Origin: a bacterium
GTDB taxonomy: Bacteria > Sysuimicrobiota > Sysuimicrobiia > Sysuimicrobiales > Humicultoraceae
Assembly: GCA_036004665.1 (NCBI GenBank)
Contig: DASYRG010000008.1
Location: forward strand, 82,754-146,753
Length of the DNA: 64,000 nucleotides
Direction: 5' to 3'
The notes beneath the pieces were generated by a model. That model was not told where the DNA came from. It did not search any database and worked only from the letters and a program-made list of their open reading frames with translations. Positions 1 to 64,000 of this stretch are shown one piece after another; positions within the stretch are counted from its first letter, which is position 1, and every line of letters begins with the position of its first letter. A program made the position numbers and the translations under genes.

Positions 1-1
1 C

Positions 2-295
2 GACCCGGCCTCTGCGGCCACGGTTCCCACAACGCCGGCGCAGCCCGCCGTGCCCCATGCGCCTGCGGCCTCTCCAGCGCCCGTCGCGGAGCCGGTCCTC
101 CCTGAGATGCCGATGCTGCTGCCCAAGAAGGGCGTCTGCCAGGCTTACTTCATCAACCGGCACTGCTGGGAGGTGCCGGAGGCCTTCTGCAACACGGCGC
201 TTCAGGTGTGCATGACGCGGGAGTGTCCCGTCTACCACCTCCACAAGGACGAGCTGGAGCGGCGCTTCGCCGCCAAGTACCGGCACTTCTGGTAG
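2..295 (+). CDS. 3' part of a gene entering from upstream of the window: Pro/Ala-rich linker followed by a six-cysteine C-terminal domain (CQAYFINRHCWEVPEAFCNTALQVCMTRECPVYHLH); function unknown
   Basis: Frame 2 is open from position 2 to the stop at 293-295; the ORF-track ATG at 50 is internal; the cysteine spacing suggests a metal-binding domain. Confidence 0.4.
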   Translation, partial: DPASAATVPTTPAQPAVPHAPAASPAPVAEPVLPEMPMLLPKKGVCQAYFINRHCWEVPEAFCNTALQVCMTRECPVYHLHKDELERRFAAKYRHFW

Positions 296-567
296 ACGGC
301 ACGTCGGCCTCGACGCTGACAAGACGACGCTACTGCTCGGCCTGCTGCTCCTGGTGGTCGACACGCACAGCCCGGGCGGCTCCACCCGCTCCGCTCATCG
401 TCATCCTTCTTGGTTTGGCCATCCCCTTCTGGAACACTCCGCTCCGCCTGCTCGGCGGCGCCGTCCAGTTCATCGGGTTCGCCTGGATCGGCGGAGGGAT
501 CCTGACCTCATCTGACCAGAGCGTGCATCTAGGCCGGGAGCGATCCGCCTGACGGCAGTGGTGGGAG

Positions 568-1875
568 ATGAGGCCGCATCACCCTGTTGTGACGATTGAG
601 GACCTCTCTCAGCATGTCGGGGAGACGGTGGAGCTGCGTGGGTGGCTGGTCACGCGCCGCAGCAGTGGGGGAATCCACTTTCTCCTCCTGCGCGATGGCA
701 CGGGTGTCGTGCAGGCGGTCGTCTCGGGGAAAGGGGCCGACGTGGACGCCTTCGGGCGGGCCGATCACCTCCCCCAGGAGAGCAGCCTCATCGTCACAGG
801 GACGGTGCGGGCTGACCGGCGTGCGCCCGGCGGGGTGGAGCTGACCGTGCGGGCGCTCACGCCGCTCCAGGAAGCTGCCCCCTACCCGATCACGCCCAAG
901 GAGCACGGGGTGGAGTTCCTGATGGACCACCGCCACCTCTGGCTTCGGTCGCCGCGCCAGTGGGCGATCATACGCGTGCGCGCGGAAGTCATCCGCGCCG
1001 CCACGGCCTTCCTCGAGGGCGAGGGCTTCCTGCGCGTCGACACCCCGATCCTCACACCGGCGTCCGTGGAGGGGACCACCACGCTCTTCGACGTGGACTA
1101 CTTCGACCTGGGGAAGGCCTACCTGGCCCAATCCGGCCAACTCTACAACGAGGCGACGATCGCGGCGTTCGGCCGCGTCTACTGTTTCGGCCCCACCTTT
1201 CGCGCCGAAAAGAGCAAGACCCGCCGCCACCTCATCGAGTTCTGGATGCTCGAGCCGGAGGTCGCCTACCTCGGCCTGGAGGGCTACATGGACCTGGCGG
1301 AGTCGTTCGTCGCCGCCATTGTCCGTGACGTGGTGGCTCACCGCGCCCGCGAGTTGGACACCCTCGGCCGGGATCCAGAACCCTTACGGCGGGTGCTCCC
1401 GCCCTTTCCCCGGATCACCTACGACGAGGCCAGGGAGATCCTAACCTCGGCCGGCAAACCGATCCCCTGGGGGGAGGACTTCGGCGGCGACGAAGAGACG
1501 GTCATCTCCGCGCGTTTCGATCGACCCGTGTTCGTCCATCGCTATCCCGCGCGCGCCAAGGCATTCTACATGGAGCCTGACCCGGATCGGCCGGAGGTGG
1601 TGCTCTCGGCGGACCTGCTAGCCCCGGAAGGGTACGGAGAGATCATCGGCGGCGGCGAGCGCATCTGGGATTTGGCGCTGCTGGAACGGCGGCTGGCCGA
1701 GTGGGGGCTGCCGCGGGAGACCTACGAGTGGTACCTCGACCTGCGCCGCTACGGCGCTGTGCCGCACTCCGGCTTCGGTCTCGGCATCGAGCGCACCGTG
1801 GCCTGGATCTGCGGCCTCGAACACATTCGTGAGGCCATTCCTTTTCCCCGGCTGATCAACCGGATTACTCCCTAG
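568..1875 (+). CDS. asnS: asparaginyl-tRNA synthetase (class II aaRS)
   Basis: 435 aa; motifs [24 protein letters not shown] and GGGERIWD with C-terminal [12 protein letters not shown] are typical of AsnRS. Confidence 0.85.
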
Positions 1876-1996
1876 AGCTGCAGACCACACCTACGCAAAC
1901 CGAACGATGGGATGCGGTTTGCTCCGGTGTGGCCCGCAGCCACACGGAGTACGTCCGCTGATGAGTCGTGGAAGCGGATGACACCCGGCCTGTGTG

Positions 1997-2066
1997 AGAG
2001 CAGAAACGCACGCCCTCAGAAACTGTATCCCGTAGTTCGGTTTAAGAGGGCGTGCGTTTCTGCTCT
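1997..2066. repeat. nested-hairpin intergenic element, copy A: perfect 21-bp outer stem (AGAGCAGAAACGCACGCCCTC) around a 28-nt loop carrying the conserved core in reverse orientation; lies between the convergent asnS and 2070..2663 genes and probably acts as a bidirectional terminator
   Basis: Inverted repeat 1997-2017 / 2046-2066; loop AGAAACTGTATCCCGTAGTTCGGTTTAA is the reverse complement of the core seen in copies B, C and D. Confidence 0.7.
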
Positions 2067-2069
2067 TGC

Positions 2070-2663
2070 TTAGGTCGGATTCTCGTCCGCCTCCGGAGAC
2101 CCCACCGCCGCTGAACCGGGTTCTGAGGGTTCCAGGTCGGCGAGCAGAGTCGACCAGGCAGCGGCGAGCTCTTCCTCCGACGCATACGGCTGAGCCGTCA
2201 CCGCCCCTTCGCTCTCCCGCGTGACGATGACGCCCGCCGCCGCCTCAAGCGCCCGCAGCTCTCCGGCATCGACCGGGGGCTCCCCGTTCGTCTGCGCGTC
2301 TTCCAGGGCTTCGCGCGTCCGCCGCGCAATCTCTGCGCCGTCGCGCAGCAGGGCGGCCCAGAGGTGCCCCTCTTCGACCTCTGGCCCCGCGACCTCGTCG
2401 GCACCCTCCTGCGCCAGCGCCAAGAGGATGGGGGCGAGGGATCGGTCGAATTGACGCGGCGTCGTTTCCGGTGCCGCCTCCATCGTCGTGGGAGTGCGCC
2501 GGCGCCGGGTCCGCGCGCGCTTCGCCGGCGTCGCGCCCTCCTTGCCGAGCGCGGTGCGGGTCCGGGCCGGCAGATGGGCGATCGTCCGTTTCCGTTTCGC
2601 CGCCCTGATCGCTTTCTTGACGTTCGTGCGGGCTGCCGCCCGCTGTTTTCTGGTGGCCATCAC
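2070..2663 (-). CDS. hypothetical protein with a strongly basic N-terminus (ATRKQRAAARTNVKKAIRAAKRKR...) and an acidic C-terminal half; possibly a nucleic-acid-binding protein
   Basis: 197-aa ORF; good RBS (GAGGGAGGGTG) upstream of the ATG on the minus strand; ends 3 nt from hairpin element A. Confidence 0.6.
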   Translation of the reverse strand: MMATRKQRAAARTNVKKAIRAAKRKRTIAHLPARTRTALGKEGATPAKRARTRRRRTPTTMEAAPETTPRQFDRSLAPILLALAQEGADEVAGPEVEEGHLWAALLRDGAEIARRTREALEDAQTNGEPPVDAGELRALEAAAGVIVTRESEGAVTAQPYASEEELAAAWSTLLADLEPSEPGSAAVGSPEADENPT

Positions 2664-2755
2664 ACCCTCCCTCTACTGCTTATCTCACCCCGCGATCGTG
2701 GACACCGTTTCCATCGAGAGGTTACCCCGGACCGCGGTCCACGAATCGCCGTTGA

Positions 2756-2784
2756 TTGTCTCTGCGACCTCGCTGTGGTATAGT
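2756..2784 (+). promoter_or_regulatory. sigma-70-type promoter of the rimP-nusA-infB operon: -35 TTGTCT, 17-nt spacer, extended -10 TGgTATAGT
   Basis: Hexamers at 2756-2761 and 2779-2784 with TG at -15/-14; the hypothetical gene 2070..2663 runs divergently from this region. Confidence 0.55.
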
Positions 2785-2839
2785 GTGTGACGAAGACCGA
2801 TCCGGAGAGGCACCGGATCGCCCATCGTAGGGATACGGA

Positions 2840-2865
2840 GTGGGTTGCGGCCCGCTCTTTTTTTT
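2840..2865 (+). terminator. leader hairpin (GUGGG-UUGCGG-CCCGC) followed by a U8 tract; candidate intrinsic attenuator of the nusA operon
   Basis: Five-bp GC stem followed by TTTTTTTT at 2858-2865; an 8-T run is striking in a ~70% GC genome and lies between the promoter and the likely rimP start. Confidence 0.5.
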
Positions 2866-2880
2866 GAGCCGACTAACGAC

Positions 2881-3414
2881 GTGGCGAAAACACGGAGTCT
2901 CATCGCGGAGCAGGTGGCCGACCTGGCCAGGCCGATTGCAGCCCGCTGGGGTCTGGACCTCGTCGACGTGGAGGTGCTGGGTGAGGGACCCCGGACCGTC
3001 GTCCGCGTCCTGGCCGATGGAATCGACGGCGTGACGGTGAACGACCTGGCGCGGGTGTCCGAGGCGTTGTCCGGCCAGCTGGACGCGCACGACCTGATCG
3101 CGCACGCCTACACGCTGGAGGTCAGCTCGCCGGGGTTGGACCGCCCGCTGCGGAGTGAGGCCGACTTCGCACGCTTTGCGGGACGGTCCGTCGAGATCTG
3201 GGTCGACCCTCCGCTGGAAGGGCGGCGCCACTTCAAGGGGCGTTTGCTCGGTCTCCGGGGGATTGGCGGGCAGGAAGTGGAGCTGGAGCTGGGCGCCGGA
3301 GCGGGAACGGAGACGGTGCGGCTGGCCCGCGACCGGGTGACGGCAGCCCGACTGGTGGTGGACCAAGAGATGCTGAAGCAAGACCTGGCCAAAGGAGGCC
3401 GGAGAGACGGATGA
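2881..3414 (+). CDS. rimP: ribosome maturation factor RimP (start uncertain: GTG at 2881 or 2914; the ORF-track TTG at 2845 would read through the U8 tract)
   Basis: RimP-like segment WGLDLVDVEVLGEGPRTVVRVLADG; immediately upstream of nusA. Confidence 0.75.
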   Translation: MAKTRSLIAEQVADLARPIAARWGLDLVDVEVLGEGPRTVVRVLADGIDGVTVNDLARVSEALSGQLDAHDLIAHAYTLEVSSPGLDRPLRSEADFARFAGRSVEIWVDPPLEGRRHFKGRLLGLRGIGGQEVELELGAGAGTETVRLARDRVTAARLVVDQEMLKQDLAKGGRRDG

Positions 3415-4757
3415 ACGCGGAACTCGTGCGCGCGCTGGAGCAGCTGGAAGAGGAGAAGGGGATCAGCAAGGAGGTCATCGTCGAAGCGATTGAGGCCGCC
3501 CTGCTCTCCGCCTACAAGAAGAACTTCGGCGTCACCGCCCAGAACATGCGGATCGAGGTCGATCGGGACACCGGCGAAGTGCGGGCCTTTCAGATCCGCA
3601 CCGTCACCGAAGAGGTTGAGGATCCCACGACCCAAATCGCCCTGGCCGAGGTGCGGCAGTATGACCCCTCCGCAGCCATCGGCGACATGGTGGAGTTGGA
3701 GGTGACGCCCAAGGACTTCGGCCGGATCGCTGCCCAGACGGCGAAGCAGGTCGTCGTCCAGCGGCTGCGCGAGGCGGAGCGGGAGATGGTCTACAAGGAG
3801 TTCCGCGACCGCGAAGGCGACATCGTCACCGGGGTGGTGCAGCGGATCGAGCGGAAGAACGTCTATCTCGATCTGGGGCGGATCGAGGCGGTGTTGCCGC
3901 CGCCCGAGCAGATCCCGCGGGAATCCCATCGCCAGGGCGAGCGGGTGAAGGCGTATGTTGTGGAGGTGCGGCAGGGCACGCGCGGGCCGCAGATCGTGGT
4001 CTCGCGCACGCACCCTGGCCTCCTCAAGCGGCTCTTTGAGCTGGAAGTGCCGGAGATCTATGAAGGCATCGTGGAGATCAAGGCGATCGCCCGCGAAGCC
4101 GGGGCGCGCAGCAAGATCGCCGTGGCCTCGCGCGACAAGAACGTGGACGCCGTCGGCGCCTGCGTGGGGCCAAAGGGATCGCGCGTGCAGGCGATCGTGG
4201 ACGAACTGCGCGGCGAGAAGATCGACATCATCCTCTGGAACATCGACACGGCGCTCTTCGTCGGCGCCGCGCTCTCGCCGGCCAAGGTGGTGCGCGTCGA
4301 CGTCAACGAGGAGACGAAGACCGCCCAGGTGATCGTGCCCGACCACCAGCTCTCCCTGGCCATCGGACGTGAGGGGCAGAACGCCCGGCTGGCCGCGAAG
4401 ATGACGGGCTGGCGGATTGACATCAAAAGCGAAACCCAGTTGAAGGAGATCGAGGCGCAGAAGCTCTTCATTGACCTGCCGCCCGAGGAGGCGGCCGCGC
4501 CGGCGCCGGTCGGCGAGGCGGCCGCGTCGGAGGCAGCGTCCGAGGGCGCGACGCCGGCCGACCAGCCGTCTCCGCCTGTGGAGGCTCCGGTCCCGGCAGA
4601 CGCCTCCGGGGGAGAGGCGGAGGAGCCTGCCGCGGCGGTCGAGGGAGAGGGGACGAAAACGGCCGCGAGGGAGGCCGGCGGCGCAGAGGACGGGGAAGCG
4701 GGCGCGGAGGAGGAAGAGGAGAAAGCGGCGCAACCCGCGGGGGAGACCGCGGGTTAG
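3411..4757 (+). CDS. nusA: transcription termination/antitermination factor NusA with an Ala/Glu-rich acidic C-terminal tail
   Basis: 448 aa; S1 and KH regions (GDIVTGVVQRIERKNVYLDLG, KIAVASRDKNVDAVGACVGPKGSRVQAIVDEL); ATG overlaps the rimP stop. Confidence 0.9.
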   Translation: MNAELVRALEQLEEEKGISKEVIVEAIEAALLSAYKKNFGVTAQNMRIEVDRDTGEVRAFQIRTVTEEVEDPTTQIALAEVRQYDPSAAIGDMVELEVTPKDFGRIAAQTAKQVVVQRLREAEREMVYKEFRDREGDIVTGVVQRIERKNVYLDLGRIEAVLPPPEQIPRESHRQGERVKAYVVEVRQGTRGPQIVVSRTHPGLLKRLFELEVPEIYEGIVEIKAIAREAGARSKIAVASRDKNVDAVGACVGPKGSRVQAIVDELRGEKIDIILWNIDTALFVGAALSPAKVVRVDVNEETKTAQVIVPDHQLSLAIGREGQNARLAAKMTGWRIDIKSETQLKEIEAQKLFIDLPPEEAAAPAPVGEAAASEAASEGATPADQPSPPVEAPVPADASGGEAEEPAAAVEGEGTKTAAREAGGAEDGEAGAEEEEEKAAQPAGETAG

Positions 4758-4768
4758 GAGAGAGCACC

Positions 4769-5107
4769 GTGCCGCCTCGAGTCCACAAGATCCCCCAGCG
4801 CATGTGCGTGGGCTGCCGGGAGATGCGCGCCAAGCGTGAGATGGTACGCGTGGTCCGCACACCCGGCGGGGAGATCCAGGTCGATCCCACGGGGAAGGCG
4901 GCGGGGCGTGGGGCCTATGTCGATCCCCGGGACGCCTGCGTGACCGCCGCCATCCGGGACCGCCGGCTGGCCCAGGCCCTCGAAAGGGAGATTCCGGCCG
5001 AGATCGCCGAGGCGCTGCGCGCCGCCCTCACCCGGCCGGCCGGGTCGGCCGAACCAAAAGTCATCAGGATTCCCGCGACACGCGGACGGAGTGCACAGAG
5101 GACATAG
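4769..5107 (+). CDS. ylxR: YlxR/DUF448 RNA-binding protein
   Basis: 112 aa; conserved MCVGCR motif; sits between nusA and infB as in Bacillus. Confidence 0.8.
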   Translation: MPPRVHKIPQRMCVGCREMRAKREMVRVVRTPGGEIQVDPTGKAAGRGAYVDPRDACVTAAIRDRRLAQALEREIPAEIAEALRAALTRPAGSAEPKVIRIPATRGRSAQRT

Positions 5108-5110
5108 CGC

Positions 5111-7660
5111 ATGCGCGTCTACGAACTGGCCAAAGAACTGGGGCTCAGCAGCAAGGACCTCATCGAGGTCCTCGGGCAGCTGATGGTTTCGGTCAAGAGC
5201 CACTCCTCCACACTCGACGAGGTGACCGAGCGCCGCGTCCGGGAGGAGGTCGCGTCCCGACACGCCTCGCGCCAGACCGCTGCTGGCAAAGCCACCACCG
5301 GAAAAGCTGCCGCCGGCAAGGCATCGGCGAAAGCCGCTCCGGCGAAGGCGGCGAGGGCCCCGGCCAAGCCGACCCTGGACACGCCCGCCGCATCCCCAGA
5401 ACCTGCGCGCGCCGACGTGAAGACGCCGACGGGAGAACGCATCCTCTCGATCCGCAAGATCGTCGCTCCGCCCCCCGAACCGGCGGCGGAGCCGGCCGCG
5501 CCTGCTCCAGCCGAGGCCGCTGCGGGTGAGCCCTCCCGCGCGCCCGGGGTCCGACCGCAGGAACTCGAGCGCCCGGCGGCGGCCGCGCCCAGTGCCGCCC
5601 CGGCGGTGCCCAAGGCGCCGGCTATCGGAGAGGGGGCGCCGATCCGCATTGCCCCGGTGAAACCCCCGACGCGGGAGGCCGCCCGTGAAGCCGCCCGCGA
5701 GACGGTCGCGCCCGCGGAGATGGCGCAGATCTTTGAGCCGACCGCCGCACCTCCGCTTCCGCCGGCCGAAACCCCGCCCCGGGAGGTGCGCCCCGTCACG
5801 CCGCCTTCGGCGCCGAGGCGGCCCGAACGCCGGCTCCCTCCGCCACCACCACCGCGGCGGTTCCATGCCGAACGGCGCCAACGGCGCACGGAGGCTAGGC
5901 CCGAACCAGTGCCGGAGGTTGCCCCCGTTCTGCCGGAGTCGATCAGCCTGACGGGTCCCATCGGCGTCGGCGAGCTTGCGGTGAAACTAGGCATGCCCGT
6001 CGGCGAAATCGTGAAGAAACTGCTCGAGTTCGGCATGCTGGCGGGGATCAACCAGCAGCTCACCGAGGAGGCGGCCGCCAGGACCATCAAGGCCTTCGGC
6101 GTGGCCGTCCACGGGCCGGAAGCGGCAGGCGCCGCAGGCCCGCGCGCGGCGGCCCCGGTGGACGAGGCGGCGGTGGCGCGTGCGCCGGTCGTCACGGTGA
6201 TGGGGCATGTCGACCACGGGAAGACCAGCCTGCTGGATGCCGTCCGCGCCACCTCCGTGGCCGCGCAGGAGGTCGGCGGCATTACCCAGCACATTGGCGC
6301 CTCCACCGTCGACGTCGACGGGCGGCGCATCGTCTTCATCGACACGCCCGGCCACGAAGCCTTTACCGCGCTGCGGGCCCGCGGCGCCCGCGTCACCGAC
6401 ATCGCCGTCCTGGTGGTGGCGGCGGACGACGGGGTGATGCCGCAGACGGTCGAGGCGGTTGACCATGCCCGCGCCGCGGGCGTGCCCATCATCGTGGCCA
6501 TGAACAAGACCGATCTGCCGCAAGCCAACCCGGATCGGGTGAAGCAGCAACTCTCCGACCTGGGCCTGGTCCCCGAAGAGTGGGGCGGGGAAACGGTCAC
6601 CGTGCCGGTCTCGGCGCGGCAGCGTCAGGGCCTCAAAGAATTGCTCGAGATGATTCTTTTGGTGGCGGACCTGCACGAACTGCGGGCCAATCCGGAACGG
6701 CCGGCTCGCGGCACCATCCTCGAGGCGCGAATGGACCGCGGCCGGGGCCCGGTGGCGACGGTCCTCGTGCAGGAGGGGACGCTGCGCGTAGGCGATGCGG
6801 TCATCGCCGGTGAGACGTTGGGACGCGTGCGCGCGCTGCTCGACGAACGCGGCGCCCGCGTGGGCACGGCCGGGCCGGCTACCCCGGTCGAAGTCGTGGG
6901 GCTGGAGTCGTTGCCCAACGCCGGAGACGTGCTGGAGGTGACATCCGAGGATCGAGCGGCTCGCGTGATGGCGCAGGAACGGGCCGACCGCCGCCGGGCC
7001 ACTGAGGGGGCCGCGCGCGGCGGCCTAGTCGAGCGCATCGGTGAGACGGGGCGGGTGGAGCTGCGCCTCATCGTCAAGGCCGACGTTCACGGCTCGGCGG
7101 AAGCCCTGCAGGCGGCCCTCGCCAGGCTGGAAGACGCCGAGGTGGCGGTCTCGGTCCTGCACGTCGCGGTGGGACCGATCACCGAATCGGACGTGATGCT
7201 GGCGGCGGCGAGTCGGGCGGTGATCGTGGGCTTCAACGTGCGCCCCGAGGCGGCAGTGCGGCGGTTGGCCGAGCAGGAGAAGGTCGAGATCCGCCTCTAC
7301 CGCATCATCTACGAGGTTCTCGACGACCTGGCGGCACTGGTGCGCGGGCTGCACGCCCCCAAGACCCAGGAGGTCGTCCTCGGTCAGGCCGAGGTGCGCC
7401 AGACCTTCGCCATCCCCAAGGTTGGGACCATTGCCGGGTGCTACGTCACCAGCGGGCGCATCCTCCGCGGCGCCTCCGCGCGGCTGCTGCGCGAAGGCGC
7501 GGTCGTCTATCAAGGGGCCATCAGCTCGCTGCGGCGGTTCAAGGACGACGTGCGCGAGGTGGCCGAAGGCTTCGAGTGCGGTATCGGGCTGGAGCGCTTC
7601 CAGGACATCAAAGCCGGCGACATCATCGAAGCCTATCAGATGCAGCAAGTCCCGGCCTGA
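5111..7660 (+). CDS. infB: translation initiation factor IF-2
   Basis: 849 aa; [12 protein letters not shown]-terminus, Ala/Pro-rich linker, GTPase motifs [17 protein letters not shown] and DTPGHEAF. Confidence 0.95.
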
Positions 7661-7684
7661 GCGCGCCGGCGGCAGGGAGGCCAG

Positions 7685-7966
7685 GTGATCGTCGGAGTGC
7701 TGCGGGCCGAGTTGTCCCTCGGCGGGGTGCGCAGCCTGAAGGACAAGCGGCGGATCATCCAGAGCCTGCTCGACCGGGCGCGGCGGCAGTTTCGCGTCGC
7801 GGCCGCCGAGGTGGAGGCGCAGGACTCCTGGCGGCGGGCCGTCCTCGGGTTCGCCTGCGTCAGTTCGGAGGGCGCCCACGCCAGTCAGATTCTGGCGCGG
7901 GTGACCGCGATGATCGAGCGGGAAGGCGACGTCACCCTGCTGGACGCCTCCAGCGAACTACTCTGA
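7685..7966 (+). CDS. ylxP: DUF503 protein (YlxP-like)
   Basis: 93 aa; GTG start; conserved position between infB and rbfA. Confidence 0.75.
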   Translation: MIVGVLRAELSLGGVRSLKDKRRIIQSLLDRARRQFRVAAAEVEAQDSWRRAVLGFACVSSEGAHASQILARVTAMIEREGDVTLLDASSELL

Positions 7967-7969
7967 GTT

Positions 7970-8458
7970 ATGAGCCTGCGACGGGAGAAGCTCCAGGAGC
8001 TGTTCAAAGAGGAGACCGGCGTCATTCTGCAGCGGCGCCTGCGCGACCCCCGCGTCGGGTTCGTCTCGGTCACCGACGTCGAGCTCAGCGGGGACCTGCG
8101 CCACGCCAAGATCTTCGTCAGCGTGCTCGGGGACGCAGAGACCAAGCACCGTACCATGGCCGCCCTCGAGGGGGCCGCGCGGTTCGTGCGCGGCGAACTG
8201 GGGCGGCGCGTGCGGATGCGCTACGTGCCCGAGGTCCTCTTCCGGCTGGACGAATCCATCGAGCGCGGAGCCCGCGTCAACGCGCTGCTGCGTCAGGTCG
8301 TTCCTCCGGCCGACCGCGCTCCCGAGTCCCCCGAGTCCGACCAACACCCGTCGCCTGCGGCTGAGGAAGACCCTTCGGCTGAGTCCGGGGAGCCCCCGGT
8401 CGAGCGAGATGATGATGCCGCGCGCCCGCATCGCCGCCTCCCTCCGCAACGCCGATAG
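7970..8458 (+). CDS. rbfA: ribosome-binding factor A with a C-terminal extension
   Basis: 162 aa; RRLRDPRVGFVSVTDVELSGDLRHAKIFVSVLG RbfA core. Confidence 0.85.
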   Translation: MSLRREKLQELFKEETGVILQRRLRDPRVGFVSVTDVELSGDLRHAKIFVSVLGDAETKHRTMAALEGAARFVRGELGRRVRMRYVPEVLFRLDESIERGARVNALLRQVVPPADRAPESPESDQHPSPAAEEDPSAESGEPPVERDDDAARPHRRLPPQRR

Positions 8459-9431
8459 GATCCTGCTGGTCAACCACGTCGATCCCGACGGGGATACCCT
8501 CGGCTCGACGCTGGCCCTCGCTCTGGTGCTGGAGAGCTTGGGCAAGCGCGTCACTGTCGGCAGCGACGGCGGCGTTCCTTCCACCTTCGCCTTCCTCCCC
8601 GGAGCGGACCGCGTGCTGCAGGAGCCACCGGCCGGCGCCGCGTTCGACGTCGCGCTGACGATGGAGTGCAGCACGCTCTCCCGCTGTGGCCGCTTCGCCC
8701 CGCTCGTCGCGCAGGCGCCCGTGATCGCCGCGATCGACCATCACGAGAGTCACACCCCATACGCGCACCTGGATGACTGGGACCCTGGGGCCGCGGCGGC
8801 GGGGGAGATGACGGCGGATCTGATCCGCCTCCTCGGCGTGCCGATCACGCCGCCGGTCGCGACCGCGCTGCTGACCGCCCTGGCCACCGACACCGGCGTC
8901 TTCCGCTTTCCAACGGTGCGGCCGGAGACGCTCCGCCTCGGAGCGGCCCTGATGGAGGCCGGCGGCAACCTCACGGAGATCGTGGAAGCCGTGTACGAGC
9001 AGCGGTCTCTGGCCGCCACCCGCCTGCTCGGGTACGCCCTCCTGCGGACGACCCTCTCGGACGAGGGCAGGGTCGCCTACGCGACGCTGACCGAATCCCT
9101 CCTCCGGGCGGCGGGGGCGGACACCGAAGATAGCGCGGGGATCGTCGGCGCCCTCCGGGCCATCGCCGGGGTCACGGTGGCGGTGCTGTTCGAGGAAACT
9201 CCAGAAGGCATCAGCGTCTCGATCCGCGCGCGCGCCGGTGTCCGGGCCAATCTGATCGCTGAGGCCCTGGGGGGCGGGGGCCATCCCGCCGCGGCCGGGT
9301 GCACGGTGCCGCCTCCCATCGAAGAGGCGGTCGCACGCACGCTGGAGGCCGTGCGGGAGGAACTGGCGCGCAGGCGCGAAGGGCGGCGCGACGCGGGACC
9401 TCCGGAAGCCGCCCGGACCTTCGGAGCCTGA
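8409..9431 (+). CDS. nrnA: DHH/DHHA1 phosphoesterase (NrnA-type nanoRNase / pAp phosphatase); start may lie downstream of the ORF-track start, which overlaps rbfA by 50 nt
   Basis: LLVNHVDPDGDTLGS DHH motif, IDHH, and a C-terminal GGGHPAAAG DHHA1 motif. Confidence 0.8.
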   Translation: MMMPRARIAASLRNADRILLVNHVDPDGDTLGSTLALALVLESLGKRVTVGSDGGVPSTFAFLPGADRVLQEPPAGAAFDVALTMECSTLSRCGRFAPLVAQAPVIAAIDHHESHTPYAHLDDWDPGAAAAGEMTADLIRLLGVPITPPVATALLTALATDTGVFRFPTVRPETLRLGAALMEAGGNLTEIVEAVYEQRSLAATRLLGYALLRTTLSDEGRVAYATLTESLLRAAGADTEDSAGIVGALRAIAGVTVAVLFEETPEGISVSIRARAGVRANLIAEALGGGGHPAAAGCTVPPPIEEAVARTLEAVREELARRREGRRDAGPPEAARTFGA

Positions 9432-9433
9432 CA

Positions 9434-10339
9434 ATGGACGGAGTCCTCAACGTCCTCAAGCCGGCGGGGATGACCTCCCACGACGTGGTCGACGTGCTGC
9501 GGCGACTGGCCGGTCAGCGCCGGGTCGGGCACACCGGGACCCTCGATCCCGGCGCGGCGGGCGTGCTGGTGCTGGTGCTCGGCCGGGCCACCAAGATCGC
9601 CGAGTTTCTCACGGCCTCTGACAAGGCCTACCGGGTGGAGGTCGCCTTCGGCGTCGCCACCGACAGCGGAGACGCGTTCGGAACAGTCGTGCGCACCACC
9701 GATGCGGCGGCTGTCACGGAAGGGCGCTTGCGAGATCTGTTGCCGCGGTTCACCGGAACGCTCCAGCAGACCCCGCCGCTGACGTCGGCCGTGAAGGTGG
9801 GCGGCGTCCGCCTCTACCGCCGGGCGCGCCGGGGAGAAATCGTCGAGGTGCCTCCCCGCGAGGTGACGATCCACCGCCTCGACCTGCTGCACTTCTGGGA
9901 GGGGCCACCCCCGCGAGCGATGCTGGATGTGGAATGTTCCAAGGGCACCTACGTGCGGGCCCTCGCCCGAGACCTCGGGGAGGCGCTGTCGGTCGGGGCG
10001 CACGCCTCCTTCATGCTCAGGCGGCGGGTGGGACGGTTCGCCTTGGAGGAGAGCCGCACGCTGGAGGCTCTGACGCGGCTCGCCGAGGAGGGAAGCCTGC
10101 CCGGCGCGCTGCTGGACATGGACGAGGCGCTGGCGGATCTCCCGGCGGTGGACCTCGCGCCCGGCCAGCGGCGGTCCGTCCTGGAGGGGATTCCCCTTCC
10201 GCTCTTTCGCGTACCGGACTGGCAGGCTCTGCCGCCGGGCGCGTCGATCCGGCTGCGCGACCGCGGCGCGCTGATCGCCCTGGGGCGCGTGGAGGCGGGA
10301 GCGCTGCGCCCCTTCAAAGTGTTGAGCGGTCCCTCTTGA
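9434..10339 (+). CDS. truB: tRNA pseudouridine-55 synthase
   Basis: MDGVLNVLKPAGMTSHDVV and GHTGTLDPGAAGVLV motifs; the ATG at 9434 follows the nrnA stop; the ORF-track start at 9299 overlaps nrnA. Confidence 0.9.
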   Translation: MDGVLNVLKPAGMTSHDVVDVLRRLAGQRRVGHTGTLDPGAAGVLVLVLGRATKIAEFLTASDKAYRVEVAFGVATDSGDAFGTVVRTTDAAAVTEGRLRDLLPRFTGTLQQTPPLTSAVKVGGVRLYRRARRGEIVEVPPREVTIHRLDLLHFWEGPPPRAMLDVECSKGTYVRALARDLGEALSVGAHASFMLRRRVGRFALEESRTLEALTRLAEEGSLPGALLDMDEALADLPAVDLAPGQRRSVLEGIPLPLFRVPDWQALPPGASIRLRDRGALIALGRVEAGALRPFKVLSGPS

Positions 10340-11272
10340 ATGGAGGTCCTCCGAGCGCTTGAGGGGCTGGTCGCGAGCAGCCGGCCGGTCACGCTGGCTC
10401 TGGGCATGTTCGACGGCGTTCACCTGGGGCATCGGGCGGTGCTCGCCCGGACGAAGGAGGAAGCGGCCCTGGCCGGGAGCCGGGCCGGGGCGCTCACCTT
10501 CGACCCGCACCCGCAGCGCGTGATCGCCCCGCCCCCCGATCCGATCCTCCTGACTACCGTCGATGAGCGCCTCGATCTCTTCGCCGGACTCGGCATGGAT
10601 CTCGCGGTGGTGCTGCGTTTTGATCAGACCCTCCGCGAGACTCCTCCCGAGGAGTGGCTCTCCCTACTCGGAGAGGCTGCCCGCGGCGGGGTCGTGTCCA
10701 GCGCGCACTACACCTTTGGACGAGATCGGGCGGGGACCGTTGACACGCTTCGGGCGGGGGCAGCACAGCTGGGCTTCGGCGTGACGGTCGTTCCCCCTGT
10801 GCACGTCGCCTCCACCCTGGTAAGCAGCACGCTGATCCGGCGCCTGGTGCGAAGGGGAGAGATGGAGGAGGCGGCGCGGTTCCTGGGGCGACGGTACCTG
10901 GTCCGCGGCCGGGTAGTGGAAGGAGAGCAGCGGGGCCGCACCCTGGGCTTCCCCACCGCCAATCTGGAGGTCGATTCCGACAAGATCCTTCCCGCCAAAG
11001 GCATCTACGCCGGTTGGTGCCGGTGGGAAGCCGACCTCGTCCCTGCGGCCATCAGTGTCGGAGTCCGTCCCACCTTTGGGCATGGGGCGCTGCTCGTCGA
11101 GGCGCACCTCCTCGATTTCGCCGGCGATCTCTACGGGCAAGAGATCGAACTGGTGTTTGCCTCGCGGCTCCGCGACGAACTGGCCTTTCGCAGCGTGACC
11201 GACCTGGTGGCTCAGATGGCGCGGGACGTCGCCCTCGTGCGGGAGGTCCTGGCGGGGTCTCCTCTATGCTAG
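10340..11272 (+). CDS. ribF: bifunctional riboflavin kinase / FAD synthetase
   Basis: 310 aa; [16 protein letters not shown] and the C-terminal riboflavin kinase region GFPTANL. Confidence 0.9.
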
Positions 11273-11394
11273 AATCAATGATGGCCCCGGCTGGGAGCGC
11301 CGAAGCTCCAACGGCTTCTCGGCTGCGGGCGTCGCTGTATCATCGCCCTCGCCGCCCCATGCGCGGATCCGGCGGGGGATCGGAGGAGCACCCA

Positions 11395-11664
11395 ATGAGT
11401 CTGCAGCGGGGGGAAAAGCAGTCGATCCTGACGGCCTACCGCCGTCATGAGGGCGACACGGGATCTCCGGAGGTCCAGATCGCCCTGCTCACCGAACGGA
11501 TCAACCAGCTCACTGAGCATCTGCGCGCGCACAAACGGGACTTTCACTCCCGCCGTGGCCTGCTGAAGATGGTGGGCCGGCGCCGCCGGCTCCTCACCTA
11601 TCTCATGAAGTCGGAGGTGGACCGCTACCGTCAGGTGGTGCAGCGGTTGGGGCTGCGCGGATGA
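11395..11664 (+). CDS. rpsO: 30S ribosomal protein S15
   Basis: 89 aa; [43 protein letters not shown]; GGAGGAG RBS 7 nt upstream; the ORF-track start at 11014 lies inside ribF. Confidence 0.95.
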
Positions 11665-11696
11665 ACGGCTGGTGGCATAGCATCGAGCACCGAGGA

Positions 11697-11786
11697 GATG
11701 GAGCGGGGGACTCCCCGCTCCGCTTGCTGTAGGCCCATGAGGCCCGGACCGGGGCCGAAGGTAAGCGGCCGGCGCAAGCCGGCCGC
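11697..11786 (+). promoter_or_regulatory. structured rpsO-pnp intercistronic leader: a 9-10 bp GC hairpin (GGAGCGGGG-GACU-CCCCGCUCC) and a 9-bp hairpin with a GCAA tetraloop; candidate RNase III / PNPase autoregulation site
   Basis: Strong hairpins seen directly; E. coli pnp is autoregulated through an RNase III-cleaved leader hairpin. Confidence 0.5.
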
Positions 11787-11817
11787 GACGTGAGCCAGTA
11801 ACCATCAGGAGGATGGC

Positions 11818-14226
11818 ATGATCGTTTCGACACAACGTCAGGTAGAGATTCAAGTCGGGGGGCGGACGCTCTCCTTCGAGACCGGGCTGCTGGCCCGCCA
11901 GGCCGACGGCGCCGTCGTGGTGCGGTACGGCGACAGCCTGGTCCTGGTGACGGCCACGGGCGCCGCCGAACCCCGCGCCGGCATCGACTTCTTCCCGCTG
12001 ACCTGTGACTACGAAGAGAAGATGTACGCCGCAGGGAAGATCCCCGGCGGGTTCTTCAAGCGGGAGGGCCGGCCTGGAGAAGGCGCCATCCTCACCGCGC
12101 GCCTGATGGACCGCCCGATCCGTCCGCTCTTCCCCAAAGGGATGCGCCACGACGTTCAGGTGATCGCCACCGTGCTCTCCACGGACCAGGAGAACGATCC
12201 CGCCATCCTGGCCGTCAACGGCGCTTCTGCGGCGCTGATGCTCTCCGGACTGCCGTTTGAGGGGCCGGTCGGCGCGGTGCGCGTGGGCCTCATCGACGGC
12301 ACGCTGGTGATCAACCCGACCATGCGGCAAATCGAGGAGCAGAGCTGGCTGGATCTAGTCGTGGCGGGGACGGCCGGAGCGATCATCATGATCGAGGCGG
12401 GGGCGAAAGAGGTCCCTGAGGAGCAGATGGTGGCGGCCCTCGACCTCGCCCAGACCGAGATCCGGCGGATCGTGGAGATTCAGAACAGGTTGGCTGAACT
12501 GGCGGCCAAACCCCGGCGGGAGATCCCCCTGGCCCTTCCCGATCCCGCGCTTGCCGCCGTCGTACGCGAGGCGGCCCTCCCGCAGATCGTCGAGGTCTAC
12601 AGGCACTCTGAGAAGATGGCGCGCGAGGAAGCGTTGCGAGACATCCAGCGCACGGTCGCGCAGACCCTGATGGAGCGTGATTCGGACCGCTACGGGGGCG
12701 CTGGCGCTGCCGTGGCGGACGTCGTCGATGCGCTGGCCAAGGAGGAGATGCGGCGCCGGGTCCTCGGGGAGGGGCGGCGCGCCGATGGGCGGGGCACGAC
12801 GGAGATCCGGCCCCTTACCATCCAGGTCGGGCTGCTCCCGCGGGCGCACGGCTCGGGACTGTTCCAGCGCGGGCAGACCCAGGTGCTCACCGTGACCACC
12901 CTCGGCACCGGCGAGGACGAGCAGAAGCTGGACAACCTGGGTCTGGCCGAACGCAAGCGGTACATGCATCACTACTCCTTTCCGCCTTTCAGCGTCGGAG
13001 AGGTCCGGCCGCTGCGGGGGGCGGGGCGCCGCGAGATCGGACACGGGGCGCTGGCGGAGCGGGCGCTGGCGTGGGCGATTCCCTCCGCGGAGGCCTTCCC
13101 GTACACCATCCGTCTGGTCTCGGAAGTGCTGGAGTCGAACGGCTCCACCTCGATGGCCGCCGTCTGCGGCTCGACGCTCGCCCTCATGGACGCGGGCGTG
13201 CCCATCCGAGCGGCGGTCGCCGGCATCTCCGTGGGGCTGATCACCGACGATGCGGGCCGGGCCGCCCTCCTCACCGACATCCTGGGGATGGAGGACGAGA
13301 TGGGCGACATGGACTTCAAGGTCGCCGGCACGCGGGACGGGATCACGGCGATTCAACTGGACCTGAAGATCAAGGGGCTGAACCGGGAGCTGCTGCTGGG
13401 CGCCCTAGCCCAGGCGCGGGATGCCCGCCTGACCATCCTGGACCGGATGACCGAGGTCCTGCCCGGGCCGCGGACAACGCTCTCCCCCTACGCGCCGCGC
13501 ATCCTGACGATGGAGATCAACCCCGAGCGCATCCGCGAGGTGATCGGTCCCGGCGGCAAGGTGATCAACAAGATCACGCAGGAGACCGGCGCCAAGATCG
13601 ACATTGAGCAGGACGGCCGGATCGCCATCGCCTCGGTGGACGAGGCGGCGGCGCGGCGGGCGATGGCGATGATCGAAGAGATCGTCCGCGAGGTGAAGGT
13701 GGGCGAGCTGTACCTGGGACGCGTCACGCGGCTGATGAACTTCGGCGCCTTCGTCGAGGTGCTTCCCGGCAAGGAAGGACTCGTGCACATCTCCGATCTC
13801 TCCGATGACCGGGTGGAGAAGGTCGAAGACGTGGTCAAGGTGGGAGACGAACTGCTGGTCAAGGTCAAGGAGATCGACAATCTCGGCCGCGTCAACCTGA
13901 CGCGGCGGGGGATCGGGGCCGACGAAGAGAGCGCGATCCCCCAGGGCATGACCGCCCCGCCGCTGCGTCCCCAGCGCGACGATCGGGGGCGAGGAGGAGG
14001 ACGGGGCGGACCGGGCCGACCGGGGCGGGGACGCAGCGGAGGAGGCCGCGGTCCCGACGGTGGCCGGGGCGGGCGTCCCCAGGGCCCGCGCAGCCAAGGG
14101 CGAGGTGAACACCGCGGCGCCGGCGCCCGCGGGGGGTCGGAAAGGCCGCGCGGGGGCGGTTCAGAGAGTGGGGGATCTGGAGGGGCTTCGGGAGAGGGCG
14201 GAGGCGGAACCGGCCCTGCACGCTGA
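11818..14226 (+). CDS. pnp: polynucleotide phosphorylase with a ~90-aa Arg/Gly-rich (RGG-type) C-terminal tail
   Basis: 802 aa; RNase PH, KH and S1 domains (GELYLGRVTRLMNFGAFVEV); low-complexity tail after the S1 domain. Confidence 0.95.
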   Translation: MIVSTQRQVEIQVGGRTLSFETGLLARQADGAVVVRYGDSLVLVTATGAAEPRAGIDFFPLTCDYEEKMYAAGKIPGGFFKREGRPGEGAILTARLMDRPIRPLFPKGMRHDVQVIATVLSTDQENDPAILAVNGASAALMLSGLPFEGPVGAVRVGLIDGTLVINPTMRQIEEQSWLDLVVAGTAGAIIMIEAGAKEVPEEQMVAALDLAQTEIRRIVEIQNRLAELAAKPRREIPLALPDPALAAVVREAALPQIVEVYRHSEKMAREEALRDIQRTVAQTLMERDSDRYGGAGAAVADVVDALAKEEMRRRVLGEGRRADGRGTTEIRPLTIQVGLLPRAHGSGLFQRGQTQVLTVTTLGTGEDEQKLDNLGLAERKRYMHHYSFPPFSVGEVRPLRGAGRREIGHGALAERALAWAIPSAEAFPYTIRLVSEVLESNGSTSMAAVCGSTLALMDAGVPIRAAVAGISVGLITDDAGRAALLTDILGMEDEMGDMDFKVAGTRDGITAIQLDLKIKGLNRELLLGALAQARDARLTILDRMTEVLPGPRTTLSPYAPRILTMEINPERIREVIGPGGKVINKITQETGAKIDIEQDGRIAIASVDEAAARRAMAMIEEIVREVKVGELYLGRVTRLMNFGAFVEVLPGKEGLVHISDLSDDRVEKVEDVVKVGDELLVKVKEIDNLGRVNLTRRGIGADEESAIPQGMTAPPLRPQRDDRGRGGGRGGPGRPGRGRSGGGRGPDGGRGGRPQGPRSQGRGEHRGAGARGGSERPRGGGSESGGSGGASGEGGGGTGPAR

Positions 14227-15518
14227 TGACGCAGCGGACTGAACACACCATCCTGCCGAACGGCATCCAGGTGATCACCGAGACGATGCCCGCGGTGCGC
14301 ACGGCCGCGGTGGGCATTTGGATCGGCACCGGCTCGCGCTACGAGGAGGCGGCCCTGGGGGGGATCTCCCACTTCCTCGAACACCTCTTCTTTAAAGGCA
14401 CGGAGAGTCGCACCGCCCTCGACATCGCCAGCGCGGCTGACGCCATCGGCGCGCAGCTCAACGCCTTCACCGACCGGGAAGGCACCGTCCTCTACGGCAA
14501 GGCGCTGTCGAACCACCTTCCCGCCGTCCTCGACCTGATGGCGGACATGCTGCTGCGCGCCTCCCTGGACCCCGAGGCCCTGGAGCGGGAGCGGCAGGTG
14601 ATCCTCGAAGAGATCAAGATGTATGAGGACTCACCGGACGAGCTCGTGCAGGATCTCTTTGCCCAGACCGTCTGGAACGGCCATCCCCTCGGCCGGCCGG
14701 TCATCGGCACGGTGGACACGGTGCGCGCCCTCACGCGCGAGGACTTCCTGCGCTACCGGGCGCAGCACTACCGGCCGGGCAACGTCATCGTGGCCGTGGC
14801 CGGCGACGTCCGCCACGCCGAGGTCGTCGGGCTGGTGGCCGAACGTCTCGGAGCGTGGGAGGGGGCGGTCCCCGCACGGCCAACCGAGCGTCCTTTGGTC
14901 CGTCCCGATATCTCGCTGCGCCCTAAAGAGACTGAGCAGGTGCACCTCACCGTGGGCACGCGGGGACTGCCGCAGGGAGACGAAGGGCGATACGTCATGG
15001 CTATCCTCGACGGAATCCTGGGCGGGGGGATGTCCAGCCGGCTCTTTCAGGAGATCCGGGAGCGGCGCGGCCTGGTGTACACCATTACCACCTACCACTC
15101 CGCCTACCGGGATGCCGGGCTCTTCGTCGTCTATGGGGCGATGAGCCCGCCGGCGGCGCCGCAGGTGACCTCGCTCATCATGGAAGAGTTCGAGAAGATC
15201 AAGGACCGGATTCCCCCCGAGGAACTGAGCCGGGCCAAGGAGTCCCTCAAGGGCGTGATCATGCTGTCGCTGGAGTCCACTGACAGCCGGATGTTCAACC
15301 TGGCGCGCTCGCAGATCTACTTCGGCCGGCAGTTCACCCTTGATGAGATCCTGGCGCGCATCGACGCGGTCACCGCCGAGCAGGTGCAGGCGATGGCGGC
15401 GGAGACCCTCATCCCGGAGCGGCTGGCGCTGGCGGCCATCGGACCGTTCCGCCCTGACGGATCCCTCTCCCGCACACTCACGCAGGCCTTCCGCGCGGAA
15501 AGCGCACTCACCGCGTAA
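14226..15518 (+). CDS. M16-family zinc peptidase (MlpA/YmxG-like)
   Basis: 430 aa; HFLEHLFFKGT inverted zincin motif; ATG overlaps the pnp stop (ctgATGa). Confidence 0.85.
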   Translation: MTQRTEHTILPNGIQVITETMPAVRTAAVGIWIGTGSRYEEAALGGISHFLEHLFFKGTESRTALDIASAADAIGAQLNAFTDREGTVLYGKALSNHLPAVLDLMADMLLRASLDPEALERERQVILEEIKMYEDSPDELVQDLFAQTVWNGHPLGRPVIGTVDTVRALTREDFLRYRAQHYRPGNVIVAVAGDVRHAEVVGLVAERLGAWEGAVPARPTERPLVRPDISLRPKETEQVHLTVGTRGLPQGDEGRYVMAILDGILGGGMSSRLFQEIRERRGLVYTITTYHSAYRDAGLFVVYGAMSPPAAPQVTSLIMEEFEKIKDRIPPEELSRAKESLKGVIMLSLESTDSRMFNLARSQIYFGRQFTLDEILARIDAVTAEQVQAMAAETLIPERLALAAIGPFRPDGSLSRTLTQAFRAESALTA

Positions 15519-15530
15519 GGGTCTCTAAGA

Positions 15531-15601
15531 GAGGATGAGAGCCGCACCCTCGGAAACCGAACTACAGGATCACGGTTTCCTTGGGTGCGGGTCTCATCCT
15601 C
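15531..15601. repeat. nested-hairpin element copy B: 19-bp outer stem with one mismatch, inner 8-bp stem GGAAACCG/CGGTTTCC, 13-nt apical loop AACTACAGGATCA
   Basis: Read directly; begins 13 nt after the M16 peptidase stop. Confidence 0.7.
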
Positions 15602-15655
15602 GCGTACAAATCCTCACCCGGTGGGCCCGTTACGAGCGGGGATCGCGTGCGTGTG

Positions 15656-15724
15656 AGGCTGAGGAACCCATCCGAGGAAACCGTGATCCTGTAGTTCGGT
15701 TTCGGAGGATGGGTTCCTCAGCCT
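15656..15724. repeat. nested-hairpin element copy C: 18-bp perfect outer stem of unrelated sequence; the core is the reverse complement of copy B's, matching 28 of 29 positions
   Basis: Read directly; ends 17 nt before the dapB GTG. Confidence 0.7.
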
Positions 15725-15740
15725 GAGAGGTACGTTCGCC

Positions 15741-16547
15741 GTGACGGACGCGATCCGGGTGGTTGTGAGTGGTGCGGCGGGGAGAATGGGGCGCGCGGCC
15801 GTGCGCGCCATCGCCGGCAGCGCCGATCTGGCGCTCACTGGTGCGGTGGGACGCAGCCGGGCGGTCGGCGACGATGCCGGCCTGACCGCGGGGCTCTCCG
15901 CTCTCGACGTCCGGATCGACGACGACCTTGCATCCCTGCTGGATCGCACGCGCCCCGACGTGCTGGTGGAGTTCGCCCCAGGCGCCGCGGCGGCGGCGCA
16001 TGCGCGGACGGCCATTCCGCGGGGCGTGCGTCCGGTGATCGGCGCGACCGGCCTCGCCCCCCAGGACGTTCAGGATCTCACAGGGCTGTGCGAAGCCCGC
16101 CGGGTCGGCGCCGTCATCGCCCCCAACTTCGCTCTGGGGGCGGTCCTGATGATGCAGTTCGCGCGCGCCGCCGCGCGGCACTTTCCCCACGTTGAAGTGA
16201 TCGAACTCCACCATGACCGTAAGCGCGACGCCCCCTCCGGCACCGCTGCCAAGACCGCGCAGATGATTGCCGACGCCCGGGGCGAGGCGCCAGTGCCGAA
16301 GGTCCAGGAGGAAGAGACCGCGGCGGGGGCGCGGGGCGGGACGGTGGGCGGCGTGCGGGTGCACAGCGTCCGCCTGCCCGGGCTGGTCGCCCATCAGGAG
16401 GTCATCTTCGGCGGTGCTGGCCAGGCCCTGACCATCCGCCATGACTCCTTCAACGAAGAGTCCTTCATGCCAGGGTTGCTGCTGGCGATCCGCCGCGTGA
16501 TGTCCTTGAGCAGCCTGGTCTACGGCCTGGAGAACCTGCTCGAGTAG
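15741..16547 (+). CDS. dapB: 4-hydroxy-tetrahydrodipicolinate reductase
   Basis: 268 aa; IRVVVSGAAGRMGRA NAD(P)-binding N-terminus; GTG start. Confidence 0.85.
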   Translation: MTDAIRVVVSGAAGRMGRAAVRAIAGSADLALTGAVGRSRAVGDDAGLTAGLSALDVRIDDDLASLLDRTRPDVLVEFAPGAAAAAHARTAIPRGVRPVIGATGLAPQDVQDLTGLCEARRVGAVIAPNFALGAVLMMQFARAAARHFPHVEVIELHHDRKRDAPSGTAAKTAQMIADARGEAPVPKVQEEETAAGARGGTVGGVRVHSVRLPGLVAHQEVIFGGAGQALTIRHDSFNEESFMPGLLLAIRRVMSLSSLVYGLENLLE

Positions 16548-16564
16548 GCCCCGACCGTCTCTCT

Positions 16565-17677
16565 ATGCGTATCGAGCGCATCGAGGTCTACGGCTACGAC
16601 CTCTCCTATGCACACGGAGAGTACGTCATGTCGGGTGGCCGCGCCGTCAGCCGTCTGCCCTCGACCGTCGTCCGCGTCCTGACCGATACGGACGCGGAAG
16701 GGTATGGGGAGGTCTGCCCGCTGGGTCCCACCTACCTACCCTCGTTTGCCGAAGGGGCGCGGGCGGCCCTGCGCGTGCTGGCTCCCGCGCTGATCGGCGC
16801 CGACCCCCTCAACCTGGCGGCCGTCGGCGAGCGGCTCGACCACGCGCTGCGCGGGCACGAGTATGCGAAGAGTCCGCTGGACGTCGCCTGCTGGGACATT
16901 CTTGCCAGAACCGCGGGCCAGCCGCTGACGACACTGCTGGGCGGGGTGCGGCAGACCCAGTTCGCTCTCTACATGGCCGTCCCGCTCGGTCCGGCGGAGG
17001 CGATGGTCGAGTACGTCCTCGCCCGCCGGGCTGAGGGCATCCACCGGTTTCAGTTGAAGGTTGGGGCGGATCCACGGGAGGACGCCGCGAGGGTCCGGCG
17101 CGTCGTGGAGGCAACCCAGGAAGACGACGTGGTCATCGCCGACGCCAACGGTGGGTGGCGGCTCAACGACGCACTCGTCGCGGCGCGGTTGCTTGAACCG
17201 ATGTCTCGCGTCTACCTGGAGCAGCCCTGTCCCACACTCGAAGAGTGCGCGTGGATCCGGTCGATCACCTCTCTGCCGATGATCTATGATGAGATCGTCA
17301 CCGATGTCCCCTCGATGCTGGCCGTCGTGCGGGAGGGTGGAGGCGGAGGGATCAATCTCAAGATCAGCCGGGTCGGTGGCCTCAGCCGGGCGCGAGTGCT
17401 CCGTGATCTGGCTGAAGCCCTGGGCATCGCGTTGACGATCGAGGATTCCTGGGGCGGGGACGTGGTGACCGCGGCAGTGAGCCATCTGGCCGCGACGGTG
17501 AGGCCGGAGGCGCTCTTTACCGTCTCCTTCATGAACGACTGGGTGAACGAGCATGTCGCCGGCTATCAGCCGCGCTCCCGGGGCGGCTTTGGCGCCCCTC
17601 CGGCGCAGCCCGGACTGGGTATTGACGTCGACCGGTCCGTTCTGGGCGCGGCACTCTTCGTCACTCCGGACATCTGA
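16565..17677 (+). CDS. enolase-superfamily enzyme (mandelate racemase / muconate lactonizing enzyme family; possibly a dipeptide epimerase-like protein), embedded in the dap operon
   Basis: 370 aa; MR/MLE N-terminal and TIM-barrel regions with the expected K and D/E metal ligands (KVGADP, IADANGGW, LEQPC). Confidence 0.7.
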   Translation: MRIERIEVYGYDLSYAHGEYVMSGGRAVSRLPSTVVRVLTDTDAEGYGEVCPLGPTYLPSFAEGARAALRVLAPALIGADPLNLAAVGERLDHALRGHEYAKSPLDVACWDILARTAGQPLTTLLGGVRQTQFALYMAVPLGPAEAMVEYVLARRAEGIHRFQLKVGADPREDAARVRRVVEATQEDDVVIADANGGWRLNDALVAARLLEPMSRVYLEQPCPTLEECAWIRSITSLPMIYDEIVTDVPSMLAVVREGGGGGINLKISRVGGLSRARVLRDLAEALGIALTIEDSWGGDVVTAAVSHLAATVRPEALFTVSFMNDWVNEHVAGYQPRSRGGFGAPPAQPGLGIDVDRSVLGAALFVTPDI

Positions 17678-17717
17678 CGCAAGGAACGCTTCGAACGCGC
17701 AGCGAAATTTCGAGAGA

Positions 17718-18782
17718 ATGAGCGGGGAAGGATTCACGGTCGCCGTCGTCGGCGCCACCGGCGTGGTCGGGAGTGAGATGGTCCGGGTTCTCTCCCAACG
17801 CGGTTTTCCCGTCAGACGTCTCCGCCTCTTCGCGACCGCGCGCTCTGCCGGTCGACACCTCCCCTTCGGGGATCACGACCTCGAGATTGAAGAGACCTCG
17901 GCGGCGGCCCTGGCCGGCCATGAGGTCGTGCTCTTCGCCGGAGGGGACGATGCCAGCCGGCAGTTCGCCTGGACCGTCGCCGACGGCGGCGGGGTGGCGA
18001 TCGACAACTCTTCTACCTGGCGGCTCGACCCCCGCGTGCCGCTCGTCATCCCCGAAGTGAACGCGCACCTCCTCGCCACCCACCAGGGGGTCATCGCCAA
18101 CCCCAACTGCACGGCCGCCACGATCGTGATGGTGCTCGCGCCGCTGCATCGCGCGGCCGGCATCAAGCGAGCGGTGGTGGCGACCTACCAATCGGTCTCC
18201 GGAGGCGGCGCCGACAACGTGCGCGCCCTGCTCGAGCAGACCCGGGCGCTGCTGGACGAGGCGGACGCCCTCCAGTTCGGCCCCCTAGACCGGATCGAGC
18301 GGGCGGCGGGCACGCCGCACCCGCTCGCCTTCAATGTCCTGCCGCAGTGGAAGTGGGGCCCAGACGGGTACACCGAAGAGGAGCTGAAGATCGTCGTCGA
18401 GACCCACAAGATCATGGACGCCGACTTTCCGGTGCTGCCCACCACCGTGCGGGTGCCGGTGCTGGTCGGCCACACCGTGGCGATGCATCTGGACCTGGAG
18501 CGTCCACTCCCGCCCGAAGAGGCGCGCCGGATTCTGGCGGCGAGTGCGGGAGTCGAAGTGGTGGACGCCCCCGAAGCGGGCCGATTCCCCACACCGGTGC
18601 TCAGCGCGGGGCGGGACGAGGTGCTGGTGGGACGCATCCGCCGCGATCCCACCTCGGCCACCGGGCTGCTCCTGGTCGCCGCGGGCGACAATCTGCGCAA
18701 GGGCGCCGCCCTCAACGCGGTGCAGATTGCGGAAGCCCTCGTGGCTCAGCGGCTGCTGCCGCGGGCACCGGCACGGGCGTGA
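17718..18782 (+). CDS. asd: aspartate-semialdehyde dehydrogenase
   Basis: FTVAVVGATGVVGSEMVRVL N-terminus, NPNCTA active-site Cys; ATG at 17718; the ORF-track start at 17553 overlaps the enolase-family gene. Confidence 0.9.
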   Translation: MSGEGFTVAVVGATGVVGSEMVRVLSQRGFPVRRLRLFATARSAGRHLPFGDHDLEIEETSAAALAGHEVVLFAGGDDASRQFAWTVADGGGVAIDNSSTWRLDPRVPLVIPEVNAHLLATHQGVIANPNCTAATIVMVLAPLHRAAGIKRAVVATYQSVSGGGADNVRALLEQTRALLDEADALQFGPLDRIERAAGTPHPLAFNVLPQWKWGPDGYTEEELKIVVETHKIMDADFPVLPTTVRVPVLVGHTVAMHLDLERPLPPEEARRILAASAGVEVVDAPEAGRFPTPVLSAGRDEVLVGRIRRDPTSATGLLLVAAGDNLRKGAALNAVQIAEALVAQRLLPRAPARA

Positions 18783-18819
18783 TCGAGCAGGGGAGGAGAG
18801 TCAAAGGACTGCCGTTCGC

Positions 18820-20067
18820 ATGTCCGTGATCGTCCAGAAATACGGCGGCGTGCTGCTTGCCACGCCGCAGGGACGGGAGGAGGTGGCCGCCCAGGTCATC
18901 GCCACCCGCAGCGAGGGCGCTCGGGTAGTGGTTGTGGCCTCCGCCATCGGTCGTGAAGGAGATCCGTACGCGACCGACACGCTGCTCGGTCTGGCCACCC
19001 AGGTCGACCCGACCGTTTCCCCGCGCACCCTGGACCTGCTGCTCAGCTGCGGCGAGATCATCTCCACGGCCCTTCTGGCGCACACGCTCGAGCGCGCGGG
19101 CGCCCCAGCGGTGGCGCTGACCGGGTTGCAGGCCGGGATCCAGACGACCGGGGATTTCGGTGAGGCCCGCATCCTGCACATCGACCCCATCCCGATCCGC
19201 GCCCACCTCGACGGCGGCCGCATCGCCGTGGTGGCCGGGTTTCAGGGGGTGACCGCCGAGCAGGAGGTGACCACGCTGGGGCGCGGCGGCAGCGACACCA
19301 CCGCCATCGCGCTGGGCGCGGCGCTGCCGGCGGATCTGGTGGAGATCTACAAGGACGTGGAAGGAGTCATGACCGCCGATCCCAAAGTTGTGCCAGAGAG
19401 CCGCGTGATCTCGCAGATCTCCTACGATGAGGTCTCGCAGATGGCGGCCCTCGGCGCGCGAGTGATCCATCCGCGCGCGGCAGACATCGGCCGCGAGCAC
19501 GACGTGCGGGTGGTCATCCGCCGGATGGGGTCCGGACGGACCGGAGGCACTCTGTTGGTGCGCGGCCCTGAACTGGGCGTGCCGATCAGCGACGGACGCC
19601 CGGTGATCGCCCTCGCCCATCTGCCCGACGTCGTACAGCTGCGGCTGCGCCGTCCGGCGGGCGAATCCCTCACCCATCCCCTCAAAGCGCTGCGGCGGCT
19701 GGCCGCCGAGGGGATCAGCATCGACCTGATCACGCTGATGTCCGACCTGCTCGCGTTCACGGTCCGGGAAGAGGACTACGAGCGCGCCGTGCGGCTCCTC
19801 CAGGGCGAAGGCTACGAGGCCTCCGTGACCCGTCCCTGCGCCAAGGTCTCGATCATCGGCGCGGGGATGCGCGGCGTCCCCGGCGTGATGGCCAGGGTGG
19901 TGAAGGCGCTCGAGGCGGCGGAGGCGGAGATCCTGCAGACCGCCGATTCGCACACCACCATCTCCTGCCTGGTCCGGCGGGAGCAGATGGAGCGGGCCCT
20001 GCGCGGCCTGCACGACGAGTTCGGGCTGGGTGAGGCGGTGGCGTCGGAACGGGAGGCTCCTGGCTAA
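18820..20067 (+). CDS. lysC: aspartate kinase with C-terminal ACT domains
   Basis: MSVIVQKYGGVLL N-terminus, GRGGSDTTA motif; the ATG at 18820 is in frame with the ORF-track ORF that starts at 18544. Confidence 0.9.
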   Translation: MSVIVQKYGGVLLATPQGREEVAAQVIATRSEGARVVVVASAIGREGDPYATDTLLGLATQVDPTVSPRTLDLLLSCGEIISTALLAHTLERAGAPAVALTGLQAGIQTTGDFGEARILHIDPIPIRAHLDGGRIAVVAGFQGVTAEQEVTTLGRGGSDTTAIALGAALPADLVEIYKDVEGVMTADPKVVPESRVISQISYDEVSQMAALGARVIHPRAADIGREHDVRVVIRRMGSGRTGGTLLVRGPELGVPISDGRPVIALAHLPDVVQLRLRRPAGESLTHPLKALRRLAAEGISIDLITLMSDLLAFTVREEDYERAVRLLQGEGYEASVTRPCAKVSIIGAGMRGVPGVMARVVKALEAAEAEILQTADSHTTISCLVRREQMERALRGLHDEFGLGEAVASEREAPG

Positions 20068-20163
20068 ACAGACGAGGGAGAGGGAGGTCTCCAACGACAG
20101 CGGACAAGCGGCGCTCGAGGGCGCTCGAGGGCCCGCGAACAGAGACGACAGGAGGGGAGCGCG

Positions 20164-21057
20164 ATGATGCAGTTCGGGTACGTGATCACCGCGATGGCGA
20201 CGCCGTTTGACCGGGAGGGGCGGCTCGATGAGCGCCGCGCCGGGGAGCTGGCGCGCCGGCTGGCCGAGCACGGCAGCGAGAGCCTGGTGGTCGCCGGGAC
20301 CACGGGCGAGTCGCCGACCCTCTCCGATCAGGAGAAGATCACGCTCTTCCGCATCGTCAAAGAGGCGGCGGGAGGGCGGGCCAAGGTCATCGCCGGGACG
20401 GGCACCTACGACACCGCCCACTCGATCCACCTGACGAAAGAAGCCGCGCGCGCAGGGGCCGACGGCATCCTGCTGGTCAACCCCTACTACAACCGGCCCA
20501 GCCAGGATGGGCTCTACGCGCACTTCCGTGCGGTCGCTGAATCCACCACGCTGCCTGTGATCCTCTACAACATTCCCGGCCGCACTGGCGTGAACTGCCT
20601 CCCTGATACCGTGGCCCGCCTGGCCGAGGTTCCTAACATCGTGGGGATCAAGGAAGCGACCGGCAGTCTCGACCAGGCCTCCGACGTCCGCAAGCGCACG
20701 CCCCGGGACTTCGTCATCTACTCCGGGGACGACAGCCTGACCCTGCCGATGCTGGCGGTAGGCGGGACGGGGGTGGTGAGCGTCGCCTCCCACCTGGCCG
20801 GCGAGGAGATCGGCAAGATGATCCGCGCGTTCCACGGTGGCGACACCTCCACCGCCCTGGCGCTGCATCTGCGGCTGTGGCCGCTGTTCAAGGTCCTCTT
20901 CATCACGACCAACCCGGTTCCGCTCAAAGCCGCGCTCCGTCTGGCCGGCTTCGACGCGGGCGCCCCGCGGCTGCCGCTCGTGGAGGCCACACCGAAGGAG
21001 CAGGAGCAGATCCGCTCGGTGCTGGCGGAGCTGTCCCTGCTGCCTGTGGCCGTCTGA
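20164..21057 (+). CDS. dapA: 4-hydroxy-tetrahydrodipicolinate synthase
   Basis: 297 aa; VVAGTTGESPTLS, YNIPGRTG and catalytic Lys region GIKEATG. Confidence 0.9.
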   Translation: MMQFGYVITAMATPFDREGRLDERRAGELARRLAEHGSESLVVAGTTGESPTLSDQEKITLFRIVKEAAGGRAKVIAGTGTYDTAHSIHLTKEAARAGADGILLVNPYYNRPSQDGLYAHFRAVAESTTLPVILYNIPGRTGVNCLPDTVARLAEVPNIVGIKEATGSLDQASDVRKRTPRDFVIYSGDDSLTLPMLAVGGTGVVSVASHLAGEEIGKMIRAFHGGDTSTALALHLRLWPLFKVLFITTNPVPLKAALRLAGFDAGAPRLPLVEATPKEQEQIRSVLAELSLLPVAV

Positions 21058-21656
21058 TCGCTCCTCGGAATCCCGCAGCGACACGGCACGCCCTCGAGTC
21101 CCTGCACGGGCAGATTCGCCGCTGCCGGCGTTGCCGGCTGTGGCGGACCCGTCTGAAGGCGGTCCCGGGGGAAGGCCCGGCCACGGCCACGGTGATGCTG
21201 GTGGGGGAAGGCCCCGGCAGACAGGAGGACGAGCAGGGGCGGCCCTTTGTGGGGGCCGCCGGCCGCGTGCTCGACGGGATACTGGCCGCGGCCGGGCTGT
21301 CCCGGGAGGATGTCTACATCACGAACGTCGTGAAGTCTCACCCCACGGAGCGTAAGAGCGGTCCCAACAGGGCGCCCCGCCCCGATGAAGCCGCCGCCTG
21401 CCGGCACTGGCTGACCCAGCAGGTGGCGATCCTGCGGCCGCGTCTGATCGTGACGCTGGGCGCGCATGCGCTGGCGGCCTTCGACCCAACGGCGAGGCTC
21501 TCGGCGGTGCACGGCCGGCCGTTCCAGCGGGAGGGGCTTACCATCCTTCCGCTCTTCCACCCCGCGGTCACCTTTCATGGGGTCTCCCCGGAGACGCTTC
21601 GCGCGGACGCCCGCAAGATTCGCACCCTCCTGGCCCGGCCGAAGGCGAACCGGTGA
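21054..21656 (+). CDS. udg: family-4 uracil-DNA glycosylase (Fe-S type); no ATG/GTG/TTG at the expected N-terminus, so the start is uncertain
   Basis: CRRCRL...GEGPGRQEDEQGRPFVGAAGRVL and HP..RKSG motifs typical of UDG family 4. Confidence 0.7.
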   Translation: MIAPRNPAATRHALESLHGQIRRCRRCRLWRTRLKAVPGEGPATATVMLVGEGPGRQEDEQGRPFVGAAGRVLDGILAAAGLSREDVYITNVVKSHPTERKSGPNRAPRPDEAAACRHWLTQQVAILRPRLIVTLGAHALAAFDPTARLSAVHGRPFQREGLTILPLFHPAVTFHGVSPETLRADARKIRTLLARPKANR

Positions 21657-23389
21657 CCGCCGCACCCACCCGGCGGGGTCCCCCGCGGAGCCGCCGGGCG
21701 CGGCCTCGCGCTCACCAGGAGAGGCCGGCGCCGGCCAAGGGCGGCGGGCAGCTGCAGATCATCCCCCTGGGCGGCGTCGGGGAGATCGGCAAGAACGCCA
21801 CCCTGATCCAATCTGGGAGCGACGCCCTCCTCGTCGACGCCGGACTGCGTTTCCCCGAAGAAGAACTGCTGGGGATCGACCTGGTCATCCCCGACTTCTC
21901 CCTGATCGCCCAGCGGCACGTGCGTCTGCATGGGGTGGTGCTCACGCACGGCCACGAAGACCACATTGGGGCGCTGTCCTTTCTGTTGGACCGTGAACAC
22001 CCCATGGTCGTCGGCTCGCCCCTGACCGTGGCCATGGCAAAGGAGCGCGCCGCCGAGCGCAGTAAGGAGGCGCGCTGGCGACCCACCGCCTACCGCGAGG
22101 AGGTCGGGCTCGGTCCGTTCCAGGTCGAGCTGGTGCGGGTCAGCCACAGCATTCCCGGCGCGGCCGCGGTGGTGGTGCGCGCGGGCGGACGCGCGGTCGT
22201 GGTGAGCGGCGACTTCAAGTTCGATCAGACACCCGTCGACGGACAGCCCACGGACGTGGCCCGGCTGGCGGAGGTGGGGGAGGCTGGCGTGACGGCGCTG
22301 TTGCTGGACAGCACGAACAGCGAGCGACCCGGCTACACGCCGTCGGAGCGGGTGGCGGGGGAGGCGCTGGCCCGCCGGGCCGAGGGGGTGGGCGGACGCA
22401 TCATCGTCACAACGTTTTCCAGCAACGTGCACCGCCTGCAGCAGGTGATCGATCTGGGCGCCGCTATCGGCCGCCGCGTCGGCGTGGTCGGCCGGTCGAT
22501 GGAGCAGAGCGTGCGCATCGCCCAGGCGACCGGCCATCTCAAGGCGCCCAAGGGCGTGCTCGCCACGGTGGAAGAGGTGCGCCAGCTCCCCGACGACCGC
22601 GTGATCATTCTCATCACCGGCAGCCAAGGGGAGCCGCTCTCGGGCCTTTCCCGCGTGGCGGCGGGCACCCACCGCGCCCTCAGCCTCAAGCGCGGGGACA
22701 CCGTTATCTTTTCGGCGTCGGCGATCCCCGGCAACGAGGCGGTGGTCGCGCGGACGATCGACAATCTCTTCCGCCGCGGCGCGGAGGTGATCTACGGGCG
22801 CGAGAGCGGGGTACACGTCTCCGGGCACGGGGCGGCGGAGGAGTTAAAGCTGATGACCAACCTGCTGCGCCCGCAGGTGTTCATCCCGGTGCACGGGGAG
22901 TACCGGATGCTCGTCCAGAACAGCCGCCTGGCGGCGCAGACTGGCATCCCCGCCTCCCGCATTCTTCTGGGGGAGAACGGCACGATCTTCGAGTTCGGGG
23001 CGCACCCCCGCATCTCGGGAAGGCTGCAGGCGGGCAACGTCCTCGTCGATGGGCTGGGTGTGGGCGACGTCGGCGCTATCGTTCTGCGGGACAGGCAGCA
23101 CCTCGCCCGCGATGGGATGGTCATCGTGCTGCTGGGACTGGATCAGGCCACCGGGGAGGTCGTCAGCGGGCCCGACGTGGTCTCCCGCGGCTTCGTCTAC
23201 ATGCGGGAAGCGGAGCCGTTGTTGGCCGAAGTACGCGGGCGTGTCTCCGACACGATCAAGGGCCTGCAGAAGACACAGGGCACCGACTGGGCCGAGGTGA
23301 AGCGCGCCATCCGCGACGACCTGAGCCGGTTTCTCTACGACCGCACCCGCCGGCAACCGATGATTCTCCCTATGGTGGTGGAAGTCTGA
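21653..23389 (+). CDS. rnj: ribonuclease J (metallo-beta-lactamase / beta-CASP)
   Basis: 578 aa; LTHGHEDHIG motif and beta-CASP region; GTG start overlaps the UDG stop; follows dapA as rnjB does in Bacillus. Confidence 0.9.
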   Translation: MTAAPTRRGPPRSRRARPRAHQERPAPAKGGGQLQIIPLGGVGEIGKNATLIQSGSDALLVDAGLRFPEEELLGIDLVIPDFSLIAQRHVRLHGVVLTHGHEDHIGALSFLLDREHPMVVGSPLTVAMAKERAAERSKEARWRPTAYREEVGLGPFQVELVRVSHSIPGAAAVVVRAGGRAVVVSGDFKFDQTPVDGQPTDVARLAEVGEAGVTALLLDSTNSERPGYTPSERVAGEALARRAEGVGGRIIVTTFSSNVHRLQQVIDLGAAIGRRVGVVGRSMEQSVRIAQATGHLKAPKGVLATVEEVRQLPDDRVIILITGSQGEPLSGLSRVAAGTHRALSLKRGDTVIFSASAIPGNEAVVARTIDNLFRRGAEVIYGRESGVHVSGHGAAEELKLMTNLLRPQVFIPVHGEYRMLVQNSRLAAQTGIPASRILLGENGTIFEFGAHPRISGRLQAGNVLVDGLGVGDVGAIVLRDRQHLARDGMVIVLLGLDQATGEVVSGPDVVSRGFVYMREAEPLLAEVRGRVSDTIKGLQKTQGTDWAEVKRAIRDDLSRFLYDRTRRQPMILPMVVEV

Positions 23390-23395
23390 CAGATG

Positions 23396-23467
23396 GGTGG
23401 TGAGCGGATGGGGTCGGGGCCGCCGAACGACGGGATCACGGCGTCCCTCGCCCATCCGCTCACCACC
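23396..23467. repeat. nested-hairpin element copy D: 17-bp outer stem GGTGGTGAGCGGATGGG/CCCATCCGCTCACCACC, a diverged inner stem, apical loop AACGACGGGATCA
   Basis: Core CCGAACGACGGGATCACGG matches copy B at 17 of 19 positions; the outer and inner stems differ from B but still pair. Confidence 0.65.
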
Positions 23468-23574
23468 ACCCGCAGGCTTGACCACCAAAGGGAGAAGGCG
23501 TCAAGCTGCCGAAGTGGACTGACATCGTACGTGAAATCGGCAGAAGTTCGTCGGACCCTTCACCGGAGCAACGT

Positions 23575-24366
23575 ATGGCGCAGATGATCATTCTGGGAAT
23601 CGTTCAGGGTCTCACCGAGTTCCTCCCCGTCAGCAGTTCTGCTCACCTCGTCTTCGCCGAGCACTTTCTCGCGCTGCCGCGGCCGGGCGTGGTCCTGGAG
23701 GCCGTCCTGCACCTGGGCACCGCGCTGTCGGCGGTCGTGCTCTTCTGGCCGGAAGTGCGCCGTCTGGTCCGGGCGGCGATCGGGCGGGATGGGGCCAGCC
23801 TCGACGCAGGGTACCGGCGGCTCGCCTGGCTGCTCCTCGCCGCCACCGCGCTCACGGGTCTGATCGGTCTGATCTTCCAAGGGTCCTTTGAGCGGATGTT
23901 CTCTTCGGTCAGAGGCACCGCGGTGCAGCTGATGATTACCGGCGTCATCTTGCTGCTCGCCCGCGAGCGGGGGAGGCGGCGGATGGTGGACGCCCGGTTC
24001 CCGGACGCGGCCGCCCTGGGTGTGGCGCAGGGGATCTCGATCGTCCCCGGGATCTCCCGCTCCGCTCTCACGATCGCTGTGGGCCTCTGGCGCGGGCTGA
24101 CGCGGGAGGAAGCGGCCCGGTTTTCCTTTCTCATGGCCATCCCAGCGCTCGTGGCCGCCGGACTCTTCGCCCTGCGCGACCTGGGGGAGGCCTTCATCCT
24201 TGGTTACACCCCGGTGGAACTGGCGGTCGGGTTTGCGGTCTCGGCCCTCTTTGGCATGATCGCCATCCGCTGGCTGATGGACTGGATCCGCCGCGGCCGC
24301 CTCCTGCTCTTCGCCGTCTACTGCTGGGCCGCGGGGCTGGCCGTCTTCCTCTGGACGTTCCGTTGA
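23575..24366 (+). CDS. uppP: undecaprenyl-diphosphate phosphatase
   Basis: 263 aa; MAQMIILGIVQGLTEFLPVSSSAHL N-terminus. Confidence 0.9.
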   Translation: MAQMIILGIVQGLTEFLPVSSSAHLVFAEHFLALPRPGVVLEAVLHLGTALSAVVLFWPEVRRLVRAAIGRDGASLDAGYRRLAWLLLAATALTGLIGLIFQGSFERMFSSVRGTAVQLMITGVILLLARERGRRRMVDARFPDAAALGVAQGISIVPGISRSALTIAVGLWRGLTREEAARFSFLMAIPALVAAGLFALRDLGEAFILGYTPVELAVGFAVSALFGMIAIRWLMDWIRRGRLLLFAVYCWAAGLAVFLWTFR

Positions 24367-26723
24367 GGCGATCGGCGGCCCGCCGGCGCAGGCCACGCAC
24401 CACGCGACGCAGCGGCGCCGGGCTGTTGCTGCTGCTGGCAGGCGTGCTGCTGGCGTTGGGATTCCTGCCGCGGGCAACGGGGGCGGCGCTGCTGTTGGGA
24501 CGGTGGCAGCGACTGGCTCTTGGGATCGCGGCTCCCGCGATTCCGCTCCTCACCGTCCTCAGCGGCGTCCTGATCGTCCTGGCCAGAGGGCGCGCGCGGT
24601 TTACCCCCCGGGTGCAGGGACTGCTGCTGGGAGCCGTGGCCGCCGCCGCGGCCGTCCACGCCTTCGTGCCGGCTGGGCGCGAATTCGCGGCCGCCCGGGC
24701 GGGGCAGGGCACCGGCGCAGTGGGGGCGGTGCTGGCATGGGCCGGCCGCGCTCTGGTGGGGGAGGTCGGGCTGTGGGTCCTGATCGTGCTGGTGAGCTCG
24801 ACGGCCGCGTTGAGATTGCTCATGGTGCCGCTTCCCCGCGTCATCGACTGGCTTCTGGCCTCGGGACGGACGGTGGTGTGGAGTGTCAGGGCTCTGCTGC
24901 GGGCTGGGGTGGCGGTGGCCCGACTGGCCCTGGCCGGCGTCGGGGCAGCGGCGCACGGCCTGTACGTGCTGATGAGAATCGGGTCCCGCGAGAGTCTCCG
25001 GGCTGCCCGCGCGATCCGGGCCGCTCAGGCCTCACGCCGAAGACAGGCCGCCGTGTCGCCCGTCGAGGAATCAGAGCTGGCGTTCGAGTCCGCCGGAAAT
25101 GGGGCGCAGGCCGCTGCCCTCGAAGAAGTACTTCTGCCCCTCCCGGCTGCCGTCGCCGTCGGGTCGGGGAGCAGCACGGTGGAGCCCCGCCCGGTGCCTC
25201 CGGCCGCCCGGCGGCGGCCCCAGCAGGCGCGTGAGCGGGTCCATCAGGAGTCGCTCCTGCCCGAACCCCCTTCCGGACCGGAGACGGAGCGGCGCCGAAT
25301 GGGCGCGGTCTATGAGCGCCCGCCCCTCGAGCTGCTCGGCGATCCGCTGCGCGGCACGCGAGCCCCGCGCAGCGATCCGGGCGAGACTGCGCGCGCCCTC
25401 GAACAGACCCTGGCGAGTTTCGGCGTCGAAGCGAAGGTGGTGCACTGGGAGCAGGGACCGGTGGTGACCCGGTTCGAGGTGCACCCGGGCTCCGGCGTGA
25501 AGGTACAACGGATCACCAGCCTCACCAATGACATCGCCTTGAACCTGGCCGCGCCCAGCGTACGTATCGAGGCGCCGATCCCCGGGAAATCGGCCGTCGG
25601 CATCGAGATCCCCAATCAGAAATCGAGCCTCGTGCACATCAAGGAGATCCTCACGCAGCCATCCTTTCAGACGCAGGTCGGCTCGCTGATCGTCGCCCTC
25701 GGCAAAAACCTCACCGGCCAGCCGATCGTCGCGGACCTGACGGAGATGCCGCACTTGCTCATCGCCGGCGCCACCGGCTCGGGCAAGTCGGTGGCGCTCA
25801 ACGCCATCATCGCCAGCCTGCTCTTCCGCTACACTCCCGACGAGGTCCGCTTCGTCATGATCGATCCCAAGCGGATCGAGTTGACCAACTACAATGACAT
25901 CCCGCATCTGCTCATCCCCGTCGTCACCAACCCGCGGGCGGCCGCCGGCGCGCTGAAGGAGATGCTGCGCGTGATGGAGGAGCGCTTCGAGCGCTTCGCC
26001 GCCGCCGGGGTGCGCAACATCCAGGCGTACAACGAACTGGCCGACGCCGACCCGCTGCCCTTCATCGTCATCATCGTGGACGAACTGGCCGACCTGATGA
26101 TGGTGGCGCCGGCCGACTTCGAGGACGTGATCGTCCGCCTAGCGCAGATGACCCGCGCCACCGGCATCCACCTGGTCGTCGCCACGCAGCGCCCCTCGGT
26201 GGACGTGATCACCGGGCTGATCAAGGCCAACATCCCTTCCCGCATCGCCTTCGCCGTCAGCAGCCAGGTAGACAGCCGGACGATCATCGACGGCCCGGGA
26301 GCGGAGAAACTCCTGGGGCGCGGCGACATGCTCTTCCTGCCGATGGGAGCGTCCCGGGCGGTGCGGGCGCAGGGGTCCTTCATCGGGGACGGGGAGATTC
26401 AGGCGCTTGTCGACTGGTGGCGCGGACAGGGCAGACCGACCTTCGACGAGTCCATCCTCGCCGCCGGGCGGCAGTCCGCCGCCGGCGAGGGCGGGGAGGA
26501 CAGCGAGCGCTTCACCGAGGCCGCCCGCATCGTCGTGCGCTCAGGCTATGGATCGGTCTCCCTGCTACAGCGCAAGATGCGCATCGGCTACGTCACCGCC
26601 GCCCGGCTGGTCGATCAGCTGGAGGCGCGCGGCATCGTCGGCCCGGCGCAGGGCAGCAATCCGCGCGAAGTGCTGATGGGACTGGACGCGCTCGAGCGGA
26701 CCATCCGAACCAAAACCCCCTAG
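24363..26723 (+). CDS. ftsK: DNA translocase FtsK/SpoIIIE
   Basis: 786 aa; N-terminal TM helices, motor domain IAGATGSGKSV and C-terminal gamma (winged-helix) domain. Confidence 0.9.
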   Translation: MRRSAARRRRPRTTRRSGAGLLLLLAGVLLALGFLPRATGAALLLGRWQRLALGIAAPAIPLLTVLSGVLIVLARGRARFTPRVQGLLLGAVAAAAAVHAFVPAGREFAAARAGQGTGAVGAVLAWAGRALVGEVGLWVLIVLVSSTAALRLLMVPLPRVIDWLLASGRTVVWSVRALLRAGVAVARLALAGVGAAAHGLYVLMRIGSRESLRAARAIRAAQASRRRQAAVSPVEESELAFESAGNGAQAAALEEVLLPLPAAVAVGSGSSTVEPRPVPPAARRRPQQARERVHQESLLPEPPSGPETERRRMGAVYERPPLELLGDPLRGTRAPRSDPGETARALEQTLASFGVEAKVVHWEQGPVVTRFEVHPGSGVKVQRITSLTNDIALNLAAPSVRIEAPIPGKSAVGIEIPNQKSSLVHIKEILTQPSFQTQVGSLIVALGKNLTGQPIVADLTEMPHLLIAGATGSGKSVALNAIIASLLFRYTPDEVRFVMIDPKRIELTNYNDIPHLLIPVVTNPRAAAGALKEMLRVMEERFERFAAAGVRNIQAYNELADADPLPFIVIIVDELADLMMVAPADFEDVIVRLAQMTRATGIHLVVATQRPSVDVITGLIKANIPSRIAFAVSSQVDSRTIIDGPGAEKLLGRGDMLFLPMGASRAVRAQGSFIGDGEIQALVDWWRGQGRPTFDESILAAGRQSAAGEGGEDSERFTEAARIVVRSGYGSVSLLQRKMRIGYVTAARLVDQLEARGIVGPAQGSNPREVLMGLDALERTIRTKTP

Positions 26724-26917
26724 AACTCGTAGATACGATCGGTCGGATCTCAGGGTCGTGTCGGTTGAAATGCCGGGGGGCCCCGCGGTTCACGCGCGAG
26801 GCGCTGGGGTCGTTGAAGGAGGGTTCGCTCCCGGGCCGCGAATACTCAATAGAGCCATCCGCGAGAGAGTCTCAAACCGCGCCGGAGGAACGCCGGCAGT
26901 TCTCAGGAGGTGGAGGC

Positions 26918-27979
26918 ATGGGTAGACTGCTCCGCATGGGAGCAGCCCTGGTCATCGCTGGGCTGCTCCTGATGAGTACCGTGGCCAGTCAAAGGGCAGT
27001 TGCGCAGGCGCCAAAACTCAAGGTCGGTCTGGTCTATGACGTGGGCGGGCGCGGGGATCTGTCCTTCAACGACATGGCCGCGGCCGGCTTCGACAAGGCG
27101 AAGAAGGACTTCGCCGCCCGGCTGGGCGACGTCCGCGAACTCGAGCCCACCGCCGGCGGGGAGAACCGCGAAGAGCTCCTGCGGTTGTTGGCCGGGGAGA
27201 AGTTCGACCTGATTCTCGGCATCGGGTTCCTCTTCACCGACAGCATCACCCGCGTGGCCAAGGACTTCCGCGGGGTCAAGTTCGCCATCGTGGACGGGTT
27301 CATCCCCGACCAGCCCAACGTCGTCAGCCTGCTGTTCGATGAGCACGAGGGCTCGTTTCTCGTGGGCTGCGCCGCGGGCCTGAAGACCAGGGTAAACAAG
27401 GTTGGCTTCGTCGGCGGGATGAAGATCCCCCTGATCGAAAAGTTCGAGGCCGGCTTCGTCGCCGGCGTGAAGTACTGCAACCGCAAAGCTCAGGTCTTCA
27501 GCGACTACGCTGGCACGACCGGCGAGGCGTTCCGCGACCCGGTCAAGGGCAAGGAGCTGGCCAGCGCCCAGTACGACCGCGGCGCGGACATCATCTACCA
27601 CGCGTCCGGCGGTACCGGCATCGGCGTCTTTGAAGCTGCCGTGATCAAGAAGAAGCTGGCCATCGGCGTGGATGCCGACCAGTCGCTCACCGTGAAGGCG
27701 GACCAGCGCAAGCAGATTCTCACCAGCATGCTCAAGCGGGTGGACGTGGCCGTTCACGAGGCAATCCGTTCCGTGGTCAACGGGAACTACAAGGGCGGCA
27801 TCCGTACCTTCGGCCTGAAGGAGGGCGGGGTCGGCTACGCCGTAAACCAGTATAACAAGGCGATGATCCAGGACATCGTGCCGCGCCTGGAAGCCATCAA
27901 GAAGGACATCATCGCCGGCAAGATCAAGGTGCCCACCGACAAGAAGACGCTGGACGCCTTCATCAAGGCGCTGAAGTAA
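26918..27979 (+). CDS. BMP-family (PnrA-like, nucleoside-binding) ABC transporter substrate-binding lipoprotein
   Basis: Signal peptide MGRLLRMGAALVIAGLLLMSTVASQ; KVGLVYDVGGRGDLSFND BMP signature; the ATG at 26918 is in frame with the ORF-track ORF. Confidence 0.8.
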   Translation: MGRLLRMGAALVIAGLLLMSTVASQRAVAQAPKLKVGLVYDVGGRGDLSFNDMAAAGFDKAKKDFAARLGDVRELEPTAGGENREELLRLLAGEKFDLILGIGFLFTDSITRVAKDFRGVKFAIVDGFIPDQPNVVSLLFDEHEGSFLVGCAAGLKTRVNKVGFVGGMKIPLIEKFEAGFVAGVKYCNRKAQVFSDYAGTTGEAFRDPVKGKELASAQYDRGADIIYHASGGTGIGVFEAAVIKKKLAIGVDADQSLTVKADQRKQILTSMLKRVDVAVHEAIRSVVNGNYKGGIRTFGLKEGGVGYAVNQYNKAMIQDIVPRLEAIKKDIIAGKIKVPTDKKTLDAFIKALK

Positions 27980-28033
27980 CGTCCGCGTTTGCGGACGGAA
28001 GCGGCCCGGGGGGAGCGATCCCCCCGGGCTTGT
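27980..28033 (+). terminator. two tandem GC hairpins (7-bp then 10-bp stem) followed by UUGUGUGUG, between the substrate-binding and ATPase genes; candidate intra-operon terminator/attenuator
   Basis: Hairpins read directly at about 27980-27997 and 28004-28029. Confidence 0.5.
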
Positions 28034-28158
28034 GTGTGATGGGACCGAGGCGTCAGCGACCCTCTGGAGACCTGGTCAGTGGGGGTACCGGAGGGTCAAG
28101 ACCCTCCGGAGGCATCGAGGGGGAAGGCCGGACGACCCGGCGAATGCTTGGGGGGCGC

Positions 28159-29700
28159 ATGGCCTCCCCCGATCTCTTTCTCGAACTGCGAAACATCAGC
28201 AAGCGGTTTCCCGGCGTCGTCGCCAACGACAAGATCAGCCTGGCCGTCCCCACCGGGGAGATCCACGCCTTGGTCGGAGAGAACGGGGCGGGCAAGTCCA
28301 CCCTGATGAAGATCCTCTACGGCCTCTACCAGCCGGACGAAGGAGAGATCATGGTGCGAGGGGCGCCGGTGCGCATCGCCGGGCCGCGGCGCGCGCTGGA
28401 GCTGGGCATCGGCATGGTGCACCAGCACTTCATGCTCATCCCCGTCTTCACGGTCGCTGAAAACGTCATCCTGGGAAGCGAACCGGGGCGGCGGGCCCGT
28501 CTGGATACCGCTCGGGCGATCGAGCAGATCGAGCTCGTGACCAGACAGTACGAGTTCGACCTCAACCCACGCGAACTCGTCGCCAACCTCTCCGTGGGTG
28601 AGCAGCAGCGCGTGGAGATCATCAAGGTCCTCTACCGTGGCGCGGAACTGCTCATTCTCGACGAGCCGACCGCCGTGCTGGTGCCCCAGGAGGTGGAGGA
28701 GCTCTTCGCCAACCTGCGCCGGCTGCGCGACCAAGGCAAGACGATCATCTTCATCAGCCACATCCTCGACGAGGTGCTGGCGATCGCCGACCGTGTGACC
28801 GTGCTGCGGCGCGGCCGGGTGGTGGGCACTGTGCCGTCGGTGGAGACGACGAAAGGGCAGCTCGCCGAGATGATGGTCGGGCGCCCCGTGCTGCTGCAGG
28901 TCACGCGGCCGGAGATCACGCCCGGGGAGGTGCGGCTGGCCGTCGAGGAACTGGTGGTGCGCGGGGCCCACGGTCGGCCGGTCGTGCGCGACATCACCCT
29001 ATCGGTGCGCCGCGGAGAGATCTACGGGATCGCCGGCGTCCAGGGGAACGGACAGACGGAGCTGGTCGAGGCCATCGTCGGCCTGCGGCCCATCGCCTCC
29101 GGCACCGTGCGGGTGGACGGGAACGACGTGACGCGGGTCGGCACCCGCCGCGTGCGCCTGGCCGGTCTCGCCCACATCCCGGAGGACCGGCACCATCGGG
29201 GCCTGGCGCTGCCCATGCAGGTCCGGGAGAACCTCGTCCTTGGCCATCACCGCCGCGGGCTCTTCACGAACGGTCCGCTCCTCGATCTGGCGGAGATCGA
29301 GGCCTTCGCCCGCGAGCGCATCCGGGACTATGACATCCGCTCCCCCGCGACGACCACGCCCGCCCTCGCGCTGTCGGGCGGCAATCAGCAGAAGGTCATC
29401 GTGGCGCGGGAGTTCGCTTTCGCCCCCGGGGTCCTGCTCGCCGCGCATCCGACCCGCGGATTGGACGTCGGGGCGACCGAGTTCGTCTGGCGGCAGCTGA
29501 TGGGCGCCATGGCCCAGGGCATGGCGGTCCTCCTGGTCTCAGCCGACCTGGACGAGATCCTCTCGCTCTCCGACCGGATCGGGGTGATGTACCGCGGCGA
29601 GCTGGTGGCCGAACTCTTCCCGGGGGAGGCCACGCCGCAGGAGCTGGGACTGTACATGACCGGGACGAAGCGCGCCCCGACCGAGCAGGCCGCCGGATGA
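28159..29700 (+). CDS. ABC transporter ATP-binding protein with duplicated ABC domains (sugar/nucleoside type); the start could be the ATG at 28144
   Basis: GENGAGKSTL and GVQGNGQTEL Walker A motifs, two LSGGNQQ-type signatures. Confidence 0.85.
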   Translation: MASPDLFLELRNISKRFPGVVANDKISLAVPTGEIHALVGENGAGKSTLMKILYGLYQPDEGEIMVRGAPVRIAGPRRALELGIGMVHQHFMLIPVFTVAENVILGSEPGRRARLDTARAIEQIELVTRQYEFDLNPRELVANLSVGEQQRVEIIKVLYRGAELLILDEPTAVLVPQEVEELFANLRRLRDQGKTIIFISHILDEVLAIADRVTVLRRGRVVGTVPSVETTKGQLAEMMVGRPVLLQVTRPEITPGEVRLAVEELVVRGAHGRPVVRDITLSVRRGEIYGIAGVQGNGQTELVEAIVGLRPIASGTVRVDGNDVTRVGTRRVRLAGLAHIPEDRHHRGLALPMQVRENLVLGHHRRGLFTNGPLLDLAEIEAFARERIRDYDIRSPATTTPALALSGGNQQKVIVAREFAFAPGVLLAAHPTRGLDVGATEFVWRQLMGAMAQGMAVLLVSADLDEILSLSDRIGVMYRGELVAELFPGEATPQELGLYMTGTKRAPTEQAAG

Positions 29701-30848
29701 GCTCGAGCACCCGCTTTTTCTTCCTCCAGGCCGGGGCCCTGGGCCTGGCAATCCTGTTCGGTGCCCTGGCCGGGTCGGTCATTCTGCTGGCGATCAACGA
29801 GAATCCGCTCGAGATCTACCCCCTGATCGTGCGCTTCAACCTGGCGCGCATCGACAGCGTCGCCGCCATCTTCTACCGGGCCACGCCGCTGATCCTGGCC
29901 GGGCTGGCCACCGCGCTGGCCTTCCGCGCGAACCTCTTCAACATCGGGGTGGAGGGGCAGGCCTACGTCGGCGCCGTGGCCGCCGCCTTTGTCGGCTTCG
30001 CCGTGGGCGGCCTGCCCAGACTCGTGCACCTCCCGCTGACGATCCTCGCGGGCATGCTGGCCGGGATGCTCTGGGCCCTCCTGCCCATCGTGCTCAAGCT
30101 GCGGCGGGGCGCGCACGAGGTCATCACCACGATCATGATGAACGCGATCGCGGGCGCCCTCGTCCTGTATCTCCTGGAACCCGGCCTGCTGCGGGATCCG
30201 GCGCAGGCCGGGACCCCGCGGGTGCGCACTCCCGACATCCTCCCCAGCGCCCTAATGCCGCTGCTGCACCCGGCGCTGTCGGCGATTGGGTTGGAGATTC
30301 CCGGTTCCTCCCGGCTGAACTGGTTTCTCCCGCTGGGGATGGCGCTGTGCGTCTTCTTCTTTTGGGTCCTGCGGCGCTGGCGGTTCGGCTTCGAAGTGCG
30401 CGCCGTGGCCCACAACCCGAGCGCGGCGGAGGCGGCGGGCATCTCCACCCAGCGCGTCCAGTTCCTCATTTTCCTCCTCAGCGGCGGCGTCGCCGGGATG
30501 GTGGGACTCTCCGACACCCTGGCCTTCTTCGGGTACTTCGACATCGATTTTCCCAAGGGGTACGGGTTTCTGGGCATCTCCATCGCTCTACTGGCCAAGA
30601 ACAATCCCCTCGGGGTGGTGGCCGCCGCACTGTTCATCGCCTTCCTCGACCGCGGCGCGCAGGGGGTGCAGGTCTTCGCCGGCGCCCCCCGCGAGGTCAT
30701 CACCATCCTCCAGGGGTTGATCATCCTGGCGATCGTGGTGGGGTACGAACTACTGACGCGCTACATCCGGGTGCAGCTCAAGCGCGAGGCGCAGATCGCC
30801 CCGCCGCTAGCGCCGGCCTTGGCCGCGACGGGAGAGGGAGGGGAGTAG
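29697..30848 (+). CDS. ABC transporter permease
   Basis: 383 aa; multiple TM segments; follows the ATPase with overlapping stop/start. Confidence 0.8.
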   Translation: MSSSTRFFFLQAGALGLAILFGALAGSVILLAINENPLEIYPLIVRFNLARIDSVAAIFYRATPLILAGLATALAFRANLFNIGVEGQAYVGAVAAAFVGFAVGGLPRLVHLPLTILAGMLAGMLWALLPIVLKLRRGAHEVITTIMMNAIAGALVLYLLEPGLLRDPAQAGTPRVRTPDILPSALMPLLHPALSAIGLEIPGSSRLNWFLPLGMALCVFFFWVLRRWRFGFEVRAVAHNPSAAEAAGISTQRVQFLIFLLSGGVAGMVGLSDTLAFFGYFDIDFPKGYGFLGISIALLAKNNPLGVVAAALFIAFLDRGAQGVQVFAGAPREVITILQGLIILAIVVGYELLTRYIRVQLKREAQIAPPLAPALAATGEGGE

Positions 30849-31820
30849 GTGGACCTGCTCCTCACTCTCGCCAGCGCCGCCCTGCTCGCCTCGGCCATCC
30901 GGCTGACGGTGCCCATCCTCCTGGCCGCCCTGGGGGCGGTGTTCTCTGAGCGCGGGGGCGTGGTCAACATCGGGCTGGAAGGCATGATGATCATGGGCAC
31001 CTTCTGGGGAGCTGCGGTGACACATTTCGTGGCCCGGGGGTTTCCCGGGCTCGTTGCGGCCGCCCCGGACCTGGCGCCGCTGGCCGGCATGCTGGCGGCG
31101 ATGCTGATGGGGGTGCTCTTCGCGCTCCTGCATGCGCTCGTGACGATCACCTTCCGCGTCGACCAGATCATCAGCGGCGTCACCATCAACCTGCTGGCGG
31201 CGGGGCTGGCCCGCTTCCTCAACATCATCTTCTTCCGGGTGGCCACCCAGTCCCCGGGGGTCGGCGGGTTCACGGCGATCGACATCCCGCTGCTCGACCG
31301 CATCCCCTGGCTCGCGCCGCTGGTCACCGGCACCTCCCCGGTGATCCCGGCCGCCATCGCCCTCGTCGTTGTGGGACAGTGGGTGCTGCGACGCACGCGG
31401 TTCGGGTTGCGGCTGCGCTCCGTCGGCGAGCACCCCCTCGCCGCCGACACGCTCGGGGTCAACGTCATCTTGATGCGCTACCTGGGCGTGCTGATCAGCG
31501 GCGCCCTGGCCGGTCTCGCCGGCGGCTACCTGGCGATTGAGCAGGGGCGTGGCTACCTGGAAGGGATGACGCAGGGGCGCGGCTTCATCGCCCTCGCCGC
31601 GATGATCTTCGGCAACTGGTGGCCTCTGGGCGCGCTGGGCGCCTCGGCGCTCTTCGGCTACTTCGACGCGTTCAGCCTGCGCGTGGTGAACCTGCGGGTC
31701 CCCTACCAGTTCATCACCGTCCTGCCCCACATCGCCACGATTCTGGTACTGGCGGGTTTTGTCCGCCGCGCTCAGATGCCCGCCGCCGACGGCATCCCCT
31801 ACTCCAAAGAAGAGGAGTAA
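30849..31820 (+). CDS. ABC transporter permease
   Basis: 323 aa; GTG start directly after the previous stop; polytopic. Confidence 0.8.
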   Translation: MDLLLTLASAALLASAIRLTVPILLAALGAVFSERGGVVNIGLEGMMIMGTFWGAAVTHFVARGFPGLVAAAPDLAPLAGMLAAMLMGVLFALLHALVTITFRVDQIISGVTINLLAAGLARFLNIIFFRVATQSPGVGGFTAIDIPLLDRIPWLAPLVTGTSPVIPAAIALVVVGQWVLRRTRFGLRLRSVGEHPLAADTLGVNVILMRYLGVLISGALAGLAGGYLAIEQGRGYLEGMTQGRGFIALAAMIFGNWWPLGALGASALFGYFDAFSLRVVNLRVPYQFITVLPHIATILVLAGFVRRAQMPAADGIPYSKEEE

Positions 31821-31827
31821 CCGGTCC

Positions 31828-33078
31828 ATGGCCGGCCCGTTCGACCTGGTGGTCGCCAACGCGCGCCTGCGAGGCGGGGGGCCCGGAGATTCTCTCACCC
31901 ACATCGGCATCCGCGACGGACGCATCGTCGCGCTCGGCCCCGCGCCCCTGGCCGGACACATCGTCGTCGATGCGGTTGGGAACTTGGTCAGTCCCTCCTT
32001 CGTCAACGCCCACCTCCATCTGGACAAGGTCTATACGAGCGGACTGGCCGGCGAAGAGGCTCGCCGGCGGTACGCTGGAGGACGCATGGAAGGAGCGGCG
32101 GCGGCGGTCGACCTCGCCGCCCGGGTGAAGGACCAGTACGACGAGTCCTGGATCTACGCCAACGCGCGGCGCGCGCTGACCGAGGGGCTCAGGCATGGGG
32201 TGACGCACCTGCTTGCCTTCGCCGACACCGATACCCGTGCCCGCCTGGAGGGGATCAAGGCTCTGCTGCGGCTGCGCGAGGAGTGGAGGGGGAGGGTGGA
32301 GGTGCGGGTCGTCGCTTTCCCTCAAGACGGCGTCGTGCGCGACGCGGGAGCGGAGGCCTACGTCCGAGAGGCCCTCGAGTTGGGCGCGGATCTGGTGGGG
32401 GGGATCCCCTGGATCGAGGAGACCGCCGGCGCGGCGGCCGAGCACGTCGACCGGATGCTGGCCCTCGCCCGCGCCTACGACCGGGACGTGGCCATGCTCA
32501 CCGACGACGCCGGAGACCCCGCACTGCGCACCACCGAGATGCTGGCGGCCGCGGCCATCCGGGAGGGTTGGGCCGGCCGCGTCATCGCCTGCCACGCCCG
32601 GGCGATGGCGCTCTATCCCGAACCGGCTGTGCGCGACCTCGTGGCGCTGGCCCGCCGGGCGGAGATGGCCTTCGTCACCGCCCCTCACACCGGTCCTCTG
32701 CACCTGCGCGCGGCTGACCTGCTGGCCGCGGGCCTCCCCGTCGCCCTGGGGCAGGACGACATCGCCGACGCCTACTATCCCTACGGCCAGCACAACCTCC
32801 TGGAGGTGGCGTTCCTCGCCTCGCACCTGCTCGGCTGGACCACGGCCGCGGAGATGGACACCCTGCTGGACATGATCACCACCCAGGGCGCCAGGGTGCT
32901 CCGCCTCACAGGCTACGGGCTGGACGTGGGAAAGGAGGCGCATCTCTGCGTGCTCCAGGGAGAGACACCCCAGGAGGTCCTGACGAGGCACGAACCGCCC
33001 AGTGTTGTGATCAGCCACGGCAGACTCGCCGCGGAGACTCACGCGCAGACTGAAATCCTGGAGACGCCCCGCCGATAA
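31828..33078 (+). CDS. amidohydrolase-superfamily protein (cytosine/aminopyrimidine deaminase-like)
   Basis: FVNAHLHLDK HxH metal site; AAGAGGAG RBS before the ATG at 31828. Confidence 0.7.
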   Translation: MAGPFDLVVANARLRGGGPGDSLTHIGIRDGRIVALGPAPLAGHIVVDAVGNLVSPSFVNAHLHLDKVYTSGLAGEEARRRYAGGRMEGAAAAVDLAARVKDQYDESWIYANARRALTEGLRHGVTHLLAFADTDTRARLEGIKALLRLREEWRGRVEVRVVAFPQDGVVRDAGAEAYVREALELGADLVGGIPWIEETAGAAAEHVDRMLALARAYDRDVAMLTDDAGDPALRTTEMLAAAAIREGWAGRVIACHARAMALYPEPAVRDLVALARRAEMAFVTAPHTGPLHLRAADLLAAGLPVALGQDDIADAYYPYGQHNLLEVAFLASHLLGWTTAAEMDTLLDMITTQGARVLRLTGYGLDVGKEAHLCVLQGETPQEVLTRHEPPSVVISHGRLAAETHAQTEILETPRR

Positions 33079-33099
33079 CTGCTCAATGCGGGATGCAGG

Positions 33100-33160
33100 C
33101 GTTGCAACGAGGATTTCTCGTGAATCAATGAGAATCAATATGTGTCAACATATACAAGTC
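33100..33160 (+). promoter_or_regulatory. AT-rich island with GAATCAAT direct repeats and a near-palindrome ATATGTGTCAACATATAC; candidate promoter/operator of the citrate-synthase-like gene
   Basis: Sharp local drop in GC; repeats read directly. Confidence 0.4.
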
Positions 33161-33178
33161 CGGGTGGAGGGATTCGGG

Positions 33179-34363
33179 ATGACGGTGGGATTCGAGCAGG
33201 GCCTGAGGGACGTCATCGCCGTCGAGAGCACGATCTGCCAGGTCGACGGCGCCGGGGGACGGCTGCGCTATCGGGGGTATGAAATCGGGGACCTCGCCGC
33301 AGGGGCCACCTTTGAGGAAGTGGTCGCCCTGCTCTGGGACGGAGAGCTCCCGGATCAGGAGGCCCTCTCCGACCTCCGAAGCGCGATGGGCGCAGGTCGC
33401 GCCCTGCCCCCGGAGGTCACCAGAGCCATGGAGGCCTACCCTCGAAGGGTGCACCCGCTGGAAGCGGTCCGCACCGCGATCTCCCATCTTGCCATGTACG
33501 ATCCGGACCGGGGAACGGGCGAAGCACCGCTGCGTCGCACCTGCCTGCGGCTGACCGGTCAGATCGCCTCGGTGGTGGGGGCGTGGCGGCGGATCCGTGA
33601 CGGGCAGCCGCCCGTGGCCCCACATCCTGCCCTCTCGCAGGCGGGAGACTTCCTCTTCATGCTGGGCGGCGCGACGCCGGATCGGAGTGCGACCGAGGCC
33701 ATGGACGCGCTGCTGGTGCTGCACGCCGAGCATGAATTGAACGCCTCGACCTTCGCGGCCCGGGTGGTCACCGCGACCTTCTCGGACGTGCACTCCGCGG
33801 TCACCGCGGCGCTGGGGGCGCTGAAGGGCCCGCGTCACGGCGGCGCCAACGAGGACGTCCTGGCGATGCTGGAAGAGATTGGAGCGCCGGAACGGGCGGA
33901 GGCCTACATCAGCGCGCGCCTGGCCGCCCGCGAGCGGATGACTCGGGCCGAACGCGCCGAGCCCCGCGCCCGCATTCCCGGGTGGGGCCATCCCGTCTAC
34001 ACGGTGGACGATCCGCGCGCGGCCCACCTGCGGGCGGTCGGCCGCCAGGTGGCGGTAGGGGCAGGAGTCGCGGCGCTCGCCGACACCGCGGAGGCGGTCT
34101 ACCGTGTGATGAAGGCGCGCACCAATCTGCCGGTCAACGTGGACTTCTTCTCCGCCGTTGTCTACCGAGCGTTGGACATCCCCATCGACCTCTGCACCTC
34201 GATCTTCGCGGTAGCGCGGATCGCGGGCTGGTGCGCCCACATCATCGAGCAGCACGGGGGCCGTCTCATCCGGCCGCGGGCCGCCTACGTGGGCCCGGCT
34301 CCACGCGCCTTCCTGCCGTTGCAGGCTCGCGTCGGCGCCCGACCTGCACCTGCTCGCTCCTGA
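33179..34363 (+). CDS. citrate synthase family protein (short ~390-aa type; citrate or 2-methylcitrate synthase-like)
   Basis: GYEIGDLAAGATFEEVVALLWDGELP N-terminal region; catalytic His/Asp regions (GWGHPVY). Confidence 0.75.
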   Translation: MTVGFEQGLRDVIAVESTICQVDGAGGRLRYRGYEIGDLAAGATFEEVVALLWDGELPDQEALSDLRSAMGAGRALPPEVTRAMEAYPRRVHPLEAVRTAISHLAMYDPDRGTGEAPLRRTCLRLTGQIASVVGAWRRIRDGQPPVAPHPALSQAGDFLFMLGGATPDRSATEAMDALLVLHAEHELNASTFAARVVTATFSDVHSAVTAALGALKGPRHGGANEDVLAMLEEIGAPERAEAYISARLAARERMTRAERAEPRARIPGWGHPVYTVDDPRAAHLRAVGRQVAVGAGVAALADTAEAVYRVMKARTNLPVNVDFFSAVVYRALDIPIDLCTSIFAVARIAGWCAHIIEQHGGRLIRPRAAYVGPAPRAFLPLQARVGARPAPARS

Positions 34364-34365
34364 CG

Positions 34366-34617
34366 ATGGTCGTCTGGATCGAGGAGCAGGCCTTTCTCAG
34401 CGCGGCGGAGGTCTGCGCTGCACTGGGAGTGAAGCCGCAAACGCTGTATGCGTACGTCAGCCGGGGGGTGCTGCACAGCTACCGTCAGGGCAAGCGCCGC
34501 GAACGGCTGTATCTGCTCCGCGAGATCGAGGCGCTGATGCGACTCCGGCCGGCCCGCGAGCGCGGACCGCGCCGGGTGGACCTCCCCCGCGCCGACGACT
34601 GGGTCGGGGAAGTCTAA
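34366..34617 (+). CDS. small HTH protein (MerR/excisionase-AlpA-like DNA-binding domain)
   Basis: 83 aa; LSAAEVCAALGVKPQTLYAYVSRGVL helix-turn-helix; ATG overlaps the citrate-synthase-like stop. Confidence 0.55.
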   Translation: MVVWIEEQAFLSAAEVCAALGVKPQTLYAYVSRGVLHSYRQGKRRERLYLLREIEALMRLRPARERGPRRVDLPRADDWVGEV

Positions 34618-37600
34618 CTCCCGCGAAGCGGAGCAGGCTCCTCTTCCTCGATCGGAGGAAGATCATCTTCCTTGCGGAGGATTGCTCCCCTGGGGCTGGC
34701 CAGGGCGATCGCGCGCAGGTCTTCCGGCAGCGAGTCGAAGACGCGACGCAGGAGCCCGCGCAGGGTCTCGCGGTCATCTGGGCGATGGAACCACTCCCAC
34801 AGCCGCTCATACCCCCCGAGCTGCAGCGTCACGTTTTGAATCGACTCCGCCTGGGCGATGCCCGCCCTGAGTCTCACCTCCGCCTCCCCGGGCCGCCCAT
34901 CGTGGTAGGCGAGGAGGGCCTCCAGAAGGGCCAGGCTGGCCAGGTGATGCGCCGCGCCCCAGCGCTCCACGCCCGGCCGCCGATCGCGCACGAAGGCGCG
35001 CAGGTCGTCGATGCGTCCGGCCTCGTAGAGCGCCTCCCCGACCGGTCCGATGACCTCGCCGTCGTCGGGGATGAAGATGTTCCAGGGCAGCGCCAGGATC
35101 CGGTCGATCGCGCGGTTCACTTCGGCCTGATCCCCATCCAGCCTGGCGGCGAGCACGCTGGAGAGCAGCCATATCTGCTGCCACCCGGGGTTGGCCGGCG
35201 CGTCGAGCGCCAGCGCCTCGGCCAGCAGGGCGCGGGTGCGTCCCACGTCGCCGATTTCGTAGATCACCTGGGCGAGGTACATCAGAGCAAAGGGCAGATG
35301 GATCTTGGCGGTCTCCCGCAGCTCCCTGACCATCTCTTCCAGGCGGCGGAGGGCTTCGCCCCAGCGGCCCAGCCCGAGGAGGACGGGAGCGATGAAGGAG
35401 ACGGTGAAGCCCATGCGCCGGCGATCGCCGATCGATTCGGCCAGCGCGAATGCCTCCTCGCCATAGCGCAGCGCCTCCGGATAGCGTCCCCAGTAGGCGT
35501 GGATGACGGAGAGGTAGCTGATGCTGGTGGCCTCCTTGGACTTGTCGCCGGCCCGGCGTGCGGCGGCGAGCGCCTCCTGAACCGCGGCCAAGGCCTCCTC
35601 GCCGTTCGCTGCGGCGAAGTGCCCCATCGCCATCAGGTTCAGGCCGCGGGCGACACCGGAAAGATCCCCGGCCTGGCGCAGGAAGGCGATGCCCTCCGGC
35701 AGCCGCGGGTCATGGAGGACGATCTCTCCCCGGTCCCACCCGACGTTCGCCAGGTCGAGCAGAGAGAGGCCGAGCGTGCGCCGGTCTTCCGTCTCGCGCG
35801 CCAGGATCGCCGCCCGGGAGAAATGCTCCTCTGCCTCGTCGAGCCGCAACTCACGGTGGTGGATAAAGCCCACACGCTGCTCCATCTGTGCTTCCAGCCT
35901 GCGGTCGCCTGCCGCCCGCGCCAGCGTCAGGGCCTGGGAAAAGTCCGTGAGGGCGTCGGGATAACTGCCGCGAAGTTGATGGACCTCGCCGCGGTCGCGG
36001 GCCAGAGTCGCGAGCTCACCCGGAGGGAGGCCCGCCCGGCTCGCCGCCTCGAGGGCCTGATCGAAGAGGCGGAGCGCGTCCTCATTGGCATAGAGTCGGC
36101 GCGCCTTGTTGGCCGCGCGGTGGAGGTAACCGGCCGCGCGCGCATCGTCCCCGGCCGCGCGTGCGTGCTCGCCGAGGATGTCGATCACATCCTCGGTGCG
36201 TTCGCCGAGTGTCCCCTCCAGCCAGCGGAGGGCCTCGGCGTGCGCTCGCTGGCGCTGGGTCTTCGGCAGCAGCCCGTAGGCGACGTCGCGGGTGAGGATG
36301 TGTCGGAAGGCGTACTCCGGTTCGCCGATGGCCGAGCGGGGCCGAGCAACCACGAGCTCCTTGCTGATCAGGGCGTCGATGGCCGGCTGCACTGCGTTCT
36401 CCTCGAGACCGGCGAGGGCACGCACGGCGGAGGGCCAGAAGGCCCGCCCCAGCACCGAGGCGGCCTGCAGCGCTCGGCGTTCATCGGGGGGGAGCCTGTC
36501 GATGCGGGCGGTCAGCACGGCCTGGACGTTGTCAGGAATCGCGCCGCCCGGTCCGCCCCCTTCCATCAGCATCCGCACGAGCTCCTCGACGAAGAGGGGG
36601 TTCCCCTCGGCGCGCTGGGCCACAGCCTGACGCATTTCGGCGGCGAGGCCCTTGCTGCTGAGGGCGGCCACGAGGGCCTCTGCCTCCTCGGGGCGGAGCG
36701 GTTTCAGTTCAAAGGAAATGGCGTTTCGCCCGCCGCCGCCCCAGTTGCGCCGCCGCTCCAGCAGCTCCGGCCGGGTGAGACACATGACGAACACCGGCGC
36801 CTCGGCGATGCGTTCCACCATGGCCGAGATGAGGTCGAGGACCCCATCGTCCGCCAAGTGCAGGTCCTCCAACGCGAGAATCACCGGCCGGGCGGCGGCG
36901 AGTCCCACCAGCACCCCCTGCCACGCGTCGAAGAGCGCGCGGCGCAGCTGCTCCGGGTCGGCGGCGGCCTCGGGACCGCCATCGGCGGCGCCGAAGGTGA
37001 GGAGCAATCCCTCTAGTAGGGCCTCGCCCCCCTCGCCGAGCGCCGCGGTCAACCATTCGCGCATCTTCGACCGTACGATTTCGGGGCGATCAGTATCCAT
37101 CAGCCCGGCCTGTATCCGCAGGATCTCCAGCAGGGCGTGGTAGCCGATCTGCCCGCCGAAGGCCACGCCGCGGCCCCGCAGCACCAGGGGCGGCGGATCA
37201 TCGTCGCGCACTTCGGCCAGGAATTCCCGCAGGAGGCGGGATTTGCCGACGCCCGCCTGCCCGAACACTGTCACCATCTGCACCAGGCGGTCCTCCCGGC
37301 TGCGCTGGTAGAGATGGCGGAGCAGGCCAAGTTCGCCGTGGCGACCGACCAGAGGAGCGGCGATCCGGTGGTCCTCGGGCGACTCCGGGAGAGGCGCCAG
37401 GGCGGTCCAGACCATCAGAGGGGCGGACTTCCCCTTGACCGTGAGCGGAGGCAGCGGCCGGTAATCGATCGCCTCCTTCGTCGCCCGGTAGGTGCGCTCC
37501 CCCACCACCACGCTCCCGGCGGGCACGTTCTGCATGATGCGCGCGCCGCTCGTCACGGCGTCGGCCACGAGGAAGTCCCGGTCGAAGGTCGACCCCGATG

Positions 37601-38150
37601 CCGCCACGACCTCTCCGGTGTTGATACCGACCCGCACGGCCAGCCGCACTCCCACCGTGGCGGCGAGATGCTCGTTGAGGACGGGGAGGGCGTCGCGGAC
37701 GGCCAGCCCGGCGCGCACCGCGCGCTCGGGATCGTCCTCGTGCGTGACGGGGAGGCCAAAGACGGAGAGCACCTCGTCCCCGATGAGATTGGCCACCGTC
37801 CCGCCGAAGCGTTCCACGGCATGTTGCACGACGGTGTAGAACTGCCCGACGACCATTCGGGCGTCTTCCGGATCGAGCTGTTCCGTCAGCGGTGTGGAGT
37901 CGGCCAGATCGACGAAGAGGACGGTGACCACCTTGCGCGCCTCCGCCGTGAGCACCGGCCCGGCGGCTGGAGGATGGGCGTGAGCCGCGAGGGGGATGCC
38001 GCAGTTGGCGCAGAAGCGCGCGCCCTCGGCGACCGGGGTGCCGCATTCGGGGCAGAGCTCCTGCTGGGGTTTGCCGCAGTTGGCGCAGAAGCGGGCGGTG
38101 GGCGAGTTGGGCTGACCGCAGTTCCAGCAGGGCCGGGTGTCGGTGATCAT
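34614..38150 (-). CDS. multidomain signalling protein: N-terminal double zinc ribbon, class III adenylate/guanylate cyclase domain, STAND/AAA ATPase and a long TPR-like C-terminal region (start taken at MITDTRPCWNCG)
   Basis: CWNCG...CANCG...CPECG...CANCG ribbons; cyclase VTVLFVDLADSTPL...NTGEV; Walker A GQAGVGKS; the ORF-track ORF extends to 38450, but the ATG at 38150 lies directly before the zinc ribbon. Confidence 0.8.
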   Translation of the reverse strand: MITDTRPCWNCGQPNSPTARFCANCGKPQQELCPECGTPVAEGARFCANCGIPLAAHAHPPAAGPVLTAEARKVVTVLFVDLADSTPLTEQLDPEDARMVVGQFYTVVQHAVERFGGTVANLIGDEVLSVFGLPVTHEDDPERAVRAGLAVRDALPVLNEHLAATVGVRLAVRVGINTGEVVAASGSTFDRDFLVADAVTSGARIMQNVPAGSVVVGERTYRATKEAIDYRPLPPLTVKGKSAPLMVWTALAPLPESPEDHRIAAPLVGRHGELGLLRHLYQRSREDRLVQMVTVFGQAGVGKSRLLREFLAEVRDDDPPPLVLRGRGVAFGGQIGYHALLEILRIQAGLMDTDRPEIVRSKMREWLTAALGEGGEALLEGLLLTFGAADGGPEAAADPEQLRRALFDAWQGVLVGLAAARPVILALEDLHLADDGVLDLISAMVERIAEAPVFVMCLTRPELLERRRNWGGGGRNAISFELKPLRPEEAEALVAALSSKGLAAEMRQAVAQRAEGNPLFVEELVRMLMEGGGPGGAIPDNVQAVLTARIDRLPPDERRALQAASVLGRAFWPSAVRALAGLEENAVQPAIDALISKELVVARPRSAIGEPEYAFRHILTRDVAYGLLPKTQRQRAHAEALRWLEGTLGERTEDVIDILGEHARAAGDDARAAGYLHRAANKARRLYANEDALRLFDQALEAASRAGLPPGELATLARDRGEVHQLRGSYPDALTDFSQALTLARAAGDRRLEAQMEQRVGFIHHRELRLDEAEEHFSRAAILARETEDRRTLGLSLLDLANVGWDRGEIVLHDPRLPEGIAFLRQAGDLSGVARGLNLMAMGHFAAANGEEALAAVQEALAAARRAGDKSKEATSISYLSVIHAYWGRYPEALRYGEEAFALAESIGDRRRMGFTVSFIAPVLLGLGRWGEALRRLEEMVRELRETAKIHLPFALMYLAQVIYEIGDVGRTRALLAEALALDAPANPGWQQIWLLSSVLAARLDGDQAEVNRAIDRILALPWNIFIPDDGEVIGPVGEALYEAGRIDDLRAFVRDRRPGVERWGAAHHLASLALLEALLAYHDGRPGEAEVRLRAGIAQAESIQNVTLQLGGYERLWEWFHRPDDRETLRGLLRRVFDSLPEDLRAIALASPRGAILRKEDDLPPIEEEEPAPLRGS

Positions 38151-38223
38151 GGCTGTAATCCGTTCATGGCAGGGGATTCCCAACCGCGGGAGGGAACCCT
38201 CCGGCGTCAAGGAGGAATCCCGG

Positions 38224-39162
38224 CTGAAGACATTATCGGTCATCGCCGCCGGCGGCGCCAACGTCGACGTCAAGGTCCGCACGGCGTCGCCGCCCACCGA
38301 GGGCCGCTCAACGCCGGGGGAGGTCCATCTCGCCCCGGGGGGAGCGGCGCGGAACGTCGCAGAAGCGCTCGCGCGGATGGGGGCGGAGGTGGCGCTCCAC
38401 ACCGCCGTGGGCGCGGACGCCTTTGGCGACTGGCTGATCGCCGTGACCACCGCTGCCGGCGTCGACTGCGCCGCGGTTTTTCGCGGTCCTGGTCAGACAG
38501 GGATCTACGTCACCGTCAACGGCGCCGGCGTCGCCGACGCGTCACTCGTCGAATCGCTGGACCCCGCGTGGCCCGCGTGGCCCGGGACGGAGGGGGTCGT
38601 GCGCGTACTCGATGCCAATCTCTCCGCCTCCGTGATCGCGCGGCTGGCCGCCCCGGCGTCGGCCTCGCGGCTCGTCCTCATTGGTACCTCGCCGGCCAAA
38701 GTCGCGCGCCTACGACCGCTGCTGCGGGACGCATGGCTGCTCTGTCTGACCGCCGCGGAAGCAGCAGCGCTCCTGGGCGCGGGAGCGCATGCTGGTGGAG
38801 AACCGCTCGCCCGCGCGGTGGCGGCGTTGGGACCGGCGCAGGTCCTTCTCACGGAGGGCGCTCGGGGACTGGGTCTGCTGGCCGACCCTCATCCCAGCGC
38901 AGCGCGGGGAAGATGGTGGACGCACCCGGCCCGCCCAGCTGTGGCCCTCGTCGATCCCACTGGCGCGGGAGATGTCGCGGCGGCCGCGCTCACCTTCGGG
39001 CTCGCCGCAGATCTGGCGCCCGAGCGCATTCTCGCCGCGGCCGCGGAGGCGGCGGCGATGACCGTCGGGACCTGGGGGAATGTGCCCCCAGAAGTGGGAA
39101 CTGTATGGAAAGGGATCAGTGAGGGTCCCACAGGTTCGCGCAGTGAACCTGTGGGGAGTTGA
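38224..39162 (+). CDS. PfkB-family carbohydrate/nucleoside kinase (probable pseudouridine kinase); the start is uncertain (AAGGAGGA RBS 8 nt before a CTG; upstream in-frame ATG at 38149)
   Basis: LSVIAAGGANVDV N-terminal motif, C-terminal GAGD motif (DPTGAGDVAAAA); co-operonic with psuG. Confidence 0.7.
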   Translation: MKTLSVIAAGGANVDVKVRTASPPTEGRSTPGEVHLAPGGAARNVAEALARMGAEVALHTAVGADAFGDWLIAVTTAAGVDCAAVFRGPGQTGIYVTVNGAGVADASLVESLDPAWPAWPGTEGVVRVLDANLSASVIARLAAPASASRLVLIGTSPAKVARLRPLLRDAWLLCLTAAEAAALLGAGAHAGGEPLARAVAALGPAQVLLTEGARGLGLLADPHPSAARGRWWTHPARPAVALVDPTGAGDVAAAALTFGLAADLAPERILAAAAEAAAMTVGTWGNVPPEVGTVWKGISEGPTGSRSEPVGS

Positions 39163-39181
39163 AGGAAGGGAGCGCACACCG

Positions 39182-40114
39182 ATGAAGCCGCAGAGTGCGA
39201 TTCCACTCGACGTTAGCGATGAGATCCAAGTGACCCTCGGTCTGGGGGGACCCGTTGTCGCGCTGGAGTCGTCGGTGATCACCCACGGCCTGCCCTCTCC
39301 TGCCAATCTGGAGGCTGCTCGGCGGATCGAGCGGGCGGTCAGGGAGAGAGGGGCGGTGCCCGCGGTCGTGGCGCTGGTCGAAGGGACGGTGCGGGTCGGT
39401 CTCTCCGCCGAAGACCTGGGCTTTCTCGCCGCCCGGGGCGTTCGCAAGGTGGCCCGGCGCGACCTGGGCGTGGCCATCGCCCGGTCCGCCAGCGGCGGCA
39501 CGACCGTTTCGGCCACCCTGGCCGTGGCACACGCCCTCGGCGTCCGCGTTCAGACGACGGGGGGGATCGGCGGCGTGCACATCGGCGCCGAGCGAACCTG
39601 GGACGTCTCGGCGGACCTCGATGAATTGAGCCGGCGCCCCCTCGTCCTCGTGTGCTCCGGTCCCAAAGCCATCTGTGACGCGGGGGCGACGTTGGAGGCG
39701 CTGGAGAGCCGGGGCGTCACCGTGGCCGGCTACCGTACGACCCGCTTCCCGCTCTTCTACATCGCTGACAGCGGTTTCGCCGCGCCCTGGACGGCGGAGA
39801 CTCCCGCCGAGGTCGCGGCCATCTCGCGTGCCAAGGAACGGCTGGGCGATCCGAGCGCCCTGCTGGTGGCAAATCCCCCGCCGCCCGGGTCGGCGCTCGA
39901 TCCGGCCGCCGTCGCCGACGCGGTGGGACGCGCGATCGCTCAGGCCGAGCGTGAAGGCATCCGCGGGGGAGATCTCACGCCGTTCCTCCTCACGGAAGTG
40001 GACCGTCTCACCGGAGGCCTCGCAGTCGAGGCCAATCTCGCGCTGCTCGAGGCGAACGCCGCCCTGGCGGCCGAGATCGCCGTGGCGCTGACTGAGGAGC
40101 GCCTTCCGGCCTGA
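39182..40114 (+). CDS. psuG: pseudouridine-5'-phosphate glycosidase
   Basis: 310 aa; indigoidine synthase A-like (ALESSVITHGLP, GGIGGVH). Confidence 0.85.
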   Translation: MKPQSAIPLDVSDEIQVTLGLGGPVVALESSVITHGLPSPANLEAARRIERAVRERGAVPAVVALVEGTVRVGLSAEDLGFLAARGVRKVARRDLGVAIARSASGGTTVSATLAVAHALGVRVQTTGGIGGVHIGAERTWDVSADLDELSRRPLVLVCSGPKAICDAGATLEALESRGVTVAGYRTTRFPLFYIADSGFAAPWTAETPAEVAAISRAKERLGDPSALLVANPPPPGSALDPAAVADAVGRAIAQAEREGIRGGDLTPFLLTEVDRLTGGLAVEANLALLEANAALAAEIAVALTEERLPA

Positions 40115-40155
40115 TCAAAGGAAGACCCGCTCTGCGGATGTAAAGAAGACCCATC

Positions 40156-40959
40156 GTGCCGGACGACCGTCCAGGACTGGGCGAGAGCCTCCGCCGCGCC
40201 CGGGAGGCCCGCGGACTCTCCCTCGCCCAGGCCGAACGCCTGACCAAGATCCGCGCCGTCTATCTCGACGCGCTCGAGGAGGAGCGGTTTGCCACGCTCC
40301 CGCCGCGGCCGTACGCGAAAGGCTTCGTGCGCATCTACGCGGCGGCCCTCGGCCTCGACCCCGGTGCCCTGCTCGATGCCTTCGACGCGCATCTCCCGGC
40401 GGTGGCGCCGACGCCGCTGAGCCAGGCCGCCGAGATCCCCCTGGAACCGCCGGCGCCGCCGTCCCGGCTGCGGCGGCTGGTCACGATGGCGCTCTGGATC
40501 CTCATTCCCGTGGTCATCGCCCTCGCCGTGGTCCTCTACGTCAACGTCCGAGACTTCGTGCGGACGGGTCCACGCGCGGCGTCCTCACCGTCACCTGCCC
40601 CTGCGCCGGCGAGCCCACCTCCGAGTGTCCTCCCGGGGGCAGTTCCATTGCCCGCCGCCTCTCCGTCGCCTGCGGCAACGCCGGTTCCCCCAGCCCCGCA
40701 GGCGGTGGAGGGAATTGCGGTGGCCCTCGCGGTGACCGAGGAATCCTGGCTGCGGGTCACCGTGGACGGACGGCGCATCTTCCAGGGCCTCATGTATCCG
40801 GGCGACACCGCAACATGGACAGCGCAACGGGAACTGGAGGTCAGGATTGGCAACGCCGGCGGGGTGACGTTGATCGTCAACGGCCGCGACCTCGGCCTCG
40901 CGGGGCGTCCCCGCCAGGTCGTGACGCGGCGCTTCACCGTGACGCCCGAGGAACCCTAG
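40156..40959 (+). CDS. rodZ: RodZ-like cytoskeleton protein (XRE HTH + TM + DUF4115)
   Basis: LGESLRRAREARGLSLAQAE HTH; TM segment LVTMALWILIPVVIALAVVLYV; C-terminal DUF4115-like domain. Confidence 0.75.
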   Translation: MPDDRPGLGESLRRAREARGLSLAQAERLTKIRAVYLDALEEERFATLPPRPYAKGFVRIYAAALGLDPGALLDAFDAHLPAVAPTPLSQAAEIPLEPPAPPSRLRRLVTMALWILIPVVIALAVVLYVNVRDFVRTGPRAASSPSPAPAPASPPPSVLPGAVPLPAASPSPAATPVPPAPQAVEGIAVALAVTEESWLRVTVDGRRIFQGLMYPGDTATWTAQRELEVRIGNAGGVTLIVNGRDLGLAGRPRQVVTRRFTVTPEEP

Positions 40960-40962
40960 GGC

Positions 40963-42201
40963 GTGCGCGCCGAGCTCCTCTCAGTCGGCACCGAGCTCCT
41001 GCTCGGCGAGATCACGGACACCAACGCCGCCTACCTCGCTCGGATCCTGGCCGAAGCGGGAGTGGATCTCTTCTTCAAGCAAACGGTCGGAGACAATGTC
41101 ACCCGCCTGGGCGAGGCGGTGCGGCTGGCCCTGACCCGCGCGGAGCTCATTCTCATCACGGGTGGGTTGGGCCCAACGGAGGACGATCTCACCGTGGCCA
41201 CGGTGGCGGCGACGCTGACGTTGCCGATGCTCCGGGACGAGGAGGTCGCCGAGACCATCCGGGCTTTCTTCGAAATACGGCGGCGGCCCGCTCCTCCGTC
41301 GGTCTACAAGCAGGCCCTCGTCCCCGCCGGCGCCCATGTCATCCCGAACCGCCGCGGCACCGCCCCCGGCGTGGTTGTGACGCACGATGGGGCGACGATC
41401 GTGATGATGCCCGGCGTCCCCAGCGAGATGGAGGGCATGGTGGAGGAGTTCCTCCTGCCCTGGCTGTCCGAGCGGACCGGCGAGACGGTCATCCGCTCCC
41501 GGGTGCTCAAGGTCACCGGCCTCGGCGAATCGGCGGTGGAAGAGCGGATCAAAGACCTGCTGCGCCTGCCCGCGCCGACGATCGCGCCCTACGCGAAGCT
41601 GGGCGAGGTGCATCTGCGGCTCACCGCCAAAGGGTCCCCCGCCGAGGTGGAGGCGCACCTCACCGCCGGCGAGGCCGCCGTCCGCGATCGCCTGGGTGAC
41701 ATGGTCTTCGGACGGGACGACGACAGCCTGGAGGCCGTGACCGGCCGGCTGTTGCTGGACCGGTCCATCACGGTGGCCGTGGGCGAATCCTGCACCGGCG
41801 GCCTGATCGCCGATCGCCTGACGGCGCTTCCGGGAAGCTCGGCATACTTCCGCCAGGGCGCCGTTGCCTACAGCAACCAGGCCAAGACGGCGCTGCTGGG
41901 TGTGCCTGTCGAGCTCATTGAGCGCCACGGGGCGGTGAGCGCGCCCGTGGCGGAAGCGATGGCCCGCGGCGCGCGCGAGGGAACCGATAGCGACCTGGGG
42001 GTCGGTGTCACGGGGATCGCCGGCCCCGCCGGGGGCAGCCCCGAGAAACCGATCGGGTTGGTCTTTATCACCCTGGCCGATCGCGCATCGGCGGCGAGCC
42101 GGGAATGGCGGTTCGGCGAGCAGCCCGGCCGCCGCGGGATCCGCTTCCTCGCCAGCCAGGCCGCGCTCGATCTGATCCGTCTCCACCTGCTGCGGTCCTG
42201 A
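40963..42201 (+). CDS. cinA: competence/damage-inducible protein CinA (MoCF-binding N-domain plus C-terminal NMN deamidase)
   Basis: 412 aa; MRAELLSVGTELLLGEITDTNAAYLA N-terminus; GTG start. Confidence 0.9.
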   Translation: MRAELLSVGTELLLGEITDTNAAYLARILAEAGVDLFFKQTVGDNVTRLGEAVRLALTRAELILITGGLGPTEDDLTVATVAATLTLPMLRDEEVAETIRAFFEIRRRPAPPSVYKQALVPAGAHVIPNRRGTAPGVVVTHDGATIVMMPGVPSEMEGMVEEFLLPWLSERTGETVIRSRVLKVTGLGESAVEERIKDLLRLPAPTIAPYAKLGEVHLRLTAKGSPAEVEAHLTAGEAAVRDRLGDMVFGRDDDSLEAVTGRLLLDRSITVAVGESCTGGLIADRLTALPGSSAYFRQGAVAYSNQAKTALLGVPVELIERHGAVSAPVAEAMARGAREGTDSDLGVGVTGIAGPAGGSPEKPIGLVFITLADRASAASREWRFGEQPGRRGIRFLASQAALDLIRLHLLRS

Positions 42202-42205
42202 GCGC

Positions 42206-42832
42206 TTGCACGCTGGAGGCGTGGCCCCGCCGCCGCCGCACCGCCACCGGATCTTCATCGCCGTGCACCTGGAAGAGGCCTTGCGCACCGAGATCGTCCG
42301 GCTGGAGGACCGTCTCCGCCAGGCTGGCGCTCCGCTGCGGTGGATTGCCGCCGAGAACCTGCACTTCACGGTGCGTTTCTTAGGAGAGATCGCACCCGCG
42401 CAGATGGCGCAGGTTCGTCTGGCCACCCGCGAGTCCGCCGCGGGAAGTCCACCGTTTCGCCTGACGCTTCAGGGCGTGGGGGCGTTTCCGTCGCTGGCGC
42501 GGCCGCAGGTCATCTGGATCGGCGTGAGCGAGGGGAGCGAACGTCTCGCCGCAATCTCCGCCCGTCTCGACGACGCGCTTGCCCGACACCGCTTCCCGCG
42601 GGAGGGACGACCTTTCGTCGCCCATCTCACCATCACGCGGCTGAAGCACCAGGGGCGGTGGGGCGAGATCGTCCGCGCGCTCGCTGGATTCAAGGACGTC
42701 GCGGTGGGGGCCCAGCAGGTGCACGCGCTGGCCATCATGGAGAGCCATCTCCACCCCAAGGGCGCCAGGTACACCACGGTGGAGGAGGTTCCTCTGGAAG
42801 GAACCTTGAATCTTCCTGAGAAGCACCGCTAG
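42206..42832 (+). CDS. thpR: RNA 2',3'-cyclic phosphodiesterase / 2'-5' RNA ligase (2H family)
   Basis: Two H-x-T motifs (HFTVRFLG, HLTITR). Confidence 0.8.
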   Translation: MHAGGVAPPPPHRHRIFIAVHLEEALRTEIVRLEDRLRQAGAPLRWIAAENLHFTVRFLGEIAPAQMAQVRLATRESAAGSPPFRLTLQGVGAFPSLARPQVIWIGVSEGSERLAAISARLDDALARHRFPREGRPFVAHLTITRLKHQGRWGEIVRALAGFKDVAVGAQQVHALAIMESHLHPKGARYTTVEEVPLEGTLNLPEKHR

Positions 42833-42929
42833 ATCTGGTGCGAGGAACGGCCGATCACCCCAGGACTTGGTGCGAATGCGCCAGGACATCCCCCACAGTC
42901 ATCGGCCGGATCATAAGCGGTTTGCAGAG

Positions 42930-42958
42930 TTGACATGCGAACATTTGTTTGGTACGGT
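42930..42958 (+). promoter_or_regulatory. recA promoter (-35 TTGACA, 17-nt spacer, -10 TACGGT) with an embedded Cheo-type LexA box CGAACATTTGTTTG (42938-42951)
   Basis: Matches the Gram-positive SOS box consensus CGAACRNRYGTTYC except at one position; overlaps the spacer in the classic way. Confidence 0.75.
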
Positions 42959-43013
42959 TCCTGCGCGGGACGCCACAGAACGGTCCCGGCGGCACGCCGT
43001 GTGCTGAGGGAGG

Positions 43014-44099
<1,086 letters not shown>

Positions 44100-44100
44100 G

Positions 44101-44793
44101 ATGCAGATCGGACGGATCCGGCCGGCGGGACGAGGCGGCCACCTGCGCGCGGTGACGCTCGCTGATGGCCGCCGCTTCCTGGTGGACGCCGAACGCGCTC
44201 TTCCCCTTGCGCTCACGGAAGGGATGGAGATCGAAGCGGATCTGCAAGCGCGACTCGCCGCCCTGGCCGAAGAGACCCGCGCCCGGGAGACCGCCTTGGC
44301 GCTCCTCCGCTACCGGCCGCGCAGCCGCACCGAGCTGGAAGGTCGGCTCCGGCGCCGCGGCGTCGCCCCAGGTCCCGTCGACGTCGTGCTCGCGGAACTG
44401 ACGTCCTCCGGTGCCATCGACGATCGCCGTTTCGCCAGGCTCTGGATCGAGAGCCGTCTCGCCGGGGGCAGGAGCGGGCCGCACCGGTTGCGCGCCGAAC
44501 TCCGTCTCAAGGGCATCGATCCCGCGATCGTTGACGAGACGCTGCGTGCGGCGCTGCCGCCGGAGCAAGAGGCGCAGCTCGCGGCGGCGGCTGCCGACCG
44601 CTACCTGGCGCGCCGGCAGTCGCTCCCCGTCGAGGTCCGGCTGCGCCGGCTCGTGGGTCTGCTCAGGCGCCGCGGCTTCTCCACCGGCGTCATCGCCCCG
44701 ATTCTCAGAGAGAGCGCACGGCAGGTGCGGGGCCGGCGCAACGCAGGATCGCTTCGGCGCCGGGCGCAGCACGAGGTTCTGGACACTCCGTGA
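44101..44793 (+). CDS. recX: RecA regulator RecX
   Basis: 230 aa; helical repeat architecture; ATG 2 nt after the recA stop. Confidence 0.8.
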   Translation: MQIGRIRPAGRGGHLRAVTLADGRRFLVDAERALPLALTEGMEIEADLQARLAALAEETRARETALALLRYRPRSRTELEGRLRRRGVAPGPVDVVLAELTSSGAIDDRRFARLWIESRLAGGRSGPHRLRAELRLKGIDPAIVDETLRAALPPEQEAQLAAAAADRYLARRQSLPVEVRLRRLVGLLRRRGFSTGVIAPILRESARQVRGRRNAGSLRRRAQHEVLDTP

Positions 44794-47700
44794 GTGCGCT
44801 CCCGTTGCGGCGACATCCCGACCGGCCCGACGGCGGCCAGCTCATCCTGGAATTCGCCGCCAGAGAGACGCTGCAGGATCAGTCCGCCGACCGGACGATC
44901 GACCGGGGGGTGGATCGGCCCACCGAGCGTCTCACGGATCGGGCGCTGGAAGGACTGAACGAAGAACAGCTCCGCGCGGTGACCTTCGGGGAGGGACCGC
45001 TGCTCATCGTCGCCGGAGCCGGCACGGGGAAGACCTCCGTGATCACCCGGCGCATCGCCTGGTTGATCGCCGCCCGGCAGGCGCGCCCCTCCGAGATCCT
45101 CGCCCTCACCTTCACCGACAAGGCCGCGGCCGAGATGGAGGAACGCGTCGACGTGCTCACGCCCTATGGCTATACGGACATCACCGTCGGGACCTTCCAC
45201 GCATTCGGCGACCGGGTCCTGCGGCAGCACGCGCTTGAGCTGGGCCTGCCCCCCGACGTGCGTGTCCTCTCGCGCGCCGAGCAGGTGCTCTTCCTCCGGG
45301 AACGCCTCTTCGAACTCCCGCTGCACTACTACCGCCCCCTCGGTGACCCCACCCGCTATGTCGAGGCGCTCATCGCGCTGTTCAGCCGGGCTAAGGACGA
45401 GGACGCGGGGCCCCAGGACTACCTGGCCTTCGCCGAGCGCGTGGCCGTCGCTGCGGCCCAATCCCCAGAGGACGCGGAACTCGCCGACGCCGCGCGGAAG
45501 CAGGCCGAGCTGGCGCAGGCCTACCGCCTCTACCAAAGCCTGCTGGGACGCGAAGGGCTCCTCGATTTCGGCGATCAGATCACCCTGCCGCTCCGGCTCT
45601 TTCGGGAGCGCCCGGGCGCGTTGCGAGCCTATCAGGAGCGGTTCCGCTACATCCTCGTCGACGAGTTCCAGGACACCAACTACGCGCAGTTTCAGCTGGT
45701 GCAGCTGCTCGCCGGTCCCCACCACAACGTCACCGTCGTCGGCGACGACGACCAGGCGATCTTCAAGTTTCGAGGAGCGTCGATCAGCAACATCCTTGGG
45801 TTCACCGCGACGTACCCCGAGGCGACGCAGATCGTGTTGACGCGCAACTACCGTTCACCGCAGCCGGTGCTCGACGCCGCGTACCGGTTGATCCAGCACA
45901 ACAACCCGGACCGGTTGGAGCTGCGCAACCAGATCGACAAACGGCTCATCGCGACCCCTGGCGGCCCGGACGTCCAGCACCTACACTTCGACACGCTCAG
46001 CGGCGAGGCCGACGGGGTGGCGGCGCACATCGCCGAGCGGGTCTCTTCGGGGGCGTACCGCTACAAGGACTTCGCCATCCTGGTACGCAGCAACAACGAC
46101 GCCGATCCGTTCCTGCGCGCATTGAACATGCGCGGCGTCCCCCACCGCTTCACCGGCAGCCGCGGCCTCTACAACCGGGAAGAGATCCGTCTCGTCCTGG
46201 CGTTCTTGCGGGCCCTCGCCAACCCCGGGGACAACCTCAGCCTCTACTACCTGGGCATCTCGCCGCTGTATCTGATCAGCCCGACCGACCTTGCGAAGGC
46301 GCTGGCCTACGCCAACCGGCGCAACCGCACCCTCGAGTACGTCTTCCGCCGGCTGGAGGCCTTCGCCGACCTGGCCGAGGAGATTGGCCCGGAGACGCGG
46401 GCGGCTCTGGCCCGTCTGCTCGACGACCTCGAGGAGATGCGTCGCCTGATGAAGGATCACCCCACGGGCCGGGTCCTCTATACTTACCTCGTCACCCGGA
46501 CGGGGTTCGTGGGGCGGCTGGCGACCTCCGAGAACCCCGTCGACGAGATGGCCGTGCGCAATCTGGCGCGGTTCTTTGACCTCGTCGCCCGGTACGGGGA
46601 GATCGCCGCCTACGACCGCGTCCCCGAGTTCGTCAAGCACCTCGACGATCTCATCGGCGCCGGCGACGACCCCGCCGTGGCTGAGGCCGATCCGGACACC
46701 GATGCCGTCGCCGTCCTCACCGTGCACAAAGCCAAGGGGTTGGAGTTTCCGGTCGTCTTCTTGGTCTCGGCCGTGGCGGACCGCTTTCCGACGCGCAACC
46801 GCGGCGAGCCGATCCCGCTCCCCGATCCGCTGGTGAAGGACGTGCTGCCGCAGGGAGACTTCCACCTGCAGGAGGAGCGCCGCCTCTTCTACGTGGCGAT
46901 GACGCGGGCGATGAGAGAACTGTACCTGACCACCGCCCGGGACTATGGGGGAGTCCGTGCCCGCAAGGTGAGCCGCTTCGTGCTGGAGGCCCTCGATCGT
47001 CCGGCGCCCGAGGTCGTCGCCTTTCGCGCCGCCCCCACCGAGACGATCCAGCGCCATGCCCCGCCGGCGGAGGGCCAGCAGTTTCTCGCCGGGATGATCC
47101 CGCCGGAGGAACCACTGAGCCTCTCGTTCCGTCAGGTGGACGACTACGCCACCTGTCCGCTGAAGTTCAAGTACACGCACATCCTCCGCGTACCGCTGCT
47201 CCGCGACCACCGGGTCGTCTATGGCAGCGCGGTGCACGAGGCGGTGCGAGAGTACAACCGGCGCCGCGCCCGTGCTCAACCGGTCTCTGCCGCGGACCTG
47301 ATTCAGATCTTCGAGCGCGCCTGGATCAACGAGGGGTTCATCAGCCGCGAGCACGAGGACCAGCGGATGGAAGAAGGGCGGCAGGTCCTGCGCACCTTCT
47401 TCGAGTTCCAGGAGGGACAGGGGCGACGCCCCACCTTCGTCGAGGCGCCCTTCTCGTTCCACGTCGGTCTCACGCGGGTGAAAGGACGCTGGGACCGCGT
47501 CGACCTGCGGGGCTCTGGCGCCGTCGTCATCGACTTCAAGACGAGCGACGTGCGCACGCAGAAAGACGCCGACCGCCGCGCCCGGGAGTCCCGCCAGCTG
47601 GGCATCTACGCACTGGCGTATCGTGAGGTCTACGGGCGTCCGCCCGACCGGCTCGAACTGCACTTCCTCGGTCCCCAGCAGGTGCTGGTGGGGGAAACGG

Positions 47701-47882
47701 GGGCGGACGAGAAGATGCTGGCCGAGGCCGCCGAGGTGATCGACCACGCCTCCCGGGGCGTGCGGACGCAGAACTTCATCGCCACCCCCGACTACTACAC
47801 TGCCTGCCGCTACTGCGCCTTCAACTCCATCTGCCCCTACACGGCGACGGGCGATCCGGTGCTGCCGGAGGCGCCGGAATGA
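44790..47882 (+). CDS. single-chain UvrD/PcrA-type SF1 helicase fused to a C-terminal AddB/Cas4-like PD-(D/E)xK nuclease with a 4-Cys Fe-S cluster
   Basis: 1030 aa; AGAGTGKT, TFHAFG and later helicase motifs; C-terminal C...DFKT...CRYCAFNSIC; GTG start overlaps the recX stop. Confidence 0.85.
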   Translation: MSALPLRRHPDRPDGGQLILEFAARETLQDQSADRTIDRGVDRPTERLTDRALEGLNEEQLRAVTFGEGPLLIVAGAGTGKTSVITRRIAWLIAARQARPSEILALTFTDKAAAEMEERVDVLTPYGYTDITVGTFHAFGDRVLRQHALELGLPPDVRVLSRAEQVLFLRERLFELPLHYYRPLGDPTRYVEALIALFSRAKDEDAGPQDYLAFAERVAVAAAQSPEDAELADAARKQAELAQAYRLYQSLLGREGLLDFGDQITLPLRLFRERPGALRAYQERFRYILVDEFQDTNYAQFQLVQLLAGPHHNVTVVGDDDQAIFKFRGASISNILGFTATYPEATQIVLTRNYRSPQPVLDAAYRLIQHNNPDRLELRNQIDKRLIATPGGPDVQHLHFDTLSGEADGVAAHIAERVSSGAYRYKDFAILVRSNNDADPFLRALNMRGVPHRFTGSRGLYNREEIRLVLAFLRALANPGDNLSLYYLGISPLYLISPTDLAKALAYANRRNRTLEYVFRRLEAFADLAEEIGPETRAALARLLDDLEEMRRLMKDHPTGRVLYTYLVTRTGFVGRLATSENPVDEMAVRNLARFFDLVARYGEIAAYDRVPEFVKHLDDLIGAGDDPAVAEADPDTDAVAVLTVHKAKGLEFPVVFLVSAVADRFPTRNRGEPIPLPDPLVKDVLPQGDFHLQEERRLFYVAMTRAMRELYLTTARDYGGVRARKVSRFVLEALDRPAPEVVAFRAAPTETIQRHAPPAEGQQFLAGMIPPEEPLSLSFRQVDDYATCPLKFKYTHILRVPLLRDHRVVYGSAVHEAVREYNRRRARAQPVSAADLIQIFERAWINEGFISREHEDQRMEEGRQVLRTFFEFQEGQGRRPTFVEAPFSFHVGLTRVKGRWDRVDLRGSGAVVIDFKTSDVRTQKDADRRARESRQLGIYALAYREVYGRPPDRLELHFLGPQQVLVGETGADEKMLAEAAEVIDHASRGVRTQNFIATPDYYTACRYCAFNSICPYTATGDPVLPEAPE

Positions 47883-47929
47883 TGATGCTGCCGGGCCCCT
47901 TGAAATGAGGGGCAGTCGGATACCTTGAA

Positions 47930-49039
47930 ATGATCCGGCTCCTGCACACCGCCGACGTGCACCTGGGGATGGCCTTCCCCGCCCTGGGCGAACGCGGCCG
48001 CGACCACCGTGAGCAACTCAAGCGGACCTTCGCCCGCCTCGTGGAGCTGGCGCTGGCCGAGCGCGTCCACGTCCTCATGGTGGCCGGCGATCTGTTCCAC
48101 TCCCACCGGCAGTCTGAGGCCACCCTGGGTTTCGTACGCGAGCAGTTCCTCCGCCTCCATGACGGTGGAGTCCGGGTCGCGCTGCTGGCGGGCAATCACG
48201 ACCGGTTGGGTGAGGGGAGCGTCTGGGCGCGGGCGCGCCTCGAAGAGGCCTGTGACAACGTGACGTTGTTCGGCGCCGCTCCCCAGGTGAAGGTCTACCC
48301 CGATCTCGAACTGGCGGTCCTCGGGCAGTCGGTTGGCGCGGACGGACCGCAGTCCTTGCGGTCCTGGCCGCGGGAGCGTCCTGCCCGCTTTGCGGTCGGT
48401 TTGGCGCACGGCGGCGCCTACCGCGAGGGGGTTGTGGACGCGGGGACGATTCACCCCGCCGACGTGCGGGCCCTGGGGCTGGACTACCTCGCCCTCGGCG
48501 ACTGGCACAGCGCCCAGCAGGTGACCGGTCCGCCGACACCGGCCTGGTACGCGGGCGCGCCGGAGTTCCTGGCCATGGACCAGGAGGCGGGAGCTGCCCT
48601 CCTCGTGACGATTGCCGCGCCCGGACAGGCGGAGGTCAGCGCGGTGAAGGTCGGGCGGCGGCGGTACAGGCGCGTGGAGCTTGACGTCACCGGCACGGAT
48701 CCCGATCGAGTCCGCGCCCGCGTCGCCGCTGAAACGGAGGCCGACGTGGTCCTGGACGTCGTGCTGACCGGCACGGTGACGCCCGAGCAGACCCTCGACG
48801 CGCGGGAGCTCGAGGAGTCCCTGGCGGAGGGTTGCTTCCGCGCGCGCGTGCGGAATCAGGCGCGCCTCTGGCTCGATCAGGCGACGCTGGATGCCTTCCC
48901 GGAGCGGACACTGGTGGGCCGCTACATTCGCCTTCTGCGCGCGCAGGCGCAGGCCGCGCCGCAGGAGGAGCAAGAGATCATCGAGGAAGCCCTCCAGACC
49001 GGGGTGGGCCAGCTCCTGGCCGAGGCGGGCGGAGACTAA
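47930..49039 (+). CDS. Mre11/SbcD-family calcineurin-like phosphoesterase (short, SbcF/YhaO-like)
   Basis: 369 aa; MIRLLHTADVHLG and GDLFH motifs. Confidence 0.85.
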   Translation: MIRLLHTADVHLGMAFPALGERGRDHREQLKRTFARLVELALAERVHVLMVAGDLFHSHRQSEATLGFVREQFLRLHDGGVRVALLAGNHDRLGEGSVWARARLEEACDNVTLFGAAPQVKVYPDLELAVLGQSVGADGPQSLRSWPRERPARFAVGLAHGGAYREGVVDAGTIHPADVRALGLDYLALGDWHSAQQVTGPPTPAWYAGAPEFLAMDQEAGAALLVTIAAPGQAEVSAVKVGRRRYRRVELDVTGTDPDRVRARVAAETEADVVLDVVLTGTVTPEQTLDARELEESLAEGCFRARVRNQARLWLDQATLDAFPERTLVGRYIRLLRAQAQAAPQEEQEIIEEALQTGVGQLLAEAGGD

Positions 49040-51273
49040 TGCGGCTACTGGCCCTGCGCCTGCGTCACTTCCGCCGTTTCGAGGAGGCGGAGTACCGTTT
49101 TGATCCCGGCCTGAACCTGCTGATCGGGCCCAACGAGGCCGGCAAGTCCACGCTGCGCCAGGCCATCCTGGCGGCCTTCTTCGTCAACCCGGCCACGACC
49201 GCCAAGAAGATCGCGGAGTGGCGCCCCTGGGGGAGCGACCGGTTGGGCTCGATCGCCCTGGAGTTCGAGCTGGACGGCAGACGGTTCGAACTGCGCAAAG
49301 ACTTCGAGCACCGCGGGCTGGAGCTCCGCGACCTGCTCCACGGCGTCTCCTATGAACCGACGAAGGTGCAGGAGCGGTTGCAGGCGGCGCTGGGCTTATC
49401 GACCGAACCGCTCTATCGCTCCACGGCCATGATCGAGCAGACCGAACTGACGGTCCTTCGCGCCGGCGCCGCGGATATCGGTCAGCGCCTCTCCCGCATC
49501 ATCCAGGCTGGGCCCGGTGACGCCGAGGCCGGCGCGGTCATCAAGAGGTTCGACAAGGAGCTCGCTGACCTGGAGAAGGGCCTGGACGGCCGTCCCGTCA
49601 AGACGGCGGGCCTCATCCGCGGATTGCAGGAAGAGGTCGCGGCCTTGACGCGGGAACGGGACGCCTTGCGGCGCCGCGTCGAGGTCCTGGAGAGCCACCG
49701 GGAGGAGCTCAGGCGGATCCGCATCGAGGCCGACCAGGCGGCCACCGAGCTCGCCGACCGAGAGGCCCTGTTTCGAGAGAACGAGCGGCTGCTGCGCACG
49801 CAGCGTGAGCTGGAGCACCACCGCTGGGAGGCGCAGCAGCTGTCGGAGAAGGTCAGCGCGGTCGACGCCGGGTACGAACGGCTGGCGGCGATCGCCCGCG
49901 CGATGGAGGAGCTGCAGGCCAGCGGAGTACCCGACGACGCGGCTGTCGCCCGCATGCACGCGGCGGCCGGCCGGCTGCAGCAGCAGGAGAAGACCTCAGA
50001 CGAGCTGGCCCGGAAGGTGCGCGCAGCGGAGGAGGGGGTGCGAGCCCTTGCAGATTCACCAGGGAACGCCGGGGGGAGGAGCCGTGCGCCGGTGGCCGGG
50101 TGGCTCCTCGTCGCCCTGGCCGTCCTCGTCGCCGCTGCCGCATTTGGATGGTCACTCCTCTTCCTCTGGCCGGTCGCGGTCGCGGCCGGCGCCGTGGGAG
50201 TCCTCGTCATCGTTCGCGCGGCGCGACAGCGATGGCATGCTGACGAGGCTGCCCGCGCGCGTGACGGCGCGCTCCTGCGGCTGGAGGGCGCCGGGCAGGA
50301 CCTCCTCGCGGCGGGGGAGGAACTGACGGCGGCGCGGACGATTCTCCATCGGAGCGTGATCGCGGCCGGGAGTGGAACGATGGAGGACGCGCTGGAGCGT
50401 CACTCGCGGATGCGGCAGCTGGAGACCGAGCGCACGGCCGCGGAGAACCAGGTGGCAGCTCACCTAGGAGGACGGGAGGTCGAGGAGGTGCGCGAGGCGC
50501 GTGACCGGAAACGCGCGGACGTGGCGGGACACGAGATTCAGCTCCGCGACGGGGAGGCGAAGCGCCTCACCGGTTTGGAGGTCACCCAGCTCGAGCGGAC
50601 GGTCAGAGAACTGACGCAGCGGGTGCACACCCTGGCGGGGCGCCGGGAGTACCTGGAACGGGAGACCGCTCAGGGCGCCCCCGACGACGAGGCGCTGGCC
50701 GCCGTGGAAGAGCGGCTGGCCGAACGGCAAGAGGGGTTGGAAATCGCTCGCCGGCGGGACCGCGTCCTCCGCCTGGCGGTGGAGGGGCTGCGCGAAGCCC
50801 GGCAGCAGACGCTCATCCCGGCCCGCCAGCGGGTAGAGGAGCGCGCCGGGGAGTACCTGACCCTGCTCACCGGGCGCGCGTACGACCGGGTCCGCATCAC
50901 AGAGCCGCCCCTGAAGGTGGAAGTCTGGGCGGAGGGGGCCGGTCAATGGGTGGAGCCGTCGGAACCGCTCCTCAGCCGGGGCACAGCCGACCAAGTGTAC
51001 CTGGCCGTTCGCCTGGCGCTGGTGGAAGTGCTCTCGGAGGGACGGCACCCCCCGCTGCTGTTGGATGATCCATTCGGCTCTTTCGACCCCGAGCGGTTGT
51101 CCGCGGCGATGGCCCTCCTGCGGCGCGTCAGCGAGAGCTACCAGGTACTGCTCTTCACCTGCCGGCCGGAGTACGAGCCCTTCGCGGACCGCGTCATCCC
51201 CATCGATGCGGCAGCGCCGCCCGCCCCGGAACTCCCCGGCCCGCTCTGGCAGCCGCCTCCCCAGACGCACTGA
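49039..51273 (+). CDS. SbcC/Rad50-like AAA ATPase with coiled-coil region and internal hydrophobic (putative TM) segments (SbcE/YhaN-like)
   Basis: 744 aa; N-terminal LLIGPNEAGKST Walker A, C-terminal LLLDDPFGSFD D-loop; hydrophobic stretch WLLVALAVLVAAAAFGWSLLFLWPVAVAAGAVGVLVIV; ATG overlaps the previous stop. Confidence 0.8.
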   Translation: MRLLALRLRHFRRFEEAEYRFDPGLNLLIGPNEAGKSTLRQAILAAFFVNPATTAKKIAEWRPWGSDRLGSIALEFELDGRRFELRKDFEHRGLELRDLLHGVSYEPTKVQERLQAALGLSTEPLYRSTAMIEQTELTVLRAGAADIGQRLSRIIQAGPGDAEAGAVIKRFDKELADLEKGLDGRPVKTAGLIRGLQEEVAALTRERDALRRRVEVLESHREELRRIRIEADQAATELADREALFRENERLLRTQRELEHHRWEAQQLSEKVSAVDAGYERLAAIARAMEELQASGVPDDAAVARMHAAAGRLQQQEKTSDELARKVRAAEEGVRALADSPGNAGGRSRAPVAGWLLVALAVLVAAAAFGWSLLFLWPVAVAAGAVGVLVIVRAARQRWHADEAARARDGALLRLEGAGQDLLAAGEELTAARTILHRSVIAAGSGTMEDALERHSRMRQLETERTAAENQVAAHLGGREVEEVREARDRKRADVAGHEIQLRDGEAKRLTGLEVTQLERTVRELTQRVHTLAGRREYLERETAQGAPDDEALAAVEERLAERQEGLEIARRRDRVLRLAVEGLREARQQTLIPARQRVEERAGEYLTLLTGRAYDRVRITEPPLKVEVWAEGAGQWVEPSEPLLSRGTADQVYLAVRLALVEVLSEGRHPPLLLDDPFGSFDPERLSAAMALLRRVSESYQVLLFTCRPEYEPFADRVIPIDAAAPPAPELPGPLWQPPPQTH

Positions 51274-51288
51274 GTCTCATAGGGTTTC

Positions 51289-51318
51289 TTGACCTGTTTT
51301 GGACCTCTCCCTTACAAT
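51289..51318 (+). promoter_or_regulatory. rny promoter: -35 TTGACC, 17-18-nt spacer, -10 TTACAAT
   Basis: Near-consensus hexamers read directly 16 nt after the sbcC-like stop; a GC hairpin (CGCCCCC/GGGGGCG) follows in the leader. Confidence 0.55.
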
Positions 51319-51486
51319 GGCTGAGATAGGGTAGAGTGCGCTCATTTCCGCTCGAATGGCAGGTGATGCGCGCGGCGTTCTGAGCAGGTCGACGGTCGCC
51401 CCCGCCGGGGGCGCCGTTTCATATGGGCCCGGTCGGGACCGGTCGGGCCGAGGAGGTGACCACCCATCGACGCCCTCGTCATTGGG

Positions 51487-53004
51487 TTGCTCATCGGGGT
51501 GGGGGCGGTCGCGTTCCTCCTTGGATTCTTCCTGCGCAAGAGCGTCGCCGAGGCGCGGATTCAGTCCGCCGAAGTCGCCGCCCGCAAGATCGTCGAAGAG
51601 GCGGCGCGAGAGGCCGAAGCACAAAAACGGGAGGCCGTCGTTGAAGCCAAGGACGAGGCCTTCCGTCTGAAACGAGAGGCTGAGCATGAGATTCGCGAGC
51701 AGCGGGCCGAGATCCAGCGCCTCGAGCGGCGTTTGGTACAGCGTGAAGAGAATCTTGAGCGACGGGGAGAGGTCCAGGAGAAGCGCGAACGGCTGATCGC
51801 GCACAAGGAACAGGAACTGAGCGAGGCGCGCGAACAGGCCGAAGCCCTCAGGGAACAACAGCGGACCGAACTGCAACGCATTTCCGGCCTCACCGCCGAG
51901 GAGGCGCGGGAGCACCTCCTACGCCAGGTCGGGGACGAGGCACGCGGTGACTCCACCGCGCTGATCAAGAAGATCGAATCGGAGGCGCGGGAGGACGGCG
52001 ATCGCCGGGCCCGGGAGATCATCGCCCTGGCCGTCCAGCGCGTGGCCGCCGACCACACCGCCGAAGTCACCGTCTCGGTCGTCCCCCTGCCCAACGAAGA
52101 GATGAAGGGGCGGGTGATCGGCCGGGAGGGGCGCAACATCCGCACGCTGGAGTCCCTCACCGGGGTCGATCTGATCATCGACGACACCCCAGAAGCGGTG
52201 ACCCTCTCCTCCTTCGATCCGGTGCGGCGGGAGATCGCCAGGCTGGCGCTGGAGAAACTGATCGCCGATGGGCGCATCCACCCCGCCCGCATCGAGGAGA
52301 TGGTGGAGAAGTCTCAGCGGGAGCTGGAACAGCGCATCAAGGAGGAGGGGGAGGGGGCCGCCTTCGAGGCCGGCGTGCATGGCCTGCATCCGGAGGAGAT
52401 CAAGATCCTGGGGCGCCTGAAGTTCCGCCACTCCTACGGTCAGAACCTGCTGCAACACTCGGTCGAGGTGGCGTTGCTGGCCGGTCTGCTCGCCACCTAC
52501 CTGGAAGCCGATCCGGCTCTGGCGCGGCGCGCCGGCATCCTGCACGACATCGGCAAGGCCCTCACCCACGAGGTAGACGGCACCCACTCCGCCATCGGGG
52601 TCGATCTCTGCCGCCGCTACCACGAGCCGCCGGAGGTGATCAACGCGATCGAGTACCACCACGGGGACGCCGAGGCCACCTGCGTGGAGGCGATCCTGGT
52701 CGCGGCGGCGGATGCAATCTCAGCCAGCCGTCCCGGCGCGCGCAAAGAGACCCTGGAGATGTTCATCAAGCGCAATCAAAGCCTGGAGCAGCTGGCGACC
52801 TCCTTCCCGGGCGTGGAGAAGGCATTCGCCATCCAGGCGGGACGGGAGGTCCGCGTCATCGTCAAACCGACCGAAGTGGACGACCTCTCCGCCCAGGCCC
52901 TTGCCCGCGACCTGGCTAAGAAGATCGAGGCCGACCTGGAGTACCCGGGACAGATCAAAGTCACGGTCCTGCGGGAGACGCGGGCCATCGAGTACGCCCG
53001 TTGA
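51487..53004 (+). CDS. rny: ribonuclease Y (N-terminal TM, KH and HD domains); the true start is probably about 7 codons upstream, but there is no canonical start codon there
   Basis: Near-colinear with B. subtilis RNase Y ([11 protein letters not shown]..., HD motif LLHDIGKA, ...AVEYAR C-terminus). Confidence 0.9.
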
Positions 53005-53005
53005 C

Positions 53006-53791
53006 TTGAAGATCCTGATCATCGGGGATATCACGGGCAAGCCGGGCCGGCGGATCCTCAAGGCGCTGCTGCCGCAGCTGCGCCGACGGCACGGGGCCCA
53101 ATTGGTCATCGCCAACGGCGAGAACGCGGCAGGGGGCATGGGCATCACCGAAGAGACGGCCGAAGAGATCTTTGCCGCGGGGGTGGACGTCATCACCGGC
53201 GGCAACCACACCTGGCGCAACCGCGACGTCTATCCATTTCTGGACGGGCACCCTCGGGTCCTGAGGCCGGCGAACTACCCCCCGGGCGCGCCGGGGCGAG
53301 GCGCGGCCACCGTCGAAACGGACGGAAGGACGGTGGGAGTGCTGAACCTGCAGGGACGGGTGTTTATGGGAGAGCTGGACGACCCTTTCCGCGCCGCCGA
53401 TGAACAGGTGGCGGAGCTGCGCCGGCGCAGCTCCGTCATCATCGTGGACTTCCACGCCGAGGCGACCTCCGAGAAAATCGCGATGGGCTGGCACCTCGAC
53501 GGGAGGGTCTCGGCGGTCGCCGGCACGCACACGCACGTCCAGACCGCCGACGAGCGCGTCCTCCCGGGAGGGACCGCGTACATTACCGACGTAGGGATGA
53601 CTGGACCGCGCGACGGCGTGATCGGCATGGACCGGGAGGTCATCCTGGAGCACTTCCGCTCCGGCCTGCCCAGCCGGTTCACGGTGGCCGGCGGGGCAGT
53701 GCAGTTGAACGCCGTCGCGATCGAGGTGGACGGGGACGGCCGCGCCCAGGCGATCGAACGCATCGCCGCGCTCCAGGAGCCCGGAGACTGA
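53006..53791 (+). CDS. ymdB: YmdB-family 2',3'-cyclic-nucleotide phosphodiesterase (TIGR00282 metallophosphoesterase)
   Basis: TTG start; LKILIIGDITGKPGR and GENAAGGMGIT motifs; follows rny as in Bacillus. Confidence 0.85.
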   Translation: MKILIIGDITGKPGRRILKALLPQLRRRHGAQLVIANGENAAGGMGITEETAEEIFAAGVDVITGGNHTWRNRDVYPFLDGHPRVLRPANYPPGAPGRGAATVETDGRTVGVLNLQGRVFMGELDDPFRAADEQVAELRRRSSVIIVDFHAEATSEKIAMGWHLDGRVSAVAGTHTHVQTADERVLPGGTAYITDVGMTGPRDGVIGMDREVILEHFRSGLPSRFTVAGGAVQLNAVAIEVDGDGRAQAIERIAALQEPGD

Positions 53792-53793
53792 CG

Positions 53794-54657
53794 ATGCGTG
53801 TCGACCTGCACACCCACACCACGGCCAGCGACGGGCTGCTCACCCCCGAGCTGCTGGTCGCCCTGGCCCGCACCGCCGGCGTCGGAGTCCTGGCGGTCGC
53901 GGACCACGACTCGACAGACGCCGTGGACCGGGCGCTGGCCGCGGGCGCGGCGGCGGGCATCGAGGTCTTCCCCGCGGTGGAGCTGAACACCGACGTCCCG
54001 GGGACGGAGGTGCACGTGCTGGGGTACCTGCTCGACCATCACGTCTCCTGGCTGCAGGATCTCCTCAGCCGTCTCCGGGAGGGGCGGGTGCACCGCGCCG
54101 AACGGATGGTGGAGAAACTCTCCGCGCTCGGGGCGCCGATCGCCATGGAACGGGTGCTGGCCTTCGCCGGTGGAGGGTCGGTGGGCCGGCCACACGTTGC
54201 CCGCGCCCTCGTCGAGGCGGGCTGGGTGCGGGAAACCGCCGAGGCGTTCAACCGATTCATCGGCCGGAACGGTCCCGCCTACGTCGAGCGGCTCAAGGTC
54301 ACCCCGGGCGAAGCGGTGCAGATCATCCGCCGCGCCGGCGGCGTGCCGGTGCTGGCTCACCCGGGGTGGCTGGGGGATGATGCCGCAGTGGAGTCGCTCC
54401 TGGGCGACGGCCTGGAGGGCGTCGAGGCCTATCACCCGGATCACTCCCCGGAGATGGTCGAGCGGTACGTAGGCGTGGCTCGGCGGCATGGCCTGCTGGT
54501 TACGGGAGGGACCGACTTCCACGGCGCGGACCTGGCTACCCGCGTGCCCCTGGGCAGCCAGTATGTTCCCCCCGAGGCGCCGGCTCGGCTGCGCGAGCGC
54601 GCGCAGGGTCGGCGCGCCGACCCGGACCCGCCCCCGCTTCAGCTTGCCGCCGAGTAG
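53794..54657 (+). CDS. PHP-domain phosphoesterase (TrpH/YciV-like)
   Basis: MRVDLHTHTTASDG N-terminal PHP motif. Confidence 0.8.
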   Translation: MRVDLHTHTTASDGLLTPELLVALARTAGVGVLAVADHDSTDAVDRALAAGAAAGIEVFPAVELNTDVPGTEVHVLGYLLDHHVSWLQDLLSRLREGRVHRAERMVEKLSALGAPIAMERVLAFAGGGSVGRPHVARALVEAGWVRETAEAFNRFIGRNGPAYVERLKVTPGEAVQIIRRAGGVPVLAHPGWLGDDAAVESLLGDGLEGVEAYHPDHSPEMVERYVGVARRHGLLVTGGTDFHGADLATRVPLGSQYVPPEAPARLRERAQGRRADPDPPPLQLAAE

Positions 54658-54668
54658 GAAGGAAGCGC

Positions 54669-56063
54669 GTGGGAGCCTCCGATCCCCGCCTCCGGCTCCT
54701 CCCCTCGGTGGAACGCGTCCTCTGGCAGTTGGAGTCCTCGGGCCGCCTCGACGGCATTCCCCGGCCGCTGGCCGCTCGGCTGGTCCGTCAGGCGGTTGAG
54801 ACGGCGCGCAGACGCTTGATCGAGGGGCGCGCCGTGGAGGAGTGGACCTCGGAGCAGGTCGTCGAGGAGTCCGCGCGACTGCTCGCGCGCTACGGCCACC
54901 CCTCCCTGGTCCGCGCCCTCAACGCCACGGGCATTCTCATCCACACCAACCTGGGACGGGCCCCCCTGAGCGCCGCCGCCCGGGAGGCGGTGGAGAAGGT
55001 CTTGCCGGGCTATGCCCTCCTGGAGACCAATCCCGAGACCGGCGAACGGGGCTCGCGCCAGGCGCACATCGAGGCGATGCTCCAGGAGATCTCCGGCGCC
55101 GAGGCCGCCATCGCCGTCAACAACAACGCGGCGGCGGTCACCCTGGGGCTGGCGGCGCTCGCGGCGGGCCGCCGGGTCATCGTCTCCCGCGGCGAGCTGG
55201 TTGAGATCGGCGGCTCCTTTCGCATGCCCGACGTCATGGCGCAGAGCGGCGCCGAGTTGGTCGAGGTGGGGACGACCAACCGGACCCACCTCGCGGACTA
55301 CGAGCGCGCGATCAGTCCCGAGAGCGCCCTCCTCCTGAAGGTCCACCGCAGCAACTTTGCCATGTCGGGGTTCGTCCACGAAGTGGCCGTCCGCGATCTC
55401 GTGGCGCTGGGCGCTGCTTCTGGCGTCCCCGTCATGTACGACCTGGGCAGCGGAGCGCTGGTGGACCTGACCGAGCGGGGCCTCCCGGCCGAACCGACGG
55501 TGCAGGAGGCCGTGGCCGCCGGATGCGCCCTCGTCACCTTCAGCGGGGACAAGCTCCTCGGCGGGCCACAGGCCGGCCTGCTGGTGGGCCGGGCCGACGC
55601 GGTCGACCGCTGCCGCCGCCATCCCCTGGCGCGGGCGGTCCGGATCGGGCGCCTGGACCTGGCCGCCCTCGCCGCCACGCTGCGCCATTACCTCACTCCT
55701 GATGAAGCCTGGAGGGAGATCCCGGTCCTGCGCATGCTCGCGGTCGGCGTGGAGGAGTTGACCGATCGGGCACGGCAACTGGCCAGCCGGCTCACGGCCA
55801 TACTCGGAGAGGCCGCCGAGGTCATCGTAGTCAGGGCGGAGGCGCAGACGGGAGGAGGCGCCCTCCCCGGCCTCTCGCTGCCGTCGGCGGCGGTGCGGGT
55901 GCGGCCGAGGAGCGCCACGGCCGATCGCTGGGCGGCCGCGTTGAGACAGGGACGGCCGCCCGTGGTCGTGCGGATCCAGGAGGACGCCCTCGTGGTCGAC
56001 CTCCGCACGCTCGCCCCCGAAGAGTTCGAGGCGCTCGAAGGCGCCTTCGCCGCGGTGCGGTGA
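54669..56063 (+). CDS. selA: L-seryl-tRNA(Sec) selenium transferase
   Basis: 464 aa; [16 protein letters not shown] and [13 protein letters not shown] (PLP lysine region). Confidence 0.9.
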
Positions 56064-58060
56064 GCGGGTCACCGCCTTCTGTCGTCGCGGAAGCGGCCCC
56101 CTTCGTCATCGGCACGGCGGGCCACATCGACCACGGCAAGAGCGCGCTGGTCCGCGCCCTCACGGGGATCGACCCCGACCGGCTCCAGGAGGAGAAGCGG
56201 CGCGGGATGACGATCGATCTCGGATTTGCCCACCTCGATCTGCCCGACGGCCGCCGCGCGGGTATCGTCGATGTCCCCGGCCACGACCGGCTGATCCGCA
56301 CCATGCTCGCGGGGGCCGGGGGCATGGACCTCGTGTTGCTGGTGGTGGCGGCGGACGAGGGGGTCATGCCGCAGACGCGCGAGCACCTGAACATCCTGCG
56401 CTTCCTGCGGCCCCGCGGGGGCATCATCGTGCTCACGAAGATCGACCTGGTCGATGACGCCGCCTGGGTCGCCCTGGTAGAAGAGGAAGTGCGCCGCCTC
56501 ACCGCAGGCACTTTCCTCGATGGCGCGCCCCTCATCGCGACCTCTGCCCGCACCGGCGGGGGTTTGGAGGCGCTGGTGGCGGCGATCGGCCGGAGCCTGG
56601 ACGCCCTCACCGCCCGCTCCGCAGACGGCGCGGTCCGTCTGCCGATCGACCGGGTTTTCACCATGGCCGGTTTTGGCACCGTCGTCACCGGCACGCTCTG
56701 GAGCGGCCGCATCCGCGCGGGGGATGCGTTGACGGTCCTCCCGCTGGGTGATACGGCACGGGTGCGACAAATCGAGCGGCACGGCGTGCGGGTCGAGGAG
56801 GTCACGGCCGGGTCGCGCGCCGCCCTCAACCTCGCCGGGGTGGAGCGGGAGTCGCTGGCCCGGGGCTCGGTGCTTGCCACCGCCGGGACGCTGCGACCAT
56901 CTCTGCTGCTGGATGCGCAGGTCCGTCTCCTGCCTGAAGCGCCGGTCGTCCCTCACCTGTCGCGGCTGCGATTCTACCTCGGTACGGATGAGGCGCTGTG
57001 CCGCATCGCCCTCCTGGACCGGGATCGTCTGGCGCCGGGAGAAGAGGCGCCGGCGCAACTGCGCTTCGAGCAGCCGGTGGTCGCGGCGCGGGACGACCGG
57101 TTCGTTCTGCGCCGATACTCGCCGCTGGAGACGCTGGGGGGTGGAGAGGTCGTGGCAGTGGACCCACCGCGCCGCCGCCGGGGCGCCGCCGCCGCCGAGA
57201 CGGTCGCCGCCCTCGCCGCGGCCCCGCCTGAGCGACTGCTGCGGGAGGCGGTCGCGGCCCGTGGCCTCGCCGGTGCCACCGCGGAAAGTCTGGCCCCGCT
57301 CCTCGCCGAACCGCCCGCCGCACTGGTCGCGAGGCTGCGCCCCCTGGTGAGCGCGGGCGATCTGCTCCAGGCGGGTGAGCGCTTCTATGCGCGGGAAGTG
57401 AAGGATGAGGCGAGGGAGGCCCTCCTCCGACTCCTTGACCAGACTCACCGGGAGCAGCCCTGGCGCCTCGGCCTGCCCCGCGACGAGATCCGAGGGCGGG
57501 CGCTGAAAGGGGCCGACGATCGCCTGGCCACCACCGTCTTGGATCATCTGACCGCCTCCGGCGCCATCGGCGTGACACGCGGGTTTGTTCACCGCTCGGA
57601 GCACCGTCCCCGCTATCGGCCGGAGGAAGCGGTGTGGCGGGAGATCATCTATAGGACGATCGGCGAAGGCCGGTTCGCCCCGCCGGGACTGGCCGAAGTG
57701 GAGGGTCAGACTTCCGGCCGGGGGGAGCAGGGCCCAGGGCCAGGCGGGAAGGCGTTTCAGGTGGCGGTGCAGTCCCTGCGGGAGGAAGGAGCGCTGCTCG
57801 AGGTCGCCCCGGGGATCCTCTTTGCGACGGGCGCCCTCGAAGAGATCCGCCAGACGATCGTGGCGCGGATTCAAGAGAGGGGAGCGATCACGGTCGCCGA
57901 CCTCCGCGACACGGTGGGAACGAGCCGGAAGTATGCGCTGGCGCTACTCGAGTACTTCGACGGAATCCGGCTCACCCGCCGGATCGGTGACCGCCGGGTC
58001 CTGGCGGGCCGGGCGGCAGAGGCGTCTCCGTCTCCATCCGCTCCGCGCCCTCCTCGGTAG
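56060..58060 (+). CDS. selB: selenocysteine-specific elongation factor
   Basis: 666 aa; GTP-binding [24 protein letters not shown]; C-terminal winged-helix SECIS-binding repeats. Confidence 0.9.
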
Positions 58061-58063
58061 CCC

Positions 58064-59248
58064 CTACCTCGCCTCCTCGACTTTTCCGGAGAGCACCTTC
58101 CACGTGGCCTGCCATTCGGCGCCGGCGCCGAGACACGGTCCGGTGGCCGCGAGGTCGATGGCCACCTCCACCCGCGCGTTGGGGGCGAGTTCCCCGACGC
58201 GCACGGTCCCTTTGCGGACGTCGGTGAAGGTCCTGGGGACCTGGGGAAAGGTGCTGCCCACCGGGGTCACAGTGCAAGTCCGGCGCATCTCGATTTCTAC
58301 GACCAGTCCGGTGATCTTCAGGGAGCTGCGGTTTGTCACAGCCGCAAAGGTGCCGCTGCCGCGTTCGGCCGTCGCCCCCAGCACCGTCACTTCCAGGAGA
58401 CGCTCGAGGACGAGAGTGGTGAACGCCCCGGCATCCTTCACGTCCTGAGCCGCTTCCGCCAGCGCGACGGTGGGCCGGTTCATCGGCCGCACCGTGACGA
58501 TGAAGCGCGCGACCACATCATCGATCGTCAGGCGGACTTCAAAAGACCCCGCCCGTCCGCCCCCGATCGGATTGGGTACGAGGGTGGTCGTCCCTTCGCC
58601 CACTCGCCCGCCGTCCGGCCCGAGCAGGACCACCTGGACGAAGAGTGCCAGCGGAGGTCCGGCGTTGGAGACGGACCCGACGACCACGAAGGTCGTGCCT
58701 TCGACCCGTCCGCTGAGAGAGCGGAAGGCGACGGCGCTCTCGGTCCCCGGCGGCGGGGGCGCCACCCTGGCCGGCACGGCGTCGGGACGGAAGACCTCGA
58801 TCAGGGTGACACGGCCGTCGGTGAGCACGAATTCGACTCCGGTGAACGGGAAGACGTAGCGGACCACCGCGCCCGCGCGCCCCCGAAGGCTGCCGGGAGC
58901 ACGCTCGTACGCCAGGCGCACGCGGGCTTCGCTGTCGCCGACGCGCACCCCCTGGCTCGTCACACAGGTGGGATGGCGTGTGGCGACGCGGCTGACCTGA
59001 CCGCTCTCCGTCGTGATCTGCGCCAGCGTCGTGGTAAAGAGGTAGACGGTCTCCGCGGCCCGCACGCCGATCACGCGGCCGGCCGGACTGCCTGTCAGGC
59101 GGAGTGCTTCGGCGGTCGGCATTCCAATGCGGATCGTTCCTATGCCCACGCCCTCCGCGACGAGACAGGGAATAGGAGCCGAGAGGACGGGTGAAGGACC
59201 TGCGGCGGCGAGCAGCGCGGCGGCGAGCAGCGGGACGGCGAGACGCAT
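58064..59248 (-). CDS. secreted hypothetical protein with an N-terminal signal peptide; no recognisable domain
   Basis: Start taken at MRLAVPLLAAALLAAAGPSPVLSA with a perfect GGAGGAG RBS; beta-rich composition; the ORF-track ORF extends 18 codons further upstream. Confidence 0.6.
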   Translation of the reverse strand: MRLAVPLLAAALLAAAGPSPVLSAPIPCLVAEGVGIGTIRIGMPTAEALRLTGSPAGRVIGVRAAETVYLFTTTLAQITTESGQVSRVATRHPTCVTSQGVRVGDSEARVRLAYERAPGSLRGRAGAVVRYVFPFTGVEFVLTDGRVTLIEVFRPDAVPARVAPPPPGTESAVAFRSLSGRVEGTTFVVVGSVSNAGPPLALFVQVVLLGPDGGRVGEGTTTLVPNPIGGGRAGSFEVRLTIDDVVARFIVTVRPMNRPTVALAEAAQDVKDAGAFTTLVLERLLEVTVLGATAERGSGTFAAVTNRSSLKITGLVVEIEMRRTCTVTPVGSTFPQVPRTFTDVRKGTVRVGELAPNARVEVAIDLAATGPCLGAGAEWQATWKVLSGKVEEAR

Positions 59249-59345
59249 ACACTCCTCCGAAAACGTGTGATGGACGACGGCCCCGCGCGTTCTTGGAGCC
59301 ATGATAGCATACCCTTAAAGGATCATTTACCCCGCTCTATCCCGC

Positions 59346-59440
59346 GGAGGGCAGTATCCGCTGGTGCGGGTCCCGGTCTTCAACACCGGTGGCGGGGCCT
59401 CGGGTTCCGCGCTGGGTTCGATTCCCAGGGCCCTCCGCCA
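59346..59440 (+). tRNA. selC: tRNA-Sec (anticodon UCA), selC
   Basis: GGAGGGC acceptor pairs with GCCCTCC-G-CCA; 6-bp D-stem ATCCGC/GCGGGT with 4-nt loop; anticodon loop CUUCAAC; 6-bp long variable arm; T-arm CTGGG-TTCGATT-CCCAG; CCA is encoded. Confidence 0.8.
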
Positions 59441-59514
59441 TCACTGCGCCATGCTCTCACCACGAGCAGCCCCCGAGGCTGCCTCACGCCCACGCGTCGT
59501 CAAACCGTCGCCGC

Positions 59515-60690
59515 ATGGGCAGATATGTAAGCGTGAGTCTGACTCTGGGTCTCCGCATTGCCGACCGCTACGTCACGCGCGAACTCCTCGGTCCATTCTT
59601 TCTCGGGGTGGGGGGGTTCATCGTGGTGCTCGCCGGCGACATCCTCTACACGCTGGCGGAGTTCCTGGCCACAGGACAGATCAGACTGGGTGTTCTTCTG
59701 GCACTCCTGGCGTACAAGCTTCCCGCCATTCTGGTGGTGACCTTTCCGGTGTCCACCCTCTTTGCCATCCTCCTGGGAGTGGGGCGCCTGGCGCGAGACC
59801 GGGAGGTGCAGGCCTTTCGCCTGGCTGGCCGCTCACTCACCCGGATCTTTCTCCCCGTGCTGCTCTTCGCAGCGGTGATGGCCGGCGCGGGCTTTGCGAC
59901 GAACGAGTTCTTCGCGCCGTGGGCCAATCAGCGGGCCAACGCGCTGCTGCGCCGGGCCGCCTTCGGCGAGGCCGGGCCGCTGATCCGCCAGCAGGTCTTC
60001 TTCCGGGACAGCGGCGACCGGGTGTTCTACGTCGAGCAGGTCGACAGCAGCCGGAAAACACTGCGCAACGTCATGATCTACGATGCGAGCCGTCCCCTCC
60101 CGCGGGTGATCACGGCCCGCGAAGCGTCTTGGGAGCCGTCCCGCGAAGCCTTCGCGGAGCCCTCGCTCTGGCGGCTGCGCGATGGCGTGGTGCGTGAGCT
60201 CGACGAGCAGGGCTTCACCCGGTTTGAAACGCGCTTCGCCAGCCTGGATCTGGCGGTGGCGGTCGAAGAGGCCACTCTCACCGGCGACGAACGCCGCCCC
60301 GACGAGATGACCGCCCGGGAGCTGCAGAGCCGGCTGCGCCTCTTCAGCCCCGGGGACCTGCCGCCGCGGCTGGCCATGGAGTTCCACCGCAGGTTCGCGG
60401 TCCCCCTGACCAGCGTTGTCTTCGCCTTGCTGGCCGCCCCGCTCAGCCTGCACGTCGCCCAGGGGCGCTTCCTCAGCATCGGCATCAGCATCGTGTTGCT
60501 CTTCATCTATTACGCCGTGATGTCGATCGGGCGAGCCCTCGGCGCCACCGGCGCCGTCACGCCGGCGCTGGCCGCGTGGCTGCCCAACCTGCTCTTCAGC
60601 CTGGGAGGGCTGACGATGTGGGCGCGGGTGGAGGGAGGATGGCCGCGTCCTCTCCTCCCGATCGCCGCCCTGCGGAAACTGGTCAGATGA
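59515..60690 (+). CDS. LptF/LptG-family (YjgP/YjgQ) LPS export permease
   Basis: 391 aa from the ATG at 59515 (the ORF-track GTG at 59389 would overlap the tRNA); ADRYVTRELLGPFFLG N-terminal motif; 6 TM segments. Confidence 0.75.
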   Translation: MGRYVSVSLTLGLRIADRYVTRELLGPFFLGVGGFIVVLAGDILYTLAEFLATGQIRLGVLLALLAYKLPAILVVTFPVSTLFAILLGVGRLARDREVQAFRLAGRSLTRIFLPVLLFAAVMAGAGFATNEFFAPWANQRANALLRRAAFGEAGPLIRQQVFFRDSGDRVFYVEQVDSSRKTLRNVMIYDASRPLPRVITAREASWEPSREAFAEPSLWRLRDGVVRELDEQGFTRFETRFASLDLAVAVEEATLTGDERRPDEMTARELQSRLRLFSPGDLPPRLAMEFHRRFAVPLTSVVFALLAAPLSLHVAQGRFLSIGISIVLLFIYYAVMSIGRALGATGAVTPALAAWLPNLLFSLGGLTMWARVEGGWPRPLLPIAALRKLVR

Positions 60691-61187
60691 GCCGGACCGT
60701 GAGCCTGTTCCTCTCGGCCCTCCTCTTGCTCGTTGTGGGAGGGGCCGTCGGGTCTCACATGCGGGCCTCACGTTCGGCGCTCCCACACCCTCGAGCGGCG
60801 CCCGCGCCCTCCCACTCGCCCGCCCAACCCCCCCGCGGTGTGGCGGAACTGCGCGACACCACCCTGGTCGTGCGCCGCGCCGGGCAAAAGCAACTTGAGG
60901 TATCTGCCGAGCGTGTCTCGATCAGCAGTGATCAGCGGTACGCGATCTTCTCGGGGATCGTCCGGGCCTCGCTGAATCTGCGCGGGGGCCTCGCGCTGCG
61001 ACTGAGGGCCCCCGAGGCCTCCTGGGATGCGGCCCGGCGTCGCCTGGTGCTCCCCCGTGGCATCGAGATGGAAGCGGCCGGAAGCAGCATCCGCGCCGAC
61101 CGGCTGACGCTCGATCCAGACACCGCATCCCTGTTGCTGGAAGGTGACGTCCGGGTCACTTTTACGCTGGGTGGAGACGTGCCATGA
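60687..61187 (+). CDS. LptC-like single-pass membrane protein
   Basis: 166 aa; N-terminal TM anchor; ATGA overlap with the upstream stop; sits between lptFG and the lptA-like gene. Confidence 0.55.
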   Translation: MSRTVSLFLSALLLLVVGGAVGSHMRASRSALPHPRAAPAPSHSPAQPPRGVAELRDTTLVVRRAGQKQLEVSAERVSISSDQRYAIFSGIVRASLNLRGGLALRLRAPEASWDAARRRLVLPRGIEMEAAGSSIRADRLTLDPDTASLLLEGDVRVTFTLGGDVP

Positions 61188-62266
61188 CCCGCCGGACGCG
61201 CGGAAGAGTCGCGGCGCTCGCCACCGCCACCTGCCTGACCGTAATGGCCGCGGGGGAGACGCCGGGGTGGGGGCAGGGGATCCAGTTCGCCCCCGGCGAG
61301 CAGGGCCACCTCCGGGCCGACCGGGTGCGGTATGACGCCCGTACACAGGTGTTCTCGGCCGAAGGCGACGTCCAGCTCACCGTGGGGCGTCTGGAGATCC
61401 GCGCCGCCCGCCTGCGATTGGAGCGGCGCACCCAGATCGCCTACGCCTCCGGCGGGGTGACCGTCAGGGGGGACGACTTGGGACTCGCCGCGGCGCAGGT
61501 CAGTTATGAGATCAAGACGCGAATGGCCCGCGCGACCGGTGGAGCCCTCCTCACCCAAAGGGACGTGACGGTCCGGGCCCCCCAGGTCACGATCACCCTC
61601 ACCACCCAGCTGATTACCGCCTCCGGCGGAGTGACCGTCGTACAGGGGCGATCGACTCTGTCCGGCCATGCGCTCGCAGCCGACCTGATCTCCCGCCGGG
61701 CTGAGGTGGTGGGGGAGGCGGAGCTGCGACGCGCCGCCGCCCCCGACGCAGGGGCCACCTCCGATGCGGCCAGCGCGGCGGCCTCGAGGGAGGCGGTGAT
61801 CCACGCGCACCGGATGACCCTTCGCTGGAACCCTGATGAGGCCGAGGCCTCCGGGGGGGTGCGCATCCTCCAGGGGGAGCGTGTGGCCCGGGCAGAGCGG
61901 GCGCGCTATGTCGAATCGAGCGGGCGCCTGGATCTGGAGGGCGATGTCGTCGTGGAGCGCTTCGGGGAGCGCCCGCCCCTCTCAGGAGCGGGCCTGGCCG
62001 CCCACCGGTTGGTGGTCAGCCTGCGTGACGGGGGTATGGACGCCCACGGCGGCGTGCGCGTGACCCAGGACGGTCGCAGCGCGGCGGGGGAGCGCGCCGT
62101 CTATCAGGAACGGGAGCAGCGGGTCACCGTCACGGGGCGCGTGCTCCTGACCGACGAAGACGGCAACACGGTGCGCGCCGATCGTGTCGTCATCCTGCTC
62201 AATGAAGAATCGTTCGAGGCTTCCGGGAACGTCGAAACCGTGTTCAAGGTGAAGCCCGGCAAATAA
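61184..62266 (+). CDS. LptA/OstA-like periplasmic protein with tandem OstA N-terminal-like beta-jellyroll repeats
   Basis: Signal peptide; repeated motifs such as RADRVRYDARTQVFSAEGDVQLT and RAERARYVESSGRLDLEGDVVV. Confidence 0.65.
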   Translation: MTRRTRGRVAALATATCLTVMAAGETPGWGQGIQFAPGEQGHLRADRVRYDARTQVFSAEGDVQLTVGRLEIRAARLRLERRTQIAYASGGVTVRGDDLGLAAAQVSYEIKTRMARATGGALLTQRDVTVRAPQVTITLTTQLITASGGVTVVQGRSTLSGHALAADLISRRAEVVGEAELRRAAAPDAGATSDAASAAASREAVIHAHRMTLRWNPDEAEASGGVRILQGERVARAERARYVESSGRLDLEGDVVVERFGERPPLSGAGLAAHRLVVSLRDGGMDAHGGVRVTQDGRSAAGERAVYQEREQRVTVTGRVLLTDEDGNTVRADRVVILLNEESFEASGNVETVFKVKPGK

Positions 62267-62281
62267 GGCCCGGTCCCCCCG

Positions 62282-64000
62282 ATGCCCGGCCGCCCCCTCC
62301 TTCTCCTCATCCTCTTCCTGGCCGCCGCCGGGGCTGCCCTGACCGCGCCGCGTCCCGCCGCCGCCCAGGAGACGCCGGATGGGCTGCCGGTGCGGATCAG
62401 GGCGGACAGCTTCCGGTATGACCGGCGGACGCGGGTGCTCACCGCCACGGGCAACGTGGTCCTCACCTTCCAGGAGGTGACGATCCGCGCCGACGCCCTG
62501 GTGGCCAATCTGGAGAGCGGCGACGTCACCGCGGAAGGCCACGTCCAGCTGGAGGTGGCGGGACAGTCCGTCTCCTCCGACCTCCTCAGCTACAACCTGG
62601 CGACCCGGTTCGGGACGCTCACCAACGCCCGCACGAGCTACACTGGGCCGCTGGTCCTCGGGTCGGTGCACCTGCGCGCGCAGCAGCTCGAAGGGATCCC
62701 CAACCAATCGGTGACGATCCGCGGCGGCTTCCTCACCACCTGCGACGAAACCGATCCGATCGTCCACCTCACCGCCGACGAGATCACCGTCTACCTGGGC
62801 GACCGGATCGTGGGCCGACGGGTCTCCGTCTGGCTGGGCGGCCGGCGCCTCTTCACGCTCCCGTCCTTCCTGATCTTCCTGCGGGAGCGGCGCGAGACCC
62901 GCCTCCTCCCGGTCCTCGGCTACAGCGAGGCGGAGGGGATCTTCGTCAAGACCACCTACAGCTACGCCCTCAACGCGCAGCACTACGGGTTCCTCTACGG
63001 GGACTGGATGGAGCGCCTGGGCGTAGGGACCGGCATCGAGCACCTCTACCAGATCGGTGGGACACGAGGGTCGGCCCTGGTCTACCGGCTTGACAACCGC
63101 CAGACCGGCGGGGTCGACCTGCGGGCGATCTTCAACCACCGACAGACCGTGAATCCCCACCTTGGGCTGGCGCTCTACGCGGACTACTCGCGGCGCAGCG
63201 CGGCCGGCGGGCCGCCGACCTCAGACTTCTTCGGCGCGCTCGACCTCCAGTACACGACGCCGCGCTCGAACACCTATCTCTTTGCCACCGCCGCCACATT
63301 TGCGCCGGGGTCCGCCTCAGTGCTGTCCGGGCGCCTGGCCCACGCGCAGGCGCTGAGTCCTCACCTGTCTGTGGAAGCGTTTCTCGACCTCAGCCGAGTC
63401 GAGAGCGTCGCGGGGACCGACGACGAGGCGGCGCCGCGTCTGGCGCTCCTCTACCTCGCGCATGGCGTCAACGCCTCACTGGTGACAGACATGCGCTGGG
63501 ACCTTGACGGCGATCGCTTTCCCTTCGATACGCGCTACTCCCTGGAACGGCTGCCGGAGCTGACGGTCTCGCTCGCCCCCATCTTTCTCGGCGGCGGGTT
63601 GACAGTGCAGCTCGATGGGGGGCTCGGCCGCTTCAGGGAGACGACGGTGGGAGCGGGGACCGCCGTCCTCGAGCTGGGACGGGCCGACGCCACGATCACC
63701 GTGAGCGGACCGGTGCCGCTGGGGTCGGGAACGCTCGGCGTCCGTACGCAGCTGCGCGGCAGCTGGTACAGCAATGGGGCGTCCCGCATCTTCTACAACG
63801 GCCGCCTCGAGTATACGTGGCCCCTCGGCGTGGGGGTGGTGAGCCGCCTGGGCTATTCGGGACAGGGCGCCTCTGGAATCAGCCCGTTTGTCTTCGATCA
63901 GATCACGGCGATGTTCAGTGCAGCCGACGCGACGCTCTTCTACCAGCGCCCAGGGCTCTTCGCGCAGGCTACCGCCTTCTACGACCTCCAGCTGCGGCGG
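62282..64000 (+). CDS. LptD-like outer-membrane protein, 5' partial (runs off the window)
   Basis: Signal peptide MPGRPLLLLILFLAAAGAALTAPRPAAAQ; OstA-N-like motif IRADSFRYDRRTRVLTATGNVVL; the frame is open to position 64000; not in the ORF track because it has no stop. Confidence 0.7.
   Translation, partial: MPGRPLLLLILFLAAAGAALTAPRPAAAQETPDGLPVRIRADSFRYDRRTRVLTATGNVVLTFQEVTIRADALVANLESGDVTAEGHVQLEVAGQSVSSDLLSYNLATRFGTLTNARTSYTGPLVLGSVHLRAQQLEGIPNQSVTIRGGFLTTCDETDPIVHLTADEITVYLGDRIVGRRVSVWLGGRRLFTLPSFLIFLRERRETRLLPVLGYSEAEGIFVKTTYSYALNAQHYGFLYGDWMERLGVGTGIEHLYQIGGTRGSALVYRLDNRQTGGVDLRAIFNHRQTVNPHLGLALYADYSRRSAAGGPPTSDFFGALDLQYTTPRSNTYLFATAATFAPGSASVLSGRLAHAQALSPHLSVEAFLDLSRVESVAGTDDEAAPRLALLYLAHGVNASLVTDMRWDLDGDRFPFDTRYSLERLPELTVSLAPIFLGGGLTVQLDGGLGRFRETTVGAGTAVLELGRADATITVSGPVPLGSGTLGVRTQLRGSWYSNGASRIFYNGRLEYTWPLGVGVVSRLGYSGQGASGISPFVFDQITAMFSAADATLFYQRPGLFAQATAFYDLQLRR

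Follow-up and report, generated by a model that had tools for sequence, protein, structure and literature searches.

Long two-tier hairpins behind genes of an Armatimonadota subclade: a probable lineage-specific family of REP/BIME/REPIN-type palindromes

The window, meaning the whole 64 kb stretch of DNA that was analysed, contains five copies of a long hairpin, all of them within its first 24 kb and flanked by ordinary housekeeping genes. A preliminary description had placed four of these hairpins correctly; its count was one short, as a covariance model recovered a degenerate fifth copy, c0. The neighbouring genes are asnS, M16 peptidase, dapB, RNase J and bacA. The features are listed below, with the earlier limits of each hairpin in parentheses.

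568–1875, + strand, asnS (Pfam tRNA-synt_2 and anticodon-binding OB domains)
1870–1947, + strand, hairpin copy c0, degenerate, covariance-model match of 55.5 bits, E = 2.6e-10 (missed earlier)
1948–1992, no strand, spacer of doublet c0/c1, ~45 nt between two covariance-model matches
1993–2070, core on the − strand, hairpin copy c1, 65.9 bits (1997–2066)
14226–15518, + strand, M16 peptidase gene (Pfam Peptidase_M16, M16_C), upstream of doublet c2/c3
15527–15605, + strand, hairpin copy c2, 85.4 bits (15531–15601)
15606–15650, no strand, spacer of doublet c2/c3, changing at about the neutral rate
15651–15729, core on the − strand, hairpin copy c3, 88.8 bits (15656–15724)
15741–16547, + strand, dapB (Pfam DapB_N, DapB_C), downstream of doublet c2/c3
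21653–23389, + strand, RNase J gene (Pfam RNase_J domains), upstream of c4
23392–23471, + strand, hairpin copy c4, 64.5 bits (23396–23467)

The exact core CCGAACKACRGGAT is present four times in the 64 kb, and the core of c0, CCGAACGATGGGAT, corresponds to a one-mismatch core match at 1900–1913. Among the local inverted repeats of the window, copies c1–c4 are exceeded in length only by a single imperfect one, which likewise has c2 at its centre. The four hairpins first noted are genuine and far above chance, their fold z-scores lying between −5.5 and −12; c0 folds with z-scores of −5.9 on the + strand and −8.2 on the − strand. The asnS stop codon TAG (1873–1875) falls inside the c0 lead CCCTAG, c0 pairs with c1 into a doublet, and the outer end of c1 adjoins the stop of an ORF on the − strand (2070–2663), with its TAA 4 nt from the stem. 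At the second doublet, the M16 peptidase stop (15518) lies 9 nt ahead of the start of c2 and the dapB start (15741) lies 12 nt past the end of c3, which no − strand gene faces. The c4 hairpin is a singlet of a divergent subtype, with the inner stem GCCGCCG/CGGCGTC, located directly 3′ of the RNase J stop (23389) and upstream of bacA (23575).

Each unit of ~70–80 nt has two tiers, an outer stem of 17–22 bp and an inner stem of 6–8 bp separated by a small internal loop and capped by a loop of 12–13 nt. The repeat recurs elsewhere, and an alignment of first 29 and later 58 copies from the window and related metagenome genomes fits a single full-length consensus, GGCTGAG..CAC.CCTC | GAAACCG-loop-CGGTTTC | ... 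The inner stem GAAACCG/CGGTTTC and the 13-nt loop AACKACNRGMTCA are conserved, the stem base GGCTGAG/CTCAGCC is semi-conserved, and the mid-stem is hypervariable, with most of the variation confined to 5–6 base pairs that are compensated on the opposite arm. The outer stems therefore do not differ completely between copies, as had been proposed: c2 and c3 have ~13 of 20 stem positions in common, and stems of copies from one genome are ~50% identical. Core identity is ~0.88. In the alignment of 58 copies, pairing is preserved in 94.5% of stem cells, as against 70.3% after shuffling; covariation scores 0.608 (shuffles 0.153, slid controls no more than 0.109), and 322 double changes are distributed over 22 of the 25 pairs. 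To judge from these alignments, the stems diverged through compensatory changes. The internal loop between the two stems is a conserved pyrimidine-pyrimidine opposition, mostly TC/TC on the core strand and GA/GA on the other, and for 50 of 57 copies it is this other strand that gives the more stable fold. G-U pairs are nearly missing (10 of 1420 cells), and at interior positions of the stems, read on the upstream-mRNA strand, 8 G:T oppositions stand against 24 A:C (G:T rarer, p = 0.007).

Most often the hairpins occur as ~200-nt doublets, in which two distinct subtypes are separated by a spacer of ~45 nt. All 23 doublets, at about 16 distinct sites, have the order (+,−), and none has the order (−,+). 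Their spacers are mostly 41–55 nt, with some of 12–16 nt and some of up to ~125 nt, and doublets from unrelated loci align over their whole ~195 nt, spacer included, at 71–75% identity. The partners differ in stem subtype, 'GAGAC.GGCACC' versus 'GGGGACCACA'. Single hairpins also occupy clean sites, as seen for c4 and in L112.

Sampled copies are all intergenic or overlap just a stop codon. In ~25 copies the first stem nucleotide falls between −1 and +14 nt relative to a same-strand gene's stop, while only 3 copies have a same-strand stop on the opposite side (binomial p = 3e-5). The adjoining stop is TAA in 13 of 25 such genes versus about 10 of 93 elsewhere, and the hairpin ends often provide the TAA or TAG stop themselves. 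Where the neighbouring genes run in one direction, no gene faces the distal hairpin of a doublet, as in the case of c3. At the gene-proximal end there is a T-N-R triplet, and the terminal triplets are complements of each other (TAA...TTA), not direct repeats. The core strand has the 3′ tail YYAC(R)CG, which on the opposite strand becomes (C)GTRR ahead of the palindrome, with only ~45–55% agreement per position.

Across ~330 kb of related sequence, covariance-model matches amount to ~60 distinct copies. Among 185,579 species genomes, exact cores are found in only 2; a few metagenome contigs from JGI also have them, and viral contigs have none. The family is missing from sister lineages with the same operons, and the repeat is restricted to one small subclade of uncultured Armatimonadota. 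The M16–dapB site illustrates its gain. Relatives at 73–83% dapB identity have a gap of 0–18 nt with no model match, and in more distant relatives dapB abuts or overlaps the M16 gene, an empty site with no hairpin; one 83% relative has a single hairpin, and the doublet is present across the 87–100% clade. Orthologues of c2 occur in L084, L086, L088 and L092, with compensatory stem changes, and c3 orthologues are also found. At the c4 site, L086 and L088 have the hairpin in the opposite orientation, and L084 and L091 do not have it, one close relative lacking the whole ~80-nt hairpin; the neighbouring genes are unchanged by either inversion or absence. There are no near-identical paralogues (top within-genome identity 0.77), so that mobility is supported for the past only.

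A comparison of the window with its closest relative, L084, helps to separate the hairpins from their surroundings. Only 2 of 74 outer-stem positions, 0 of 30 inner-stem positions and 3 of 26 loop positions differ, as against 21 of 82 in spacer and flank (14 of 54 in the c2/c3 spacer) and a rate of 0.33 at 4-fold sites (p = 3e-5 and 9e-10). Orthologous outer and inner stems change about ten times slower than adjoining neutral sequence. This slower-than-neutral evolution points to a host-level function, beyond the label of a selfish repeat.

Two ready identifications were set aside. The preliminary description had already argued against a CRISPR array, and rightly, as such arrays have regularly spaced direct repeats with unique spacers and the copies here are mutually inverted, dispersed over 22 kb and placed behind separate genes. 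Intrinsic terminators are likewise G+C-rich hairpins directly 3′ of genes, but the stems here are far longer, the loop sequence is common to the copies, doublets occur, and there is no U-tract on either strand; the tails are YYACRCG or T-N-R with no T run, and none of the copies was picked up in a consensus terminator scan. Rfam 15 gave no family at gathering threshold on the copies, in agreement with the preliminary description, which could match no known riboswitch or ribozyme consensus; tRNA-Sec is its sole match in the window. With the cut-off relaxed to E <= 10, nothing beyond sub-threshold eukaryotic miRNA-precursor and snoRNA matches came from the c2/c3 region, and these reflect the long hairpins.

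The copies are probably lineage-specific repetitive extragenic palindromes of the REP/BIME/REPIN type. The family is real and apparently undescribed, and it looks like this lineage's own version of E. coli REP/BIME elements and not a new kind of element. The preliminary description found no match to REP/BIME; for the architecture this does not hold, given the doublets, the linker, the internal mismatch and the stop-providing ends (PMC3733652, PMC8266576, PMC3116915). REPs occur as many dispersed copies per genome, nearly all extragenic (PMC8266576, PMC3733652), and here there are 5 copies in the 64 kb window and ~60 in ~330 kb of related sequence. In the REP/BIME elements of Enterobacteria (PU y, z1, z2; TnpA_REP/RayT), two unit types lie in inverse orientation with a linker and the stem carries a mismatch (PMC8266576). 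The present family likewise forms inverse pairs with a linker and partners of different subtypes, and its Y-Y internal loop makes the two strands differ; in contrast, its units are about twice as long, with two helices of 17–22 and 7–8 bp and a conserved 13-nt non-pairing loop, and its host phylum is Armatimonadota. The GTAG- and CGTC-tagged REP superfamilies show frequent heterodimers, spacers of 20–100 bp, a head-to-head class with conserved spacers and complementary stem changes; in some of their families the loop is complex, unpaired di- or trinucleotides bounding a paired region inside it, and their termini give stop codons to flanking ORFs at sites between unidirectional and convergent ORFs (Di Nocera et al. 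2013, PMC3733652). Heterodimers, the spacer range, complementary stem changes, stop-providing termini and sites behind ORFs are common to those families and this one. Described REPs, however, are palindromes of 20–50 nt with stems of 5–13 bp and loops of 2–20 nt (PMC8266576, PMC3733652), and here only the 13-nt loop falls within that range, the units being ~70–80 nt long with a 17–22 bp outer stem. An unpaired tetranucleotide tag is found in >90% of members of most GTAG or CGTC families (PMC3733652), and here the corresponding (C)GTRR is degenerate, at ~50% per position. With much longer stems and a weak tag, placement in either superfamily would be tentative.

The REPINs of Pseudomonas are inverted doublets with a conserved spacer length, compensatory changes, singlets and long-lasting vertical inheritance (PMC3116915). 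The present family resembles them in the inverted doublet with conserved spacer length, the compensatory changes and the singlets. A REPIN, however, folds by pairing of one REP with the other and has its invariant 16-mers at the ends, whereas here each unit forms its own long perfect hairpin and the most conserved part is apical. Outside the REP type, Correia elements (NEMIS) of Neisseria are small, non-autonomous inverted-repeat elements next to genes; transcribed together with these, they fold into long hairpins that serve as RNase III targets and as terminators. Their interior is conserved, their terminal inverted repeats measure 26 bp, and they duplicate a TA target; compared with this general picture, the family here shows no target duplication.

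We infer that transposition-like copying spread these REP-type hairpins in the ancestor of one Armatimonadota subclade, and the mobiliser would most plausibly have been an enzyme that recognises single-strand hairpins, for example a tyrosine (HUH) transposase of the RAYT type. In REPIN–RAYT systems, the RAYT (a Y1/HUH tyrosine transposase, PF01797) is encoded in the same genome and typically flanked by the repeats, and Pseudomonas REPINs are linked to flanking RAYT genes (PMC3116915). A phmmer search with E. coli RayT and IS200 TnpA found no RAYT or transposase among 2,526 six-frame ORFs in ~330 kb around the copies, a sample of well under a tenth of any genome and hence a weak negative. Insertions may have settled where they were tolerated, directly 3′ of stops, with TAA- or TAG-like ends able to replace the stop. 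At present the family seems to have no recent copies, and the residents are kept as hairpins through selection on pairing. Most likely they would act as strong hairpins at the 3′ end of the upstream mRNA and so hold back 3′ exonucleases or read-through. REPs close to stop codons are common in Enterobacteria (PMC8266576, PMC12306157), and those within 15 nt of the stop stall ribosomes (Liang et al. 2015, as summarised in PMC12306157); as in E. coli, hairpins this near the stop could act as a brake on translation termination. The rarity of G:T relative to A:C on the upstream-mRNA strand and the more stable fold of the opposite strand fit awkwardly with a purely mRNA-sense RNA function.

A host-encoded structured 3′-UTR element is a possible but distinctly less favoured reading. 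The 13-nt loop and inner stem would form a putative site for a lineage-specific protein, candidates being a factor-dependent terminator, an RNase III/RNase J/PNPase processing or barrier site, or a DNA-level binding site, and the many copies would reflect recruitment for function and not selfish spread. The conservation pattern is that of a functional RNA, in which loop and inner stem are kept and the stems vary if paired, and the slow change of orthologues relative to spacer and 4-fold sites and the strict orientation and distance rule relative to stops fit it as well. Canonical U-tract terminators are at chance level between 1 and 20 kb of the window (8 versus 6.0 ± 2.3). Long perfect stems are plausible substrates of double-strand RNases. 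On the other hand, the genes of the remaining 40 kb have no copy, the distal hairpin c3 faces no gene, c4 lies the other way round in two relatives and does not occur in a third, its neighbours being unchanged, and sister lineages with the same operons do without the family. G-U pairs, scarce and rarer than A:C on the mRNA-sense strand, are unlike those of typical selected RNA helices. The 3′-UTR and REP-type readings overlap, since a domesticated repeat can be both.

The slow stem evolution, the strict stop rule and the lack of a transposase among the ORFs searched keep two related readings under consideration, which jointly we regard as unlikely. In the first, the hairpins are a host-maintained, strand-asymmetric signal read by a lineage-specific protein; this could be a putative factor-dependent terminator or a 3′-end processing or protection signal at the stop, and recognition would be through the 13-nt loop and the tandem G-A/Y-Y internal loop. 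In the second, a REP-like family could spread RAYT-free, through some hairpin-based mechanism.

A conventional MITE derived from a DDE-type insertion sequence is improbable. Here the ~200-nt doublet would be the element and the hairpins its long terminal inverted repeats, targeted to TA/TAA-like sites that in a 65–70% G+C genome are mostly stop codons. Doublets do act as one unit with their spacer, T-N-R triplets lie at both outer ends, TAA is enriched at adjoining stops, and orthologous sites differ in presence and absence. However, no direct target-site duplication is visible in one filled/empty pair between close relatives, itself a weak test, and no IS with such ends was seen in ~330 kb. 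Singlets at clean sites (c4, L112) suggest that the hairpin, not the doublet, may be the insertion unit. DDE transposases bind terminal sequences, and a conserved loop and internal mismatch are more readily explained by enzymes that recognise hairpins.

The mechanisms originally offered, in which a ~29-nt module enters the loops of pre-existing terminator hairpins or the outer stem arises by inverted copying of the flank, are very improbable, even though 5–6 bp of mid-stem are essentially unique to each copy beside a conserved apical module. Insertion into terminators fails because the empty orthologous sites hold no hairpin and the whole c4 hairpin is missing in a close relative. Inverted copying fails because the GGCTGAG/CTCAGCC base, the CAC.CCTC segment and recurrent subtypes are common to unrelated loci and genomes; moreover, where orthologues differ in their stems, the compensatory changes took place at the site itself. 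A SECIS-like recoding signal, considered because the window encodes selA, selB and tRNA-Sec, would fit the conserved apical loop and the place of the hairpin right behind a stop codon but is scarcely credible, as the adjoining stops are mostly TAA or TAG and not TGA, both orientations and doublets occur, no Rfam SECIS model matches, and the housekeeping genes end at normal length. The selenocysteine machinery itself lies at 54669–59436.

The four nested hairpins of the preliminary description are found where it placed them. A search of the window for the 14-mer CCGAACKACRGGAT gives exactly four matches, plus a fifth site at 1900-1913 with one mismatch; a covariance model built from a 29-copy alignment recovers a fifth copy at 1870-1947 with 55.5 bits. 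The content is two doublets and one singlet, listed here with the strand that carries the core, the conserved apical sequence of the hairpin.

1870-1947 (+): copy c0, first doublet; the TAG stop of asnS (568-1875) lies inside its lead
1993-2070 (-): copy c1, first doublet; ends at the stop of an ORF at 2070-2663 (-), whose TAA is 4 nt from the stem
15527-15605 (+): copy c2, second doublet; starts 9 nt past the stop of the M16 peptidase gene (14226-15518)
15651-15729 (-): copy c3, second doublet; followed by dapB (15741-16547)
23392-23471 (+): copy c4, singlet; starts 3 nt past the stop of the RNase J gene rnj (21653-23389), with bacA from 23575

Each region folds in two tiers: internal-loop strands of 2-3 nt separate an outer stem of 17-22 bp from an inner stem of 6-8 bp, which is capped by a loop of 12-13 nt. 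The fold z-scores against dinucleotide shuffles are -5.5 to -12.2 on either strand. Among the short-range inverted repeats of the 64 kb these hairpins are the longest, the sole exception being a long imperfect one whose centre is likewise c2; the feature is real and statistically solid. Their architecture speaks against a CRISPR array, which the preliminary description had also argued against, and riboswitch, ribozyme and tRNA-like readings are rejected on the same ground. No Rfam 15 family matches the hairpins at threshold, and at permissive thresholds the hits are confined to eukaryotic miRNA-precursor and snoRNA models, a consequence of nothing more than hairpin length.

The outer stems, taken in the preliminary description to be unrelated between copies, prove to be related: 29 copies align to the full-length consensus nnnnnGGGCTGAGnnnCnCACCCTCnGAAACCGAACTACGGGATCACGGTTTCnTCGGGTGnGnnCCTCAGCCnnnCnn, and of the 25 pairs that RNAalifold gives on this alignment, 22 show compensatory changes. 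The model search brings the total to 58 copies in 259 kb. Across these, 94.5% of stem cells are paired vs 70.3% in a shuffled control, and the covariation score is 0.608 vs 0.153 (shuffled) and at most 0.109 (slid control). Both sides of a pair have changed in 322 cells and one side in only 7, while the 1420 stem cells comprise 1332 Watson-Crick, 10 G:T, 40 A:C and 38 other oppositions. Within a genome, identity between copies is about 50% for the stems and about 88% for the apical module, and the nearest true paralogues reach 77%. Because of the shared consensus, the covariation and these identities, the copies are old and diverged members of one family rather than a conserved core set in unrelated stems.

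The family follows the ends of genes closely. In about 25 copies the stem starts -1 to +14 nt from the stop codon of the gene on the core strand, and a gene end lies on the other side in only 3 (p = 3e-5). Convergent gene pairs have their own hairpin facing each gene; in the co-directional pair M16 peptidase-dapB the second hairpin faces no gene. A TAA or TAG at the near end is usually paired with TTA or CTA at the far stem end, and TAA ends 13 of 25 adjacent genes vs about 10 of 93 elsewhere (approximate p = 3e-5). The ORF caller is crude and made some wrong-strand calls, so that counts derived from it are approximate; for instance, the three stops that it places at -7 next to the c3 orthologues probably belong to antisense ORFs of dapB. 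The hairpins are not followed by a U-tract, and consensus terminators in window 1-20 kb are at chance level only. Pfam assigns only housekeeping functions to the flanking genes. The ORF at 2070-2663 (-), convergent with asnS, encodes 197 aa with a coding-like GC3 of 0.82 and has no Pfam match.

The usual arrangement is a doublet in which a core (+) copy precedes a core (-) copy, seen in 23 doublets at about 16 distinct sites, with no instance of the opposite order; since reverse complementation leaves the order unchanged, the asymmetry is real. Spacers are mostly 41-55 nt, each hairpin folds independently inside the doublet, and the partners differ in stem subtype ('GAGAC.GGCACC' and 'GGGGACCACA'). 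Whole doublets of unrelated loci align with window c2/c3 over about 195 nt at 71-75%, including the spacer. Higher-order arrays also exist, as in BIME clusters: one locus (L078, 3230-3797) packs three to four copies into 570 nt, flanked by genes for an ACPS-type phosphopantetheinyl transferase and a YjeF/NAD(P)HX repair protein, including one doublet whose spacer is only 4 nt and perhaps a degenerate copy that overlaps.

The two strands are not equivalent. On the core strand the internal loop is pyrimidine-pyrimidine, mostly TC/TC, giving GA/GA on the opposite strand, and interior stem mismatches there are A:C in 24 cases vs G:T in 8 (p = 0.007, alignment of all copies). The opposite strand forms the more stable RNA fold in 50 of 57 copies (means -50.5 vs -45.8 kcal/mol; -57.4 vs -42.6 kcal/mol for c0 at 1866-1952). 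The core strand is usually that of the upstream mRNA, and the fold-preferring strand is therefore not the mRNA-sense strand. The core-strand tail YYAC(R)CG corresponds to (C)GTRR before the palindrome on the other strand. To tell REP from inverted REP, RAYT-type enzymes rely on a GT-type tag together with a mismatch conserved in the stem (PMC8266576); the (C)GTRR tag is too degenerate for proof.

Orthologous loci, obtained via dapB homologues, differ in whether the hairpins are present.

State of the M16 peptidase-dapB site in the window and in related loci, with dapB identity
Window, L084, L086, L088 and L092: doublet; dapB 87-100% for the four with a figure, L092 at 84% DNA identity
L112: single hairpin, 31 nt past the stop; dapB 83%
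L110: empty, genes abutting; dapB 83%
L111: empty, gap of 4 nt; dapB 78%
L089 and L091: empty, gap of 0-3 nt; dapB 77%
L090: empty, gap of 18 nt; dapB 73%

The empty sites contain no pre-existing hairpin, and a covariance-model search of the outgroup loci with an empty M16-dapB site gave no hit anywhere in those loci. The single hairpin of L112 could be an intermediate between the empty site and the doublet; it lies at 2209-2287, and its outer stem contains two G:T oppositions. The window hairpin at the rnj-bacA site has a counterpart in L086 and L088 that is flipped over its whole length; L084 and the outgroup L091 have none. Presence, absence and inversion at these orthologous sites argue that whole hairpins were gained as units within one subclade, and perhaps also lost or flipped. 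In L084 (17586-17610, vs window 23387-23485), where c4 is absent, CTCTCAC directly follows the RNase J stop; it resembles the element ends CTCACAC/CTCTCA and could be an excision footprint, a single case indistinguishable from chance.

Between the window and L084, 33% of 4-fold sites and 26% of doublet-spacer and flank positions differ, as against 2 of 74 positions in the outer stem, 0 of 30 in the inner stem and 3 of 26 in the loop (stems vs spacer and flank, p = 3e-5; stems vs 4-fold sites, p = 9e-10). Against L086 and L088, at a 4-fold divergence of 0.40-0.48, the stems differ at about 27% of positions, and nearly all changes are compensated. Some of these changes arrive as blocks also found in other paralogues of the genome concerned, for example CACCTTCCAAAACCG...CGGTTTTGTCCGGTG, common to c2 of L086 and to another copy-bearing locus, L061. 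Such compensated divergence is what selection on pairing produces, and its rate is below that predicted for palindromes whose perfection is maintained by arm-to-arm correction alone. Between L086 and L088 themselves (orthologues of window 14.2-26.5 kb), 4-fold divergence is 0.11 in rnj and 0.44 in dapB and the c2 hairpins are identical, a mosaic that suggests recombination between lineages inside the locus.

Copies are confined to few genomes. An exact-core scan of one genome per species (185,579 species genomes) returned 83 stretches, and folding found nested hairpins in only two metagenome-assembled genomes, 'bacterium M3-S_metabat2.bin.423' (JBOGSD01) and 'Armatimonadetes bacterium' (JACQGZ01). 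About 60 of the 83 matches are chance or coding, mostly one conserved membrane-protein segment in Actinomycetota: the 19-nt core coincides with the coding segment GCCGAACGACAGGATCACGGTGCCGATCAGGATCA on the reverse strand of an apparent, unannotated membrane-protein gene, found in many Nocardioides and other Actinomycetota genomes (e.g. loci L007-L009, L015, L016, L020, L021, L031 and L033). This coincidence is a trap for searches by motif alone. The exact core occurs in only a few JGI metagenome contigs, and the metagenome matches L098 and L102 are coincidences within coding sequence. A search of viral contigs with the exact core gave no match, which leaves a phage origin unsupported. The lineage of the window is uncultured, and its named relatives are Armatimonadota.

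Published REP-type repeats are extragenic palindromes that form inverted hetero-dimers with 20-100-nt spacers; their stems change in a complementary way, their complex loops include an inner paired region, their termini supply stop codons, and they lie behind unidirectional and convergent ORFs (PMC3733652, PMC3116915, PMC8266576). The anatomy of the window family agrees with these properties point by point, so that in architecture it can be matched to REP/BIME, which the preliminary description could not do, and because of this agreement we consider a lineage-specific REP/BIME-like family the probable identity of the hairpins. Described REPs differ in that the window family has another unit size, outside the REP size criterion, a conserved 13-nt loop and a weak tag; it appears REP-like in its working and fits best as a new family of the REP kind, not as a member of an existing one. 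The mobility of such a family would date to the clade's ancestor, its copies would now be fixed and maintained as hairpins, and a mobilising enzyme is presumed. No Y1/RAYT transposase was found in about 330 kb sampled around the copies.

A purely host-encoded 3′-UTR signal, read by a dedicated protein, overlaps with the REP/BIME-like reading and is a tentative alternative: it would suit the slow rate at which orthologous copies evolve and their strict placement at stop codons, but G-U pairs are missing, the distal hairpins are unused, c4 is inverted or lost, and sister lineages with the same operons lack the family. A DDE-type MITE with a TA/TAA target is unlikely, given that no target-site duplication was found at the element ends and no parent IS was seen in the sampled sequence. 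Insertion of the core module into pre-existing terminators, or outer stems made by inverted copying of flanks, as first suggested, is contradicted by the hairpin-free empty sites and the shared stem consensus and has very little probability left. A SECIS or recoding signal is scarcely credible, the adjacent stops being mostly TAA or TAG.

The family is apparently undescribed so far: a full-text literature search for palindromic intergenic repeats of Armatimonadetes returned nothing relevant, nor did any Rfam 15 model. Its kind is familiar, the REP/BIME/REPIN class, in a phylum for which our searches found no such repeat. If it is of REP type, Armatimonadota would join the eight phyla for which tagged REPs were listed in a 2013 survey (PMC3733652). 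In E. coli, terminating ribosomes stall at REPs that lie no more than 15 nt from a stop codon, according to the summary of Liang et al. 2015 in PMC12306157. The window family is an unusually clean case for the question of whether such repeats are parasites or host tools: its old copies are fixed at the same orthologous positions in genomes that have diverged deeply, with compensatory change, conservation far above neutral and a stop codon within ribosome reach. It would represent a new class of biology only if it proved to have its own dedicated binding factor or to spread by a mechanism free of any transposase. The covariance model can annotate copies in metagenome-assembled genomes, where they might otherwise be miscalled as sRNAs, terminators or assembly artefacts.

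The window also carries a cluster of selenocysteine machinery at 54669-59436.

54669-56063: selA
56060-58060: selB
58064-59302: ORF on the opposite strand, between selB and tRNA-Sec, no Pfam hit
59346-59436: tRNA-Sec, 67.7 bits

Downstream of this cluster lie lptF/G-like and lptC/A-like genes.

Follow-up and report, generated by a model that had tools for sequence, protein, structure and literature searches.

A dimeric unit of a lineage-specific palindromic repeat family between an M16 peptidase gene and dapB in Armatimonadota

The window, a stretch of DNA of 64,000 nt, carries two long hairpins, designated B and C, between a gene for an M16-family peptidase and dapB. The stop codon of the peptidase gene lies at 15518, the start codon of dapB is a GTG at 15741, and the region can be laid out as follows.

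14226-15518, plus strand: upstream gene, M16-family peptidase (Pfam PF00675, PF05193)
15519-15530, plus strand: left outer flank, GGGTCTCTAAGA (from anchored alignments of ~30 copies)
15531-15601, plus strand: hairpin B, core in plus orientation (covariance model 85.3 bits, E = 2e-17)
15552-15580, plus strand: 29-nt conserved apical core of B, GGAAACCG AACTACAGGATCA CGGTTTCC (match 29/29)
15602-15654, no strand: spacer of 53 nt between hairpins B and C
15655-15724, minus strand: hairpin C, core in minus orientation (covariance model 88 bits, E = 5e-18)
15676-15704, minus strand: 29-nt core of C, 28/29 identical to the core of B
15725-15740, plus strand: right outer flank, GAGAGGTACGTTCGCC (from the sequence; motif kept in 4/4 orthologues)
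15741-16547, plus strand: downstream gene, dapB, 4-hydroxy-tetrahydrodipicolinate reductase (Pfam PF01113, PF05173)

Hairpin B is composed of an outer stem of 19 bp with one G.G mismatch, a 2x2 pyrimidine internal loop (TC/TT), an inner stem of 8 bp (GGAAACCG/CGGTTTCC) and an apical loop of 13 nt (AACTACAGGATCA), and reads GAGGATGAGAGCCGCACCC / TC / GGAAACCG / AACTACAGGATCA / CGGTTTCC / TT / GGGTGCGGGTCTCATCCTC. Hairpin C shows the same architecture in reverse complement, with a perfect outer stem of 18 bp. A preliminary description of this DNA had reported two copies that share 28 of 29 core positions in opposite orientations, and both are found where it placed them; the distances that it gave between the copies, from the peptidase stop and to the dapB start (54, 13 and 17 nt) are each within 1 nt of the measured 53, 12 and 16 nt. 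It had also considered the outer stems of the two copies to be unrelated. This part needs correction, as the two hairpins, aligned over 70 nt in core orientation, are 80% alike, and both outer stems fit one loose family consensus, (A)GGCTGAGGnCCnCAyCC.

The sequences around and between the hairpins have features of their own. Directly 3' of the M16 stop, the left outer flank carries the terminal motif CTCTAAG (family consensus CCTCTAAGG). At the other end, GAGAGG is the only Shine-Dalgarno-like motif 5' of the dapB GTG and sits in the terminal motif of the unit, CCTCAGCCTGAGAGG. The 53-nt spacer is weakly palindromic, is poorly conserved among non-orthologous copies, and evolves at a near-neutral rate between orthologues. 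Structure prediction, which had been proposed as a check, gave two long hairpins for the 222-nt intergenic region with RNA parameters (-129.6 kcal/mol, z = -9.3). The arms of B and C are 80% complementary to each other over 70 nt, yet the minimum-energy fold consists of two separate hairpins with RNA parameters and again with DNA parameters (-69.9 kcal/mol, z = -9.4).

B and C belong to one element family, as the preliminary description had supposed. An alignment of 30 copies was used to derive an RNAalifold consensus of 24 pairs, 20 of which show double-sided changes, and a covariance model was built from it. In the 64-kb window, this model finds five hairpins. Two of them are B and C (matches at 15526-15606 on the plus strand and 15650-15730 on the minus strand), and the other three are the following; relaxed searches likewise pointed to diverged copies near ~2000 and ~23430.

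1869-1948, plus strand, and 1992-2071, minus strand: second inverted pair (56.9 and 65.8 bits; fold z = -10.6)
23391-23472, plus strand: solo diverged copy (covariance model), directly 3' of the RNase J stop (23389)

On one side of the second pair is a class II aminoacyl-tRNA synthetase gene (stop at 1875), and on the other side is an ORF of 197 aa in convergent orientation (stop at 2070), for which no Pfam match was found. Both gene stops abut the unit, and the plus-strand hairpin begins at the stop codon of the synthetase gene. The spacer of this pair makes an 8-bp hairpin of its own. The solo copy has a covarying inner stem (GGGGCCGCCG/CGGCGTCCC), and its loop reads AACGACGGGATCA.

Outside the window, the covariance model identified ~50-55 further hairpins, which lie in MAGs of related Armatimonadota and in a small number of JGI metagenome contigs. 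The distribution of the family is narrow. A scan of 185,579 species genomes (one per species) for the exact core returned 83 loci, with true hairpins in only two MAGs, 'bacterium M3-S_metabat2.bin.423' (JBOGSD01) and 'Armatimonadetes bacterium NC_groundwater_1086' (JACQGZ01), and in a metagenome scan, true hairpins were confined to a few samples. Some 65 of the 83 genome matches and four metagenome matches were discarded as chance matches in coding DNA of unrelated bacteria, none of them with a hairpin, and many of these false matches recur in one conserved coding stretch of Actinobacteria (ACCGAACGACAGGATCACGGTGCC). L095, L098, L101 and L108 are among the loci with the core pattern in coding DNA and no hairpin, all of which would be false positives for a census based only on the core. 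A literature search on palindromic repeats of Armatimonadetes returned nothing relevant. By this search, the palindromic repeat family is previously undescribed in Armatimonadota. Its general kind is familiar, and it reveals no new mechanism.

The arrangement of B and C is the rule in the family. All 22 inverted pairs are in the order plus then minus (22/22), none is in the opposite order and a single pair is direct, so that 22 of 23 pairs are inverted. The spacers are mostly ~42-57 nt and whole units are mostly 190-210 nt in length. These numbers bear out the BIME-like alternating orientation suggested by the preliminary description; another of its suggestions, that the pair may be a footprint of propagation, is not supported, and inverted pairs of this type seem to be the normal dimeric form of the family. 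Each monomer consists of a hairpin of 70-80 nt and a tail of ~25 nt. Its outer end is conserved (consensus CCTCTAAGG) and its inner tail only weakly, and the spacer can thus be viewed as two tails face to face. Because the monomers are inverted and joined tail to tail, the loop AACKACRGGATCA is met first on either strand when read 5' to 3'. Within the hairpin, conservation is much higher in the apical core than in the outer stem, where only the pairing is kept.

Several copies depart from the standard arrangement. Two pairs lie within 570 nt at L078:3229-3798, with hairpins that overlap or nearly abut; L061:7429-7607 is a pair with a spacer of only ~14 nt; and L073:902-1069 is the sole direct, same-orientation pair. 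The loci L078 and L073 are orthologous, which makes the site an apparent hotspot of rearrangement. The loop varies as well. At the M16-dapB locus, the same two-base change, GGATC to AGCTC (GATC to AGCT), is seen in L086:9784-9864, L064:3861-3941 and L089:2208-2288, and the presence of the AGCTC loop in three copies of three genomes could represent a recurrent alternative loop allele.

To place the units relative to genes, genes were called from how G+C varies across codon positions. A unit opens with its first hairpin 0-8 nt 3' of the upstream stop codon, and where the flanking genes are convergent, both stops are at most ~18 nt from the unit ends. Units between convergent genes are found at window 1869-2071, L011, L019, L038, L065, L096 and L107. 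Units between co-directional genes are found at M16-dapB, L030, L093 and L112, in addition to a copy between a gene for an ABC-transporter binding protein and a permease gene. Solo copies are oriented both ways relative to the adjacent gene (~4 sense, 3 antisense). The placement of the units at stop codons matches the published behavior of REP singletons and dimers: a REP between convergent genes has both ORF ends less than 20 bp away, one in a unidirectional setting is found near the upstream ORF, and inverted REP dimers have spacers of 20-100 bp and include heterodimers with different stems (PMC3733652).

Comparison of orthologous junctions, another check that had been proposed, gave a clear result in favor of an insertion. 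DapB homologues of the window form a graded series within Armatimonadota. The pair is present in L084 and L085 (two Logan assemblies of the window's own strain, identical in sequence), in L086 (identical to L100; dapB 90% identical), in L093 and in L064 (bin.423; 87%), and L089 (83%) carries the first hairpin and a remnant of the end of the second. The junction is empty in L090 (83%), where TAG is followed directly by ATG with a 0-nt gap, in L091 (78%; 4-nt gap), in L087 (77%; 3-nt gap) and in L088 (73%; 3-nt gap). The site is therefore empty in four relatives and filled in five genomes, L089 being filled only partly. As the distant relatives are empty and the closer ones filled, the B-C pair is an insertion, and the gaps of 0-4 nt indicate that the ancestral state was a coupled stop/start junction; no conserved sequence of equal length lacking the inverted cores occupies the orthologous sites, an outcome that would have spoken against the preliminary description. 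A unit of ~200 nt entered the junction in an ancestor of a small sub-clade of Armatimonadota and has been inherited vertically since. The possibility that the outer stems of B and C were pre-existing terminators, or inverted duplications derived from the target, was rejected, as both stems fit the family consensus and the empty sites contain no such sequence.

Other sites also differ between genomes. The window has the solo copy 3' of RNase J, and its closest relative, L086, lacks it, a clean difference of ~73 nt that may reflect either an insertion or a precise loss. The 3' arm of this copy contains CTCACC, which weakly resembles CTCTCAC of the empty site, a similarity too short to interpret. 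In the groundwater MAG, a unit of 124 nt (hairpin and 45-nt tail) is found at both L028:1604-1727 and L036:813-936 with 94% identity, and the orthologous loci in L030 and L103 carry hairpins with different stems. In L036, what is left of an older hairpin, its 5' arm, lies directly next to the unit. These results suggest that the 124-nt duplicate arose when an element was recently copied, or transferred by gene conversion, into sites already occupied by one.

The stems of B and C have been kept paired by compensatory substitutions. Among four full orthologues, standard pairs occupy 93.4% of the stem cells, and 10 of 53 stem pairs have changed on both sides and are still paired, including GC-to-CG swaps. 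In a control in which the 3' partner was slid by 1-3 columns, there was at most one double-changed pair and pairing was 33-48%. A second orthologous locus (L011, L019, L112 and L099) yielded 14 double-changed pairs. When the window is compared with L086, the proportion of differing sites is 0.30-0.34 for the four-fold degenerate sites of M16 and dapB, ~0.26 for the spacer and only 0.03-0.06 for the two hairpins, a divergence of the hairpins 5-10 times slower than that of the four-fold degenerate sites. Pairing is thus actively maintained, which could be due either to selection or to self-templated correction of quasi-palindromes, a mechanism known in E. coli; the low absolute rate of change favors selection over self-templated correction. 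The idea that the outer stems are programmable, guide-like segments was discarded, since the stems stay the same between orthologous copies and drift only in a compensatory manner.

Compared to known systems, the B-C family most closely invites comparison with REP dimers, REPINs and BIMEs, which are also short non-coding palindromes dispersed in intergenic DNA (Di Nocera et al. 2013, PMC3733652; Bertels & Rainey 2011, PMC3116915). Both types of elements occur mostly as inverted dimers with spacers of 20-100 nt that may be structured, lie 3' of ORFs in unidirectional or convergent settings less than 20 bp from stops, form heterodimers with different stems and persist vertically over long periods. 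They also share a GTMG-type tetranucleotide, which is here on the strand opposite the core. The family has many dispersed intergenic copies near stops (five hairpins in 64 kb and more than 50 in related contigs), as REPs do, and recurring inverted doublets with a short spacer, as REPINs and BIMEs do. Several differences are also found. First, REPs have a stem of 5-13 bp in a unit of 20-40 nt, whereas the B-C monomer is 70-80 nt with ~27 bp (26-27 paired positions, in an outer stem of 18-19 bp and an inner stem of 8 bp), a hairpin about three times the length of a REP. Second, the GTMG tag of REPs (GTAG/CGTC) is unpaired at the end of the stem-loop; no such terminal tag is present here, and GT[A/C]G is instead found inside the 13-nt apical loop (TGATCCYGTMGTT). 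Third, the conserved part of the B-C family is the apical 29 nt (inner stem and 13-nt loop), while the long basal stem is only loosely conserved. Fourth, no RAYT gene could be connected with the family from the neighbors of its copies, and the family is known only from a narrow sub-clade of Armatimonadota. Because the first two of these are defining features of REPs, the family is not REP in the strict sense, but a new family of the same general kind.

Similar considerations apply to palindromic MITEs (Correia/NEMIS, ERIC and RUP) and to TIRYT-associated repeats with self-complementary TIRs (PMC3733652). Like them, the B-C element is a non-coding unit of ~200 bp with inverted arms at its ends, is present or absent at orthologous sites, is flanked by TA-containing triplets (TAA/GG...CC/TTA, slashes marking the ends of the unit) and can provide signals to neighboring genes, in this case a Shine-Dalgarno-like motif. 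In contrast to MITEs, each arm is itself a long hairpin, the copies are under structural purifying selection instead of decaying, the loci read revealed no insertion sequence with the same ends that could be the parent, and there is no clear target-site duplication. Unit ends read T-N-A/GG...CC/T-N-A, a 4-nt direct repeat is seen in only ~3 of 10 pairs with boundaries that are debatable, and empty and filled sites reveal no clean duplication. Intrinsic terminators, too, are stable G+C-rich hairpins just 3' of stop codons. Compared to these, the hairpins of the B-C family have stems about three times longer, no U-tract, a conserved 13-nt loop and a core common to all loci, and they are also found inside operon-like gene pairs.

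Collectively, these observations make it probable that B-C is one dimeric unit of ~200 bp of a lineage-specific, non-coding palindromic mobile repeat family, similar to REPs/REPINs/BIMEs and MITEs. A transposase supplied in trans, perhaps a RAYT-like enzyme that recognizes the hairpin with its conserved apical core, may have spread such units, and recent copying or gene conversion between copies may still be going on. After insertion, the unit would be transcribed together with the upstream gene. By analogy with known elements, the transcribed hairpin might serve as a stable 3'-end stabilizer, attenuator or insulator of the upstream mRNA, and the hairpins may partly uncouple M16 from dapB. The outer end of the unit would provide the Shine-Dalgarno-like GAGAGG to dapB. 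Several observations stand against this reading. First, a scan of the proteins next to 10 atypically placed copies and of the window genes beside hairpins (17 neighboring proteins in stretches of 8-20 kb) detected no transposase, all of them being housekeeping proteins or without a Pfam match; nor was a pair of copies flanking a gene seen in ~350 kb of family loci. Second, strong purifying constraint at fixed loci is not predicted for a purely selfish, decaying MITE. Third, target-site duplications cannot be demonstrated, and the monomer departs from the formal definition of a REP. Fourth, the lack of a U-tract and the symmetry of the stem mismatches between strands give the RNA role no positive support. 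As for a small protein, an ATG ORF of 63 aa spans the whole pair at 15535-15726, but it was rejected as an artefact, because spacer lengths vary and each copy has long stop-free stretches in several frames, which is expected at 70% G+C.

It is unlikely, though worth stating, that the family is instead a distinct variant of hairpin-recognized mobile DNA, or an RNA or DNA module domesticated by the host, that is recognized through an apical core. The determinant may then be apical, made up of the 8-bp inner stem, the GA/TC tandem mismatch and the 13-nt loop with its GTMG tag, whereas REPs use a basal tag. If this is true, drift of the long basal stem would be tolerated provided that pairing is kept, an uncharacterized partner protein would exist (e.g., an unusual Y1/HUH transposase or an RNA-binding factor), and single copies, which change 5-10 times slower than synonymous sites, would be under real selection at the level of the host.

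A cis-acting structured RNA, in which the hairpins would be 3' UTR sites for a lineage-specific RNA-binding protein or nuclease that recognizes the conserved 13-nt loop and inner stem in the transcript, and the copies would have spread by duplication because the host uses them, is unlikely in our estimate. The high conservation of the apical core compared to the outer stem, the slow divergence of the hairpins relative to four-fold degenerate sites and the start of the first hairpin almost directly 3' of the stop codon would all be expected of such an RNA. Several observations do not agree with it. Solo copies are found in both sense and antisense orientations. In unidirectional contexts, either member of the pair can keep the canonical loop, which is kept by the proximal copy in L064 and by the distal copy in L086. 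Even the loop is not constant, as orthologues differ from one another at 2-3 of its 13 positions. Stem mismatches on the core strand comprise 34 G.T and 31 A.C, and as the two types are equally common, they provide no strand-specific RNA signature. Any RNA function of the hairpins is thus proposed by analogy. A raw asymmetry of 88 versus 11 G.U between the strands was found to be an artefact of three extra pairs inside the loop on one strand. At the B-C locus, Rfam gave no match at the gathering threshold, and a permissive search returned only spurious miRNA-precursor models (14-28 bits against thresholds of 49-108). The sole Rfam match of the window at the gathering threshold is a tRNA-Sec gene at 59346-59436 (67.7 bits), which implies that the Armatimonadota host uses selenoproteins. 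The recognition site of CsrA is A(N)GGA. A CsrA-type site in the loop was considered and rejected, as ACNGGAU is only loosely similar to it and half of the hairpins show the complementary loop.

Transcription termination offers a further explanation. The preliminary description had suggested a strong bidirectional terminator or insulator, and each hairpin would in that case stop the polymerase that arrives from its own side. Each hairpin is highly stable as RNA (~-50 kcal/mol), the fixed polarity of the pair presents the same hairpin form first from either direction, and many units lie between convergent genes with both stops abutting. However, a scan of 15300-15950 found no terminator-like site and no run of T after either hairpin (the 3' sequences are CGCGTACAAATCC and GAGAGGTACG), and termination leaves the conserved 29-nt core unexplained. 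Furthermore, several units lie inside operon-like pairs, such as M16-dapB, which is coupled in relatives, and the ABC-transporter binding-protein and permease genes. Full termination there would silence the downstream gene. No sigma-70-like promoter was found in 15300-15950, and dapB must still be expressed across or from the pair. Strong termination in both directions finds no direct support here, and we regard the terminator explanation as quite unlikely.

An equally improbable explanation places the function in the DNA, with selection acting on the double-stranded palindrome as a cruciform or as a binding site for chromosome organization or topology. Binding of BIMEs by gyrase and IHF has been proposed. 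Mismatch types are symmetric between the strands, one-sided G-U intermediates are almost absent from the stems, double changes including GC-to-CG swaps are many, and folding with DNA parameters predicts the structure just as well, all of which would suit a DNA element. The 2x2 mismatch, moreover, is conserved as TC/TC on the core strand and GA/GA on the opposite strand, and together with the asymmetric loop it lends the palindrome a polarity. On the other hand, no binding protein or binding motif was identified, template-switch correction of quasi-palindromes could give the same symmetry without any function at the DNA level, and the tight tie to stop codons is more naturally attributed to transcription, translation or insertion preference. 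Finally, a chance inverted repeat, or a gene-specific pair of terminators without relatives, can be set aside as practically negligible, given that none of 100 dinucleotide shuffles (0/100) gave a core match at the level of B and C, that the covariance matches have E ~1e-17 and that more than 50 related copies exist in other genomes.

The results have implications for annotation and for the evolution of such elements. The family accounts for several intergenic hairpins of very high stability and for the spurious 63-aa ORF, and dapB has its ribosome-binding site inside the conserved terminal motif of the element. Comparison of empty and filled orthologous sites allows the insertion to be dated. 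The compensatory evidence for single copies is unusually clean, and it bears on the debate over whether REPs and REPINs are selfish or serve their hosts.

Follow-up and report, generated by a model that had tools for sequence, protein, structure and literature searches.

ERIC (or IRU) and Correia (NEMIS) elements are intergenic repeats of 100–150 bp that form long mRNA hairpins and affect processing or stability through RNase III or RNase E, and the tetranucleotide of the REP sequences is GTAG. In REPINs, two REPs pair together, and many identical copies are arranged around a master sequence. A separate body of work concerns the mutational process, and template switching in RNA hairpins has been documented to introduce compensated changes of several bases at once, to extend stems and to invert loops (PMC8794818). 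The hairpin described here, copy D, lies in a 64,000-nucleotide stretch of bacterial DNA with a G+C content of about 70% (the window, by which we mean the whole of the stretch analysed), and it belongs to a previously undescribed family of extragenic palindromes with a REP/BIME-like lifestyle. The family adds a well-supported structured repeat, absent from Rfam, from a poorly known uncultured lineage, and its anatomy is unusual for extragenic palindromes, combining a conserved tip, a covarying stem, strict doublet symmetry and a helix that starts from the stop codon.

Direct reading of the sequence and folding both identify copy D, at positions 23395–23467, as a genuine hairpin, with the order GGGTGGTGAGCGGATGGGG-TC-GGGGCCGCCG-AACGACGGGATCA-CGGCGTCCC-TC-GCCCATCCGCTCACCACC on the + strand (Table 1). 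Its folding energy is -54.2 kcal/mol on the + strand and -58.6 kcal/mol on the - strand (z = -5.5 and -6.4), none of 200 shuffles folds as well, and no other perfect inverted repeat in the window has arms of 17 nt or more. According to the original prediction, the stem changes of copy D are compensatory, with a single mismatch remaining, and 11 of 13 loop positions are retained. Both statements hold: relative to the consensus GGAAACCG/CGGTTTCC, the inner stem carries two double changes from A-U to C-G or G-C together with one C-T mismatch (or, in the RNAfold structure, a G-U pair plus a bulge), and the loop differs from that of copies B and C, AACTACAGGATCA, at 2 of 13 positions. This deviant inner stem is an old, locus-specific state common to the orthologs at loci L120 and L140, and it did not arise recently in the window. 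Copy D is a solo hairpin with the RNase J gene on one side and uppP/bacA on the other, and its sequence is identical in three further assemblies of the same organism. A non-coding segment directly beyond its outer stem carries the palindrome past the conserved element.

Table 1. Positions of the parts of copy D, of its immediate surroundings and of the other family copies in the window.
Feature	Positions	Strand	Score or remark
D outer stem, 5' arm GGGTGGTGAGCGGATGGGG	23395..23413	+	
D internal loop TC/TC	23414-15 and 23448-49	+	
D inner stem, 5' arm GGGGCCGCCG	23416..23425	+	family consensus GGAAACCG
D apical loop AACGACGGGATCA	23426..23438	+	
D inner stem, 3' arm CGGCGTCCC	23439..23447	+	
D outer stem, 3' arm GCCCATCCGCTCACCACC	23450..23467	+	
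Copy D, whole covariance-model match	23379..23483	- (strand bearing the UGAUCCCGUCGUU 'rev' loop)	59.8 bits, E = 4e-13
RNase J TGA stop codon	23387..23389	+	7 nt ahead of D's first modelled pair
Non-coding segment, inverted near-copy of the last RNase J codons (23369-23394)	23468..23495	+	flank score 13.5 vs control 95th percentile 7.5
Copy A' (newly found), left doublet half	1857..1960	-	55.1 bits, E = 6e-12
Copy A, right doublet half (with A')	1980..2083	+	62.8 bits
Copy B, left doublet half between the M16 peptidase gene and dapB	15514..15617	-	89.8 bits
Copy C, right half of the B/C doublet	15639..15742	+	97.3 bits

The family was delimited with a covariance model, R1, built from 37 copies aligned in the orientation whose loop reads UGAUCCYGUMGUU; we call this orientation 'rev' and the opposite one, in which the hairpins had initially been described, 'fwd'. 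Run over the window with filters off, the model finds five copies (A', A, B, C and D), one more than the four listed previously with hairpin spans of about 1985–2078 (A), 15532–15601 (B) and 15646–15734 (C) besides D. The copy that had been missed, A', folds with -67.6 kcal/mol (z = -7.6), and its foot overlaps the TAG stop codon of a class II aminoacyl-tRNA synthetase gene (568–1875, assigned by Pfam). Copy A has the AAAC/GTTT inner stem that had been reported for it and the loop AACTACGGGATAC, which in the family alignment resolve into a one-nucleotide loop deletion and a U-G closing pair on the opposite strand. In the sense of the M16 mRNA, copy B has its first modelled pair 13 nt past the TAA stop codon, and copy C has its 3' foot, CCUGAGAGG, 8–11 nt upstream of the GTG start of dapB at 15741. 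This foot (window 15725–15743) occupies the place expected for the dapB Shine-Dalgarno sequence and resembles one. The copies other than D fold with z between -7.6 and -12.5, and the four longest local inverted repeats of the window are all among the five family copies.

Across related loci, the model yields 45 strong copies at E <= 1e-10 (47 with two weaker ones) from about six related genomes; nine of the 45 match neither of the search patterns and were found by the covariance model alone. About 100 of the at least 116 loci in the genome pattern scan are chance matches in coding DNA. Genuine hairpin members are found, among the matches listed, in JBOGSD01, in JACQGZ01 (a groundwater MAG labelled Armatimonadetes) and in three JGI metagenome samples, a taxonomic range that is a lower bound. 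The contig of the window itself also occurs in JGI 3300036861 and 3300036860 and in the Logan metagenome SRR11742948. The phage, plasmid and viral collections searched contain no family member, the three viral pattern matches being chance matches to the core only. With Rfam 15 at the gathering threshold, only tRNA-Sec was matched in the window and nothing at the hairpin sites; at an E-value threshold, there were only sub-threshold matches to microRNA precursors, which are typical for any long hairpin. The tRNA-Sec gene (59346–59436) is part of a selenocysteine cluster at 54669–59436 that also holds selA (54669–56063) and selB (56060–58060), and its presence is coincidental to the hairpins; a SECIS function for them was rejected, as the adjoining stop codons are a mixture of TAA, TAG and TGA and the stems covary and vary in length. 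From the latter it also follows that the stems are not coding. An RNase Y gene at 51487–53004 has no relation to the hairpins. The window further contains short GC-rich hairpins of another kind, at 28003–28030 and 53407–53439, with stems of 12–15 bp and tetraloops, the former being followed by UUGUGUGUG and looking like a conventional terminator.

The family unit is a hairpin of 75–100 nt. Its foot is semi-conserved (GGCUGAGG.../...CCUCAGCC), with a motif, AAGGCUGAGG / CCUCAGCCUU, that is common to many copies though not to all; above it come a mid-stem of about 7 bp that covaries freely, a 2x2 internal loop that reads GA/GA on one strand and UC/UC on the other, an inner stem of 8 bp (GAAACCG/CGGUUUC) and the 13-nt loop UGAUCCYGUMGUU, which is AACKACRGGAUCA on the other strand. 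The GA/GA tandem of the rev strand is replaced by Watson–Crick pairs in some copies. An origin by insertion of a small core into host terminators, which would now form mutually unrelated outer stems, can be rejected, the stem feet having a common consensus and register. A reading of the variable stems as spacer- or guide-like sequences was set aside: the variable block is just about 7 bp long, and its arms are simple complements of each other.

In the model alignment of the 45 copies, 96.7% of the cells are paired, both-side changes occur in 21 of the 25 pairs (261 cells) and all 17 outer-stem pairs covary, counts that are non-independent because many of the copies are orthologs. The alignment has a covariation score of 0.656; shuffled columns give 0.17 (0 of 500 shuffles reach the observed value) and slid registers about 0.1. 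Conservation amounts to 1.62 bits per column in the loop, where it is partly a matter of ascertainment (36 of the 45 copies came from pattern searches in which some of the loop or inner stem was prescribed), 1.5 in the inner stem, 1.0–1.3 in the internal loop, 0.89 in the outer stem and 0.1–0.3 in the flanks; the nine copies found by the model alone have loops that are somewhat more variable but still recognisable. The pattern proposed earlier from single copies, a conserved loop on covarying stems, thus extends to the family. Selection on a structured nucleic acid, as proposed with it, is supported by the positive covariation test on the 45 copies and by orthologs that keep the core in a genome with 59% identity at fourfold degenerate sites: purifying selection acts on the apical module, and compensated change keeps the stems paired.

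The loop has two main forms, GAUCCYG in 33 copies and GAGCUYG in six, plus intermediates, and the GAGCU form lengthens the helix by one G-U and one U-A pair. Both states recur at orthologous sites of different genomes (e.g., L120 1533–1636 and L129 8529–8632, and L126, L130 and L137), implying either that the change occurred in parallel or that paralogs converted one another. The GATC site within the loop, to which attention had been drawn, finds no support as a feature of the family: it is absent from the GAGCUYG, UAAUC and one-base-deletion loops, and the window holds 565 GATC sites where 594 are expected. A significance related to Dam and GATC was dropped on these two grounds, variability in the family and an unskewed count in the window. 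The near-universal 3' tail of 16S rRNA contains GGAUCAC, and the GUGAUCC of the rev loop in most copies (e.g., 15684–15696) is complementary to it; the GAGCU variants break this match.

The hairpins are positioned with respect to the ends of genes, which were called with a script based on GC3 and cross-checked with database gene calls. For 23 of the 24 copies next to a gene, the distance from the stop codon to the first modelled pair is -1 to 14 nt (median 5.5 nt), and the foot motif, YUAAGG or CUAGG, often itself provides the stop codon; the adjoining stops are TAA in 12 cases, TAG in five and TGA in seven. Most hairpins are fwd relative to the mRNA of the gene with the stop codon, with few exceptions. 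As the helix begins inside the footprint of the terminating ribosome, the hairpin may couple to translation termination; work by Liang, Rudd and Deutscher from 2015 is said to have described such coupling for REPs within 15 nt of stop codons. A copy at L100 2792–2898 is apparently an exception to the after-stop rule, lying between divergent genes for an alcohol dehydrogenase and an acyl-CoA dehydrogenase.

The copies usually occur as doublets, and in all 18 of these (about 12 independent loci, from L025–L139 and the window), the left hairpin is rev on the - strand and the right one rev on the + strand. Two are in the window, at 1857–2083 and 15514–15742, and 16 elsewhere. The loop-to-loop spacing is 120–130 nt in most, the linker of about 40–55 nt is GC-rich and carries 0.3 bits per column, and the doublets fill the intergenic space. 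Neither half of a doublet is a copy of the other. The doublet is two-fold symmetric, so that a transcript arriving from either side meets a fwd hairpin first and a rev hairpin second, and since the arrangement is the same between convergent and co-directional genes, it represents a structural unit and not two independently oriented insertions. Kissing of the two loops inside a doublet was considered and rejected, the partner loops failing to co-vary (e.g., at L120, L124 and L129). The two strands of the hairpin differ: G-U pairs number 34 on the rev strand and 8 on the fwd strand (binomial p = 7e-5), and in 42 of the 45 copies RNA of the rev strand folds more stably, by 8.6 kcal/mol on average. 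Both halves of the doublets show the asymmetry, which therefore tracks the orientation of the element and not the strand of the chromosome, and a bias tied to the element's own orientation favours a folded single strand, RNA or single-stranded DNA, over mutation biases linked to replication or transcription.

Comparison with relatives shows how long the elements have been in place. RNase J identity between the window and the unclassified MAG JBOGSD01 is 84%, and named taxa (MAGs labelled Armatimonadota, Caldinitratiruptor and Symbiobacteriaceae) reach about 59% at most. JBOGSD01 has B and C at the same M16–dapB junction and D at the same RNase J–bacA junction, and orthologous sets were found for locus I, the M16–dapB junction, in four genomes, for the locus of a gene ending in VLLG* in four and for D in three. 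Between the window and JBOGSD01, fourfold degenerate sites are 59% and hairpins 74–82% identical, the differences of the latter being mostly concentrated in the mid-stem. The orthologs of B and C show double changes from A-U to G-C and from C-G to G-C or U-A, and C differs from its ortholog by the deletion of one whole base pair. In outgroups with 72% RNase J identity, the hairpins are absent: the M16 stop codon overlaps the dapB start, the RNase J–bacA spacer of 87–100 nt has no hairpin, and the outgroup contigs L122, L123 and L143 contain neither matches to the model nor comparable hairpins. This places the gain of the elements in the common ancestor of the organism and its closest relatives, followed by retention under purifying selection, and the overlap of stop and start in the outgroups implies that the B/C doublet split a translationally coupled gene pair. 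The units were thus gained directly after stop codons and then inherited vertically at fixed sites. Paralogs within a genome average an identity of 0.51 in the outer stem and 0.82 in the core, and the lone near-identical pair (0.97) has homologous flanks and may be a single locus that was assembled twice. The paralogs are old, unlike a recently active MITE or REPIN population.

Several observations bear on how the arms came to match. Compared with its ortholog in JBOGSD01 (L120 9390–9495), copy D is 77% identical when inverted and 59% when aligned directly, the flanks are collinear and the model matches lie on opposite strands; in a closer relative (L140 2615–2718, with an RNase J 91% identical), D is oriented as in the window. 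In 16 of 43 copies, complementarity of the flanks lies above the 95th percentile of controls that combine mismatched loci. At D, the coding arm is constrained, and the non-coding arm must have been either templated from it or selected to match it. On its non-coding side, A' likewise repeats the final codons of the gene upstream as an inverted near-copy (1839–1875 and 1941–1978). The inversion of D, the growth of the palindrome and the paired deletion all bear the marks of arm-to-arm template switching or gene conversion. Arm-to-arm template switching probably contributes to the compensation of the stems. The process weakens the original claim that simple homology would not give such a pattern, and the claim goes too far: compensated stem changes can arise in one step by template switching.

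Taken to its limit, this process could do without function altogether, with template switching and arm-to-arm conversion keeping the arms of functionless palindromes complementary, extending them and occasionally flipping the loop, so that covariation would arise without selection. The loop inversion at D, the extension into flanks that are specific to a locus and in part coding, with adaptation there open to the non-coding arm alone, and the paired deletion of a base pair between copy C and its ortholog all fit, and the mechanism is documented (PMC8794818). We nevertheless consider this very improbable, as the asymmetric 13-nt loop and inner stem are about 82–90% identical among paralogs and orthologs when fourfold degenerate sites reach 59%, and both the G-U strand bias intrinsic to the element and the fixed doublet arrangement would be left unexplained. 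Another reading takes the family for a non-autonomous mobile element of the REPIN/MITE type, in which the doublet would transpose, a single-strand (HUH/Y1, RAYT-like) or other transposase would read the apical module and the strand-specific hairpin, and conservation would stem from the replication of the element and not from a host function. Invariant inverted doublets resemble the two inverted REPs of such elements (PMC3337134), the copies are dispersed and numerous (five per 64 kb) and are present in the lineage and absent from the outgroups at two loci, the strand-specific tolerance of G-T is compatible with recognition of single-stranded DNA, the loop often contains GTAG, and long vertical persistence is known for REPIN–RAYT systems (bioRxiv 10.1101/2022.05.22.493013). 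Even so, transposition is an unlikely explanation, if one to be taken seriously: near-identical paralogs are missing (outer-stem identity 0.51, the sole pair at 0.97 being perhaps one locus), inspection of the boundaries of 10 doublets revealed no target-site duplication, which age may have erased, the neighbouring genes examined include no transposase, the doublet halves are not mutual copies, the unit is three times as long as a REP and conserved at the apex instead of the foot, and about one-third of the loops have GTCG in place of GTAG.

The strand asymmetry invites the reading that the elements are independent small RNA genes in rev orientation, transcribed divergently from the doublet linker into stable hairpin RNAs that run antisense across the 3' ends of adjacent genes. 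The rev strand is indeed the better RNA (in 42 of 45 copies, with 34 G-U pairs vs 8) and has the tandem GA internal loop, the doublets are always divergent with respect to it, and the rev hairpin reaches the stop-codon region of the adjacent gene. The linker, however, is short (about 40–55 nt), GC-rich and poorly conserved (0.3 bits per column), promoter-like sites are absent from 14500–24500, neither orientation has a U-tract downstream, about 80 copies per Mb would be unusual for small RNA genes, and there is no relative in Rfam, all of which makes small RNA genes quite improbable. A similarly low probability attaches to ordinary factor-independent, possibly bidirectional, terminators related by descent. 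Their very stable GC-rich helices and their location after stop codons, often between convergent genes, at plausible boundaries of transcription units would suit terminators, but a terminator scan gave no match at the hairpin sites, neither strand has a U-run (the T content of 29% in the 8 nt past the stem is explained by the complements of stop codons), stems of 35–40 bp capped by 13-nt loops differ from the terminator-like hairpin at 28003–28030 with its 12 bp and tetraloop, termination needs no conserved loop, and the doublet at locus I sits within a formerly translationally coupled gene pair. Integron attC sites were also considered and rejected, given that conservation is apical, that housekeeping genes (nusA-infB, pnp, dapB and the RNase J region) flank the copies and that the units form inverted doublets and not co-oriented cassettes.

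The account that we favour, and to which we give about an even chance of being right, is that of old REP/BIME-like palindromes under selection on a folded single strand, with an apical recognition module for a putative factor and an action at mRNA 3' ends or in intercistronic regions. The selected form would be one folded strand, of RNA or single-stranded DNA; the apical loop and inner stem would form a putative recognition module for a trans-acting protein, and the long stem would serve as a helix only. Compensation may have come in part from arm-to-arm template switching or gene conversion, with selection then filtering the products. The likeliest role would be that of a 3'-UTR or intercistronic RNA element shaping mRNA 3' ends, either by protection from exonucleases or by processing of the RNase III type, and the same hairpins may insulate neighbouring genes. 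The step from a conserved hairpin to a function at RNA 3' ends is one that we infer, and it meets two difficulties. The favoured strand, rev, is antisense to the gene whose stop codon adjoins the hairpin, so that a sense 3'-UTR hairpin fits only the distal hairpin of a doublet and not solo copies such as D. In addition, D was flipped between species without being lost, which argues against a strictly orientation-dependent role in cis.

A related account, which as a whole strikes us as rather unlikely, sees the palindromes as lineage-specific gene-end modules maintained by the host, in which a putative protein would read the loop of one strand, the helix would couple termination to the fate of the mRNA 3' end or to insulation, and template switching would continually re-symmetrise and flip the arms and extend them into coding sequence. 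If true, the family would offer a natural example of a functional structured element whose construction and upkeep by template switching can be seen. Should the apical module have a protein partner, this would be a new RNA–protein or single-stranded DNA–protein recognition pair at gene ends. The family is also a natural test case for selection on structure versus template-switch mutation as the source of "covariation", and in this way bears on covariation evidence generally.

Among the systems described earlier, the similarity to those with template-switch RNA hairpins (Monttinen and Loytynoja 2022, PMC8794818) is one of process: multi-base compensated changes, stem extension and full inversion of a loop are seen in both. 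That work, however, concerns a mutational process in rRNA and microRNA genes and not a repeat family, and a conserved asymmetric loop is unaccounted for there. ERIC/IRU and Correia (NEMIS) elements resemble the present family as intergenic elements that fold into long hairpins, but they are MITEs with TA target duplications and with terminal inverted repeats in all copies; here, no target-site duplication was seen at the doublet boundaries inspected, and the stems covary instead of being conserved.

The resemblance to REPINs with a RAYT, in Pseudomonas and others (PMC3116915, PMC3337134), lies in the two inverted modules with a spacer, in singlets that are apparent remnants, in long vertical persistence and in the preservation of hairpin pairing. 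Each module of the present family, unlike those of REPINs, is its own long hairpin, the stems of the partners differ, and there are no near-identical paralogs. With enterobacterial REP/BIME elements, including the BIME-1/RIP doublets, it shares extragenic, high-copy, imperfect palindromes in 3'-UTR or intercistronic positions, often arranged as inverted pairs with a linker and near stop codons; REPs are co-transcribed with genes and act as a folded single strand, as the present hairpins would too. REPs are, on the other hand, about 35 nt long with a conserved stem and a GTAG foot, while the unit here is 75–100 nt with apical conservation, a freely varying mid-stem and highly diverged paralogs, and its GTAG is confined to the loop, in about two-thirds of the copies. 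Of the features by which REPs and REPINs are recognised, a short palindrome (about 20–40 nt) with a GTAG-type foot and a population of near-identical copies were not found, and high-copy inverted doublets were (five copies per 64 kb, all intergenic, and all 18 of the 18 doublets). In its size, its foot and its diverged population, the family thus lacks the defining sequence features of REP/BIME and REPIN elements, but it shares their lifestyle.

Follow-up and report, generated by a model that had tools for sequence, protein, structure and literature searches.

A putative SOS-linked recA operon encoding a single-chain UvrD-type helicase-nuclease and a YhaO/YhaN-like pair

The DNA analysed here (64,000 nucleotides at full length, called the window; all positions are counted from its first letter) carries three genes between recX and rny, and their products resemble a helicase-nuclease, an Mre11-type phosphoesterase and a Rad50-type ATPase, respectively. 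Such genes raise the question of whether they serve recombinational repair together with recA, carry out separate tasks as neighbours, process DNA taken up from outside, or defend the cell against foreign DNA. The source lineage, which is uncultured, was identified as the candidate phylum CSP1-3/Sysuimicrobiota.

Gene order and putative transcription of the locus

The three genes originally predicted after recA-recX (for proteins of 1030, 369 and 744 aa) were found to be real ORFs with the domains ascribed to them. The features of the locus are as follows, with the evidence for each in brackets.

42930-42935, + strand: -35 element TTGACA of recA
42938-42951, + strand: Cheo-type LexA box CGAACATTTGTTTG
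43023-44099, + strand: recA (ORF; start ATG at 43023, MNERQR, picked from the alignment with relatives)
44101-44793, + strand: recX (Pfam RecX_HTH1/2/3 matches; ATG one base past the recA stop)
44790-47882, + strand: single-chain helicase-nuclease, 1030 aa (Pfam, NCBIfam and PDB sequence matches, motifs)
47118-47837, + strand: nuclease domain of the helicase-nuclease (Pfam, invariant columns, motifs)
47154-47156 (C789) and 47805-47834 (C1006, C1009 and C1015), + strand: Cys ligands of the nuclease
47484-47504 (GRWDRVD), 47529-47543 (IDFKT) and 47595-47612 (QLGIYA), + strand: catalytic motifs of the nuclease, intact
47883-47929, + strand: intergenic gap of 47 nt between the helicase-nuclease gene and the Mre11-like gene
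47930-49039, + strand: Mre11/SbcD/YhaO-like phosphoesterase, 369 aa (Metallophos match, motifs)
49039-51273, + strand: YhaN/SbcE-like Rad50-type ATPase, 744 aa (Pfam, profile-profile comparison, motifs, AlphaFold2)
50080-50229, + strand: hydrophobic helical hairpin at the predicted coiled-coil apex, aa 348-397 of the ATPase, with Arg on both sides (hydropathy, model)
51289-51318, + strand: Sigma-70-like rny promoter, TTGACC / 18-nt spacer / TACAAT, at the downstream edge of the cassette
51487-53004: rny (ORF)

The claim that every stop codon overlaps the next start was borne out at two junctions and failed at the third. The recX stop and the GTG start of the helicase-nuclease gene overlap as GTGA, and the Mre11-like stop and the ATG of the ATPase gene overlap as TAATG, one base being shared with the TAA. 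Between the helicase-nuclease stop (47880-47882) and the Mre11-like ATG (47930), 47 nt intervene, and a start of the Mre11-like gene upstream of 47930 was ruled out because of an in-frame stop at 47906-47908. This gap is the only intergenic spacing within the cassette, and neither its presence nor its length is conserved (the two genes overlap in L005 and are 11 nt apart in L003); the recA-recX spacing is identical in L003. The G+C content of the cassette (0.66-0.73) is the same as that of its flanks, and the cassette lies within a core backbone spanning infB to selB, with cinA close to the cassette genes.

The window was scanned for the Cheo box consensus CGAAC-N4-GTTYG of Gram-positive-type LexA regulons, and the box predicted upstream of recA was recovered as an exact match right behind the -35 element and ahead of the -10 element of recA. 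A CGAAC-N4-GTTTG box lies between -35 and -10 upstream of recA in all the relatives compared (13/13), and the sole other exact match in the window, inside ribF, was taken as chance. From recA to 51273, no promoter-like site and no intergenic terminator-like site was found by the promoter/terminator scan; two terminator-like sites precede the rny promoter, both inside the helicase-nuclease ORF, and are fewer than expected by chance, and the 47-nt gap could hide an unrecognised transcription signal. With the box conserved and no such site in between, LexA control of the cassette via the recA promoter, as had been suggested, is plausible, and we infer co-transcription of recA through the cassette. 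The LexA/SOS regulon listed for Bacillus includes yhaONM (PMC3896406).

Domain composition of the three proteins

The 1030-aa protein was matched by Pfam to UvrD-helicase (aa 56-342), UvrD_C (aa 348-717) and PDDEXK_1 (aa 777-1016), so that aa 56-733 make up an SF1A motor of the PcrA/UvrD type and aa 777-1016 a PD-(D/E)xK nuclease at the C terminus. The SF1 motifs are all intact (AGAGTGKT, DEFQD, GDDDQAIFKFRGA, TVHKAKGLEF and YVAMTRA), and the four Cys of the nuclease are invariant across 17 aligned homologues. The best PDB match of the motor was PcrA (7e-92), the fold also being nearest to PcrA/UvrD, and the closest solved relatives of the nuclease domain by PDB sequence matches were the nuclease domains of AdnB and AdnA. 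The domains and motifs agree with the original prediction, a UvrD-like SF1 helicase followed by an AddB/Cas4-type 4-Cys nuclease at the C terminus, and the protein combines an active-looking PcrA/UvrD motor and an Fe-S nuclease of the AdnA/AddB type on a single chain. The predicted model had a pTM of 0.47, and the domain arrangement is not reliable from it. Membership of the AddAB and RecB models was rejected based on the NCBIfam scores (addA_Gpos, 205.5 vs 707.65; recB, 144 vs 696; addB, 23 vs 904).

An SF1 motor with a RecB-type nuclease is common to AddAB, RecBCD, AdnAB and this protein, in which the catalytic motifs are intact, but the former are encoded together as two or three subunits and the latter by a single gene. 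In mycobacterial AdnAB, each subunit (~1045-1095 aa) likewise consists of a UvrD-like SF1 module and a C-terminal RecB-type nuclease, and AdnA has the same 4-Cys Fe-S nuclease type. However, AdnAB is a heterodimer with the motor (AdnB) and the Fe-S nuclease processing the 5' strand (AdnA) on separate chains (PMC8789073), whereas here no partner-subunit gene is a conserved neighbour and AdnB is a more distant match to the motor than PcrA/UvrD; no second helicase-nuclease-like subunit was present among the clustered neighbours of 60 loci. The Fe-S nuclease pattern C...CxxCxxxxxC is shared with AddB, but AddAB has two subunits of ~1160-1230 aa.

The 1030-aa protein is a member of a large chromosomal family of single-chain proteins with a UvrD-type motor and a 4-Cys nuclease, which comprises 971 clusters at 50% identity in many phyla. 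Of 60 loci from other phyla, 48 encode the fusion; the remaining 12 ORFs are shorter, nearly all because contig ends cut them. By architecture rather than by clade placement, with a UvrD-like helicase and a 4-Cys C-terminal nuclease present, the protein is likened to the UvrD-Cas4-like fusions (pfam12705, PF12705) noted in 2017 by Hudaiberdiev et al., which combine a UvrD-like SF1 helicase and a C-terminal Cas4-like PD-(D/E)xK nuclease and are widespread, monophyletic and often stand-alone (PMC5704561). The group found here differs from those fusions in being chromosomal, highly conserved and linked to recA-recX, YhaO/YhaN-like genes or RmuC; the plasmid examples linked to restriction-modification (R-M) are ~22% identical in the nuclease domain. 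No biochemical or other experimental characterisation of the family was found in the literature.

The 369-aa protein was matched to Metallophos (Pfam) and carries the motifs DVH, GDLF, GNHD and GDWH, in agreement with the predicted Mre11/SbcD-like phosphoesterase. SbcD/Mre11 proteins in the PDB were matched at 6e-8, and the SbcD/Mre11 NCBIfam matches were sub-threshold (SbcD TIGR00619, 56.7 against a cut-off of 77.65).

The 744-aa protein was matched to AAA_23, AAA_27 and SMC_N (Pfam) as a Rad50/SMC-type ABC ATPase, with a head split between the N- and C-terminal parts (Walker A GPNEAGKST, signature SRGTADQ and Walker B LLLDD). The AAA_27 (YhaN) match scored 40.1 bits against a cut-off of 22 and covers residues 1-59 only; PF13514 is also assigned to close homologues, which JGI labels 'uncharacterized protein YhaN'. 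Comparison by hhalign with a profile that includes Paenibacillus YhaN-type proteins gave a probability of 100% and an E value of 2.9e-71 over 712 columns, the hairpin included. The AlphaFold2 model (mean pLDDT 83) has a fold nearest to Rad50, and Rad50 heads were also matched in the PDB. No CxxC zinc hook is present in the protein, whose sole Cys is at 708. SbcCD proper was rejected for the pair on account of the lacking CxxC, the sub-cut-off SbcD score and the scores of the Rad50 models (at most 83 vs at least 700). These comparisons place the 744-aa protein in the YhaN/SbcE family, of which it is a short representative, and the earlier view of the pair as YhaO/YhaN (SbcF/SbcE)-like was upheld.

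A hydrophobic stretch of about 40 residues had been reported in the middle of the coiled coil, and it was located at aa 348-397, with a 19-residue Kyte-Doolittle maximum of 2.52. In the AlphaFold2 model, helices 350-370 and 374-442 are joined by a 3-residue turn; the hairpin helices are Ala/Gly-rich, with pLDDT of 61-69, and insertion of the hairpin into the membrane is predicted. A mid-coil hydrophobic hairpin was found in most AAA_27 homologues (617-1298 aa), at a relative position of 0.44-0.54 in most. The hairpin and the single-chain fusion had both been put forward as unusual, and this was not sustained: each is typical of its family, the fusion having been noted in 2017 and the hydrophobic central domain of B. 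subtilis SbcE having been on record since 2009 (PMC2811018).

The pair resembles B. subtilis SbcF/SbcE in having the gene for the Mre11-like protein immediately ahead of that for the Rad50-like ATPase, in an ATPase that lacks a CxxC hook and is hydrophobic in its central domain, and in a link to the SOS regulon (the listing in Bacillus, the LexA box here). The ATPase is shorter, with a shorter coiled coil, than the Paenibacillus YhaN-type proteins compared (744 vs 1130-1168 aa); B. subtilis YhaN has 963 aa. Further differences are that the AAA_27 match is restricted to the first 59 residues, that no yhaM exoribonuclease gene follows the pair, and that the pair lies inside the recA-recX operon behind the helicase-nuclease gene. 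The host, unlike B. subtilis, has genes for lipopolysaccharide transport (Lpt), a sign of an outer membrane. With SbcCD/Mre11-Rad50, the pair shares the motifs of the phosphoesterase as well as the ABC-type head and antiparallel coiled coil of the ATPase, Rad50 being the best structural match, but it has no zinc hook, a much shorter coiled coil and sub-cut-off scores for the SbcD, SbcC and Rad50 equivalogs.

Conservation and genomic neighbours of the cassette

recA is 78-95% identical among the relatives, and recA, recX and the helicase-nuclease gene are contiguous in 18 of the 19 lineage loci, the 19th (L013) having only ~300 nt upstream; L001-L006 share this order. Of the 14 informative lineage loci (those with at least 3 kb downstream of the helicase-nuclease gene), 12 have the Mre11/YhaN-like pair next, and its place is taken by RmuC in L011 and L014. 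The pairing of an Mre11-like and a YhaN-like gene was also found in L007-L009. A type II R-M gene pair is inserted between the helicase-nuclease gene and the Mre11-like gene in L001/L002, and a HAD-like ORF lies at this junction in L012. The position in the core backbone is fixed among the relatives, with ATPase identity down to 38%, so the proposed check of whether the cassette is core or variable gave a syntenic cassette that is core in the lineage.

Between phyla, the helicase-nuclease retains 50-60% identity, in keeping with an orthologous housekeeping gene. In other phyla, it has no Mre11/YhaN-like neighbour in 42 of the 44 informative loci, so that it need not be functionally linked to the pair. 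RmuC follows it in 7 loci of other phyla. RmuC has a reported link to recombination at inverted repeats. It lacks an ATPase and is a single protein unrelated to the pair, but that of L014 has a hydrophobic N-terminal stretch, also matches coiled-coil-type families and thus likewise looks like a membrane-associated coiled-coil protein. In two Gemmatimonadota-type loci (L051 and L073), a divergent pair (24-32% identical) follows a helicase-nuclease with a ~60% identical motor and a 47-49% identical nuclease in a housekeeping context, which suggests a separate juxtaposition. The pair was also found elsewhere without the helicase-nuclease, beside dnaE, beside dnaB or in an unrelated context. On plasmids, only relatives of <30% identity and no close ones were found.

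These neighbours bear on the alternative that the genes have separate jobs and that their adjacency reflects shared SOS regulation instead of one pathway: the helicase-nuclease would be a UvrD-like accessory enzyme (control of RecA filaments, fork clearance or gap processing), and the pair would handle hairpins and other secondary structures alone, as SbcCD does. The stand-alone helicase-nuclease of most phyla, the pair on its own, the RmuC replacements and the junction between the two as the operon's one loose joint (with the insertions in L001 and L012) speak for this, but the overlap of the two genes in L005 and the renewed pairing in a second phylum speak against it. Operons of a helicase-nuclease with Mre11/Rad50-type genes are, moreover, a known theme (Bacillus addBA-sbcDC and archaeal mre11-rad50-herA-nurA). 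Separate jobs were considered unlikely.

Proposed role in end processing and the remaining alternatives

The preferred reading is that recA, recX and the three genes probably constitute one LexA-controlled, damage-inducible operon for recombinational double-strand break (DSB) repair. Upon damage, LexA would leave the box, and the transcript from the recA promoter would read through recX into the cassette. The 1030-aa enzyme would bind the DNA end, its PcrA/UvrD-type motor would move 3'->5' along one strand, and its Fe-S nuclease would cut the displaced 5' strand to leave a 3' tail for RecA; cutting of the 5' strand is proposed because the nuclease resembles those of AdnA and AddB, to which the 5' strand falls at the fork. 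One chain would thereby perform the task that AdnAB or AddAB split over two. A YhaO/YhaN (SbcF/SbcE)-type complex, made up of the Mre11-like nuclease and its short Rad50-like partner, would open blocked, hairpin or protein-capped ends; in this complex, the hydrophobic hairpin, replacing the zinc hook, may anchor the complex in the inner membrane or zip the two arms. In B. subtilis, SbcE/SbcF function in DSB repair (PMC2811018).

Most likely, the operon is built from already described protein families and provides SOS-controlled end resection and end cleaning, analogous to Bacillus addB-addA-sbcD-sbcC, where a resection helicase-nuclease is likewise encoded beside an Mre11/Rad50-type pair, but the pair here is of the YhaO/YhaN type and not SbcDC. 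Current views are not overturned by an operon with this logic. A bolder proposal, made tentatively, is that the single-chain UvrD-motor/Fe-S-nuclease is the main DSB end-resection enzyme of the phylum, and possibly of other carrier phyla, acting with a membrane-tethered Mre11/Rad50-like end-cleaning complex in an SOS recA operon. If true, it would be a fourth bacterial resection type beside RecBCD, AddAB and AdnAB, with one polypeptide vs two or three. The one-chain enzyme and the 744-aa Rad50-like protein, with a hydrophobic hairpin for the zinc hook, are candidates for biochemistry.

A rather improbable alternative is that the membrane-tethered module processes incoming linear DNA for RecA-dependent integration in natural transformation and not chromosomal breaks. 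The predicted hairpin would put the complex at the inner membrane, recA is linked, and cinA, a competence-induced gene, is nearby; in competent B. subtilis cells, SbcE/SbcF gather at the poles, and loss of sbcE function lowers transformation (PMC2811018). However, the cassette is without competence genes, its promoter carries a LexA box and not a competence box, and Bacillus SbcE also serves DSB repair, so that uptake is not an exclusive alternative (PMC2811018).

For the family, context had so far suggested defence, and the 2017 study of UvrD-Cas4-like fusions preferred a role ancillary to defence systems and tied the fusions to R-M loci of type III and to Dcm/Vsr loci (PMC5704561). The fixed position after recA-recX, with a conserved LexA box ahead of recA, is the clearest contextual evidence found for a repair role, at least in this branch, and the recurrent pairing with YhaO/YhaN-like genes or RmuC also points toward recombinational repair. 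An anti-phage or anti-plasmid system degrading foreign linear DNA by a helicase-nuclease and an SMC-like ATPase is very improbable here: the parts list is like that of several defence systems, the operon of L001/L002 contains an R-M pair, and PADLOC gave partial matches to GajB, LmuB, mad3 and PtuA, but the fixed core position, the housekeeping-like identity across phyla, the distance of the plasmid relatives, the native G+C and the SOS box shared with recA stand against it. Repair had been judged more likely than restriction, and synteny in the lineage together with the generic and partial nature of the PADLOC matches agrees with that judgement. With the three proteins as queries, PADLOC assembled no system's gene set (no GajA, LmuA/C or PtuB) and no match for the Mre11-like protein; the matches fell mostly in generic UvrD or P-loop regions, that to GajB being the UvrD core and those of the ATPase the P-loop only, except for mad3, which matched the C-terminal head (aa 531-720).

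Arrangement and conservation of the cassette

The cassette downstream of recX, made up of a gene for a helicase-nuclease and a pair of genes for an Mre11/SbcD/YhaO-like phosphoesterase and a YhaN/SbcE-like ATPase, was delimited as follows.

ORFs of the cassette
44790-47882, + strand: helicase-nuclease, 1030 aa
47930-49039, + strand: Mre11-like phosphoesterase, 369 aa
49039-51273, + strand: YhaN-like ATPase, 744 aa (begun further upstream, at a TTG, in the mechanical ORF list)

The cassette is preceded by cinA, a LigT/ThpR-like gene, recA and recX, and followed by rny, ymdB, a PHP-domain gene, selA and selB. Since infB, ribF, pnp and ftsK lie further upstream of the cinA-recX region and rny to selB lie downstream, the cassette is embedded in a core housekeeping backbone. 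The start codon of recX (ATG at 44101) comes one base after the stop codon of recA (44097-44099). According to the original prediction, every stop codon in the cassette overlapped the next start codon; this was found at the recX/helicase-nuclease junction (GTGA, 44790-44793) and the Mre11-like/ATPase junction (TAATG, 49037-49041), but not between the helicase-nuclease and Mre11-like genes, where the stop codon at 47880-47882 is followed by a 47-nt gap up to the ATG at 47930. An earlier start of the Mre11-like gene, overlapping the helicase-nuclease gene, was excluded by an in-frame TGA at 47906-47908. Among the numbered homologous loci of other genomes (L001 onwards), this joint varies: the two genes overlap in L005 and are 11 nt apart in L003. 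The closest long relatives, L001 (6893-8889) and L002, carry a type II restriction-modification pair inside the operon, at the position of the window gap 47883-47929; its members are an N6_N4 methyltransferase and an ORF of 303 aa that matches REase_II weakly. The HAD-like hydrolase ORF of about 230-260 aa, found between the helicase-nuclease and Mre11-like genes in L012 (10782-11582), L013 and L021, is a further insertion at the same loose joint.

Regarding the question raised with the original prediction, whether the cassette is core or variably present, its order was syntenic across the lineage (CSP1-3/Sysuimicrobiota relatives). The order cinA-thpR-recA-recX-helicase/nuclease-Mre11-like-YhaN-like-rny-ymdB-PHP-selA-selB is kept in relatives with an ATPase only 38% identical. 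In the species scan, recX was directly 5' of the helicase-nuclease gene in 18/19 lineage loci, the 19th (L013) having only about 300 nt upstream, and the pair was present in 12 of the 14 lineage loci that extend 3 kb or more downstream. The G+C content of the window is about 70%, and the composition of the cassette region equals that of its flanks; horizontal acquisition of the cassette was rejected on account of this match and the conserved synteny. In the two remaining loci, L011 (about 10900-12056) and L014 (10904-12088), RmuC (PF02646) is found between the helicase-nuclease gene and rny in place of the pair. RmuC also lies on the same strand 3' of the helicase-nuclease gene in seven loci of other phyla (L029, L030, L037, L039, L041, L043 and L045), and no published report of a helicase-nuclease/RmuC association was found. 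In L019 and L020 (ANGP1-type relatives), about 3.6 kb separates the YhaN-like gene from rny.

Among the loci outside the lineage, 44 extend 3 kb or more downstream, and in two of these, L051 (Gemmatimonadota) and L073, a pair of Mre11-like and AAA_27 genes was directly 3' of the helicase-nuclease gene, with housekeeping surroundings (a GGDEF response regulator, LptF/G, queA and ispD). Their pair shares only 24-32% identity with that of the window, against about 60% (motor) and 47-49% (nuclease) for the helicase-nuclease, which suggests that the pair was placed beside the helicase-nuclease gene separately. More distant YhaO/YhaN-like pairs lacking the helicase-nuclease were found beside dnaE, beside dnaB or in unrelated contexts.

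The helicase-nuclease and its family

The 1030-aa protein contains the Pfam domains UvrD-helicase (aa 56-342), UvrD_C (348-717) and PDDEXK_1 (777-1016). It retains every SF1A motif and intact nuclease motifs, and the nuclease cysteines C789, C1006, C1009 and C1015 are invariant among 17 homologues. The proposed union of an active-looking motor with an Fe-S nuclease in one chain proved correct. By sequence, the motor is nearest to PcrA (7e-92) and UvrD, with a concordant fold search, and the nuclease domain is nearest to those of AdnB and AdnA. The protein scored far below every cut-off of the curated AddA, AddB, RecB and PcrA models and is therefore none of these. The AlphaFold2 model (pTM 0.47, with low-confidence stretches at 646-693 and 737-765) is too uncertain to show how the nuclease is placed against the motor, and a Foldseek search with it did no more than confirm PcrA/UvrD, AddA, AdnA/B and RecB as relatives.

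When a single genome for each GTDB species was scanned with a nuclease-domain profile, at least 591 loci were confirmed, those listed coming from Gemmatimonadota, KSB1, Nitrospirota, Nitrospinota, Aerophobetes, Clostridia, Rokubacteria/Methylomirabilota, Zixibacteria, Planctomycetia, Omnitrophota, Dormibacterota and others. For closer comparison 80 of them were kept, and a UvrD motor was in frame directly 5' of the nuclease in 79, the exception being L071, in which the match begins at the contig end. In the kept loci of other phyla, identity to the window protein was 48-61% for the motor and 42-55% for the nuclease. The length of complete ORFs was 955-1079 aa in other phyla and reached 1145 aa in the lineage. 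The profile search of 1.84 billion cluster representatives returned 971 proteins at E <= 1e-30, and in the full-length hits among them the domain was C-terminal in proteins of roughly 915-1060 aa, with a few longer ones. For 60 loci from other phyla, all ORFs within 5 kb of the helicase-nuclease gene were clustered; the neighbours that recurred were lineage-specific metabolic genes and RmuC, with no second AdnA/AddB-like subunit among them.

A 2017 study presented this UvrD-Cas4-like fusion type as the largest branch within pfam12705 and as monophyletic, its genes standing alone or beside type III restriction-modification or Dcm/Vsr genes, and proposed an ancillary role in defence or repair (PMC5704561). 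Because plasmids in PLSDB carry only relatives of less than 30% identity (about 22% for the restriction-modification-linked Priestia examples), the branch of the window looks like a chromosomal orthologous group.

The phosphoesterase/ATPase pair and its hydrophobic segment

With its Mre11/SbcD motif set, the 369-aa protein belongs to the calcineurin-like phosphoesterases. The head of the 744-aa protein is of the Rad50/SMC type, and the AlphaFold2 model of this protein (mean pLDDT 83), with Rad50 as the best structural match, shows an antiparallel coiled coil with a helix-turn-helix at the apex (residues 350-370 and 374 onward, pLDDT 61-69). The CxxC hook is absent from this protein, which has a single Cys in its whole sequence. 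The hydrophobic stretch of about 40 residues originally noticed in the middle of the coil is present as residues 348-397 (Kyte-Doolittle 2.52, Arg on both flanks) but is not unusual, being common in AAA_27 homologues and published in 2009. The same two-helix segment occurs at relative position 0.44-0.54 in most AAA_27-bearing homologues of 617-1298 aa, including Paenibacillus YhaN proteins and proteins from Parvibacter, a myxobacterium and an Acetobacteraceae MAG, and when profiles were compared, the group of long YhaN proteins of the Paenibacillus type matched with a probability of 100% (E 2.9e-71, 712 columns), the hairpin region included. The predicted hairpin is thus not peculiar to the 744-aa protein.

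In B. subtilis, SbcE (YhaN) was described as lacking a CxxC motif and as having a central domain that is unique, conserved, hydrophobic and insoluble, its gene adjoining that of the SbcD-like YhaO (SbcF), and as having a role in double-strand break repair and transformation, with polar foci in competent cells (PMC2811018). Taken together, the shared segment, the profile match and this description identify the pair as a short member of the known YhaO/YhaN family. A literature search for AAA_27/PF13514/COG4717 proteins and for SbcE as a transmembrane protein yielded nothing beyond that paper. The hairpin is predicted to insert in the membrane and may serve as a membrane anchor or as a hook substitute. 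It is not universal in the YhaN-like family, since the 889-aa Gemmatimonadota protein encoded after the helicase-nuclease gene (L051, 12096-14765) lacks the central segment at the threshold applied; in L073, its relative has the segment at aa 416-451.

Transcription and probable role of the operon

The Cheo-type box (Gram-positive-type LexA site) CGAACATTTGTTTG was located at 42938-42951, directly 3' of a TTGACA -35 element. The box CGAAC-N4-GTTTG was at the same place, between -35 and -10, in 13/13 relatives with sequence upstream of recA, and because it is kept while its surroundings diverge, it is a strong phylogenetic footprint for putative LexA control of the recA promoter. The second exact match to the pattern, CGAACTGGTGTTTG at 11146-11159, is inside the ribF coding sequence and most likely occurs by chance. 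The recA gene of the window has no intein, and in some relatives recA is interrupted by a LAGLIDADG intein (L001 957-3113, L005 3047-5191; 714-718 aa products, split tblastn hits).

Between the recA promoter and 51273, the consensus scan detected no promoter-like site, and the two terminator-like sites (46555 and 46738), fewer than in shuffles, are both within the helicase-nuclease ORF, so that co-transcription of the cassette with recA-recX is likely, as judged from sequence. The first good promoter 3' of the cassette, a sigma-70-like TTGACC-18 nt-TACAAT at 51289-51318, lies about 170 nt upstream of the rny start, and rny is therefore probably transcribed on its own. For Bacillus, a published list of the LexA/SOS regulon includes yhaONM (PMC3896406).

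The reading with the best support is an SOS-inducible recombinational-repair operon that encodes RecA and its regulator RecX, together with a one-chain end-resection enzyme and an end-cleaning complex of the YhaO/YhaN type, in agreement with the mainly DNA-repair interpretation of the original prediction, whose observation is real apart from one junction. The same operon logic is known from addB-addA-sbcD-sbcC of Bacillus and mre11-rad50-herA-nurA of archaea. By analogy with AdnAB and AddAB, the helicase-nuclease would track 3'->5' and its Fe-S nuclease would cut the displaced 5' strand; in AdnAB, AdnB provides the motor, and the Fe-S cluster is in the nuclease of AdnA, to which the 5' strand passes at the fork (PMC8789073). 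Two other readings are realistic: the helicase-nuclease and the pair may share no more than their regulation, or the module may act on incoming DNA at the membrane. A defence system is unlikely, given the fixed position in the core backbone, the native composition, the high conservation of orthologues across phyla, the lack of close plasmid relatives in PLSDB, the SOS promoter presumably shared with recA, and the PADLOC scan of the three proteins, which returned only generic partial matches and assigned no system.

The features first taken as unusual are typical of their families and have been published before. The novelty lies in the way the operon is built, recA-recX-UvrD/Fe-S nuclease-YhaO/YhaN-like with a conserved LexA box in front, and in the contextual link that this gives between an uncharacterised, widespread helicase-nuclease family and recombinational repair.

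Elsewhere in the window, a - strand gene at 34614-38450 encodes a 1278-aa protein with TPR repeats, double zinc ribbons, an AAA_16 (STAND-type) ATPase and an adenylate/guanylate cyclase domain; the long + strand ORFs that overlap this gene gave no Pfam hits and are probably spurious.
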